Source of the DNA: Schmidtea nova
Taxonomy: Eukaryota
Length of the DNA: 64,000 bases
Direction of reading: 5' to 3'
NCBI GenBank assembly: GCA_044892505.1
Contig: CM097882.1
Span: forward strand, 440,262,001 to 440,326,000
The position numbers and the translations under genes were made by a program. The notes under the pieces were generated by a model. The model was not told where the DNA came from, ran no database searches, and was given only the letters and a program-made list of their open reading frames with translations. This document shows, piece by piece, positions 1 through 64,000 of this stretch. The stretch's first letter is position 1. Every line of letters starts with the position of its first letter.

Positions 1-3000
1 AAGCACAAAGACTAAGCAAATTGTGCAAAGATGTTGCAGAATCCCATCTTCCAGATTCGACAGTAATTAGAAATGCAGACATAGTAGATGACATCGTTGA
101 TGAAGTAACTGAGGAACGTAAAGTTGGGCTTGAAAATGGACAAAAGTTGTTATTTGATGCATTGGATAAGGATGAGTTAGACAATCTCAAAGGCAAAGAA
201 CTAGTTGAAAGTTTAGAAATAATGAAAGCATTGATTCCGAAATCCAAAGCGGGAGAGAAAGAACGGAAATTTCTAGACGACGTAATAGACGATTTGAAAA
301 AGTCTTTAAAAAGTGGATCAAAAGTGAAAATCGACAAGTCTGTTTGTGAACAATTAAAAGCTTTAGGTAAAAAGAGTGAAAAGAGATTAGTTAATTCCGA
401 TGAGGATAGCAACAAACTGCTCGAAGCAATTAGATGTTTATTTGATGAGGAAGAAGGCGAAAAAGAAAAGTTACTGAACCGGAAAGATATTGACAATTTA
501 CTGTGTGGAATAAAAGTCGCAAAAGATGCATTGAAAAATGAAATAAGTGAAGCGAAACTGATAGAGTTAGAAGAGATATTATTGAAGGAAGTCTCTGATG
601 GAAAAGATCTCATTAGACTAGAAGCGACAGTCAATGAACCTCTCATTGGTATTCTATGTGAAGCTGTCCAAATTCAATCGAGCATTCCGGATATTGCGGA
701 ACGTATAAGAAAATCTCGACAAGACGAAATTGAAAACAGTCGACGACCAATTGAAACAATCTTGAAAGAATTAGTGGAAACGTCAAAGAAGGATCAAATA
801 AAATTGAAAGGCCAAGATTTATCAAAATTGTCAAAAGCTATTGATACAATTGAAAGTAGGATTAACGAAACTCCAGACGCTGAAAGATCCAAGGAGTGGA
901 AAGCAAATAAATCTTTACTGGAATCTATTCTCCCTAAAGTACAAGAAGTCGTTGATTGCAAATCAAAAGAATTAGATCTGAACAAAGACGAAGCACAAAG
1001 ACTAAGCAAATTGTGCAAAGATGTTGCAGAATCCCATCTTCCAGATTCGACAGTAATTAGAAATGCAGACATAGTAGATGACATCGTTGATGAAGTAACT
1101 GAGGAACGTAAAGTTGGGCTTGAAAATGGACAAAAGTTGTTATTTGATGCATTGGATAAGGGTGAGTTAGACAATCTCAAAGGCAAAGAACTAGTTGAAA
1201 GTTTAGAAATAATGAAAGCATTGATTCCGAAATCCAAAGCGGGAGAGAAAGAACGGAAATTTCTAGACGACGTAATAGACGATTTGAAAAAGTCTTTAAA
1301 AAGTGGATCAAAAGTGAAAATCGACAAGTCTGTTTGTGAACAATTAAAAGCTTTAGGTAAAAAGAGTGAAAAGAGATTAGTTAATTCCGATGAGGATAGC
1401 AACAAACTGCTCGAAGCAATTAGATGTTTATTTGATGAGGAAGAAGGCGAAAAAGAAAAGTTACTGAACCGGAAAGATATTGACAATTTACTGTGTGGAA
1501 TAAAAGTCGCAAAAGATGCATTGAAAAATGAAATAAGTGAAGCGAAACTGATAGAGTTAGAAGAGATATTATTGAAGGAAGTCTCTGATGGAAAAGATCT
1601 CATTAGACTAGAAGCGACAGTCAATGAACCTCTCATTGGTATTCTATGTGAAGCTGTCCAAATTCAATCGAGCATTCCGGATATTGCGGAACGTATAAGA
1701 AAATCTCGACAAGACGAAATTGAAAACAGTCGACGACCAATTGAAACAATCTTGAAAGAATTAGTGGAAACGTCAAAGAGCGATCAAATAAAATTGAAAG
1801 GCCAAGATTTATCAAAATTGTCAAAAGCTATTGATACAATTGAAAGTAGGATTAATGAAACTCCAGACGCTGAAAGATCCAAGGAGTGGAAAGCAAATAA
1901 ATCTTTACTGGAATCTATTCTCCCTAAAGTACAAGAAGTCGTTGATTGCAAATCAAAAGAATTAGATCTGAACAAAGACGAAGCACAAAGACTAAGCAAA
2001 TTGTGCAAAGATGTTGCAGAATCCCATCTTCCAGATTCGACAGTAATTAGAAATGCAGACATAGTAGATGACATCGTTGATGAAGTAACTGAGGAACGTA
2101 AAGTTGGGCTTGAAAATGGACAAAAGTTGTTATTTGATGCATTGGATAAGGGTGAGTTAGACAATCTCAAAGGCAAAGAACTAGTTGAAAGTTTAGAAAT
2201 AATGAAAGCATTGATTCCGAAATCCAAAGCGGGAGAGAAAGAACGGAAATTTCTAGACGACGTAATAGACGATTTGAAAAAGTCTTTAAAAAGTGGATCA
2301 AAAGTGAAAATCGACAAGTCTGTTTGTGAACAATTAAAAGCTTTAGGTAAAAAGAGTGAAAAGAGATTAGTTAATTCCGATGAGGATAGCAACAAACTGC
2401 TCGAAGCAATTAGATGTTTATTTGATGAGGAAGAAGGCGAAAAAGAAAAGTTACTGAACCGGAAAGATATTGACAATTTACTGTGTGGAATAAAAGTCGC
2501 AAAAGATGCATTGAAAAATGAAATAAGTGAAGCGAAACTGATAGAGTTAGAAGAGATATTATTGAAGGAAGTCTCTGATGGAAAAGATCTCATTAGACTA
2601 GAAGCGACAGTCAATGAACCTCTCATTGGTATTCTATGTGAAGCTGTCCAAATTCAATCGAGCATTCCGGATATTGCGGAACGTATAAGAAAATCTCGAC
2701 AAGACGAAATTGAAAACAGTCGACGACCAATTGAAACAATCTTGAAAGAATTAGTGGAAACGTCAAAGAGCGATCAAATAAAATTGAAAGGCCAAGATTT
2801 ATCAAAATTGTCAAAAGCTATTGATACAATTGAAAGTAGGATTAACGAAACTCCAGACGCTGAAAGATCCAAGGAGTGGAAAGCAAATAAATCTTTACTG
2901 GAATCTATTCTCCCTAAAGTACAAGAAGTCGTTGATTGCAAATCAAAAGAATTAGATCTGAACAAAGACGAAGCACAAAGACTAAGCAAATTGTGCAAAG

Positions 3001-6000
3001 ATGTTGCAGAATCCCATCTTCCAGATTCGACAGTAATTAGAAATGCAGACATAGTAGATGACATCGTTGATGAAGTAACTGAGGAACGTAAAGTTGGGCT
3101 TGAAAATGGACAAAAGTTGTTATTTGATGCATTGGATAAGGGTGAGTTAGACAATCTCAAAGGCAAAGAACTAGTTGAAAGTTTAGAAATAATGAAAGCA
3201 TTGATTCCGAAATCCAAAGCGGGAGAGAAAGAACGGAAATTTCTAGACGACGTAATAGACGATTTGAAAAAGTCTTTAAAAAGTGGATCAAAAGTGAAAA
3301 TCGACAAGTCTGTTTGTGAACAATTAAAAGCTTTAGGTAAAAAGAGTGAAAAGAGATTAGTTAATTCCGATGAGGATAGCAACAAACTGCTCGAAGCAAT
3401 TAGATGTTTATTTGATGAGGAAGAAGGCGAAAAAGAAAAGTTACTGAACCGGAAAGATATTGACAATTTACTGTGTGGAATAAAAGTCGCAAAAGATGCA
3501 TTGAAAAATGAAATAAGTGAAGCGAAACTGATAGAGTTAGAAGAGATATTATTGAAGGAAGTCTCTGATGGAAAAGATCTCATTAGACTAGAAGCGACAG
3601 TCAATGAACCTCTCATTGGTATTCTATGTGAAGCTGTCCAAATTCAATCGAGCATTCCGGATATTGCGGAACGTATAAGAAAATCTCGACAAGACGAAAT
3701 TGAAAACAGTCGACGACCAATTGAAACAATCTTGAAAGAATTAGTGGAAACGTCAAAGAGCGATCAAATAAAATTGAAAGGCCAAGATTTATCAAAATTG
3801 TCAAAAGCTATTGATACAATTGAAAGTAGGATTAACGAAACTCCAGACGCTGAAAGATCCAAGGAGTGGAAAGCAAATAAATCTTTACTGGAATCTATTC
3901 TCCCTAAAGTACAAGAAGTCGTTGATTGCAAATCAAAAGAATTAGATCTGAACAAAGACGAAGCACAAAGACTAAGCAAATTGTGCAAAGATGTTGCAGA
4001 ATCCCATCTTCCAGATTCGACAGTAATTAGAAATGCAGACATAGTAGATGACATCGTTGATGAAGTAACTGAGGAACGTAAAGTTGGGCTTGAAAATGGA
4101 CAAAAGTTGTTATTTGATGCATTGGATAAGGGTGAGTTAGACAATCTCAAAGGCAAAGAACTAGTTGAAAGTTTAGAAATAATGAAAGCATTGATTCCGA
4201 AATCCAAAGCGGGAGAGAAAGAACGGAAATTTCTAGACGACGTAATAGACGATTTGAAAAAGTCTTTAAAAAGTGGATCAAAAGTGAAAATCGACAAGTC
4301 TGTTTGTGAACAATTAAAAGCTTTAGGTAAAAAGAGTGAAAAGAGATTAGTTAATTCCGATGAGGATAGCAACAAACTGCTCGAAGCAATTAGATGTTTA
4401 TTTGATGAGGAAGAAGGCGAAAAAGAAAAGTTACTGAACCGGAAAGATATTGACAATTTACTGTGTGGAATAAAAGTCGCAAAAGATGCATTGAAAAATG
4501 AAATAAGTGAAGCGAAACTGATAGAGTTAGAAGAGATATTATTGAAGGAAGTCTCTGATGGAAAAGATCTCATTAGACTAGAAGCGACAGTCAATGAACC
4601 TCTCATTGGTATTCTATGTGAAGCTGTCCAAATTCAATCGAGCATTCCAGATATTGCGGAACGTATAAGAAAATCTCGACAAGACGAAATTGAAAACAGT
4701 CGACGACCAATTGAAACAATCTTGAAAGAATTAGTGGAAACGTCAAAGAGCGATCAAATAAAATTGAAAGGCCAAGATTTATCAAAATTGTCAAAAGCTA
4801 TTGATACAATTGAAAGTAGGATTAACGAAACTCCAGACGCTGAAAGATCCAAGGAGTGGAAAGCAAATAAATCTTTACTGGAATCTATTCTCCCTAAAGT
4901 ACAAGAAGTCGTTGATTGCAAATCAAAAGAATTAGATCTGAACAAAGACGAAGCACAAAGACTAAGCAAATTGTGCAAAGATGTTGCAGAATCCCATCTT
5001 CCAGATTCGACAGTAATTAGAAATGCAGACATAGTAGATGACATCGTTGATGAAGTAACTGAGGAACGTAAAGTTGGGCTTGAAAATGGACAAAAGTTGT
5101 TATTTGATGCATTGGATAAGGGTGAGTTAGACAATCTCAAAGGCAAAGAACTAGTTGAAAGTTTAGAAATAATGAAAGCATTGATTCCGAAATCCAAAGC
5201 GGGAGAGAAAGAACGGAAATTTCTAGACGACGTAATAGACGATTTGAAAAAGTCTTTAAAAAGTGGATCAAAAGTGAAAATCGACAAGTCTGTTTGTGAA
5301 CAATTAAAAGCTTTAGGTAAAAAGAGTGAAAAGAGATTAGTTAATTCCGATGAGGATAGCAACAAACTGCTCGAAGCAATTAGATGTTTATTTGATGAGG
5401 AAGAAGGCGAAAAAGAAAAGTTACTGAACCGGAAAGATATTGACAATTTACTGTGTGGAATAAAAGTCGCAAAAGATGCATTGAAAAATGAAATAAGTGA
5501 AGCGAAACTGATAGAGTTAGAAGAGATATTATTGAAGGAAGTCTCTGATGGAAAAGATCTCATTAGACTAGAAGCGACAGTCAATGAACCTCTCATTGGT
5601 ATTCTATGTGAAGCTGTCCAAATTCAATCGAGCATTCCGGATATTGCGGAACGTATAAGAAAATCTCGACAAGACGAAATTGAAAACAGTCGACGACCAA
5701 TTGAAACAATCTTGAAAGAATTAGTGGAAACGTCAAAGAGCGATCAAATAAAATTGAAAGGCCAAGATTTATCAAAATTGTCAAAAGCTATTGATACAAT
5801 TGAAAGTAGGATTAACGAAACTCCAGACGCTGAAAGATCCAAGGAGTGGAAAGCAAATAAATCTTTACTGGAATCTATTCTCCCTAAAGTACAAGAAGTC
5901 GTTGATTGCAAATCAAAAGAATTAGATCTGAACAAAGACGAAGCACAAAGACTAAGCAAATTGTGCAAAGATGTTGCAGAATCCCATCTTCCAGATTCGA

Positions 6001-9000
6001 CAGTAATTAGAAATGCAGACATAGTAGATGACATCGTTGATGAAGTAACTGAGGAACGTAAAGTTGGGCTTGAAAATGGACAAAAGTTGTTATTTGATGC
6101 ATTGGATAAGGGTGAGTTAGACAATCTCAAAGGCAAAGAACTAGTTGAAAGTTTAGAAATAATGAAAGCATTGATTCCGAAATCCAAAGCGGGAGAGAAA
6201 GAACGGAAATTTCTAGACGACGTAATAGACGATTTGAAAAAGTCTTTAAAAAGTGGATCAAAAGTGAAAATCGACAAGTCTGTTTGTGAACAATTAAAAG
6301 CTTTAGGTAAAAAGAGTGAAAAGAGATTAGTTAATTCCGATGAGGATAGCAACAAACTGCTCGAAGCAATTAGATGTTTATTTGATGAGGAAGAAGGCGA
6401 AAAAGAAAAGTTACTGAACCGGAAAGATATTGACAATTTACTGTGTGGAATAAAAGTCGCAAAAGATGCATTGAAAAATGAAATAAGTGAAGCGAAACTG
6501 ATAGAGTTAGAAGAGATATTATTGAAGGAAGTCTCTGATGGAAAAGATCTCATTAGACTAGAAGCGACAGTCAATGAACCTCTCATTGGTATTCTATGTG
6601 AAGCTGTCCAAATTCAATCGAGCATTCCGGATATTGCGGAACGTATAAGAAAATCTCGACAAGACGAAATTGAAAACAGTCGACGACCAATTGAAACAAT
6701 CTTGAAAGAATTAGTGGAAACGTCAAAGAGCGATCAAATAAAATTGAAAGGCCAAGATTTATCAAAATTGTCAAAAGCTATTGATACAATTGAAAGTAGG
6801 ATTAACGAAACTCCAGACGCTGAAAGATCCAAGGAGTGGAAAGCAAATAAATCTTTACTGGAATCTATTCTCCCTAAAGTACAAGAAGTCGTTGATTGCA
6901 AATCAAAAGAATTAGATCTGAACAAAGACGAAGCACAAAGACTAAGCAAATTGTGCAAAGATGTTGCAGAATCCCATCTTCCAGATTCGACAGTAATTAG
7001 AAATGCAGACATAGTAGATGACATCGTTGATGAAGTAACTGAGGAACGTAAAGTTGGGCTTGAAAATGGACAAAAGTTGTTATTTGATGCATTGGATAAG
7101 GGTGAGTTAGACAATCTCAAAGGCAAAGAACTAGTTGAAAGTTTAGAAATAATGAAAGCATTGATTCCGAAATCCAAAGCGGGAGAGAAAGAACGGAAAT
7201 TTCTAGACGACGTAATAGACGATTTGAAAAAGTCTTTAAAAAGTGGATCAAAAGTGAAAATCGACAAGTCTGTTTGTGAACAATTAAAAGCTTTAGGTAA
7301 AAAGAGTGAAAAGAGATTAGTTAATTCCGATGAGGATAGCAACAAACTGCTCGAAGCAATTAGATGTTTATTTGATGAGGAAGAAGGCGAAAAAGAAAAG
7401 TTACTGAACCGGAAAGATATTGACAATTTACTGTGTGGAATAAAAGTCGCAAAAGATGCATTGAAAAATGAAATAAGTGAAGCGAAACTGATAGAGTTAG
7501 AAGAGATATTATTGAAGGAAGTCTCTGATGGAAAAGATCTCATTAGACTAGAAGCGACAGTCAATGAACCTCTCATTGGTATTCTATGTGAAGCTGTCCA
7601 AATTCAATCGAGCATTCCGGATATTGCGGAACGTATAAGAAAATCTCGACAAGACGAAATTGAAAACAGTCGACGACCAATTGAAACAATCTTGAAAGAA
7701 TTAGTGGAAACGTCAAAGAGCGATCAAATAAAATTGAAAGGCCAAGATTTATCAAAATTGTCAAAAGCTATTGATACAATTGAAAGTAGGATTAACGAAA
7801 CTCCAGACGCTGAAAGATCCAAGGAGTGGAAAGCAAATAAATCTTTACTGGAATCTATTCTCCCTAAAGTACAAGAAGTCGTTGATTGCAAATCAAAAGA
7901 ATTAGATCTGAACAAAGACGAAGCACAAAGACTAAGCAAATTGTGCAAAGATGTTGCAGAATCCCATCTTCCAGATTCGACAGTAATTAGAAATGCAGAC
8001 ATAGTAGATGACATCGTTGATGAAGTAACTGAGGAACGTAAAGTTGGGCTTGAAAATGGACAAAAGTTGTTATTTGATGCATTGGATAAGGGTGAGTTAG
8101 ACAATCTCAAAGGCAAAGAACTAGTTGAAAGTTTAGAAATAATGAAAGCATTGATTCCGAAATCCAAAGCGGGAGAGAAAGAACGGAAATTTCTAGACGA
8201 CGTAATAGACGATTTGAAAAAGTCTTTAAAAAGTGGATCAAAAGTGAAAATCGACAAGTCTGTTTGTGAACAATTAAAAGCTTTAGGTAAAAAGAGTGAA
8301 AAGAGATTAGTTAATTCCGATGAGGATAGCAACAAACTGCTCGAAGCAATTAGATGTTTATTTGATGAGGAAGAAGGCGAAAAAGAAAAGTTACTGAACC
8401 GGAAAGATATTGACAATTTACTGTGTGGAATAAAAGTCGCAAAAGATGCATTGAAAAATGAAATAAGTGAAGCGAAACTGATAGAGTTAGAAGAGATATT
8501 ATTGAAGGAAGTCTCTGATGGAAAAGATCTCATTAGACTAGAAGCGACAGTCAATGAACCTCTCATTGGTATTCTATGTGAAGCTGTCCAAATTCAATCG
8601 AGCATTCCGGATATTGCGGAACGTATAAGAAAATCTCGACAAGACGAAATTGAAAACAGTCGACGACCAATTGAAACAATCTTGAAAGAATTAGTGGAAA
8701 CGTCAAAGAGCGATCAAATAAAATTGAAAGGCCAAGATTTATCAAAATTGTCAAAAGCTATTGATACAATTGAAAGTAGGATTAACGAAACTCCAGACGC
8801 TGAAAGATCCAAGGAGTGGAAAGCAAATAAATCTTTACTGGAATCTATTCTCCCTAAAGTACAAGAAGTCGTTGATTGCAAATCAAAAGAATTAGATCTG
8901 AACAAAGACGAAGCACAAAGACTAAGCAAATTGTGCAAAGATGTTGCAGAATCCCATCTTCCAGATTCGACAGTAATTAGAAATGCAGACATAGTAGATG

Positions 9001-12000
9001 ACATCGTTGATGAAGTAACTGAGGAACGTAAAGTTGGGCTTGAAAATGGACAAAAGTTGTTATTTGATGCATTGGATAAGGGTGAGTTAGACAATCTCAA
9101 AGGCAAAGAACTAGTTGAAAGTTTAGAAATAATGAAAGCATTGATTCCGAAATCCAAAGCGGGAGAGAAAGAACGGAAATTTCTAGACGACGTAATAGAC
9201 GATTTGAAAAAGTCTTTAAAAAGTGGATCAAAAGTGAAAATCGACAAGTCTGTTTGTGAACAATTAAAAGCTTTAGGTAAAAAGAGTGAAAAGAGATTAG
9301 TTAATTCCGATGAGGATAGCAACAAACTGCTCGAAGCAATTAGATGTTTATTTGATGAGGAAGAAGGCGAAAAAGAAAAGTTACTGAACCGGAAAGATAT
9401 TGACAATTTACTGTGTGGAATAAAAGTCGCAAAAGATGCATTGAAAAATGAAATAAGTGAAGCGAAACTGATAGAGTTAGAAGAGATATTATTGAAGGAA
9501 GTCTCTGATGGAAAAGATCTCATTAGACTAGAAGCGACAGTCAATGAACCTCTCATTGGTATTCTATGTGAAGCTGTCCAAATTCAATCGAGCATTCCGG
9601 ATATTGCGGAACGTATAAGAAAATCTCGACAAGACGAAATTGAAAACAGTCGACGACCAATTGAAACAATCTTGAAAGAATTAGTGGAAACGTCAAAGAG
9701 CGATCAAATAAAATTGAAAGGCCAAGATTTATCAAAATTGTCAAAAGCTATTGATACAATTGAAAGTAGGATTAACGAAACTCCAGACGCTGAAAGATCC
9801 AAGGAGTGGAAAGCAAATAAATCTTTACTGGAATCTATTCTCCCTAAAGTACAAGAAGTCGTTGATTGCAAATCAAAAGAATTAGATCTGAACAAAGACG
9901 AAGCACAAAGACTAAGCAAATTGTGCAAAGATGTTGCAGAATCCCATCTTCCAGATTCGACAGTAATTAGAAATGCAGACATAGTAGATGACATCGTTGA
10001 TGAAGTAACTGAGGAACGTAAAGTTGGGCTTGAAAATGGACAAAAGTTGTTATTTGATGCATTGGATAAGGGTGAGTTAGACAATCTCAAAGGCAAAGAA
10101 CTAGTTGAAAGTTTAGAAATAATGAAAGCATTGATTCCGAAATCCAAAGCGGGAGAGAAAGAACGGAAATTTCTAGACGACGTAATAGACGATTTGAAAA
10201 AGTCTTTAAAAAGTGGATCAAAAGTGAAAATCGACAAGTCTGTTTGTGAACAATTAAAAGCTTTAGGTAAAAAGAGTGAAAAGAGATTAGTTAATTCCGA
10301 TGAGGATAGCAACAAACTGCTCGAAGCAATTAGATGTTTATTTGATGAGGAAGAAGGCGAAAAAGAAAAGTTACTGAACCGGAAAGATATTGACAATTTA
10401 CTGTGTGGAATAAAAGTCGCAAAAGATGCATTGAAAAATGAAATAAGTGAAGCGAAACTGATAGAGTTAGAAGAGATATTATTGAAGGAAGTCTCTGATG
10501 GAAAAGATCTCATTAGACTAGAAGCGACAGTCAATGAACCTCTCATTGGTATTCTATGTGAAGCTGTCCAAATTCAATCGAGCATTCCAGATATTGCGGA
10601 ACGTATAAGAAAATCTCGACAAGACGAAATTGAAAACAGTCGACGACCAATTGAAACAATCTTGAAAGAATTAGTGGAAACGTCAAAGAGCGATCAAATA
10701 AAATTGAAAGGCCAAGATTTATCAAAATTGTCAAAAGCTATTGATACAATTGAAAGTAGGATTAACGAAACTCCAGACGCTGAAAGATCCAAGGAGTGGA
10801 AAGCAAATAAATCTTTACTGGAATCTATTCTCCCTAAAGTACAAGAAGTCGTTGATTGCAAATCAAAAGAATTAGATCTGAACAAAGACGAAGCACAAAG
10901 ACTAAGCAAATTGTGCAAAGATGTTGCAGAATCCCATCTTCCAGATTCGACAGTAATTAGAAATGCAGACATAGTAGATGACATCGTTGATGAAGTAACT
11001 GAGGAACGTAAAGTTGGGCTTGAAAATGGACAAAAGTTGTTATTTGATGCATTGGATAAGGGTGAGTTAGACAATCTCAAAGGCAAAGAACTAGTTGAAA
11101 GTTTAGAAATAATGAAAGCATTGATTCCGAAATCCAAAGCGGGAGAGAAAGAACGGAAATTTCTAGACGACGTAATAGACGATTTGAAAAAGTCTTTAAA
11201 AAGTGGATCAAAAGTGAAAATCGACAAGTCTGTTTGTGAACAATTAAAAGCTTTAGGTAAAAAGAGTGAAAAGAGATTAGTTAATTCCGATGAGGATAGC
11301 AACAAACTGCTCGAAGCAATTAGATGTTTATTTGATGAGGAAGAAGGCGAAAAAGAAAAGTTACTGAACCGGAAAGATATTGACAATTTACTGTGTGGAA
11401 TAAAAGTCGCAAAAGATGCATTGAAAAATGAAATAAGTGAAGCGAAACTGATAGAGTTAGAAGAGATATTATTGAAGGAAGTCTCTGATGGAAAAGATCT
11501 CATTAGACTAGAAGCGACAGTCAATGAACCTCTCATTGGTATTCTATGTGAAGCTGTCCAAATTCAATCGAGCATTCCGGATATTGCGGAACGTATAAGA
11601 AAATCTCGACAAGACGAAATTGAAAACAGTCGACGACCAATTGAAACAATCTTGAAAGAATTAGTGGAAACGTCAAAGAGCGATCAAATAAAATTGAAAG
11701 GCCAAGATTTATCAAAATTGTCAAAAGCTATTGATACAATTGAAAGTAGGATTAACGAAACTCCAGACGCTGAAAGATCCAAGGAGTGGAAAGCAAATAA
11801 ATCTTTACTGGAATCTATTCTCCCTAAAGTACAAGAAGTCGTTGATTGCAAATCAAAAGAATTAGATCTGAACAAAGACGAAGCACAAAGACTAAGCAAA
11901 TTGTGCAAAGATGTTGCAGAATCCCATCTTCCAGATTCGACAGTAATTAGAAATGCAGACATAGTAGATGACATCGTTGATGAAGTAACTGAGGAACGTA

Positions 12001-15000
12001 AAGTTGGGCTTGAAAATGGACAAAAGTTGTTATTTGATGCATTGGATAAGGGTGAGTTAGACAATCTCAAAGGCAAAGAACTAGTTGAAAGTTTAGAAAT
12101 AATGAAAGCATTGATTCCGAAATCCAAAGCGGGAGAGAAAGAACGGAAATTTCTAGACGACGTAATAGACGATTTGAAAAAGTCTTTAAAAAGTGGATCA
12201 AAAGTGAAAATCGACAAGTCTGTTTGTGAACAATTAAAAGCTTTAGGTAAAAAGAGTGAAAAGAGATTAGTTAATTCCGATGAGGATAGCAACAAACTGC
12301 TCGAAGCAATTAGATGTTTATTTGATGAGGAAGAAGGCGAAAAAGAAAAGTTACTGAACCGGAAAGATATTGACAATTTACTGTGTGGAATAAAAGTCGC
12401 AAAAGATGCATTGAAAAATGAAATAAGTGAAGCGAAACTGATAGAGTTAGAAGAGATATTATTGAAGGAAGTCTCTGATGGAAAAGATCTCATTAGACTA
12501 GAAGCGACAGTCAATGAACCTCTCATTGGTATTCTATGTGAAGCTGTCCAAATTCAATCGAGCATTCCGGATATTGCGGAACGTATAAGAAAATCTCGAC
12601 AAGACGAAATTGAAAACAGTCGACGACCAATTGAAACAATCTTGAAAGAATTAGTGGAAACGTCAAAGAGCGATCAAATAAAATTGAAAGGCCAAGATTT
12701 ATCAAAATTGTCAAAAGCTATTGATACAATTGAAAGTAGGATTAACGAAACTCCAGACGCTGAAAGATCCAAGGAGTGGAAAGCAAATAAATCTTTACTG
12801 GAATCTATTCTCCCTAAAGTACAAGAAGTCGTTGATTGCAAATCAAAAGAATTAGATCTGAACAAAGACGAAGCACAAAGACTAAGCAAATTGTGCAAAG
12901 ATGTTGCAGAATCCCATCTTCCAGATTCGACAGTAATTAGAAATGCAGACATAGTAGATGACATCGTTGATGAAGTAACTGAGGAACGTAAAGTTGGGCT
13001 TGAAAATGGACAAAAGTTGTTATTTGATGCATTGGATAAGGGTGAGTTAGACAATCTCAAAGGCAAAGAACTAGTTGAAAGTTTAGAAATAATGAAAGCA
13101 TTGATTCCGAAATCCAAAGCGGGAGAGAAAGAACGGAAATTTCTAGACGACGTAATAGACGATTTGAAAAAGTCTTTAAAAAGTGGATCAAAAGTGAAAA
13201 TCGACAAGTCTGTTTGTGAACAATTAAAAGCTTTAGGTAAAAAGAGTGAAAAGAGATTAGTTAATTCCGATGAGGATAGCAACAAACTGCTCGAAGCAAT
13301 TAGATGTTTATTTGATGAGGAAGAAGGCGAAAAAGAAAAGTTACTGAACCGGAAAGATATTGACAATTTACTGTGTGGAATAAAAGTCGCAAAAGATGCA
13401 TTGAAAAATGAAATAAGTGAAGCGAAACTGATAGAGTTAGAAGAGATATTATTGAAGGAAGTCTCTGATGGAAAAGATCTCATTAGACTAGAAGCGACAG
13501 TCAATGAACCTCTCATTGGTATTCTATGTGAAGCTGTCCAAATTCAATCGAGCATTCCGGATATTGCGGAACGTATAAGAAAATCTCGACAAGACGAAAT
13601 TGAAAACAGTCGACGACCAATTGAAACAATCTTGAAAGAATTAGTGGAAACGTCAAAGAGCGATCAAATAAAATTGAAAGGCCAAGATTTATCAAAATTG
13701 TCAAAAGCTATTGATACAATTGAAAGTAGGATTAACGAAACTCCAGACGCTGAAAGATCCAAGGAGTGGAAAGCAAATAAATCTTTACTGGAATCTATTC
13801 TCCCTAAAGTACAAGAAGTCGTTGATTGCAAATCAAAAGAATTAGATCTGAACAAAGACGAAGCACAAAGACTAAGCAAATTGTGCAAAGATGTTGCAGA
13901 ATCCCATCTTCCAGATTCGACAGTAATTAGAAATGCAGACATAGTAGATGACATCGTTGATGAAGTAACTGAGGAACGTAAAGTTGGGCTTGAAAATGGA
14001 CAAAAGTTGTTATTTGATGCATTGGATAAGGGTGAGTTAGACAATCTCAAAGGCAAAGAACTAGTTGAAAGTTTAGAAATAATGAAAGCATTGATTCCGA
14101 AATCCAAAGCGGGAGAGAAAGAACGGAAATTTCTAGACGACGTAATAGACGATTTGAAAAAGTCTTTAAAAAGTGGATCAAAAGTGAAAATCGACAAGTC
14201 TGTTTGTGAACAATTAAAAGCTTTAGGTAAAAAGAGTGAAAAGAGATTAGTTAATTCCGATGAGGATAGCAACAAACTGCTCGAAGCAATTAGATGTTTA
14301 TTTGATGAGGAAGAAGGCGAAAAAGAAAAGTTACTGAACCGGAAAGATATTGACAATTTACTGTGTGGAATAAAAGTCGCAAAAGATGCATTGAAAAATG
14401 AAATAAGTGAAGCGAAACTGATAGAGTTAGAAGAGATATTATTGAAGGAAGTCTCTGATGGAAAAGATCTCATTAGACTAGAAGCGACAGTCAATGAACC
14501 TCTCATTGGTATTCTATGTGAAGCTGTCCAAATTCAATCGAGCATTCCGGATATTGCGGAACGTATAAGAAAATCTCGACAAGACGAAATTGAAAACAGT
14601 CGACGACCAATTGAAACAATCTTGAAAGAATTAGTGGAAACGTCAAAGAGCGATCAAATAAAATTGAAAGGCCAAGATTTATCAAAATTGTCAAAAGCTA
14701 TTGATACAATTGAAAGTAGGATTAACGAAACTCCAGACGCTGAAAGATCCAAGGAGTGGAAAGCAAATAAATCTTTACTGGAATCTATTCTCCCTAAAGT
14801 ACAAGAAGTCGTTGATTGCAAATCAAAAGAATTAGATCTGAACAAAGACGAAGCACAAAGACTAAGCAAATTGTGCAAAGATGTTGCAGAATCCCATCTT
14901 CCAGATTCGACAGTAATTAGAAATGCAGACATAGTAGATGACATCGTTGATGAAGTAACTGAGGAACGTAAAGTTGGGCTTGAAAATGGACAAAAGTTGT

Positions 15001-18000
15001 TATTTGATGCATTGGATAAGGGTGAGTTAGACAATCTCAAAGGCAAAGAACTAGTTGAAAGTTTAGAAATAATGAAAGCATTGATTCCGAAATCCAAAGC
15101 GGGAGAGAAAGAACGGAAATTTCTAGACGACGTAATAGACGATTTGAAAAAGTCTTTAAAAAGTGGATCAAAAGTGAAAATCGACAAGTCTGTTTGTGAA
15201 CAATTAAAAGCTTTAGGTAAAAAGAGTGAAAAGAGATTAGTTAATTCCGATGAGGATAGCAACAAACTGCTCGAAGCAATTAGATGTTTATTTGATGAGG
15301 AAGAAGGCGAAAAAGAAAAGTTACTGAACCGGAAAGATATTGACAATTTACTGTGTGGAATAAAAGTCGCAAAAGATGCATTGAAAAATGAAATAAGTGA
15401 AGCGAAACTGATAGAGTTAGAAGAGATATTATTGAAGGAAGTCTCTGATGGAAAAGATCTCATTAGACTAGAAGCAACAGTCAATGAACCTCTCATTGGT
15501 ATTCTATGTGAAGCTGTCCAAATTCAATCGAGCATTCCGGATATTGCGGAACGTATAAGAAAATCTCGACAAGACGAAATTGAAAACAGTCGACGACCAA
15601 TTGAAACAATCTTGAAAGAATTAGTGGAAACGTCAAAGAGCGATCAAATAAAATTGAAAGGCCAAGATTTATCAAAATTGTCAAAAGCTATTGATACAAT
15701 TGAAAGTAGGATTAACGAAACTCCAGACGCTGAAAGATCCAAGGAGTGGAAAGCAAATAAATCTTTACTGGAATCTATTCTCCCTAAAGTACAAGAAGTC
15801 GTTGATTGCAAATCAAAAGAATTAGATCTGAACAAAGACGAAGCACAAAGACTAAGCAAATTGTGCAAAGATGTTGCAGAATCCCATCTTCCAGATTCGA
15901 CAGTAATTAGAAATGCAGACATAGTAGATGACATCGTTGATGAAGTAACTGAGGAACGTAAAGTTGGGCTTGAAAATGGACAAAAGTTGTTATTTGATGC
16001 ATTGGATAAGGGTGAGTTAGACAATCTCAAAGGCAAAGAACTAGTTGAAAGTTTAGAAATAATGAAAGCATTGATTCCGAAATCCAAAGCGGGAGAGAAA
16101 GAACGGAAATTTCTAGACGACGTAATAGACGATTTGAAAAAGTCTTTAAAAAGTGGATCAAAAGTGAAAATCGACAAGTCTGTTTGTGAACAATTAAAAG
16201 CTTTAGGTAAAAAGAGTGAAAAGAGATTAGTTAATTCCGATGAGGATAGCAACAAACTGCTCGAAGCAATTAGATGTTTATTTGATGAGGAAGAAGGCGA
16301 AAAAGAAAAGTTACTGAACCGGAAAGATATTGACAATTTACTGTGTGGAATAAAAGTCGCAAAAGATGCATTGAAAAATGAAATAAGTGAAGCGAAACTG
16401 ATAGAGTTAGAAGAGATATTATTGAAGGAAGTCTCTGATGGAAAAGATCTCATTAGACTAGAAGCGACAGTCAATGAACCTCTCATTGGTATTCTATGTG
16501 AAGCTGTCCAAATTCAATCGAGCATTCCGGATATTGCGGAACGTATAAGAAAATCTCGACAAGACGAAATTGAAAACAGTCGACGACCAATTGAAACAAT
16601 CTTGAAAGAATTAGTGGAAACGTCAAAGAGCGATCAAATAAAATTGAAAGGCCAAGATTTATCAAAATTGTCAAAAGCTATTGATACAATTGAAAGTAGG
16701 ATTAACGAAACTCCAGACGCTGAAAGATCCAAGGAGTGGAAAGCAAATAAATCTTTACTGGAATCTATTCTCCCTAAAGTACAAGAAGTCGTTGATTGCA
16801 AATCAAAAGAATTAGATCTGAACAAAGACGAAGCACAAAGACTAAGCAAATTGTGCAAAGATGTTGCAGAATCCCATCTTCCAGATTCGACAGTAATTAG
16901 AAATGCAGACATAGTAGATGACATCGTTGATGAAGTAACTGAGGAACGTAAAGTTGGGCTTGAAAATGGACAAAAGTTGTTATTTGATGCATTGGATAAG
17001 GGTGAGTTAGACAATCTCAAAGGCAAAGAACTAGTTGAAAGTTTAGAAATAATGAAAGCATTGATTCCGAAATCCAAAGCGGGAGAGAAAGAACGGAAAT
17101 TTCTAGACGACGTAATAGACGATTTGAAAAAGTCTTTAAAAAGTGGATCAAAAGTGAAAATCGACAAGTCTGTTTGTGAACAATTAAAAGCTTTAGGTAA
17201 AAAGAGTGAAAAGAGATTAGTTAATTCCGATGAGGATAGCAACAAACTGCTCGAAGCAATTAGATGTTTATTTGATGAGGAAGAAGGCGAAAAAGAAAAG
17301 TTACTGAACCGGAAAGATATTGACAATTTACTGTGTGGAATAAAAGTCGCAAAAGATGCATTGAAAAATGAAATAAGTGAAGCGAAACTGATAGAGTTAG
17401 AAGAGATATTATTGAAGGAAGTCTCTGATGGAAAAGATCTCATTAGACTAGAAGCGACAGTCAATGAACCTCTCATTGGTATTCTATGTGAAGCTGTCCA
17501 AATTCAATCGAGCATTCCGGATATTGCGGAACGTATAAGAAAATCTCGACAAGACGAAATTGAAAACAGTCGACGACCAATTGAAACAATCTTGAAAGAA
17601 TTAGTGGAAACGTCAAAGAGCGATCAAATAAAATTGAAAGGCCAAGATTTATCAAAATTGTCAAAAGCTATTGATACAATTGAAAGTAGGATTAACGAAA
17701 CTCCAGACGCTGAAAGATCCAAGGAGTGGAAAGCAAATAAATCTTTACTGGAATCTATTCTCCCTAAAGTACAAGAAGTCGTTGATTGCAAATCAAAAGA
17801 ATTAGATCTGAACAAAGACGAAGCACAAAGACTAAGCAAATTGTGCAAAGATGTTGCAGAATCCCATCTTCCAGATTCGACAGTAATTAGAAATGCAGAC
17901 ATAGTAGATGACATCGTTGATGAAGTAACTGAGGAACGTAAAGTTGGGCTTGAAAATGGACAAAAGTTGTTATTTGATGCATTGGATAAGGGTGAGTTAG

Positions 18001-21000
18001 ACAATCTCAAAGGCAAAGAACTAGTTGAAAGTTTAGAAATAATGAAAGCATTGATTCCGAAATCCAAAGCGGGAGAGAAAGAACGGAAATTTCTAGACGA
18101 CGTAATAGACGATTTGAAAAAGTCTTTAAAAAGTGGATCAAAAGTGAAAATCGACAAGTCTGTTTGTGAACAATTAAAAGCTTTAGGTAAAAAGAGTGAA
18201 AAGAGATTAGTTAATTCCGATGAGGATAGCAACAAACTGCTCGAAGCAATTAGATGTTTATTTGATGAGGAAGAAGGCGAAAAAGAAAAGTTACTGAACC
18301 GGAAAGATATTGACAATTTACTGTGTGGAATAAAAGTCGCAAAAGATGCATTGAAAAATGAAATAAGTGAAGCGAAACTGATAGAGTTAGAAGAGATATT
18401 ATTGAAGGAAGTCTCTGATGGAAAAGATCTCATTAGACTAGAAGCGACAGTCAATGAACCTCTCATTGGTATTCTATGTGAAGCTGTCCAAATTCAATCG
18501 AGCATTCCGGATATTGCGGAACGTATAAGAAAATCTCGACAAGACAAAATTGAAAACAGTCGACGACCAATTGAAACAATCTTGAAAGAATTAGTGGAAA
18601 CGTCAAAGAGCGATCAAATAAAATTGAAAGGCCAAGATTTATCAAAATTGTCAAAAGCTATTGATACAATTGAAAGTAGGATTAACGAAACTCCAGACGC
18701 TGAAAGATCCAAGGAGTGGAAAGCAAATAAATCTTTACTGGAATCTATTCTCCCTAAAGTACAAGAAGTCGTTGATTGCAAATCAAAAGAATTAGATCTG
18801 AACAAAGACGAAGCACAAAGACTAAGCAAATTGTGCAAAGATGTTGCAGAATCCCATCTTCCAGATTCGACAGTAATTAGAAATGCAGACATAGTAGATG
18901 ACATCGTTGATGAAGTAACTGAGGAACGTAAAGTTGGGCTTGAAAATGGACAAAAGTTGTTATTTGATGCATTGGATAAGGGTGAGTTAGACAATCTCAA
19001 AGGCAAAGAACTAGTTGAAAGTTTAGAAATAATGAAAGCATTGATTCCGAAATCCAAAGCGGGAGAGAAAGAACGGAAATTTCTAGACGACGTAATAGAC
19101 GATTTGAAAAAGTCTTTAAAAAGTGGATCAAAAGTGAAAATCGACAAGTCTGTTTGTGAACAATTAAAAGCTTTAGGTAAAAAGAGTGAAAAGAGATTAG
19201 TTAATTCCGATGAGGATAGCAACAAACTGCTCGAAGCAATTAGATGTTTATTTGATGAGGAAGAAGGCGAAAAAGAAAAGTTACTGAACCGGAAAGATAT
19301 TGACAATTTACTGTGTGGAATAAAAGTCGCAAAAGATGCATTGAAAAATGAAATAAGTGAAGCGAAACTGATAGAGTTAGAAGAGATATTATTGAAGGAA
19401 GTCTCTGATGGAAAAGATCTCATTAGACTAGAAGCGACAGTCAATGAACCTCTCATTGGTATTCTATGTGAAGCTGTCCAAATTCAATCGAGCATTCCGG
19501 ATATTGCGGAACGTATAAGAAAATCTCGACAAGACGAAATTGAAAACAGTCGACGACCAATTGAAACAATCTTGAAAGAATTAGTGGAAACGTCAAAGAG
19601 CGATCAAATAAAATTGAAAGGCCAAGATTTATCAAAATTGTCAAAAGCTATTGATACAATTGAAAGTAGGATTAACGAAACTCCAGACGCTGAAAGATCC
19701 AAGGAGTGGAAAGCAAATAAATCTTTACTGGAATCTATTCTCCCTAAAGTACAAGAAGTCGTTGATTGCAAATCAAAAGAATTAGATCTGAACAAAGACG
19801 AAGCACAAAGACTAAGCAAATTGTGCAAAGATGTTGCAGAATCCCATCTTCCAGATTCGACAGTAATTAGAAATGCAGACATAGTAGATGACATCGTTGA
19901 TGAAGTAACTGAGGAACGTAAAGTTGGGCTTGAAAATGGACAAAAGTTGTTATTTGATGCATTGGATAAGGGTGAGTTAGACAATCTCAAAGGCAAAGAA
20001 CTAGTTGAAAGTTTAGAAATAATGAAAGCATTGATTCCGAAATCCAAAGCGGGAGAGAAAGAACGGAAATTTCTAGACGACGTAATAGACGATTTGAAAA
20101 AGTCTTTAAAAAGTGGATCAAAAGTGAAAATCGACAAGTCTGTTTGTGAACAATTAAAAGCTTTAGGTAAAAAGAGTGAAAAGAGATTAGTTAATTCCGA
20201 TGAGGATAGCAACAAACTGCTCGAAGCAATTAGATGTTTATTTGATGAGGAAGAAGGCGAAAAAGAAAAGTTACTGAACCGGAAAGATATTGACAATTTA
20301 CTGTGTGGAATAAAAGTCGCAAAAGATGCATTGAAAAATGAAATAAGTGAAGCGAAACTGATAGAGTTAGAAGAGATATTATTGAAGGAAGTCTCTGATG
20401 GAAAAGATCTCATTAGACTAGAAGCGACAGTCAATGAACCTCTCATTGGTATTCTATGTGAAGCTGTCCAAATTCAATCGAGCATTCCGGATATTGCGGA
20501 ACGTATAAGAAAATCTCGACAAGACGAAATTGAAAACAGTCGACGACCAATTGAAACAATCTTGAAAGAATTAGTGGAAACGTCAAAGAGCGATCAAATA
20601 AAATTGAAAGGCCAAGATTTATCAAAATTGTCAAAAGCTATTGATACAATTGAAAGTAGGATTAACGAAACTCCAGACGCTGAAAGATCCAAGGAGTGGA
20701 AAGCAAATAAATCTTTACTGGAATCTATTCTCCCTAAAGTACAAGAAGTCGTTGATTGCAAATCAAAAGAATTAGATCTGAACAAAGACGAAGCACAAAG
20801 ACTAAGCAAATTGTGCAAAGATGTTGCAGAATCCCATCTTCCAGATTCGACAGTAATTAGAAATGCAGACATAGTAGATGACATCGTTGATGAAGTAACT
20901 GAGGAACGTAAAGTTGGGCTTGAAAATGGACAAAAGTTGTTATTTGATGCATTGGATAAGGGTGAGTTAGACAATCTCAAAGGCAAAGAACTAGTTGAAA

Positions 21001-24000
21001 GTTTAGAAATAATGAAAGCATTGATTCCGAAATCCAAAGCGGGAGAGAAAGAACGGAAATTTCTAGACGACGTAATAGACGATTTGAAAAAGTCTTTAAA
21101 AAGTGGATCAAAAGTGAAAATCGACAAGTCTGTTTGTGAACAATTAAAAGCTTTAGGTAAAAAGAGTGAAAAGAGATTAGTTAATTCCGATGAGGATAGC
21201 AACAAACTGCTCGAAGCAATTAGATGTTTATTTGATGAGGAAGAAGGCGAAAAAGAAAAGTTACTGAACCGGAAAGATATTGACAATTTACTGTGTGGAA
21301 TAAAAGTCGCAAAAGATGCATTGAAAAATGAAATAAGTGAAGCGAAACTGATAGAGTTAGAAGAGATATTATTGAAGGAAGTCTCTGATGGAAAAGATCT
21401 CATTAGACTAGAAGCGACAGTCAATGAACCTCTCATTGGTATTCTATGTGAAGCTGTCCAAATTCAATCGAGCATTCCGGATATTGCGGAACGTATAAGA
21501 AAATCTCGACAAGACGAAATTGAAAACAGTCGACGACCAATTGAAACAATCTTGAAAGAATTAGTGGAAACGTCAAAGAGCGATCAAATAAAATTGAAAG
21601 GCCAAGATTTATCAAAATTGTCAAAAGCTATTGATACAATTGAAAGTAGGATTAACGAAACTCCAGACGCTGAAAGATCCAAGGAGTGGAAAGCAAATAA
21701 ATCTTTACTGGAATCTATTCTCCCTAAAGTACAAGAAGTCGTTGATTGCAAATCAAAAGAATTAGATCTGAACAAAGACGAAGCACAAAGACTAAGCAAA
21801 TTGTGCAAAGATGTTGCAGAATCCCATCTTCCAGATTCGACAGTAATTAGAAATGCAGACATAGTAGATGACATCGTTGATGAAGTAACTGAGGAACGTA
21901 AAGTTGGGCTTGAAAATGGACAAAAGTTGTTATTTGATGCATTGGATAAGGGTGAGTTAGACAATCTCAAAGGCAAAGAACTAGTTGAAAGTTTAGAAAT
22001 AATGAAAGCATTGATTCCGAAATCCAAAGCGGGAGAGAAAGAACGGAAATTTCTAGACGACGTAATAGACGATTTGAAAAAGTCTTTAAAAAGTGGATCA
22101 AAAGTGAAAATCGACAAGTCTGTTTGTGAACAATTAAAAGCTTTAGGTAAAAAGAGTGAAAAGAGATTAGTTAATTCCGATGAGGATAGCAACAAACTGC
22201 TCGAAGCAATTAGATGTTTATTTGATGAGGAAGAAGGCGAAAAAGAAAAGTTACTGAACCGGAAAGATATTGACAATTTACTGTGTGGAATAAAAGTCGC
22301 AAAAGATGCATTGAAAAATGAAATAAGTGAAGCGAAACTGATAGAGTTAGAAGAGATATTATTGAAGGAAGTCTCTGATGGAAAAGATCTCATTAGACTA
22401 GAAGCGACAGTCAATGAACCTCTCATTGGTATTCTATGTGAAGCTGTCCAAATTCAATCGAGCATTCCGGATATTGCGGAACGTATAAGAAAATCTCGAC
22501 AAGACGAAATTGAAAACAGTCGACGACCAATTGAAACAATCTTGAAAGAATTAGTGGAAACGTCAAAGAGCGATCAAATAAAATTGAAAGGCCAAGATTT
22601 ATCAAAATTGTCAAAAGCTATTGATACAATTGAAAGTAGGATTAACGAAACTCCAGACGCTGAAAGATCCAAGGAGTGGAAAGCAAATAAATCTTTACTG
22701 GAATCTATTCTCCCTAAAGTACAAGAAGTCGTTGATTGCAAATCAAAAGAATTAGATCTGAACAAAGACGAAGCACAAAGACTAAGCAAATTGTGCAAAG
22801 ATGTTGCAGAATCCCATCTTCCAGATTCGACAGTAATTAGAAATGCAGACATAGTAGATGACATCGTTGATGAAGTAACTGAGGAACGTAAAGTTGGGCT
22901 TGAAAATGGACAAAAGTTGTTATTTGATGCATTGGATAAGGGTGAGTTAGACAATCTCAAAGGCAAAGAACTAGTTGAAAGTTTAGAAATAATGAAAGCA
23001 TTGATTCCGAAATCCAAAGCGGGAGAGAAAGAACGGAAATTTCTAGACGACGTAATAGACGATTTGAAAAAGTCTTTAAAAAGTGGATCAAAAGTGAAAA
23101 TCGACAAGTCTGTTTGTGAACAATTAAAAGCTTTAGGTAAAAAGAGTGAAAAGAGATTAGTTAATTCCGATGAGGATAGCAACAAACTGCTCGAAGCAAT
23201 TAGATGTTTATTTGATGAGGAAGAAGGCGAAAAAGAAAAGTTACTGAACCGGAAAGATATTGACAATTTACTGTGTGGAATAAAAGTCGCAAAAGATGCA
23301 TTGAAAAATGAAATAAGTGAAGCGAAACTGATAGAGTTAGAAGAGATATTATTGAAGGAAGTCTCTGATGGAAAAGATCTCATTAGACTAGAAGCGACAG
23401 TCAATGAACCTCTCATTGGTATTCTATGTGAAGCTGTCCAAATTCAATCGAGCATTCCGGATATTGCGGAACGTATAAGAAAATCTCGACAAGACGAAAT
23501 TGAAAACAGTCGACGACCAATTGAAACAATCTTGAAAGAATTAGTGGAAACGTCAAAGAGCGATCAAATAAAATTGAAAGGCCAAGATTTATCAAAATTG
23601 TCAAAAGCTATTGATACAATTGAAAGTAGGATTAACGAAACTCCAGACGCTGAAAGATCCAAGGAGTGGAAAGCAAATAAATCTTTACTGGAATCTATTC
23701 TCCCTAAAGTACAAGAAGTCGTTGATTGCAAATCAAAAGAATTAGATCTGAACAAAGACGAAGCACAAAGACTAAGCAAATTGTGCAAAGATGTTGCAGA
23801 ATCCCATCTTCCAGATTCGACAGTAATTAGAAATGCAGACATAGTAGATGACATCGTTGATGAAGTAACTGAGGAACGTAAAGTTGGGCTTGAAAATGGA
23901 CAAAAGTTGTTATTTGATGCATTGGATAAGGGTGAGTTAGACAATCTCAAAGGCAAAGAACTAGTTGAAAGTTTAGAAATAATGAAAGCATTGATTCCGA

Positions 24001-27000
24001 AATCCAAAGCGGGAGAGAAAGAACGGAAATTTCTAGACGACGTAATAGACGATTTGAAAAAGTCTTTAAAAAGTGGATCAAAAGTGAAAATCGACAAGTC
24101 TGTTTGTGAACAATTAAAAGCTTTAGGTAAAAAGAGTGAAAAGAGATTAGTTAATTCCGATGAGGATAGCAACAAACTGCTCGAAGCAATTAGATGTTTA
24201 TTTGATGAGGAAGAAGGCGAAAAAGAAAAGTTACTGAACCGGAAAGATATTGACAATTTACTGTGTGGAATAAAAGTCGCAAAAGATGCATTGAAAAATG
24301 AAATAAGTGAAGCGAAACTGATAGAGTTAGAAGAGATATTATTGAAGGAAGTCTCTGATGGAAAAGATCTCATTAGACTAGAAGCGACAGTCAATGAACC
24401 TCTCATTGGTATTCTATGTGAAGCTGTCCAAATTCAATCGAGCATTCCGGATATTGCGGAACGTATAAGAAAATCTCGACAAGACGAAATTGAAAACAGT
24501 CGACGACCAATTGAAACAATCTTGAAAGAATTAGTGGAAACGTCAAAGAGCGATCAAATAAAATTGAAAGGCCAAGATTTATCAAAATTGTCAAAAGCTA
24601 TTGATACAATTGAAAGTAGGATTAACGAAACTCCAGACGCTGAAAGATCCAAGGAGTGGAAAGCAAATAAATCTTTACTGGAATCTATTCTCCCTAAAGT
24701 ACAAGAAGTCGTTGATTGCAAATCAAAAGAATTAGATCTGAACAAAGACGAAGCACAAAGACTAAGCAAATTGTGCAAAGATGTTGCAGAATCCCATCTT
24801 CCAGATTCGACAGTAATTAGAAATGCAGACATAGTAGATGACATCGTTGATGAAGTAACTGAGGAACGTAAAGTTGGGCTTGAAAATGGACAAAAGTTGT
24901 TATTTGATGCATTGGATAAGGGTGAGTTAGACAATCTCAAAGGCAAAGAACTAGTTGAAAGTTTAGAAATAATGAAAGCATTGATTCCGAAATCCAAAGC
25001 GGGAGAGAAAGAACGGAAATTTCTAGACGACGTAATAGACGATTTGAAAAAGTCTTTAAAAAGTGGATCAAAAGTGAAAATCGACAAGTCTGTTTGTGAA
25101 CAATTAAAAGCTTTAGGTAAAAAGAGTGAAAAGAGATTAGTTAATTCCGATGAGGATAGCAACAAACTGCTCGAAGCAATTAGATGTTTATTTGATGAGG
25201 AAGAAGGCGAAAAAGAAAAGTTACTGAACCGGAAAGATATTGACAATTTACTGTGTGGAATAAAAGTCGCAAAAGATGCATTGAAAAATGAAATAAGTGA
25301 AGCGAAACTGATAGAGTTAGAAGAGATATTATTGAAGGAAGTCTCTGATGGAAAAGATCTCATTAGACTAGAAGCGACAGTCAATGAACCTCTCATTGGT
25401 ATTCTATGTGAAGCTGTCCAAATTCAATCGAGCATTCCGGATATTGCGGAACGTATAAGAAAATCTCGACAAGACGAAATTGAAAACAGTCGACGACCAA
25501 TTGAAACAATCTTGAAAGAATTAGTGGAAACGTCAAAGAGCGATCAAATAAAATTGAAAGGCCAAGATTTATCAAAATTGTCAAAAGCTATTGATACAAT
25601 TGAAAGTAGGATTAACGAAACTCCAGACGCTGAAAGATCCAAGGAGTGGAAAGCAAATAAATCTTTACTGGAATCTATTCTCCCTAAAGTACAAGAAGTC
25701 GTTGATTGCAAATCAAAAGAATTAGATCTGAACAAAGACGAAGCACAAAGACTAAGCAAATTGTGCAAAGATGTTGCAGAATCCCATCTTCCAGATTCGA
25801 CAGTAATTAGAAATGCAGACATAGTAGATGACATCGTTGATGAAGTAACTGAGGAACGTAAAGTTGGGCTTGAAAATGGACAAAAGTTGTTATTTGATGC
25901 ATTGGATAAGGGTGAGTTAGACAATCTCAAAGGCAAAGAACTAGTTGAAAGTTTAGAAATAATGAAAGCATTGATTCCGAAATCCAAAGCGGGAGAGAAA
26001 GAACGGAAATTTCTAGACGACGTAATAGACGATTTGAAAAAGTCTTTAAAAAGTGGATCAAAAGTGAAAATCGACAAGTCTGTTTGTGAACAATTAAAAG
26101 CTTTAGGTAAAAAGAGTGAAAAGAGATTAGTTAATTCCGATGAGGATAGCAACAAACTGCTCGAAGCAATTAGATGTTTATTTGATGAGGAAGAAGGCGA
26201 AAAAGAAAAGTTACTGAACCGGAAAGATATTGACAATTTACTGTGTGGAATAAAAGTCGCAAAAGATGCATTGAAAAATGAAATAAGTGAAGCGAAACTG
26301 ATAGAGTTAGAAGAGATATTATTGAAGGAAGTCTCTGATGGAAAAGATCTCATTAGACTAGAAGCGACAGTCAATGAACCTCTCATTGGTATTCTATGTG
26401 AAGCTGTCCAAATTCAATCGAGCATTCCGGATATTGCGGAACGTATAAGAAAATCTCGACAAGACAAAATTGAAAACAGTCGACGACCAATTGAAACAAT
26501 CTTGAAAGAATTAGTGGAAACGTCAAAGAGCGATCAAATAAAATTGAAAGGCCAAGATTTATCAAAATTGTCAAAAGCTATTGATACAATTGAAAGTAGG
26601 ATTAACGAAACTCCAGACGCTGAAAGATCCAAGGAGTGGAAAGCAAATAAATCTTTACTGGAATCTATTCTCCCTAAAGTACAAGAAGTCGTTGATTGCA
26701 AATCAAAAGAATTAGATCTGAACAAAGACGAAGCACAAAGACTAAGCAAATTGTGCAAAGATGTTGCAGAATCCCATCTTCCAGATTCGACAGTAATTAG
26801 AAATGCAGACATAGTAGATGACATCGTTGATGAAGTAACTGAGGAACGTAAAGTTGGGCTTGAAAATGGACAAAAGTTGTTATTTGATGCATTGGATAAG
26901 GGTGAGTTAGACAATCTCAAAGGCAAAGAACTAGTTGAAAGTTTAGAAATAATGAAAGCATTGATTCCGAAATCCAAAGCGGGAGAGAAAGAACGGAAAT

Positions 27001-30000
27001 TTCTAGACGACGTAATAGACGATTTGAAAAAGTCTTTAAAAAGTGGATCAAAAGTGAAAATCGACAAGTCTGTTTGTGAACAATTAAAAGCTTTAGGTAA
27101 AAAGAGTGAAAAGAGATTAGTTAATTCCGATGAGGATAGCAACAAACTGCTCGAAGCAATTAGATGTTTATTTGATGAGGAAGAAGGCGAAAAAGAAAAG
27201 TTACTGAACCGGAAAGATATTGACAATTTACTGTGTGGAATAAAAGTCGCAAAAGATGCATTGAAAAATGAAATAAGTGAAGCGAAACTGATAGAGTTAG
27301 AAGAGATATTATTGAAGGAAGTCTCTGATGGAAAAGATCTCATTAGACTAGAAGCGACAGTCAATGAACCTCTCATTGGTATTCTATGTGAAGCTGTCCA
27401 AATTCAATCGAGCATTCCGGATATTGCGGAACGTATAAGAAAATCTCGACAAGACGAAATTGAAAACAGTCGACGACCAATTGAAACAATCTTGAAAGAA
27501 TTAGTGGAAACGTCAAAGAGCGATCAAATAAAATTGAAAGGCCAAGATTTATCAAAATTGTCAAAAGCTATTGATACAATTGAAAGTAGGATTAACGAAA
27601 CTCCAGACGCTGAAAGATCCAAGGAGTGGAAAGCAAATAAATCTTTACTGGAATCTATTCTCCCTAAAGTACAAGAAGTCGTTGATTGCAAATCAAAAGA
27701 ATTAGATCTGAACAAAGACGAAGCACAAAGACTAAGCAAATTGTGCAAAGATGTTGCAGAATCCCATCTTCCAGATTCGACAGTAATTAGAAATGCAGAC
27801 ATAGTAGATGACATCGTTGATGAAGTAACTGAGGAACGTAAAGTTGGGCTTGAAAATGGACAAAAGTTGTTATTTGATGCATTGGATAAGGGTGAGTTAG
27901 ACAATCTCAAAGGCAAAGAACTAGTTGAAAGTTTAGAAATAATGAAAGCATTGATTCCGAAATCCAAAGCGGGAGAGAAAGAACGGAAATTTCTAGACGA
28001 CGTAATAGACGATTTGAAAAAGTCTTTAAAAAGTGGATCAAAAGTGAAAATCGACAAGTCTGTTTGTGAACAATTAAAAGCTTTAGGTAAAAAGAGTGAA
28101 AAGAGATTAGTTAATTCCGATGAGGATAGCAACAAACTGCTCGAAGCAATTAGATGTTTATTTGATGAGGAAGAAGGCGAAAAAGAAAAGTTACTGAACC
28201 GGAAAGATATTGACAATTTACTGTGTGGAATAAAAGTCGCAAAAGATGCATTGAAAAATGAAATAAGTGAAGCGAAACTGATAGAGTTAGAAGAGATATT
28301 ATTGAAGGAAGTCTCTGATGGAAAAGATCTCATTAGACTAGAAGCGACAGTCAATGAACCTCTCATTGGTATTCTATGTGAAGCTGTCCAAATTCAATCG
28401 AGCATTCCGGATATTGCGGAACGTATAAGAAAATCTCGACAAGACGAAATTGAAAACAGTCGACGACCAATTGAAACAATCTTGAAAGAATTAGTGGAAA
28501 CGTCAAAGAGCGATCAAATAAAATTGAAAGGCCAAGATTTATCAAAATTGTCAAAAGCTATTGATACAATTGAAAGTAGGATTAACGAAACTCCAGACGC
28601 TGAAAGATCCAAGGAGTGGAAAGCAAATAAATCTTTACTGGAATCTATTCTCCCTAAAGTACAAGAAGTCGTTGATTGCAAATCAAAAGAATTAGATCTG
28701 AACAAAGACGAAGCACAAAGACTAAGCAAATTGTGCAAAGATGTTGCAGAATCCCATCTTCCAGATTCGACAGTAATTAGAAATGCAGACATAGTAGATG
28801 ACATCGTTGATGAAGTAACTGAGGAACGTAAAGTTGGGCTTGAAAATGGACAAAAGTTGTTATTTGATGCATTGGATAAGGGTGAGTTAGACAATCTCAA
28901 AGGCAAAGAACTAGTTGAAAGTTTAGAAATAATGAAAGCATTGATTCCGAAATCCAAAGCGGGAGAGAAAGAACGGAAATTTCTAGACGACGTAATAGAC
29001 GATTTGAAAAAGTCTTTAAAAAGTGGATCAAAAGTGAAAATCGACAAGTCTGTTTGTGAACAATTAAAAGCTTTAGGTAAAAAGAGTGAAAAGAGATTAG
29101 TTAATTCCGATGAGGATAGCAACAAACTGCTCGAAGCAATTAGATGTTTATTTGATGAGGAAGAAGGCGAAAAAGAAAAGTTACTGAACCGGAAAGATAT
29201 TGACAATTTACTGTGTGGAATAAAAGTCGCAAAAGATGCATTGAAAAATGAAATAAGTGAAGCGAAACTGATAGAGTTAGAAGAGATATTATTGAAGGAA
29301 GTCTCTGATGGAAAAGATCTCATTAGACTAGAAGCGACAGTCAATGAACCTCTCATTGGTATTCTATGTGAAGCTGTCCAAATTCAATCGAGCATTCCGG
29401 ATATTGCGGAACGTATAAGAAAATCTCGACAAGACGAAATTGAAAACAGTCGACGACCAATTGAAACAATCTTGAAAGAATTAGTGGAAACGTCAAAGAG
29501 CGATCAAATAAAATTGAAAGGCCAAGATTTATCAAAATTGTCAAAAGCTATTGATACAATTGAAAGTAGGATTAACGAAACTCCAGACGCTGAAAGATCC
29601 AAGGAGTGGAAAGCAAATAAATCTTTACTGGAATCTATTCTCCCTAAAGTACAAGAAGTCGTTGATTGCAAATCAAAAGAATTAGATCTGAACAAAGACG
29701 AAGCACAAAGACTAAGCAAATTGTGCAAAGATGTTGCAGAATCCCATCTTCCAGATTCGACAGTAATTAGAAATGCAGACATAGTAGATGACATCGTTGA
29801 TGAAGTAACTGAGGAACGTAAAGTTGGGCTTGAAAATGGACAAAAGTTGTTATTTGATGCATTGGATAAGGGTGAGTTAGACAATCTCAAAGGCAAAGAA
29901 CTAGTTGAAAGTTTAGAAATAATGAAAGCATTGATTCCGAAATCCAAAGCGGGAGAGAAAGAACGGAAATTTCTAGACGACGTAATAGACGATTTGAAAA

Positions 30001-33000
30001 AGTCTTTAAAAAGTGGATCAAAAGTGAAAATCGACAAGTCTGTTTGTGAACAATTAAAAGCTTTAGGTAAAAAGAGTGAAAAGAGATTAGTTAATTCCGA
30101 TGAGGATAGCAACAAACTGCTCGAAGCAATTAGATGTTTATTTGATGAGGAAGAAGGCGAAAAAGAAAAGTTACTGAACCGGAAAGATATTGACAATTTA
30201 CTGTGTGGAATAAAAGTCGCAAAAGATGCATTGAAAAATGAAATAAGTGAAGCGAAACTGATAGAGTTAGAAGAGATATTATTGAAGGAAGTCTCTGATG
30301 GAAAAGATCTCATTAGACTAGAAGCGACAGTCAATGAACCTCTCATTGGTATTCTATGTGAAGCTGTCCAAATTCAATCGAGCATTCCGGATATTGCGGA
30401 ACGTATAAGAAAATCTCGACAAGACAAAATTGAAAACAGTCGACGACCAATTGAAACAATCTTGAAAGAATTAGTGGAAACGTCAAAGAGCGATCAAATA
30501 AAATTGAAAGGCCAAGATTTATCAAAATTGTCAAAAGCTATTGATACAATTGAAAGTAGGATTAACGAAACTCCAGACGCTGAAAGATCCAAGGAGTGGA
30601 AAGCAAATAAATCTTTACTGGAATCTATTCTCCCTAAAGTACAAGAAGTCGTTGATTGCAAATCAAAAGAATTAGATCTGAACAAAGACGAAGCACAAAG
30701 ACTAAGCAAATTGTGCAAAGATGTTGCAGAATCCCATCTTCCAGATTCGACAGTAATTAGAAATGCAGACATAGTAGATGACATCGTTGATGAAGTAACT
30801 GAGGAACGTAAAGTTGGGCTTGAAAATGGACAAAAGTTGTTATTTGATGCATTGGATAAGGGTGAGTTAGACAATCTCAAAGGCAAAGAACTAGTTGAAA
30901 GTTTAGAAATAATGAAAGCATTGATTCCGAAATCCAAAGCGGGAGAGAAAGAACGGAAATTTCTAGACGACGTAATAGACGATTTGAAAAAGTCTTTAAA
31001 AAGTGGATCAAAAGTGAAAATCGACAAGTCTGTTTGTGAACAATTAAAAGCTTTAGGTAAAAAGAGTGAAAAGAGATTAGTTAATTCCGATGAGGATAGC
31101 AACAAACTGCTCGAAGCAATTAGATGTTTATTTGATGAGGAAGAAGGCGAAAAAGAAAAGTTACTGAACCGGAAAGATATTGACAATTTACTGTGTGGAA
31201 TAAAAGTCGCAAAAGATGCATTGAAAAATGAAATAAGTGAAGCGAAACTGATAGAGTTAGAAGAGATATTATTGAAGGAAGTCTCTGATGGAAAAGATCT
31301 CATTAGACTAGAAGCGACAGTCAATGAACCTCTCATTGGTATTCTATGTGAAGCTGTCCAAATTCAATCGAGCATTCCGGATATTGCGGAACGTATAAGA
31401 AAATCTCGACAAGACGAAATTGAAAACAGTCGACGACCAATTGAAACAATCTTGAAAGAATTAGTGGAAACGTCAAAGAGCGATCAAATAAAATTGAAAG
31501 GCCAAGATTTATCAAAATTGTCAAAAGCTATTGATACAATTGAAAGTAGGATTAACGAAACTCCAGACGCTGAAAGATCCAAGGAGTGGAAAGCAAATAA
31601 ATCTTTACTGGAATCTATTCTCCCTAAAGTACAAGAAGTCGTTGATTGCAAATCAAAAGAATTAGATCTGAACAAAGACGAAGCACAAAGACTAAGCAAA
31701 TTGTGCAAAGATGTTGCAGAATCCCATCTTCCAGATTCGACAGTAATTAGAAATGCAGACATAGTAGATGACATCGTTGATGAAGTAACTGAGGAACGTA
31801 AAGTTGGGCTTGAAAATGGACAAAAGTTGTTATTTGATGCATTGGATAAGGGTGAGTTAGACAATCTCAAAGGCAAAGAACTAGTTGAAAGTTTAGAAAT
31901 AATGAAAGCATTGATTCCGAAATCCAAAGCGGGAGAGAAAGAACGGAAATTTCTAGACGACGTAATAGACGATTTGAAAAAGTCTTTAAAAAGTGGATCA
32001 AAAGTGAAAATCGACAAGTCTGTTTGTGAACAATTAAAAGCTTTAGGTAAAAAGAGTGAAAAGAGATTAGTTAATTCCGATGAGGATAGCAACAAACTGC
32101 TCGAAGCAATTAGATGTTTATTTGATGAGGAAGAAGGCGAAAAAGAAAAGTTACTGAACCGGAAAGATATTGACAATTTACTGTGTGGAATAAAAGTCGC
32201 AAAAGATGCATTGAAAAATGAAATAAGTGAAGCGAAACTGATAGAGTTAGAAGAGATATTATTGAAGGAAGTCTCTGATGGAAAAGATCTCATTAGACTA
32301 GAAGCGACAGTCAATGAACCTCTCATTGGTATTCTATGTGAAGCTGTCCAAATTCAATCGAGCATTCCGGATATTGCGGAACGTATAAGAAAATCTCGAC
32401 AAGACGAAATTGAAAACAGTCGACGACCAATTGAAACAATCTTGAAAGAATTAGTGGAAACGTCAAAGAGCGATCAAATAAAATTGAAAGGCCAAGATTT
32501 ATCAAAATTGTCAAAAGCTATTGATACAATTGAAAGTAGGATTAACGAAACTCCAGACGCTGAAAGATCCAAGGAGTGGAAAGCAAATAAATCTTTACTG
32601 GAATCTATTCTCCCTAAAGTACAAGAAGTCGTTGATTGCAAATCAAAAGAATTAGATCTGAACAAAGACGAAGCACAAAGACTAAGCAAATTGTGCAAAG
32701 ATGTTGCAGAATCCCATCTTCCAGATTCGACAGTAATTAGAAATGCAGACATAGTAGATGACATCGTTGATGAAGTAACTGAGGAACGTAAAGTTGGGCT
32801 TGAAAATGGACAAAAGTTGTTATTTGATGCATTGGATAAGGGTGAGTTAGACAATCTCAAAGGCAAAGAACTAGTTGAAAGTTTAGAAATAATGAAAGCA
32901 TTGATTCCGAAATCCAAAGCGGGAGAGAAAGAACGGAAATTTCTAGACGACGTAATAGACGATTTGAAAAAGTCTTTAAAAAGTGGATCAAAAGTGAAAA

Positions 33001-36000
33001 TCGACAAGTCTGTTTGTGAACAATTAAAAGCTTTAGGTAAAAAGAGTGAAAAGAGATTAGTTAATTCCGATGAGGATAGCAACAAACTGCTCGAAGCAAT
33101 TAGATGTTTATTTGATGAGGAAGAAGGCGAAAAAGAAAAGTTACTGAACCGGAAAGATATTGACAATTTACTGTGTGGAATAAAAGTCGCAAAAGATGCA
33201 TTGAAAAATGAAATAAGTGAAGCGAAACTGATAGAGTTAGAAGAGATATTATTGAAGGAAGTCTCTGATGGAAAAGATCTCATTAGACTAGAAGCGACAG
33301 TCAATGAACCTCTCATTGGTATTCTATGTGAAGCTGTCCAAATTCAATCGAGCATTCCGGATATTGCGGAACGTATAAGAAAATCTCGACAAGACAAAAT
33401 TGAAAACAGTCGACGACCAATTGAAACAATCTTGAAAGAATTAGTGGAAACGTCAAAGAGCGATCAAATAAAATTGAAAGGCCAAGATTTATCAAAATTG
33501 TCAAAAGCTATTGATACAATTGAAAGTAGGATTAACGAAACTCCAGACGCTGAAAGATCCAAGGAGTGGAAAGCAAATAAATCTTTACTGGAATCTATTC
33601 TCCCTAAAGTACAAGAAGTCGTTGATTGCAAATCAAAAGAATTAGATCTGAACAAAGACGAAGCACAAAGACTAAGCAAATTGTGCAAAGATGTTGCAGA
33701 ATCCCATCTTCCAGATTCGACAGTAATTAGAAATGCAGACATAGTAGATGACATCGTTGATGAAGTAACTGAGGAACGTAAAGTTGGGCTTGAAAATGGA
33801 CAAAAGTTGTTATTTGATGCATTGGATAAGGGTGAGTTAGACAATCTCAAAGGCAAAGAACTAGTTGAAAGTTTAGAAATAATGAAAGCATTGATTCCGA
33901 AATCCAAAGCGGGAGAGAAAGAACGGAAATTTCTAGACGACGTAATAGACGATTTGAAAAAGTCTTTAAAAAGTGGATCAAAAGTGAAAATCGACAAGTC
34001 TGTTTGTGAACAATTAAAAGCTTTAGGTAAAAAGAGTGAAAAGAGATTAGTTAATTCCGATGAGGATAGCAACAAACTGCTCGAAGCAATTAGATGTTTA
34101 TTTGATGAGGAAGAAGGCGAAAAAGAAAAGTTACTGAACCGGAAAGATATTGACAATTTACTGTGTGGAATAAAAGTCGCAAAAGATGCATTGAAAAATG
34201 AAATAAGTGAAGCGAAACTGATAGAGTTAGAAGAGATATTATTGAAGGAAGTCTCTGATGGAAAAGATCTCATTAGACTAGAAGCGACAGTCAATGAACC
34301 TCTCATTGGTATTCTATGTGAAGCTGTCCAAATTCAATCGAGCATTCCGGATATTGCGGAACGTATAAGAAAATCTCGACAAGACGAAATTGAAAACAGT
34401 CGACGACCAATTGAAACAATCTTGAAAGAATTAGTGGAAACGTCAAAGAGCGATCAAATAAAATTGAAAGGCCAAGATTTATCAAAATTGTCAAAAGCTA
34501 TTGATACAATTGAAAGTAGGATTAACGAAACTCCAGACGCTGAAAGATCCAAGGAGTGGAAAGCAAATAAATCTTTACTGGAATCTATTCTCCCTAAAGT
34601 ACAAGAAGTCGTTGATTGCAAATCAAAAGAATTAGATCTGAACAAAGACGAAGCACAAAGACTAAGCAAATTGTGCAAAGATGTTGCAGAATCCCATCTT
34701 CCAGATTCGACAGTAATTAGAAATGCAGACATAGTAGATGACATCGTTGATGAAGTAACTGAGGAACGTAAAGTTGGGCTTGAAAATGGACAAAAGTTGT
34801 TATTTGATGCATTGGATAAGGGTGAGTTAGACAATCTCAAAGGCAAAGAACTAGTTGAAAGTTTAGAAATAATGAAAGCATTGATTCCGAAATCCAAAGC
34901 GGGAGAGAAAGAACGGAAATTTCTAGACGACGTAATAGACGATTTGAAAAAGTCTTTAAAAAGTGGATCAAAAGTGAAAATCGACAAGTCTGTTTGTGAA
35001 CAATTAAAAGCTTTAGGTAAAAAGAGTGAAAAGAGATTAGTTAATTCCGATGAGGATAGCAACAAACTGCTCGAAGCAATTAGATGTTTATTTGATGAGG
35101 AAGAAGGCGAAAAAGAAAAGTTACTGAACCGGAAAGATATTGACAATTTACTGTGTGGAATAAAAGTCGCAAAAGATGCATTGAAAAATGAAATAAGTGA
35201 AGCGAAACTGATAGAGTTAGAAGAGATATTATTGAAGGAAGTCTCTGATGGAAAAGATCTCATTAGACTAGAAGCGACAGTCAATGAACCTCTCATTGGT
35301 ATTCTATGTGAAGCTGTCCAAATTCAATCGAGCATTCCGGATATTGCGGAACGTATAAGAAAATCTCGACAAGACGAAATTGAAAACAGTCGACGACCAA
35401 TTGAAACAATCTTGAAAGAATTAGTGGAAACGTCAAAGAGCGATCAAATAAAATTGAAAGGCCAAGATTTATCAAAATTGTCAAAAGCTATTGATACAAT
35501 TGAAAGTAGGATTAACGAAACTCCAGACGCTGAAAGATCCAAGGAGTGGAAAGCAAATAAATCTTTACTGGAATCTATTCTCCCTAAAGTACAAGAAGTC
35601 GTTGATTGCAAATCAAAAGAATTAGATCTGAACAAAGACGAAGCACAAAGACTAAGCAAATTGTGCAAAGATGTTGCAGAATCCCATCTTCCAGATTCGA
35701 CAGTAATTAGAAATGCAGACATAGTAGATGACATCGTTGATGAAGTAACTGAGGAACGTAAAGTTGGGCTTGAAAATGGACAAAAGTTGTTATTTGATGC
35801 ATTGGATAAGGGTGAGTTAGACAATCTCAAAGGCAAAGAACTAGTTGAAAGTTTAGAAATAATGAAAGCATTGATTCCGAAATCCAAAGCGGGAGAGAAA
35901 GAACGGAAATTTCTAGACGACGTAATAGACGATTTGAAAAAGTCTTTAAAAAGTGGATCAAAAGTGAAAATCGACAAGTCTGTTTGTGAACAATTAAAAG

Positions 36001-39000
36001 CTTTAGGTAAAAAGAGTGAAAAGAGATTAGTTAATTCCGATGAGGATAGCAACAAACTGCTCGAAGCAATTAGATGTTTATTTGATGAGGAAGAAGGCGA
36101 AAAAGAAAAGTTACTGAACCGGAAAGATATTGACAATTTACTGTGTGGAATAAAAGTCGCAAAAGATGCATTGAAAAATGAAATAAGTGAAGCGAAACTG
36201 ATAGAGTTAGAAGAGATATTATTGAAGGAAGTCTCTGATGGAAAAGATCTCATTAGACTAGAAGCAACAGTCAATGAACCTCTCATTGGTATTCTATGTG
36301 AAGCTGTCCAAATTCAATCGAGCATTCCGGATATTGCGGAACGTATAAGAAAATCTCGACAAGACGAAATTGAAAACAGTCGACGACCAATTGAAACAAT
36401 CTTGAAAGAATTAGTGGAAACGTCAAAGAGCGATCAAATAAAATTGAAAGGCCAAGATTTATCAAAATTGTCAAAAGCTATTGATACAATTGAAAGTAGG
36501 ATTAACGAAACTCCAGACGCTGAAAGATCCAAGGAGTGGAAAGCAAATAAATCTTTACTGGAATCTATTCTCCCTAAAGTACAAGAAGTCGTTGATTGCA
36601 AATCAAAAGAATTAGATCTGAACAAAGACGAAGCACAAAGACTAAGCAAATTGTGCAAAGATGTTGCAGAATCCCATCTTCCAGATTCGACAGTAATTAG
36701 AAATGCAGACATAGTAGATGACATCGTTGATGAAGTAACTGAGGAACGTAAAGTTGGGCTTGAAAATGGACAAAAGTTGTTATTTGATGCATTGGATAAG
36801 GGTGAGTTAGACAATCTCAAAGGCAAAGAACTAGTTGAAAGTTTAGAAATAATGAAAGCATTGATTCCGAAATCCAAAGCGGGAGAGAAAGAACGGAAAT
36901 TTCTAGACGACGTAATAGACGATTTGAAAAAGTCTTTAAAAAGTGGATCAAAAGTGAAAATCGACAAGTCTGTTTGTGAACAATTAAAAGCTTTAGGTAA
37001 AAAGAGTGAAAAGAGATTAGTTAATTCCGATGAGGATAGCAACAAACTGCTCGAAGCAATTAGATGTTTATTTGATGAGGAAGAAGGCGAAAAAGAAAAG
37101 TTACTGAACCGGAAAGATATTGACAATTTACTGTGTGGAATAAAAGTCGCAAAAGATGCATTGAAAAATGAAATAAGTGAAGCGAAACTGATAGAGTTAG
37201 AAGAGATATTATTGAAGGAAGTCTCTGATGGAAAAGATCTCATTAGACTAGAAGCGACAGTCAATGAACCTCTCATTGGTATTCTATGTGAAGCTGTCCA
37301 AATTCAATCGAGCATTCCGGATATTGCGGAACGTATAAGAAAATCTCGACAAGACGAAATTGAAAACAGTCGACGACCAATTGAAACAATCTTGAAAGAA
37401 TTAGTGGAAACGTCAAAGAGCGATCAAATAAAATTGAAAGGCCAAGATTTATCAAAATTGTCAAAAGCTATTGATACAATTGAAAGTAGGATTAACGAAA
37501 CTCCAGACGCTGAAAGATCCAAGGAGTGGAAAGCAAATAAATCTTTACTGGAATCTATTCTCCCTAAAGTACAAGAAGTCGTTGATTGCAAATCAAAAGA
37601 ATTAGATCTGAACAAAGACGAAGCACAAAGACTAAGCAAATTGTGCAAAGATGTTGCAGAATCCCATCTTCCAGATTCGACAGTAATTAGAAATGCAGAC
37701 ATAGTAGATGACATCGTTGATGAAGTAACTGAGGAACGTAAAGTTGGGCTTGAAAATGGACAAAAGTTGTTATTTGATGCATTGGATAAGGGTGAGTTAG
37801 ACAATCTCAAAGGCAAAGAACTAGTTGAAAGTTTAGAAATAATGAAAGCATTGATTCCGAAATCCAAAGCGGGAGAGAAAGAACGGAAATTTCTAGACGA
37901 CGTAATAGACGATTTGAAAAAGTCTTTAAAAAGTGGATCAAAAGTGAAAATCGACAAGTCTGTTTGTGAACAATTAAAAGCTTTAGGTAAAAAGAGTGAA
38001 AAGAGATTAGTTAATTCCGATGAGGATAGCAACAAACTGCTCGAAGCAATTAGATGTTTATTTGATGAGGAAGAAGGCGAAAAAGAAAAGTTACTGAACC
38101 GGAAAGATATTGACAATTTACTGTGTGGAATAAAAGTCGCAAAAGATGCATTGAAAAATGAAATAAGTGAAGCGAAACTGATAGAGTTAGAAGAGATATT
38201 ATTGAAGGAAGTCTCTGATGGAAAAGATCTCATTAGACTAGAAGCGACAGTCAATGAACCTCTCATTGGTATTCTATGTGAAGCTGTCCAAATTCAATCG
38301 AGCATTCCGGATATTGCGGAACGTATAAGAAAATCTCGACAAGACGAAATTGAAAACAGTCGACGACCAATTGAAACAATCTTGAAAGAATTAGTGGAAA
38401 CGTCAAAGAGCGATCAAATAAAATTGAAAGGCCAAGATTTATCAAAATTGTCAAAAGCTATTGATACAATTGAAAGTAGGATTAACGAAACTCCAGACGC
38501 TGAAAGATCCAAGGAGTGGAAAGCAAATAAATCTTTACTGGAATCTATTCTCCCTAAAGTACAAGAAGTCGTTGATTGCAAATCAAAAGAATTAGATCTG
38601 AACAAAGACGAAGCACAAAGACTAAGCAAATTGTGCAAAGATGTTGCAGAATCCCATCTTCCAGATTCGACAGTAATTAGAAATGCAGACATAGTAGATG
38701 ACATCGTTGATGAAGTAACTGAGGAACGTAAAGTTGGGCTTGAAAATGGACAAAAGTTGTTATTTGATGCATTGGATAAGGGTGAGTTAGACAATCTCAA
38801 AGGCAAAGAACTAGTTGAAAGTTTAGAAATAATGAAAGCATTGATTCCGAAATCCAAAGCGGGAGAGAAAGAACGGAAATTTCTAGACGACGTAATAGAC
38901 GATTTGAAAAAGTCTTTAAAAAGTGGATCAAAAGTGAAAATCGACAAGTCTGTTTGTGAACAATTAAAAGCTTTAGGTAAAAAGAGTGAAAAGAGATTAG

Positions 39001-42000
39001 TTAATTCCGATGAGGATAGCAACAAACTGCTCGAAGCAATTAGATGTTTATTTGATGAGGAAGAAGGCGAAAAAGAAAAGTTTCTGAACCGGAAAGATAT
39101 TGACAATTTACTGTGTGGAATAAAAGTCGCAAAAGATGCATTGAAAAATGAAATAAGTGAAGCGAAACTGATAGAGTTAGAAGAGATATTATTGAAGGAA
39201 GTCTCTGATGGAAAAGATCTCATTAGACTAGAAGCGACAGTCAATGAACCTCTCATTGGTATTCTATGTGAAGCTGTCCAAATTCAATCGAGCATTCCGG
39301 ATATTGCGGAACGTATAAGAAAATCTCGACAAGACAAAATTGAAAACAGTCGACGACCAATTGAAACAATCTTGAAAGAATTAGTGGAAACGTCAAAGAG
39401 CGATCAAATAAAATTGAAAGGCCAAGATTTATCAAAATTGTCAAAAGCTATTGATACAATTGAAAGTAGGATTAACGAAACTCCAGACGCTGAAAGATCC
39501 AAGGAGTGGAAAGCAAATAAATCTTTACTGGAATCTATTCTCCCTAAAGTACAAGAAGTCGTTGATTGCAAATCAAAAGAATTAGATCTGAACAAAGACG
39601 AAGCACAAAGACTAAGCAAATTGTGCAAAGATGTTGCAGAATCCCATCTTCCAGATTCGACAGTAATTAGAAATGCAGACATAGTAGATGACATCGTTGA
39701 TGAAGTAACTGAGGAACGTAAAGTTGGGCTTGAAAATGGACAAAAGTTGTTATTTGATGCATTGGATAAGGGTGAGTTAGACAATCTCAAAGGCAAAGAA
39801 CTAGTTGAAAGTTTAGAAATAATGAAAGCATTGATTCCGAAATCCAAAGCGGGAGAGAAAGAACGGAAATTTCTAGACGACGTAATAGACGATTTGAAAA
39901 AGTCTTTAAAAAGTGGATCAAAAGTGAAAATCGACAAGTCTGTTTGTGAACAATTAAAAGCTTTAGGTAAAAAGAGTGAAAAGAGATTAGTTAATTCCGA
40001 TGAGGATAGCAACAAACTGCTCGAAGCAATTAGATGTTTATTTGATGAGGAAGAAGGCGAAAAAGAAAAGTTACTGAACCGGAAAGATATTGACAATTTA
40101 CTGTGTGGAATAAAAGTCGCAAAAGATGCATTGAAAAATGAAATAAGTGAAGCGAAACTGATAGAGTTAGAAGAGATATTATTGAAGGAAGTCTCTGATG
40201 GAAAAGATCTCATTAGACTAGAAGCGACAGTCAATGAACCTCTCATTGGTATTCTATGTGAAGCTGTCCAAATTCAATCGAGCATTCCGGATATTGCGGA
40301 ACGTATAAGAAAATCTCGACAAGACGAAATTGAAAACAGTCGACGACCAATTGAAACAATCTTGAAAGAATTAGTGGAAACGTCAAAGAGCGATCAAATA
40401 AAATTGAAAGGCCAAGATTTATCAAAATTGTCAAAAGCTATTGATACAATTGAAAGTAGGATTAACGAAACTCCAGACGCTGAAAGATCCAAGGAGTGGA
40501 AAGCAAATAAATCTTTACTGGAATCTATTCTCCCTAAAGTACAAGAAGTCGTTGATTGCAAATCAAAAGAATTAGATCTGAACAAAGACGAAGCACAAAG
40601 ACTAAGCAAATTGTGCAAAGATGTTGCAGAATCCCATCTTCCAGATTCGACAGTAATTAGAAATGCAGACATAGTAGATGACATCGTTGATGAAGTAACT
40701 GAGGAACGTAAAGTTGGGCTTGAAAATGGACAAAAGTTGTTATTTGATGCATTGGATAAGGGTGAGTTAGACAATCTCAAAGGCAAAGAACTAGTTGAAA
40801 GTTTAGAAATAATGAAAGCATTGATTCCGAAATCCAAAGCGGGAGAGAAAGAACGGAAATTTCTAGACGACGTAATAGACGATTTGAAAAAGTCTTTAAA
40901 AAGTGGATCAAAAGTGAAAATCGACAAGTCTGTTTGTGAACAATTAAAAGCTTTAGGTAAAAAGAGTGAAAAGAGATTAGTTAATTCCGATGAGGATAGC
41001 AACAAACTGCTCGAAGCAATTAGATGTTTATTTGATGAGGAAGAAGGCGAAAAAGAAAAGTTACTGAACCGGAAAGATATTGACAATTTACTGTGTGGAA
41101 TAAAAGTCGCAAAAGATGCATTGAAAAATGAAATAAGTGAAGCGAAACTGATAGAGTTAGAAGAGATATTATTGAAGGAAGTCTCTGATGGAAAAGATCT
41201 CATTAGACTAGAAGCGACAGTCAATGAACCTCTCATTGGTATTCTATGTGAAGCTGTCCAAATTCAATCGAGCATTCCGGATATTGCGGAACGTATAAGA
41301 AAATCTCGACAAGACAAAATTGAAAACAGTCGACGACCAATTGAAACAATCTTGAAAGAATTAGTGGAAACGTCAAAGAGCGATCAAATAAAATTGAAAG
41401 GCCAAGATTTATCAAAATTGTCAAAAGCTATTGATACAATTGAAAGTAGGATTAACGAAACTCCAGACGCTGAAAGATCCAAGGAGTGGAAAGCAAATAA
41501 ATCTTTACTGGAATCTATTCTCCCTAAAGTACAAGAAGTCGTTGATTGCAAATCAAAAGAATTAGATCTGAACAAAGACGAAGCACAAAGACTAAGCAAA
41601 TTGTGCAAAGATGTTGCAGAATCCCATCTTCCAGATTCGACAGTAATTAGAAATGCAGACATAGTAGATGACATCGTTGATGAAGTAACTGAGGAACGTA
41701 AAGTTGGGCTTGAAAATGGACAAAAGTTGTTATTTGATGCATTGGATAAGGGTGAGTTAGACAATCTCAAAGGCAAAGAACTAGTTGAAAGTTTAGAAAT
41801 AATGAAAGCATTGATTCCGAAATCCAAAGCGGGAGAGAAAGAACGGAAATTTCTAGACGACGTAATAGACGATTTGAAAAAGTCTTTAAAAAGTGGATCA
41901 AAAGTGAAAATCGACAAGTCTGTTTGTGAACAATTAAAAGCTTTAGGTAAAAAGAGTGAAAAGAGATTAGTTAATTCCGATGAGGATAGCAACAAACTGC

Positions 42001-42531
42001 TCGAAGCAATTAGATGTTTATTTGATGAGGAAGAAGGCGAAAAAGAAAAGTTACTGAACCGGAAAGATATTGACAATTTACTGTGTGGAATAAAAGTCGC
42101 AAAAGATGAATTGAAAAATGAAATAAGTGAAGCGAAACTGATAGAGTTAGAAGAGATATTATTGAAGGAAGTCTCTGATGGAAAAGATCTCATTAGACTA
42201 GAAGCGACAGTCAATGAACCTCTCATTGGTATTCTATGTGAAGCTGTCCAAATTCAATCGAGCATTCCGGATATTGCGGAACGTATAAGAAAATCTCGAC
42301 AAGACGAAATTGAAAACAGTCGACGACCAATTGAAACAATCTTGAAAGAATTAGTGGAAACGTCAAAGAGCGATCAAATAAAATTGAAAGGCCAAGATTT
42401 ATCAAAATTGTCAAAAGCTATTGATACAATTGAAAGTAGGATTAACGAAACTCCAGACGCTGAAAGATCCAAGGAGTGGAAAGCAAATAAATCTTTACTG
42501 GAATCTATTCTCCCTAAAGTACAAGAAGTCG
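1..42531 (+). repeat. 990-bp tandem repeat, about 43 copies (42 full plus 951 bp), near-identical, in frame (330 codons)
   Basis: The unit start aagcacaaagactaagc recurs at 1+990n up to 41,581. The only differences I found are at unit offsets 172, 473, 529, 626, 689, 726, 790-791 and 866. Confidence 0.99.
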
Positions 42532-42690
42532 GTAATTCTAATATAAAAGAATTAATTTTAAAGAAAGATATTGCTCAAAGTATATCCAATTTGATTTATG
42601 ATAGTTCTTCAATCGCAAAAAACGACATGTTAGATTCAAACTCGGAGTTATGTTATCCGTCGGAAGAAGTTATTGTTCCTCATCATACAA
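3..42690 (+). CDS. 5'-partial giant coding exon (>14,229 codons) of an unrecognised helical tandem-repeat protein (330-aa repeats)
   Basis: No stop from position 3 (gca caa aga cta agc aaa ttg = AQRLSKL) to beyond 42,690. The frame is open at the window edge, so the TTG at 21 is not a real start. The exon ends at CATACAA|GTATTT, and splicing there restores a long downstream frame. Confidence 0.85.
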
Positions 42691-42727
42691 GTATTTTATT
42701 TTATTGTTTTTCTTTATTTTTGTATAG
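42691..42727 (+). other. 37-nt GT-AG intron (phase 1)
   Basis: GTATTT...TTGTATAG, very T-rich. Removing it gives the open frame HHT-IPTHAFDPK. Confidence 0.75.
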
Positions 42728-42826
42728 TTCCTACCCACGCTTTTGATCCAAAATTCTTCAATCAGAGTTCTTCAGTTGATATTTCTGATATTTCTCCTGA
42801 TAAATATGATTTTGTGAACCCAATTA
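42728..42826 (+). CDS. Exon of the giant protein gene (IPTHAFDPKFFNQSSSVDISDISPDKYDFVNPI)
   Basis: Open in the phase inherited from the giant exon; bounded by TAG acceptor and GTTAGT donor; 99 nt. Confidence 0.75.
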
Positions 42827-42866
42827 GTTAGTTTTATAATTTTTCTCTTCTATTATCTCAATTTAG
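42827..42866 (+). other. 40-nt GT-AG intron (phase 1)
   Basis: GTTAGT...ATTTAG; carries an in-frame TAG that splicing removes. Confidence 0.75.
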
Positions 42867-42914
42867 CTAGCCATAAAAATGCCTTCTCAGCAATTTCTCC
42901 TCCATGTTCGACAA
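42867..42914 (+). CDS. 48-nt exon of the giant protein gene (TSHKNAFSAISPPCST)
   Basis: Open, phase 1 at both ends, between TTTAG and GTATAT. Confidence 0.7.
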
Positions 42915-42953
42915 GTATATTTTTTAGTATAGTTTATCTAAATATCAATCTAG
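42915..42953 (+). other. 39-nt GT-AG intron (phase 1)
   Basis: GTATAT...AATCTAG; removing it lands exactly in the frame of ORF 42959-43705. Confidence 0.75.
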
Positions 42954-43599
42954 ATGATGTGATCTCTCATTCTGACGATCTGGCTGATGATATTTCCTTC
43001 TCATTTCAATCGCAATGTGAACCATCATTTCCTGACGCCGATAAAAGTTCTGAAATTGGTTATTATGCTGATTCTAACGTTTTTTCTAATTTTACTTCTT
43101 CTGATCTTCCTTTATTTCAACCTTCAAATTATCAGTATTTGGATGAAGAGTCTAATTTAAATTTGGATTCAATGAAGCCGTCGAATTGGATGCATATATT
43201 TGAAATGGAATTGAAATATTTGGAAGGTCAAACTGACGCTTTCTCGTCAGCAGTTGATAAAAAGCAAGATCTTTTTGAAATTGGGTGTGATCATTTTATT
43301 GATGATGACTCCCTTCAACATGTTACGGAAAGAGCTAGTTTGAGGCTTAACACTCTTGAGAGTCATTGCAGTAATTTTGTCTCTAGTCGTAGATCTTCTT
43401 TCGCAACAAGCTCCCCGTTAAGAATCAATTCTCCTATTCCAGATTCTGATACTCCATCACAACTTTTTCATCTTCTTGAGTTATTAAAAAAGCAAAATGA
43501 AGTTATTTTAAGTTCAGCATCTCTTTCTCGTGATGATATTGATAGGCAGTTACACGAACATCGCCGTCGCATTTTAGATGTCAGAAATCGGCTTACTAA
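42954..43599 (+). CDS. Exon encoding a Ser/Asp-rich region and a coiled-coil-like segment (...QLFHLLELLKKQNE...HRRRILDVRNRLTK)
   Basis: Matches ORF 42959..43705 up to the point where its translation turns into intron-like F/I/N text. Confidence 0.8.
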
Positions 43600-43640
43600 G
43601 TTTTTTATTAATTCATTTATATTTAATTATTTGCATTTAG
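43600..43640 (+). other. 41-nt GT-AG intron (phase 2)
   Basis: GTTTTT...GCATTTAG. The donor is weak, but length and AT richness match the neighbouring introns and the frame continues. Confidence 0.6.
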
Positions 43641-43701
43641 ATATAAATCCAAATCTTCTTTTTCGACTGAGAAAATTTCATACGATAAGTCTTATGCTGA
43701 T
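43641..43701 (+). CDS. Exon (YKSKSSFSTEKISYDKSYAD)
   Basis: Open after splicing and ends at a GTGAGA donor (phase 0). If that donor is not used, the frame stops at 43,714-43,716. Confidence 0.6.
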
Positions 43702-44048
43702 GTGAGATATTTTTAATTTGTGCTTTGCAATTTTATATTTTAATATTGTAAATTTCTTTATTTTACATGTCGTGCAAATGTGCAAATGTGCAATTATGAT
43801 TGCTATCCTTTTGTCTGATTCGTTAGTTGACGGTGCTCATTTAATGTGAATCTGGCTGTAATAATAATATTAAACATATAATCCCACTCCGTCGTCCTGT
43901 AAATATTTAATTTTACCTAATTTTAGTTAATATCATACTATTAAAAATAAGTAGTATAATTATAATAATTATAATTTCTTCCCAAATTATTTAATGTCAT
44001 TGTGTTGTCCATCCGCCTTTTCCTAAATTTACTGCTGATAATTATCAG

Positions 44049-44811
44049 CAGTGGCTTAACTGTGGTTGGTGTCACCCAGTGCGGTAAACTCTTGGTGTCA
44101 CCCCTCTAGAATTTCACCATGGTCTTTTTCCAAGCTTTCCTGTACCATATATAATCGCATATAGTAATGTTTGTAAAATAAGTGAAAAAAGTTAATAAGG
44201 ACATAAAAAAGAAAACAAATTGAACAATATAACTTTAATACTTCAGCTAAAACATAAATAAAGAACTTCGACAAACTCGGACAAAGTTAAATTTGTGTTA
44301 TTTAACATTAAAATTTCTGTTATTTAAAAGTCTCCCTTCCTGGTCTTCAAAGCTGCAAACCTTTCAATCACATCATCAAAATCAATATCTTTCACCATAT
44401 CACTTTCAATTGGTAATATATCTAGATCAGAAAGTCTTGACTCTCCCATGCTTAATCGCAAATAGTTATTTATAAGTTTCAGTTTTGAAAAGCTCCTGTT
44501 ACATGAAGCCACAGACACGCAGATCGTAAGAAATTGTTGTAGGCTTAGTGAGAGTATTGGGAGAGATTCAAGGAAATCCCAGACAACTATTCTACTCTGA
44601 CTCTGAGGCTTCGAGCAGCTCTGAGTCTTATTCATTTAAGCAGCAGATGCTCTGCATGGTATCACCCTGTGACTGATCATGTATTTAACAATGAACGGTT
44701 ATGAAACCCGACTAGACAGAGCTATGTCTGCTTTTTCAAATTTGCAACTTTTTTATTTTGGTGTCACCCGGTGCGGCCCGCATCCCCCGCACCCCCCTAT
44801 TGACGCCCCTA
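44049..44811 (-). mobile_element. Internally deleted (non-autonomous) hAT DNA transposon
   Basis: ATTATCAG directly flanks both ends (44041-44048 and 44812-44819), the 8-bp TSD length typical of hAT. Imperfect TIRs: CAGTGGCTTAACTG versus the right-end reverse complement TAGGGGCGTCAATA. Three TTGGTGTCACCC subterminal motifs at 44066, 44092 and 44758. Contains a transposase C-terminal fragment. Confidence 0.85.
44324..44635 (-). pseudogene. hAT transposase C-terminal dimerisation-domain fragment
   Basis: VSVASCNRSFSKLKLINNYLRLSMGESRLSDLDILPIE matches the hAT dimerisation motif (S-x-A-S-x-E-R-S-F-S-K-L-K-L-I-K-x-Y-L-R-S-x-M...R-L-x-x-L). Confidence 0.85.
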
Positions 44812-46320
44812 ATTATCAGTATATAAAATTTGATATATTATAAAAAAATTTCAAATATCGTTGTGGATATGAAAACAATGAGTGTAAAATTTACTTGATT
44901 TGTTCATAACACGTGAAATTGAAAGAAACCTTTTTTTCATGTATTTAATACTAAATAGATTCAAAAAGTTACGACAGTGATTTGTCGAGCTTTCTTTATA
45001 ACTGATTGTTTTTCTTTGATTAATATTTTTTGGTTCTGGTATTAAAGATTTTAATATATGAATTCATCTATGTAAATTTTGCTTATTGAAAAATAAATTG
45101 TATTTATTGTATTTATCTTTTGTTTCTAATTGGTTTCTTGCTTTATTGCCAGACTTAGTAACTTTATATAGAACTTCATTATGAAAATGTGAATATAGTT
45201 GTGAAAAATTGTTTTTAGGAAAATACCGATAACTTTTCTTCATGCATCAAAAAGTTAATCCAAAGATAAAAAATATTTCTGATAACTTCTGTTTATTTTT
45301 ATATTAAAATTTTCTCAAAATATAGAAATTTCTTTCATTTTTCCAGAAATTACGCCATTTCTATATTCAATCTGCTACAAACAGAGAATCACGTGATTTT
45401 TGTGTGTAAGCTGGACAGGTTAAAATTGATACGGTTGAATTTAATTGCATTCGTCTATCTAACTGTCCAGTGCATTTAGTTGCATGTTACAAATATTTAA
45501 GGGTGTTCGCCTTGAATGTTCTACGCATTTCTCTGCTTATAGCAGATTCTTATTAGAAATAAAGTTTCTGATATTGTTATAAAATAAATATCCACTGACA
45601 CTACAAATTGTAACAGCTGATTTGTTTCATTTTTTAACTCTTTTTTTAATTCTTTTAACTTCCAATTTCTGTTTGTTTTCTTGTCAAACTTAGGATCGAT
45701 TTTTAACCCACTTCCCGATATCCAATCGATCTGAAAATTTGCGAGCAGACTCGTGGTGGCCCACAAATTATTCCATTGAAAAATTTTGAAGCAATGTGAT
45801 TTTTCAATTTACTGTTGCCAAGAAACTACCAAACAACGAAACAACAATAAAATTAACTGAGAACATGAGAAAAAGAAAGAGTTACATTAAAAACTTGTTT
45901 TTATGGGTTCCTTTTTTATAAATTTTTTAGTGCCTATTTGCTCTCATTCTACTATTATTCATTGTATGAATATTTAAAAGATTTTTATTTTTTAATATTT
46001 CTAAAGTGGTTTCTTTCGTATTAAAACTAAGTAATTTTACCAGTTTTTAATAAAAGTAATAATAATAAAAAATGATTGTTTCACGGTAGCAGCCTTAATT
46101 AAATATTAAATAATTAACAAATAACAATATAAGCTTTTGCTGCAAAGTTTTATTGGGTTAAAATTTTTGATTATCAATTAATCCTTGCCAATTTTGAAAA
46201 TTGATAAGGATTTTTTGATAGCCGAAATTTGCGATCAATAAAACTTTACAGCATAGGCTTACCTTGTTATTTATTTAATAAATAATCATAATAAATAAAT
46301 AATAATAAATGTGTTTGTAG

Positions 46321-46388
46321 AATAAACAGCCAGCCTCAATTTGGCGAAAATTCAAAGAAAGGCACATTAACCCAACTCAGACATTTAG
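46321..46388 (+). CDS. Penultimate exon (NKQPASIWRKFKERHINPTQTFR)
   Basis: 68 nt, open, enters in phase 0 and exits in phase 2, which is what the flanking exons require. Confidence 0.6.
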
Positions 46389-46435
46389 GTGATAAACGAT
46401 TTAATTACTTGCTTTAATTATAGTATTTATTTCAG
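46389..46435 (+). other. 47-nt GT-AG intron (phase 2)
   Basis: GTGATA...TTTCAG. Confidence 0.6.
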
Positions 46436-46586
46436 GTCTTTATCACAAAGAACAAATTTATCTCCGTCACAAAGCACTCAATCGTTATACAGAAGACCTA
46501 ATTTTGATATTCAAAAATCCAAAATATTATTAGAAGAAACTGCGAAAATCATAAGGAATTCTAGAGATAAATTAAATCAGAAATAA
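46436..46586 (+). CDS. Terminal coding exon (SLSQRTNLSPSQSTQSLYRRPNFDIQKSKILLEETAKIIRNSRDKLNQK-stop)
   Basis: 3' part of ORF 46389..46586 after a strong TTTCAG acceptor; ends in TAA. Confidence 0.65.
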
Positions 46587-46587
46587 A
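46582..46587 (+). promoter_or_regulatory. Possible polyadenylation signal AATAAA overlapping the stop codon
   Basis: Hexamer present, but it is common by chance in AT-rich DNA. Confidence 0.2.
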
Positions 46588-47692
46588 TGGTAAATTTATG
46601 TATTTTTTTCTTTTAATTTTCAGTTATAAAATAGCGCTAAATTCAAATGTAGTTGATGTTCTTTTAGTTCATATCTATTAGTTTTGTTGAAGATTTTTTT
46701 CTATTTTGATTGGTTGCTTTTCTCTCCAATAACAACATTTTCCAAAATATAAAGAAACGCTTATCCAATCATCATCAATAGCTCTAGTTTAAAAACTCGA
46801 AGTAGTGTTTAAAACAGCTGCTTTTAGCAGTTTACAATATTGAGCAATTCGAGAGCTCTAAGCACTAAACTAACGCTTAGTGACAGTAACATTGACCGCC
46901 TTTGTTTTCTTAGATTATACACATTTGTGATACAAAATTTTTTTTTATAAAAATATAAAAAGCTAGTTTGACTCTAAATTGCATTTTGAAAAATTATCCG
47001 CTCCATTTCTTCTACAGGTTACTTTATCATGAAATATTGACATGATTTATTACATTTCTTGAAGTAAGCTGATTTTATCTCATAATTCTGTGATAATCAA
47101 TAATGTCTATTATGAGGAAATCTTAATTTTAAGTAATTTGTAGTTTTTTTTCAAATTTTGTTTATTTATCGGGGTGTTCCGAGAATAATTTCATTTTTAT
47201 TGACTTTAATTCCAAAAGATTCAAAGTTAATGTCATGGATAGTTCTTTGTTAGATTGATGGTGAAAAACTTCTTCTCAGCAAGTGTAATTTGCTCCTCCA
47301 TCGGCCGTGCTGTTAGTGGATAAAATTAAAATCTATAATTTATTTGAATTTTCAATAATTTCGATAAATCTAAATTGCTTCCAATTCCAGGCTATATTTT
47401 TGTAACAAAAGTCAATAAATGAGAACCCTATATTATTAAATATTTATTATTAGTATTTCTCCTACATATAATTTAACTAATTTAGATATTAGATACATGA
47501 ACTCTAAGATAATGATATCTTTTTGGATATAAAAATTGTTATTAACATGAAACACCCGTCATGATGCTATCATCACTACCGCCGATCAATAGGTGGAATT
47601 ACTGATAAAACATTTTGCTAGAATTTCATTTCCAACAAATTAAATAAAACTGTAAATTGCATTTACTTTTATTTAGTTTTCCACTATCTAAA

Positions 47693-47787
47693 AATGTTTT
47701 CTGCTTAACACAAATTTTCGACACTGCCCTTGAAAAGGAGCATTTGAAAAAGGCACTCAAAAATATTTGTGTTAAACAGAAGACATT
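47693..47787. repeat. Inverted repeat with 23-bp arms (21/23 match) and a 49-nt spacer
   Basis: AATGTTTTCTGCTTAACACAAAT (47693-47715) versus the reverse complement of 47765-47787, AATGTCTTCTGTTTAACACAAAT. Confidence 0.8.
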
Positions 47788-48539
47788 GTTCGATTGTCGA
47801 AAAAGGTAATAAATGAAATCTTGAAAAAAACAGATCAGAGGTGAACTAAAAAATAAATGATTGTTGTTCAATTGTAATTGATATATTTTTATTAATTTCG
47901 TGTTCAGTTTCAGATTGTTATACTTTTGGTATCCACTACAGTCAAACTGTGATAATGCGATTTTATTGTGTATATCCACGAAATAACTTTTTCTATTTTA
48001 TAATTTGATTGTTTTATAATTTTTTGTAATAAAAAGTTAATTCTTCTTTTTTAAAATTAAAATTATTTTTACTAAAAAATCAAATTTATTAGTTATTTTG
48101 TTAAAAAAAATTCTTTCAGAGATATTTATTTACATAATAATTTGTTCAATAATAAAATTGTAAAACCATAATTTGTTAAAATTTATGTAAATTATTCATT
48201 TTTGAATTCGTCAAATCCAGTGACATTCCGTTTTTCTCTACCAATTTATTTCGAAAATTTTAATTTTTGAATACGTGACTAAATTCTGCATCTTATAATG
48301 GAAAGGAAACTCCATACAATCGGACAATGGTGTATCCATGATTTATGATCAGCAGGAGACTTATTTGTATCTTAGAAGGTTTATTTCGAGAGAATCATGA
48401 ATTGAGAATCATGAGATTAATTATAAAATTTAAAGCTTCATATTGTTTGATTATTAATGAATAGTCGGTTGGTATCTGACTCTTGTTTTCTTTCTTTCAC
48501 AACAATAAATTAGACCCAACACAATAAATTTTTATTTCT

Positions 48540-49879
48540 CCAATTCAATCACAGAAATAGCAATCAATCTGTTATTTGCGTTAGAGTAGAAGACCCATTA
48601 GGAGATATCCCTTTCTGGTACGCAGGAAAATTGATAAATCGATACTATATAACTTTCAATTACCGTTTCAACTTCCTTTTCGACTTTCAGATCCTCACTC
48701 AATTCTTTAAATTTTTCTTCGACCAACTGGCAATTTGCTGTTTTCCTTGCCACATTTATATTTTACAAATTGGTTATTTTTCCTGAATTGGTATCAAATT
48801 TGATTACGACTTTCCGTAATTGAATTTTTGTTAATTGGAATTTGTTCTAAATCGATCAATTTGATCAGTTTGATCCGTGCTTTTGGTAATTTGATTTTAT
48901 TTCGAGTTTCCCTTTGCTCGGGCTCTCCACTAGTCCGGATCTTCCATGCACTCGGGCTTCCCCTTGACTCGGGTTTTCTACATAACAAATAAATTATTCA
49001 TTAATTTTTAATTAATTTCTACATGATGAATATTTTTTTTTCTGGGGAGCCCCAATTGATATTTTATTATCATTTTCGTGCTCATGCTCATCTCCTCATT
49101 TTCCATCCGTACGTACCAATTTCTCCCGTTAATTCTTTATTTTTAATTAATTTTTTGTTCTTATTTATTAATTGTGAATTTAACGCTTTTCAATCTTTTT
49201 ATTGATTTTCCTTCAATCCCTTTCGCACTCTCATTTTACTTGCACTATTTTGGACTAACCTCAACAATATGCACCATTAAGAAAAAGCATATATAATAAA
49301 GCAAAACCGTTAGGCTTTTTTGGAGATTGAAAAAATTGAAAAACACTCCGGGGCCCGTTTAAATTGCGTCCCGCAATGTCATTAATTATACAACATAAAA
49401 TCTATTTCATCATTCTGTCATTCTTCTTTACATTGAAGGAAAATAAATTAGATTACACCAATAAATATCAAAATTATAAGCATGAAAGAATCACTCAAGG
49501 TGTTCGGTTTATACATATAATCACAATAATTGTTATTGTTTAATGCAACTGTTAGTTCATTTGTTGGATCCTTTGACTCGTTGTGGATTTGTTTTCATCT
49601 AATGTGTTTATTTCGTTGATGGTTTTCAATTTCATATTTGATTTGATTCTTGAGTTAGGGTGGTATTGATTTTGGGTGTCTCCTTTCTCGGATGTATCCA
49701 ATTGTAGATTGACTTGAATGATTTCGGGGTTTTCTTTTTTCTTAGTCGGACGAATTGTTGGATTGTTGATTGTTTTCTCTTTAATGTTTTTGCTTGGAAT
49801 GAAATTCAGGTGATTTGGGTGTAGATTAATAGTATGCTGAGGAGATGATTATGATGATGACGATGCTCCATCCTTTCAT
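48540..49879 (-). pseudogene. Possible env-like remnant, interrupted
   Basis: Lies downstream of the integrase remnant. Starts with a signal-peptide-like MKGWSIVIIIIISSAY and ends with the Cys-containing NCQLVEEKF...YQFSCVPERDIS*WVFYSNANNRLIAI. Confidence 0.3.
48789..48987 (-). mobile_element. Possible short LTR or solo LTR
   Basis: The minus strand reads TGTTATG...AATAAA...GATACCA (TG..CA ends) and is locally GC-richer with repeated CTCGGG. No TSD was found. Confidence 0.25.
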
Positions 49880-50099
49880 TTGGCTTCTTTGGATTTGATA
49901 GATCTTTTAATAGTCTCTTTGTTCTCCTTCGATAATCTTTAGGTATCTTGAATTTGTAGGGGTTGGGTTTTATCGCCTTCGTTTGGGATTGATCTCTCTT
50001 GGGTCTTTGTCATTGATTTGGTTGGTCTTCGTTTGATTTGTCATTGCTCATTGGTTTCTTATTTTGATTAGGTTGAATTCGGTGATATTACTATTAATT

Positions 50100-52700
50100 C
50101 TATATTAAGGATTGTTGGGATAACGAGTCGGTTCTCCTTGATTCTCTTTGATACATATACATTGATACATTGTCCGTTCATTTACCATTACCGTTTTATT
50201 TACATAAGCAATTTTCCATTATTTTATACAGATGTTCCTGAACCCAGTCTTACTCCCTGCATTCCTCTGTTAAAATTCACATTCTTGCTTTATTTTCTCA
50301 ATGTGGTTAATTATTGCTTTCGTTCTTTTGTTCTTTGACGCATTTCTGTCTATTTTGACCCCATTTCCTGGCTGAAGCTTCTTGTCGATTCTTTCTTCTT
50401 TTTGTCTTCTTTTCTCAATTTTGTTTCCGTCATGTTCATCAGGTTCTTGTAGGTTTCGTTAATTTTCTGGTCTCTTGATGTACTCTCTCTGTCTTTCTTT
50501 ATTTCTTTAAAGTTCTATAATATACATACCCCTGGAGGTAATAATATGGTTATGCATTTTATTTACACTATCTATATATATAGTCATATCCTGACCTCTA
50601 TACCACGACTGTTCTTTTTACTTCGTATTGACCAGCGTTTCTTAATTCCTTCCATTTCTTTTCGTATCAAATTTCGTTTGGCTTCATTTTCAATTAGCTC
50701 AATTGATCCGCCATTTCAAATACTTTCGTTTTGTCTGTCCTATTGGTTTTTTGCTTTGCTCTTATCGTGTCTGATGAGGTTTAATCTACCTTCGTATTCC
50801 GTTGTATTGATTAGTTTAATATAGTCTAATTTTAGGCTTTCTTTTCTGGAGCTCCTTCCTGGCCTGGTTTACTCATTTTCCTTTCTGATTTTCTTTGTGA
50901 CGTTGTTTTTTAATTTTTGTGGTCTGGGTTTACAGTGGACTAGCGTGATGATTTCTTGATTTTTTGCTTTTTGATTTTTGAAATACATATACATATATCT
51001 GTTTCATTACTGTCATTTAAATTTCTTTGATTTCTACAAATAGTAACACCATACTGATACGTATACATTGAATTTGCAATTTACAATTGATCCACTTTGT
51101 TTCTTTCTACACTTCACTCTTCACCACCTCATTGTTTGCGGCGAGAGCTTTTACGGTTTCAACATTTTTTGAAATTTCGACGTATTCTGATGCCGACTCT
51201 TGATAGTTTCAATTTTCTTTCTCTTCTAATCGAGTTATTACTAACATTAGTTGGTTTTGAGATCTGGTTATTATTTCTTTTTGTATAATAATTTCTTGTT
51301 GATAAATGAGAGCTAATAGCATCATATTAGTAAATTGTGTCTCTTGACTTTTATTTTCTTCCATCAAGATTTTTTGTATTCTACTGAGATTGTTTACTTG
51401 CTTTTCCAACATGTAGACTCTATCATTTTCCCATTTGTTTATGTTCCTCAACTGCTTTTGGTTTCCTTGATTTGCGTATTCTTTGTTGTTTTGATTAATT
51501 TTCGTCTAATTCTTTGCTATGGTACACTGGAATGCTAAATGTCCTCTTTGTCTGCATTGGTAACATATTCGTACATACTCGTGAGTCACTTTGTTTCGTT
51601 CCTTTTTGGGGTCATTTTGAACAATTCCATTTTCGAAATATCTTTTTACATGTTTGTTATTATTATTTATGAATTCGTATTGCTTCGTTTCTTTGGTTGT
51701 CTTTGGTTTGATTCCGTTAACGATTTTGTCTTTCTGATTTCGGTTTTCCTGTTCTTGCCTGAGATTCCAACAATTTCTTGCCATGTGTCCATTTTTCCCA
51801 CAGTTGTAACATCCTTGAATTCCACAAACTTTCTTTTCATGTACTTTTGTTCCACATTTGGTACATATTTAATCCTTGGAACAACTGCTTTCTAAGTTTC
51901 TCTGTCTTTGGTGACCTTTACACGATTCGTTCTTTATATATATATATACTCTTCTTTCGTTTCTTGTGGGTTTTTCTTTTCTTTCTTTTCAGTTTGGTTT
52001 CTTTCTTCTACGTTTCTGGCTTGTTCTTTTATCCCATTGCTTTCTTTCGTATCGTTTATTACTGACTGTTTGCTATCGTTATTTCCAGTGACAAGTTGAT
52101 CTATTGTTATCTTTCCCATTTCTTTGATTATTTCGCTTTCAATTATGGTTTTTCTATCCTGTTCTGTTTGATTCCTAGTTTCTAATTTTCTTAGCATATT
52201 GATTCTTGGTTTATTCTTTTCTTGTTGTTTCCATAATTCTTCTATCTTTTGTGCACTATTACTTCTATTCGCCATTTTCAACATATCTGCTTTTAGTAGT
52301 TCTTCCTTTCTCTTCCTGCAATGTTCCTCGTTGTCACAGGTCTGCAATCCTCCTAATTTACTCCATGTGAATTCTTCTTGACGGGCTTCTTTGATTGTTG
52401 GCTTTTGTAGTTCTGATTGGCAACTGGTTATCATGTTGATTCTCCCTATTTTTCTTGCTAGTTCATTTCCATTCTCTTTGAATTTCGCGGTTTCGTCCTT
52501 TTCACTTGTGAATGTTATCCTTTTGAGTACTTCTTCAAATTGCTCTTTTCGTTCTTGGAATCTTCCTTGTAATATAGGAGCTTTATCCCCATTTAGTTTG
52601 CTACCGCGTTCTTCTCCTATTCTTGCCTCATCTAATTGCAACTCTAGCCATTATCGACGTTGTTTCTCTTGTGGTGTTTCTTCTGTTAATATTGGTTCGA
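50100..52700 (-). pseudogene. Highly degenerate pol (protease-RT-RNase H-integrase remnants)
   Basis: By-eye matches in the expected order: KEELLKADMLKMANRSNS and MLRKLE (RT start, DYRKLN-like), ITIDQLVTG (TLDLxSG-like), ENGIVQNDPKK (GIxPDPxK-like), NKWENDRV (FxW), RLEEKEN*NYQESASE (RNase H ExNYxxxE-like), QSWYRGQDMTIYR*CK (integrase WPxMxxDxxxYxxxC-like). Catalytic residues are largely lost. Confidence 0.55.
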
Positions 52701-52849
52701 TGAATGTAAGTTTGTTGATTTTTGGTGGTTGCGTTATCCTTGTCCTCCTTTTGATCATCTCATTTAGCCTTAAGATTTCTTGAATTAGTCTTATTTCTCT
52801 GTCATTTGGGTTGTTGCTCAGACTATTGTTTTGATTATAGCTGTTTACT

Positions 52850-53847
52850 CCGTTTTCATTAGTCTGCTGGTTTCCTTGTAGATTATTTTTAGTCCAACAT
52901 TTTTGTGCTATAGGTCCTAATTCGCCACAAAAATAGCATCCCCGTAATTAACATATTTTCTCAGAATGTCTCCATATCTCGCACTTCTCGCAAAATTGAT
53001 TTTTATAACACTCACTACTCGAATGTCCGGATTTCCAACATGTTTGGCATTGTTTGGTGTTGTTCAGGGTGTTATTGTTTCTGGGGTTATTCTTGTTGTA
53101 GCCTGTATCGTCGTTATTTTCTTTCCTCGTTTGTCTGTTCCCAGTTCCTTGGTTTGATTTCGTTGGCTTGACTTGATTCTTTTCGTCTTCCAATTCGTTT
53201 GGTGTTACTGTTATGATTCTGATGTCGTTTACTCCTATGTGTAACTCATATCTATTTGCAATTTCTAGCGCATCGTCAATTGTTAGGCATCCTTTACATC
53301 CCACTTGATCTCGATTATCTGGCCTTCTCAACCCTCGCACAAATATTGCTGTCATCAATTCTTCGTTTATAGGATTTTCTCTGTTGAATGCTAGTTTGGA
53401 TAATTTCCTTAGTTCGCTTGCGCATACCGCATTTCATTCGTTCTTCCTTTGCCTTCTTGCTGAAAAATCATCGAATGCCTGGCTTAATACTTTGTTTATT
53501 CCGAATGTTTGTCGGAAAAATTCTTTTATTCCGTCCCAATTTTTAAATGGCTTGGTTCCTCCTTTGGCTTCTAAGTACAAATCTAACGCACTGTCTCTAA
53601 GGTATAGTGGGATTCAACCGATTATTGTTTCTGGATCCCATCTACATACCTTGACAAATACTCCAAATTCCTTTAAAAACGTTTCTAATCTACTAGCGTC
53701 TCTGTTGAATGGTTCGCCTTGAAATCTTTCTCGATATTCTTTTCTCTTTTGTGCTATTGACGTTGGTGGTGTATCTGACTCATTTCCGTTTCTTTCGATA
53801 TTCATTTTCCTGTTTCTTCTTTCCGTATTTGTTGCTTTATTCTCCAT
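52850..53847 (-). pseudogene. Ty3/Gypsy gag with three CCHC-type zinc knuckles and in-frame stops
   Basis: ORFs 53614..53847 and 52948..53358 share one frame. Capsid-like FKNWDGIKEFFRQTF; knuckles CQTCWKSGHSSSEC, CEKCEIWRHSEKIC and CYFCGELGPIAQKC (H to P). Confidence 0.85.
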
Positions 53848-55270
53848 ATACTTTTCTGGTTGTTCAATTTGTGCTTGGCTTTTCCTAGAGTTATCTTCGA
53901 TGCTTGTTCTTGTTGTCTTTTGATAGAATTGTGTGTTTATTGAAATTTCTCTGTTTTCTTTGATGCTTGATTCACTGTTTGTATTCTGGGTGTATTTATC
54001 GTTTGTTATTTGATAGGGTCTTTTTATTGATGCTGATCATGCTCTTTTAATTTTTTCCACTACGGATTTGTCTAATAATTGGTTAAATTTAGAACTGGGT
54101 CTGAATTTTTCTCTGTAAAGCTTCTCAATGATCGGCGAATTTCTTTCCTGATTTGGATTCCGATTTTTGTACGGTTACTCAATTTACCGTTGGCTTCTTT
54201 TTGACGTGGGTTTGTCCTCTTGAATTATGTTTTACTTGTTCTGTATCTGTAACTTTCTGTTCGTTTGACTTGTTGGTTGTTGTTGACTTGAATTGGTTGC
54301 TTGGTTCGTTTTTTGATTGAAATCTACAAAATAAAATACACTTTTAACCATTTGGGTGGCTGTCACCGCTCACCCAGTTCCTTCAAATAATTATTAATAA
54401 ATAAATTCTGCTCTTTAGTTTTTTCGAATATTTATGGGTATTTTATGGCTCGGTTATCTTTCTCCCTTGATTTTAGTCTATTCTATCTGTATTGCAATAT
54501 TAATTGTACTTTACCTCGTCGTAATTCATCTTAGACAATTCTTTTATTAACTTCATCACTTTGTATTTTTTCAGTGTTTTCTCGTTTTTATAAATAGGGT
54601 TGTTAGGGTCCTTGTCACTTAATTCTCTAATCGATGTATTTCTTTTTAATTATTCTATATCCTTGCTGCTTGTGGTCTTTATGTCCTTCCTTTATGATCT
54701 CTTGAATTCTCTCGAATTTAATTGTTTTACTCTTGTCGTCTTCACTATTTTCTCTAGTCGATGATTTTTAGTTTATTTGTCTTAGGTCTTATTTCATACA
54801 ATTATTATTTACTCGTTCCTACAACTTTTGCTTGCTCGTACAGCTATTGTTTTAATTGTTTATAACATTATTATTATATTTGCTTATAACACTTTTATTT
54901 TACTTGTTTATACCCCTTTTACTTGTTCGTATAACTTTTGTTTTGATTGTTCGTCCTACTATCATTTTACTTGTTTTTACAATTAGTATTTTGTTTGTTC
55001 GCCTTTTACTCTGTTCTATCCCTTGTTATTTTTCTTTGACTCTGTATGCTGGTTTTTTCAGTCAGTATTTAGGCTACATCATTAGCTAGTCTCTCGTATC
55101 CTTTTAATCCTCTGATGCGCACCTTTTAACTCTATAAAACTCTGATCGTTGACGACTTTATTTTCCTCATTCGATATTACTGTTTCTACTATCCGGATAG
55201 TTTTTAATATGACTGTCTTTAATCTAATAATTTCTTTAATAGGCCCTTGACCTCTTTCAAATTATTTTAT

Positions 55271-55413
55271 TATATGTCCCGTGGCCTCAATTTATTTTAT
55301 GTCCCTTTTAAAATATTTATGGCTCTATATGTCCCTTGGCCACAATTTTATTTTATGTCCTTTTTAATATATTCATGGCTCTATATGTCCCTTGGCCTCT
55401 ATTTATTTTATGT
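55271..55413. repeat. Tandem repeat, 55-56-bp unit, about 2.6 copies
   Basis: TATATGTCCC(G/T)TGGCC starts at 55271, 55326 and 55382. Confidence 0.9.
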
Positions 55414-57319
55414 TTCTCACATGACACAATTTATCTTATTCCAGACCGGTCTATTCATGGCCGCTTATTATCGGCAACTCTATTTACTAATCTCAGTTGA
55501 TTAATTCCTAATACCTCTATTCATTCTTACTTCTACAACGTTGTTTTATTCTGATTTTTGGGTATTCTCGTTTTTATGCTATAGTCTTTTATCGTTACTT
55601 AATTGTTATTCTTGCTAGCTAGCTTTTATTTCACTTTCCTTATTCGCTATATTTACCTGGTTCGTTTCAATTGTTACTTTTAACTTGCTTTCTTGGTTCT
55701 GACAGCGCTGTTTCTACTATGTTTCAAATTCTCGTGATGTTTTATTAGTTTAATTTTATTCCTTGTAAGCTTACAGATTTTCTCTCTTGCTTTTATGATT
55801 TAACTATTCACGGTGTATTTTTATATTACCTATTCTTATTGCGTACTTTTTATAATTTATATTCGTTATGGGATTTCCCTCACCTCCTGACTCCAGATCA
55901 GAGACAATCGCGCTAGTCCATTCCAGAATCGTGTGGTGATCAGTCACACGCAAGAATTTTCCAGCATCTGCGATGGTACCCAGTCTCTCATCCTTCATCG
56001 AGGATGATCGGTAATTTCCCAAATTATTATATCGTACTACCTTTGTGGTAGCTCAAAAATTCGTTTTACTATTACTTAACAAGATATTCAACATACACTA
56101 AATTGAAATTTATTGGTTCTATTCGAATGATTTGGTTCTAAATTTTTCCTTTTTAATTTACCCATCCTTTAGTTTGATTTCCTTACCAGCCAGTCTTTAT
56201 TTGATTACCTTGTGGTTTACTATCGTCTATCTTAATTTTGTTACCCCTCTTTTTATTTTATTTCTTCTCTATCTCGTTATTTCTGGATTCTGTTTTGAGT
56301 TTAGCTCATTCGTTTTGATTGTCTTTTTACTCGACTTTACTTTTGGTTTCGTTCATCTCGTTTAATTTTTACTATTCATCTCTGTTTATAATGTTTACTT
56401 TTGTTTGTTTCCCCCGATTCCCCGATTCCCCGATCTACTTTATTACGCATGCGTTCCTTCTCGTCAAATTTATCTTTTAAGTAGGCATGTCATCCGTTTT
56501 TGATAGTTTTAATTTCCGGTTAGTGTTTACTTTTAATACTTTCTGTGTTGTTCTCTCCGCGGTTTCCTTCAAATGTCGTCCTCGACATAATGTTCGTTTT
56601 GTATTTGTTGTCGTCATATATGTTGTTTGTAATTCGTCTTTGATTTTGAGTTTTTCTCGTTTAGTAACGTAGTTCTCGTCCGATAAGTTTTCAGTTTGTG
56701 TATTTTCCCTGGTTATTTACTACTTTTAGTGTTTTTACTTTTACTTTTGATTGGTTCGATTTTTTGCCCATCATCCTTTCTGTTACTAACTCGGATCGTC
56801 TTTTAATTATCTCTTGATTCACTACTAACTTCCTTATAATTCTCATATCTTTCGCAAACAAACGCCTGTATCCATTTACATTAGTTGTTTTACATTTCCT
56901 TTACTTTTGGCTTTATTGCGGTTATTTCTTTCGTTTTATTCAATTATACTTCCTTTCCCACCTTTCTTTATTCAAACGTTCCTCTATGCGAATTTTCCAA
57001 CAGATTCTAAGCACTTATCCTTTATTCCCCCACATTTTACTATCTGCTCATGATATTTCTCACTGAAGCAGATCAAAACACAATACTTTGCACTAATTGT
57101 ATTTCATTTGTTAATTTCGACATAGTTTCTGTAAAGACGCTGTATTTCTTTTTCCCATATTTGCTCTTGCAACTACTAAATTTGATTTATTCCTTGTTTT
57201 TCGTTTCATTATGGTTTTGGACGTTAATCATTGTCTTTTCGTTTAAATTTTCTGAGGGTGCTATTCATTGTAACAAAATGAGTATTTTCCATTTTCGGGC
57301 ATTATTCATTTTTAGTCAA

Positions 57320-57550
57320 TGCATATTTTCACTTTTGACGTTAATTACTGCAATATTTGCTATATTTCCGATTTTTATGTTATTCAGTGTACTGCAATAC
57401 ATATTTTTAATTTTGATGTTGTTCACTGAAATATTGCATATACTTTCGCCTTTAATGTTATTCACTGATATGTCACATGTCTTTTCGATTTCGATGCTAT
57501 TCATTGATAAGCAATACACATTTTCGCCTTTGGTGTTATTTGTTGAAGCT
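57320..57550. repeat. Degenerate 39-bp tandem repeat, about 6 copies
   Basis: A recurrent ATGTTATTCACTGA-like core every 39 bp. The unit length is a multiple of 3, which accounts for ORFs 57050..57559 and 57316..57519. Confidence 0.8.
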
Positions 57551-58165
57551 CCTCATTAAATTTCTCGTCGAGGGATAACAATTTCAATTTACAATTTAAA
57601 AACTTATTTTGAGTTATATGAGAATTTTGTTTGGTGTTTTAATGCACTATTTTTTGATTATGTAATTTAGTACTTTTTAAAAATATATGCTTTTTGAATT
57701 TTATGCTAAGCGTTTTTATTTCAAAAATAAATAGAGAGACACATTTAGTTGGCAACGTTAAATTTTTCATTATAACTTCGTAAATGACTTTATCTACTGA
57801 CGCTCTTTTTTCACCATATTATACCATGTTATAAGTGCAACAAGATAAGAATATTGTTTGACAAAGGCTGATTTATATTGAATTTGTTTAAATGACGCGG
57901 TAACATAGTAAGTAGAGAGCGGGCAAGAAATGAACTTATATTGAAATAGATAAAACACCAAATAAACAAAACTAATCAAAGAACTTATGAAAATTAATTA
58001 AAACACATCTTAAAATTAAAAAAAACCTAATAACATGAAGTAAGCATAAAAACACAAATATAACATAAAAGCATTTAATTACAGTAATTTACTGCGAATA
58101 ATTACAATTACGTGCAATTGATTAATAAATTATTTAATTTTATGAAATTAAAGCAAAACAATTGT

Positions 58166-58189
58166 TATATATATATATATATATATATA
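58166..58189. repeat. (TA)12 microsatellite
   Basis: Read directly from the sequence. Confidence 0.95.
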
Positions 58190-58279
58190 AAGTAATGTTC
58201 AATAATTAATGTATATTAAAACTTTGTTTGAATATATCAAATTCGGCACTTTTATAAAAATATATATTTATTGTTATTA

Positions 58280-58955
58280 TAATATTTGAAGAGATTGTAA
58301 CCAGCAACCACGCAGAGAAAATCAAGCCGATTCACTTGGTGACTTTAATTTTTAATCGGATTGTTGTTTACGGTCTTATTTAAAAATATGTCATGAGATT
58401 TCAAATGATTAATCAATGCCGATGTTGTGGATCCTTTACATCCAATACTTCGACCACATTTATTACACATGGCAACTGGTGACTTGTCTTCTTTCCGCAA
58501 AAAAAATAAGTCCAAACATCTGATGGTTTCGATATGGCTAGCTAAAATAAATAATAAGTTAAAACTTATAAGTATAAAAATTCAATATTTGTTATTATGT
58601 TATTAACTGTAAATAGGATAATAGATTATAAAATTTTATAATTATAATAAAATTTATAAAAATAAAAATTAATGAAAATTAAATAATAAAAATTATAATA
58701 AAATTTTAGATTATAAAATAATTATTAATAATTCAAAAATAAAATTAACTTTATCAAATTAAACAAACAATATTAAATTAGAAATTAATACTCAAATTTA
58801 CACTAAATAAGATTAAAATTAGGAAAATATTAAAATTCTTATAATATAAATATGAGTGAATACTTTACGAATACTTTTTAAAGTATTCGAATAACGAATG
58901 CTTAAAAACAGGCGAATATATTCGGGTTTCGAATATTCGGATTGGAGTTAGTTGA
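58280..58955 (-). mobile_element. 5' fragment of a hAT-type transposon with a BED zinc finger
   Basis: Minus strand 58529-58387 reads KPSDVWTYF / (one frameshift in a T8 run) LRKEDKSPVAMCNKCGRSIGCKGSTTSALINHLKSH, a BED finger pattern (W..F, CxxC, HLxxxH). Clustered CGAATA/TATTCG motifs at ~58,860-58,945 look subterminal. Confidence 0.75.
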
Positions 58956-60479
58956 TATAACAATTTTTATTTAAGTAACTATAAGAAAAAAATAAAAATC
59001 GACACTACTCACGGTGAATTATAATAATATTTTCTTATTTTAAGTTAATTTTCCTTAGAGATTCTGTTTATCTTTCTATAGAAATTTTCATACACTTGTT
59101 CGAACAATATTTTTGACTTTCAAATTTTTAATTTTTAATTAGTTGTAAATTGTTATTTCTTTAGTCTAAATCTTCTTTAACTTTCAATTGTCGTTAGTAT
59201 TTTTCAATTTGTCCTTTCAATTCCAATTTTTACTTATTAATCAAATTGTCATTGACAATTGATTTTTTTCAATTTTTATTTTTTTCATTTTCGAATTCCA
59301 AAAATAATAAACGCAAATTACAGAATAAAAGGGGGGGGGTAATTCTTTGTCTGCGAGGACGCCCTTATTTATAATAGCGACAATGACAAGGACCATAACA
59401 ATCATGATAATCACGACAATAAAAATTTAACAAAGAGAGAAAATTTGCAAAAATTACAAGCCTGATTTTTAGGAGTGCGAGATCGAAATGAGGAGGGCCG
59501 TATCCAAGTAACGATTGCCAGACAACTGGTAAACCGTGAACTTTTATATTAATTTTTTTTTATTTTTTAGTAATTAAATCATTTAATAGATATTTTAATT
59601 TAAATTAAAAAAGACACAGTACTAAAATTCATTTTAAAAAAATCCTTAAATTTTAGGACATGATAGGTAATAATTAACTTAGATTTTACGTAAATGTCTT
59701 TTGGTAGTAATTATGAAAAAAACCTATAATAATATAAAAGTAAATCTAACAAAAAATTTAGGAAGTATATAAATAGCTAATTTACTCTTTTTTCATCCTT
59801 TATTATGTTACTCGCACTCTTGCAGTATTTACATAAACGTAAAGTACCAAAGATCAAAAAATATTTTTAGACTCCCACACCGACATTCAAATTGTTATAA
59901 ATTTGACGAGGAAAAGAGATAAGGAATAAATTTTTGAAATGAATGTGTATGATTTTGATGTGATAATTTAAAATTTAAATATGGTCGAATCTTGTCTATG
60001 GGGTCGGCTAGAGCTGAAGAAGCCCAAAATAATGGACACATCCGTGATGGATTTTTCAATAAATTGTACAATTACATTTTCATTGATTGATCTGATTTTC
60101 CTTTTTCATCTGTCGTATTTTTGTATAATTGTCCGTTATTTTATATTTTGTTGAATTTACTCAATAATGAAAGTATCAATGAGTGATTGTTTGTCATTGT
60201 TTTTGAATGAATATGATTCTTCTTTTATTAAATTACCGTTTGTATGCGAATAACTGAATAATTTTGCTGATTAATTAATAAATTAAATTTGAAAAGAACT
60301 CGAGCGAGGATAAATTTAATTCGAACAATTAAAATGATATTTCATTAAGAAGTATTCATGTTAGTTTGCTTTAGCCATCATAATTTCTCGGGTATAGTTA
60401 GAGCCATTTAGAATAAATTTTTGAATATATTGTGTGATAGATAAAATCGAGATTATAATTTCTATCAGTCGCCTTTGAA

Positions 60480-60950
60480 CCCAATTGTGATACCCGGTCA
60501 ATCATACTTCTGAATCAGTTAACTCTTACTTTTTGCGGATATCTACTCATTTGTTAAAGCACCAAAGTTGCTATGCGACGGGTAACGCTACAGTTTGTCA
60601 AAACTTTAATACGTTTACTATATTTAAGTTGATAGGTAGTAACTCACTAATATTATAATGTTCTTCAAAAGTGAAAACTGAATTTGGATACATGAAAGCT
60701 ACTTGACAAACTTTGATCATGAACTATTCTATTGATTTTGTAAGCTCCTGTTTCAATTGCATAAGTTTAAATTTAAAGAAAATAGATGAAGAATACTTAA
60801 TAAACCTGTGTTCTAGAGCGACAAAAGATTCATCTAAATTTTTGCATCCTTCTAGTAATATAAAAATGTTAGCTGGAACAAGAACCAGTATTGCTTCTAA
60901 TATGTCATTATCGGTTAAATTTGACTTAGCAATAAAGACTTAGAATATCC
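60480..60950 (-). pseudogene. Retrotransposon gag remnant
   Basis: The minus strand reads ESFVALEHRFIKYSSSIFFKFKLMQLKQELTKSIE*FMIKVCQVAFMYPN, resembling the retrotransposon gag LxxLKQxxxSVxxY region. Confidence 0.5.
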
Positions 60951-61491
60951 TTAACCACTAAATGAATTTTTTCAGGTGGATTATTGTTTTTAAAAAATTT
61001 ACAAATTCATTATTGCTGTTGAATTTATTTAATAAAATTGAGCAAAGTAAACAAAAGTAATCAACAACCTATATATGTAAAAATTAATTAAAATTAAATT
61101 GAACAATTTGCAAGAAAGAAACACGAGAAAAATACAAACAAAACAACTTAACGAAAACTCGTAATAGAATTAGGTTAACAAAAAAATGCAAAAAAAATTA
61201 GAAATAATTTTCTTAATTTTAATAATATAATAGTAAAAAATATAAAAATTAATTATAAAAATTAAAATTAAAGTGATTAAAATTTATGTAAAATATAAAA
61301 TTTTGGTAAAAATGAAATTTATTAAAGTAATAAATAAAATGTGATACATAAATAAAAATTTATTTTGGTAAAAATAAAATATTTAACTTTGATAATAAAT
61401 TAAATTAAGCATCAAAAACATTCTAGAAAAATTTGTTTTACTACATCAATTAAAATACACATTGTTTTGTCGTTAGCAGAGTTTATTAAAA

Positions 61492-61627
61492 TATAATAAT
61501 AAGGTAACAGTGTTAAGTTAATTGGAAAGAATTTAGTATTGAAATGATCAGGATCTTTTAAGATCGAAATATTTTATTTAAATAAACATTGCGGAGAAAG
61601 GCTTAACACTGTTACCTTATTATTATA
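61492..61627. mobile_element. 136-bp MITE-like element with perfect 26-bp terminal inverted repeats
   Basis: TATAATAATAAGGTAACAGTGTTAAG (61492-61517) and its exact reverse complement (61602-61627); the ends are TA. Confidence 0.75.
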
Positions 61628-63105
61628 CATTAATTAAATTAAATGGTATATATAGTGATGCCATTTTCAGTCAAATCCCGTCTTTTTCCGAAAAATTGCA
61701 GTTTTTTTAAATCTCTCATCAGTAAAAAAGTGAGGCACATCGCTGTCTGAATTTTTGGGAAGATACTGCATCATTCTGCGCATGCAATTTCACTCTGTTG
61801 TTTTCATGTCTTAAAAGGATTTTGGATGAGTTACAACTATTCAGATTGGTTTTTGATGAAATATATCCCGATGAGAAAATAAAAATGAGTTAGTGTGAAA
61901 GAATAATTTTCGCGTTCGTTTTGAAGATGTTAATTCCGTGCAATCGTGTCCACATATCAACAATGGAAAGCGTGTTTACGATTCATCGATCGATGACATT
62001 AAATGAAAAGATTATTGGAAATATTTATAAAATTTTTATAAAAATGTACGATTTAACAAATTTAATACTCATTAACACTTAATATGACAATGTGATGGCT
62101 ACATACATCATAATAGCGCGATTAAATAAAAAATCTTTCTAAATAAATGAAATGAATTAAAATTAAAATAAATGTAGAAATTTCTGAAATAAAATCAATT
62201 GAAATGCATGTATGCTCTGTCAATTCTAAGATTCCGTGAAATTCCGCATACTTCACATGAAACCCGATACCAAAATGCGTGGGCGGCGCATAAATTGTGG
62301 TACACAATGTTGAGATAAATAATTTAACTTCCTTGTCACCAGCCAGTTTCCTTACTATGAAAATCGCTGTTAAATTTCTATTTAAATTATATGCTACTCA
62401 GCAAGAACCAGGTATATGTAATCTTTATTTCGGGCAAAAGTAATTTAAATGTAAATTTTTTTGGCAATAAATATTCTTAAGTTTCATTTAATTTTATTCA
62501 TGTTAAATTTTTAGCTTTAATTATTTCCCATTTATACAAAACCATTTAAACTTGGTTAAGGACAGAATCTTCGTGTCCTAAAAGAATCATTGGGAAATTC
62601 TTTTCACTGTAGCAGTTGTGACATGACTTAGTCCACATTCATAACAGCAACTTTGTCTGTCTTAAGGATGTAAAGTAGGCTTAGTTGCGCCAAATTCTTG
62701 TTTATTGGAATAAAATGGCTTTGTATCAGTATAGTTTCTTGTCAAGTACATGCATGCAAAATAGTTTGGTAAATGTAATTTCAAGGAAATATTAAAGATG
62801 GAAAACAAAGCAAAATCCTAAAATACTTTCCCGGGAAATATAAGGATATTCCTACGCAAATTTTGAAACCAATGATTTCAAATCATAACTCAGAAATCAA
62901 GGTGGAACGCTGGTCACATATTTTGAAGAAATATGGGTGTGAACTGTGGATAACGTTTGTATTTTCAAAATACGGAATAATTGATAATCGTACTTACTAT
63001 GGAAATATAAAGTGAAAGTGTGTGTAAGACCTTGAACTCGAAAAGAGAATTCAATGAGAAGTATTTTAGGTAACGCAGTTAGTAGGCAGACATGACGAGC
63101 CGGGA

Positions 63106-63206
63106 ACAAAGACACTATGACTCATCGATGACTCATAACAAAGAACATGACTCAACCCCCCCGATGACTCATTTTAAACAAAGATATAAGACTCATCGAT
63201 GACTCA
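63106..63206. promoter_or_regulatory. Cluster of five AP-1 (TGACTCA) motifs
   Basis: TGACTCA at 63118, 63129, 63148, 63165 and 63200. Confidence 0.55.
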
Positions 63207-63261
63207 TTTCAAATTTAAATTTGAATTTCCAAAGGTCAAATAAGGTCAAACCTTCAAACAA

Positions 63262-63768
63262 GGGTATCACTCGAAAGGTCTTTGAAAGGTCTATACAATG
63301 GTCATACTCTCGAAGGTTTATGGAGGGTCCTTAACCTTCAAAGGGTCAAAAACCTTCAAATTTTTTCAATCCTTACAAGTTATATATCATTCGAAAAGTA
63401 GTTGAGAGGTACGTATGATGGTCATACCTTCGAAGGTGTATAATGTGTGCTCAACCTTCAAAGGGTGCAAAATCTTCAAATTTCTTCAAACTTTATAATA
63501 TGTATATCAAACAAAAGGTAATTTAGAGGTGTACATGATGGTCATTCCCTCGAAGGTCCATTGTGGGTGCTCAACCCTCAAAGAGTCTGAAACCTTCAAA
63601 TCTTTTCAAACTTTATAATATACATATCATTCAAAAGGACTTTTGATGGTGAGTTTGAAGGTCATACTCTTGAAGGGTCCAAGGTTCAAAATATTTAAAA
63701 CCTTAAAAATATGTACATCAAAACAAAAGGTAATTGAAGGGTGGGTATGATGGTCATACCCTTGAAGA
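63262..63768. repeat. 120-bp diverged tandem repeat (about 4 copies) with a palindromic (CC)TTCGAAGG core
   Basis: GGTCAT recurs at 63300, 63420, 63540 and 63660 (exact 120-bp period) and at 63752 after a truncated unit. Perfect ACCTTCGAAGGT at 63426-63437. Confidence 0.9.
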
Positions 63769-63798
63769 TCAAAATGTTTTCTTAATGACGCATCTGCG

Positions 63799-63906
63799 TG
63801 ACTCATCAGTATGACTCATCAACATGACTCATCGATGACGTCATTTATGAGTCATAACAAAGAACATGACCCCCATTGAGTCATAAATGACGTCATTTAT
63901 GACTCA
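63799..63906. promoter_or_regulatory. Cluster of six AP-1 and two CRE (TGACGTCA) motifs
   Basis: TGA(C/G)TCA at 63799, 63812, 63825, 63848, 63877 and 63900; TGACGTCA at 63836 and 63888. Confidence 0.55.
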
Positions 63907-64000
63907 CCAACACAAACAAATATTAACAAAGACATTGCAATGCACGTGCAAATTAACAAAGACTTTGCAAAGTGAATGCAACGAAACAAAGAATAATAAA

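Follow-up and report, generated by a model that had tools for sequence, protein, structure and literature searches.

The question raised by this locus is whether a tandem array of at least 43 nearly identical 990-bp units in an AT-rich animal belongs to a gene, and what kind of product such a gene would encode. We analysed a stretch of 64,000 nt of the Schmidtea nova genome, referred to here as the window. Judging from its sequence, the window most likely covers the 3' portion of a giant gene that codes for protein. Our best explanation, to which we assign a probability of roughly 0.55, is a genuine giant gene in which an acidic, helical array of at least 43 copies is read as one exon and is followed by a conserved tail, and whose product would be a rod or spacer.

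The array has a period of exactly 990 bp (330 codons), with neighbouring copies being 99.6-100% identical up to position 41,582. On the forward strand, 42 full units occupy positions 1-41,582, in frame from base 3, and are followed by a partial 43rd copy (41,583-42,530), which carries one A176E change and departs from the consensus at 42,531. This copy number is a lower bound, as the array runs on upstream of the window. Thirty of the 42 full copies were identical to the consensus and the remaining copies carried 1-3 substitutions. The marker E242K was found in 7 copies, and two synonymous variants each occurred in 2. Because these shared markers were irregularly distributed and no marker-free gap exceeded 8 units (7.9 kb), the array appears genuine and resolvable by accurate long reads, rather than a polishing artefact. 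The more diverged copies lay at both visible ends of the array, with three changes in copy 1 and a change of its own in copy 43. The changes in copy 1 may mean that the upstream limit of the array is close. Only 3 synonymous and about 5 non-synonymous variant events were counted inside the array, so that selection is not demonstrable from them. As a separate observation, copies this similar would be too young for decay even if the array were useless.

A stop-free stretch in frame +3 extended from base 3 to a stop codon at 42,744-42,746 and comprised 14,247 codons, which bears out an earlier claim, made from the sequence alone, of an open frame of more than 14,200 codons entering from upstream. 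With one unit open and a period of 990, a multiple of three, openness of the entire array follows automatically, and the 42.7 kb therefore do not represent 43 independent tests. The array's length gives no additional coding evidence, its copies being too young for decay to have set in. For one 990-bp unit the chance of staying open was p ~4.5e-13 in each frame; not one of 2,000 shuffled units was open. None of the other five frames was open across the whole unit, the longest open stretch being 289 codons in antisense direction. G content was 37% at codon position 1 versus 13-15% at positions 2 and 3, a codon-position composition that is clearly of the coding type. Mini-introns concealed in the unit were ruled out, as no T-rich GT..AG candidate (30-69 nt with >40% T) was present in the unit and the maximum T content in any of its 37-nt windows was 38%. 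We predict that no intron interrupts the array, which would lie within a single exon measuring at least 42.7 kb in the window.

An independent splice model yielded seven exons with a total of 43,761 nt, equal to 14,586 aa plus a TAA stop at 46,584-46,586. The sequence-only reading had also proposed six further exons with fitting phases ending at a TAA, and the number of residues was identical. All six predicted introns were of the GT..AG type; five were short (37-47 nt, T content 47-70%) and one measured 2.6 kb. All predicted exons are on the forward strand. The window part of predicted exon 1 (3-42,690; 14,229 codons plus 1 base) is an open frame in which the array continues in frame into 53 non-repeat codons, with the donor GTATTT at 42,691 in phase 1. 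A 37-nt intron with 70% T precedes predicted exon 2 (42,728-42,826, 99 nt) and a 40-nt intron precedes predicted exon 3 (42,867-42,914, 48 nt). Predicted exon 4 (42,954-43,599, 646 nt) is separated by a 41-nt phase-2 intron from predicted exon 5 (43,641-43,701, 61 nt). Intron 5 of the model (43,702-46,320, 2,619 nt) contains on the reverse strand a C-terminal fragment of a hAT transposase (44,327-44,635; Pfam Dimer_Tnp_hAT, E 2.4e-7, above cut-off). Predicted exon 6 (46,321-46,388, 68 nt) was placed by phase fit alone and is followed by the predicted last exon (46,436-46,586), whose stop codon overlaps with an AATAAA at 46,582-46,587. Four public sequencing runs contained 90-95% of the sampled words from 41,600-43,620; these runs, whose type was only guessed and which are possibly the assembly's own sample, include unspliced sequence because a word share of 0.90-0.95 is higher than the maximum of 0.886 that we calculate for fully spliced RNA. 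Our literature search found no paper on this gene or on SRR33002330.

The predicted non-repeat tail comprises 396 residues on six short exons; it carries a helical motif that is conserved and ends in a basic stretch rich in Ser, Lys and Arg. The predicted product of exon 4 starts with an acidic part rich in Ser and Asp and continues with a helical segment that bears WMxIFEMELKYLEGQTDA as its conserved motif. One relative of exon 4 was found in another organism (P0001; 37% identity, E 3e-21 in the library search and 3e-27 pairwise). The contig encoding this relative (L001) showed the same tiny-intron architecture, with a phase-2 intron after RL(T/S) matching the intron before exon 5 in position and phase and, further upstream, a mini-exon with the same phases as exon 3; with only 1,044 bp it is too short to show the presence or absence of an array there. 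By this comparison the tail is conserved coding sequence, because a relative at 37% identity has an intron at the matching position. No tail relatives beyond P0001 were found by profile search or in metagenome contigs, PDB and Pfam, and the ESM Atlas gave no match either (best score 0.67). The unspliced exon-4 ORF had no exact counterpart in public contigs, a result of little weight because the start residue of a gene call would differ. The highest mean Kyte-Doolittle hydropathy over 19 residues was 0.5 across the 396 aa, and AlphaFold2 modelled the tail with low confidence (pLDDT 48.4).

The repeat unit itself encodes an acidic module (net charge -13) rich in Lys, Glu, Asp, Leu and Ile, with 41% charged residues, 12% Ser+Thr+Pro and 1.8% Cys, and without any transmembrane-like stretch. 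It had been claimed to be unlike Ig/Fn3, mucin or AHNAK repeats and to belong to an undescribed family. This was supported by searches against Pfam, PDB sequences and a protein library of 5.8 billion entries, which gave no family match, and against the ESM Atlas, where no match was found (best score 0.61). Viral contigs, prokaryotic genomes and JGI metagenome contigs also contained no match, and no orthologue of the unit was present among 1.84 billion representative proteins. AlphaFold and Foldseek had been named as checks by the sequence-only reading: AlphaFold2 on two units produced helices only, but at low confidence (pLDDT 50.7), and Foldseek searches of the PDB with this model, yielding no match below E 0.25 and TM-scores of ~0.1, were uninformative on the fold. 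Internal sub-repeats of the unit, such as a spectrin-like arrangement of 3 x 110 aa or 6 x 55 aa, were rejected as candidates, since neither a circular ungapped scan nor self-BLAST nor a windowed dot-plot gave signals above shuffled controls.

Among the 1.84 billion proteins there was one weak relative of the unit (P0002), which matched over a 125-aa stretch with E 1.4e-5 (7e-14 pairwise). The alignment to unit residues 59-183 was ungapped over 125 residues with 32% identity. P0002 is an ORF on a contig (L002) of the JGI metagenome 3300013315, and its ends resemble Pao/BEL protease and integrase, a retroelement reading based on feature hits in the Atlas (0.74) and an aspartyl-protease hit below threshold. 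In this ORF the shared stretch occurs once, between the protease-like and integrase-like ends, whereas in the window it is part of a tandem array. Neither the protease-like nor the integrase-like part of P0002 had a match in the window outside 46,276-46,318 (local BLAST), and no protease, RT, RNase H, integrase or gag domain was detected in the unit by Pfam. Only the 125-aa non-pol stretch is common to both. It might be speculated, with a very low degree of confidence, that the module is the first of a family of giant helical spacers confined to flatworms and shares ancestry with a Pao-borne module, the transposon sequence having been taken up by a host gene or derived from one and then amplified. 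If true, the outcome would be a translated rod exceeding 14,600 aa, whose coding exon would rank among the longest in animals.

A rival reading is that the array is not a functioning coding sequence. It might be a satellite-like amplification of a once-coding fragment, perhaps borne by a retroelement, that is open through its youth, with the link to the tail being fortuitous or the gene dead. The location of the only unit relative inside an ORF with Pao/BEL-like ends would fit this, as would gag remnants of retroelements and the hAT fragment nearby. However, the array passes in frame through 53 non-repeat codons and then across four tiny, phase-fitting introns into an exon conserved at the protein level, the unit shows no similarity to LTR, pol or gag sequences, and its codon-position composition is of the coding type, so that we judge an origin as satellite improbable. 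Somewhat less improbable, though still unlikely, is a real gene in which the array is a very recent expansion, possibly polymorphic or uncertain in the assembly; in that case the functional protein would normally be far shorter, and the copy number seen here would be a length variant rather than a selected design. This would be consistent with 30 of 42 copies being identical and the others differing by 1-3 bases, with a unit relative outside the genome that is limited to one 125-aa stretch, and with a sole tail relative whose 1,044-bp contig is silent on any array. The scattered shared markers and diverged end copies, in contrast, fit an array that is established and homogenised.

A genuine giant gene might also encode a secreted product, i.e. 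a gland, mucus, adhesive or matrix protein, instead of an intracellular rod. The N-terminus lies upstream of the window together with any signal peptide, which leaves room for this reading. Against it speaks a composition unlike that of mucins or glues (Ser+Thr+Pro 12%, Cys 1.8%, charge -13, helical throughout), and the tail exons that were scanned with Pfam contained no Cys-rich or known extracellular domain. We therefore regard secretion as rather improbable.

Under the preferred reading of a giant gene with an intracellular product, the 330-residue modules would be joined head-to-tail into a very long modular helical rod. This rod may be a spacer or tether in the cytoplasm, with the copy number setting its length, and its mode of action would resemble that of C. 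elegans ANC-1 or AHNAK rather than that of an enzyme or a mucin. The sequence-only reading had likewise put forward a giant intracellular structural or spacer filament protein as the candidate product. Unequal exchange and gene conversion, recent or still going on, would keep the copies nearly identical. ANC-1 is the C. elegans orthologue of nesprin-1/2. Its core consists of six tandem repeats, each 903 residues long and nearly 100% identical at the nucleotide level (PMC8139857), and these repeats are predicted to be highly helical without a recognisable spectrin signature (PMC8139857). The planarian array shares with it the long, near-identical tandem repeats and the predicted helicity, here with at least 43 copies of 330 residues that have no Pfam match. 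It differs in having seven times more copies and apparently a single exon for the whole array, and no sequence similarity between the two was found. A KASH or transmembrane end as in nesprins and ANC-1 was not detected in the tail (hydropathy maximum 0.5, no Pfam hit in the exons scanned); any N-terminal calponin-homology (CH) actin-binding domains of the nesprin type would lie upstream of the window. Spectrin repeats (PF00435) were absent from two units at E values up to 1, with no periodicity of ~106-110 aa, and there were no Pfam hits to plectin repeats, plakin domain or GAR domain of plakins and spectraplakins in unit or tail. On the best reading the product would be analogous to ANC-1 while standing outside the ANC-1 family.

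If transcribed and translated as modelled, the gene would give rise, from a single exon of at least 42.7 kb, to a product that exceeds 14,586 residues by its N-terminal remainder. The protein would be built from a module without known family and offer a natural example of copy number determining length, similar to ANC-1 but seven times more repetitive. Such a gene would have a bearing on the stability and translation of near-perfect coding repeats and on giant rods in flatworm cells. It would also matter for annotation and assembly, where genes of this kind collapse in short-read data and escape ordinary gene finders.

With AHNAK, MUC16 and TTN the locus shares a very large coding exon built from tandem repeats. 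The unit differs from that of AHNAK in its length (330 aa versus ~128 aa), its helical nature and the absence of sub-repeats, and from those of TTN and MUC16 in having no Pfam hit and neither an Ig/Fn3 domain nor a mucin PTS/SEA repeat. Its copies are ~99.9% identical within an exon of at least 42.7 kb, whereas the human AHNAK, MUC16 and TTN repeats are diverged. The largest human coding exons (TTN exon 363, AHNAK and MUC16) measure ~17-22 kb. The proposal that the exon is about twice as long as the largest human ones is fair, but only in a comparison with human exons, as published annotations of the planarian genus Schmidtea include transcripts of 77-94 kb (PMC11410931).

Frame +3 was free of stop codons from the window start to a stop at 42,744-42,746 (14,247 codons by ORF scan), in agreement with the sequence-only reading, which had described a stop-free frame of more than 14,200 codons entering from upstream. 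Over window positions 1-42,000 the composition was uniform with a strong purine skew (GC 0.35, GC skew +0.24, AT skew +0.27), and it shifted sharply 3' of 42,000. A direct test put the period of the array at exactly 990 bp (self-match 99.9%); it was missed by Tandem Repeats Finder because the maximum period of this program is 500. The array consisted of 42 complete copies of the 330-codon unit and a 43rd that departed from the consensus at 42,531, with adjacent copies 99.6-100% identical as far as 41,582. Thirty of the 42 full copies were identical to the consensus and the others carried 1-3 substitutions each. Among the variants were E242K in seven copies, L157F in a single copy, two synonymous changes in 2 copies each and a third in 1 copy. 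The most diverged copies were the two at the visible array edges (copy 1 with three base changes, copy 43 with A176E), as expected for the ends of a homogenised array, and the 5' edge may therefore lie close upstream of the window. The longest marker-free stretch was 8 units (7.9 kb), short enough that the copies could in principle be put in order with accurate long reads.

Because 990 is divisible by 3 and the copies are near-identical, the 42.7-kb open frame counts as evidence of one unit only, and the array is too young for decay to be visible. For one unit, the chance of a 330-codon ORF was ~4.5e-13 per frame given its own base composition, and 0 of 2,000 shuffles were open. None of the other five frames was open across the whole unit, the longest run being 289 codons on the antisense strand. 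This antisense run recurs in each unit (e.g. window 1983-2972, minus strand), is closed across unit borders and probably arises from the purine richness of the sense strand.

The gene model of the 3' end, with exons and introns predicted from sequence and built independently of the earlier one, placed exon 1 at 3-42,690 (including 53 non-repeat codons), exon 2 at 42,728-42,826, exon 3 at 42,867-42,914, exon 4 at 42,954-43,599, exon 5 at 43,641-43,701, exon 6 at 46,321-46,388 and exon 7 at 46,436-46,586, all on the plus strand. Predicted introns 1-6 (37, 40, 39, 41, 2,619 and 47 nt) were all GT..AG, and the small ones had a T content of 47-70%. This rebuild arrived at the same 14,586 aa ending at a TAA as the previous splice model. 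An AATAAA overlaps this stop in predicted exon 7, and no further exon-like ORFs were found downstream of it in the window. The 53 non-repeat residues are uncertain because of an alternative donor at 42,532 with identical phase. The 39-nt intron at 42915-42953 is in frame and stop-free, and its retention would leave the frame intact. A sequence scan found no T-rich mini-intron candidates inside the unit, and the array is therefore judged to be one exon, consistent at the sequence level with the previously proposed single coding exon of more than 42.6 kb.

A search of 5.8 billion proteins for relatives of exon 4 yielded exactly one, P0001 (37% identity), with the motif WMxIFEMELKYLEGQTDA in common. 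P0001 is encoded on L001, a 1,044-bp Logan contig from run SRR33002330 that represents unspliced DNA or RNA from another organism (GC 0.39). After removal of its own small introns, which are 43 and 45 nt long, L001 was open through three exons, and it shared with the window gene a phase-2 intron after RL(T/S) and an upstream mini-exon with identical phases. Together with the protein identity, these shared features argue for conservation of the 396-residue non-repeat tail as coding sequence, and of its gene structure. Tiny predicted introns were present both in the gene (37-47 nt, window 42691-43640) and in L001 (43-45 nt, L001 208-932). Of the 31-letter words sampled from 41,600-43,620, 90-95% were present in four public runs from one organism, the kind of run being guessed. 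The ceiling for fully spliced RNA was 88.6% of the words in this interval by our own count, so the best runs contain unspliced sequence (DNA or pre-mRNA).

The unit itself had no match in Pfam, among proteins of 180-577 aa, in the ESM Atlas or among PDB sequences, in line with the earlier view of a repeat of an unrecognised family. Among 1.84 billion representative proteins of any length, HMMER returned one match only (E 1.4e-5), the 524-aa ORF P0002 at 427-2001 of L002, a 2,071-bp contig of JGI metagenome 3300013315. The alignment covered 125 residues without gaps at 32% identity (unit residues 59-183). Scans of metagenome, viral and prokaryotic contig collections gave no relatives. P0002 begins like a Pao/BEL protease and ends like an integrase, and it has neither RT nor RNase H; its middle holds ~300 residues of unrelated sequence containing the 125-aa unit-related stretch. 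P0002 may be a non-autonomous retroelement with captured host sequence. Its Pao/BEL-like nature, based on Atlas feature matches at 0.74 and a sub-threshold aspartyl-protease match in the upstream L002 ORF and nothing else, is a lead rather than a finding.

Unit residues were mainly Lys (13.9%), Leu (13.3%), Glu (13.0%), Asp (9.4%) and Ile (8.5%), with a net charge of -13, no detectable internal sub-repeat and no hydrophobic span. The proposed check by AlphaFold and Foldseek did yield predicted helices, but at low confidence and with no Foldseek match for the two-unit model: AlphaFold2 gave ~13 helices per unit with short breaks between them (pLDDT 50.7), and a weak tail model (pLDDT 48.4) in which long helices come after a disordered acidic beginning. 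No transmembrane or KASH-like end was found in the tail.

We assign a probability of roughly 0.55 to the most likely reading, in which this is a genuine giant gene and its predicted product would be a very long rod built of acidic helical modules. Unequal exchange and gene conversion would maintain the uniformity of the array, and the conserved tail would probably mediate attachment or regulation. Clearly weaker is the alternative that a shorter gene underwent a recent expansion, or one of uncertain copy number. We regard a secreted product as unlikely; Ser, Thr and Pro together make up 12% of the unit. Marginally less probable still is a non-functional satellite from a coding or retroelement-borne fragment. 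The variants in the array (3 synonymous events, about 5 non-synonymous) are compatible with selection or no selection and prove neither, and the unit's composition by codon position is typical for coding DNA.

For the giant rod, composition and the analogy to ANC-1 suggest a possible role as spacer or tether. ANC-1 contains six 903-residue repeats that are near-identical at the nucleotide level, helical by prediction, without spectrin signature and needed for organelle anchorage (PMC8139857). Near-identical repeats that are predicted to be helical are common to both, whereas the window gene has 43 or more of 330 residues. No feature testable here supported membership of the nesprins, plakins, AHNAK or mucins, in line with the previous distinction from mucins and AHNAK. 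Giant tandem-repeat proteins are a kind already known, and published planarian (Schmidtea) annotations include transcripts of 77-94 kb (PMC11410931). New are the family-less module and its arrangement, a series of at least 43 near-perfect copies of 990 bp in apparently one exon.

Intron 5 contained a hAT transposase C-terminal dimerisation fragment (44327-44635, minus strand; Pfam PF05699, E 2.4e-7, above cut-off). On either side of it, at about 44,070 and 44,760, were GGTGTCACCC(A/G)GTGCGG-like motifs, which may be element ends. Several Lys/Glu/Asn-rich gag-like ORFs with CCHC zinc knuckles at 51200-53900 on the minus strand (PF00098, E 1.2e-4 for 51509-51784) resemble decayed gag genes of retroelements and account for the strongly negative AT skew between 50 and 57 kb. 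A 120-bp tandem repeat was located at 63298-63681 (3.2 copies, 76% match).
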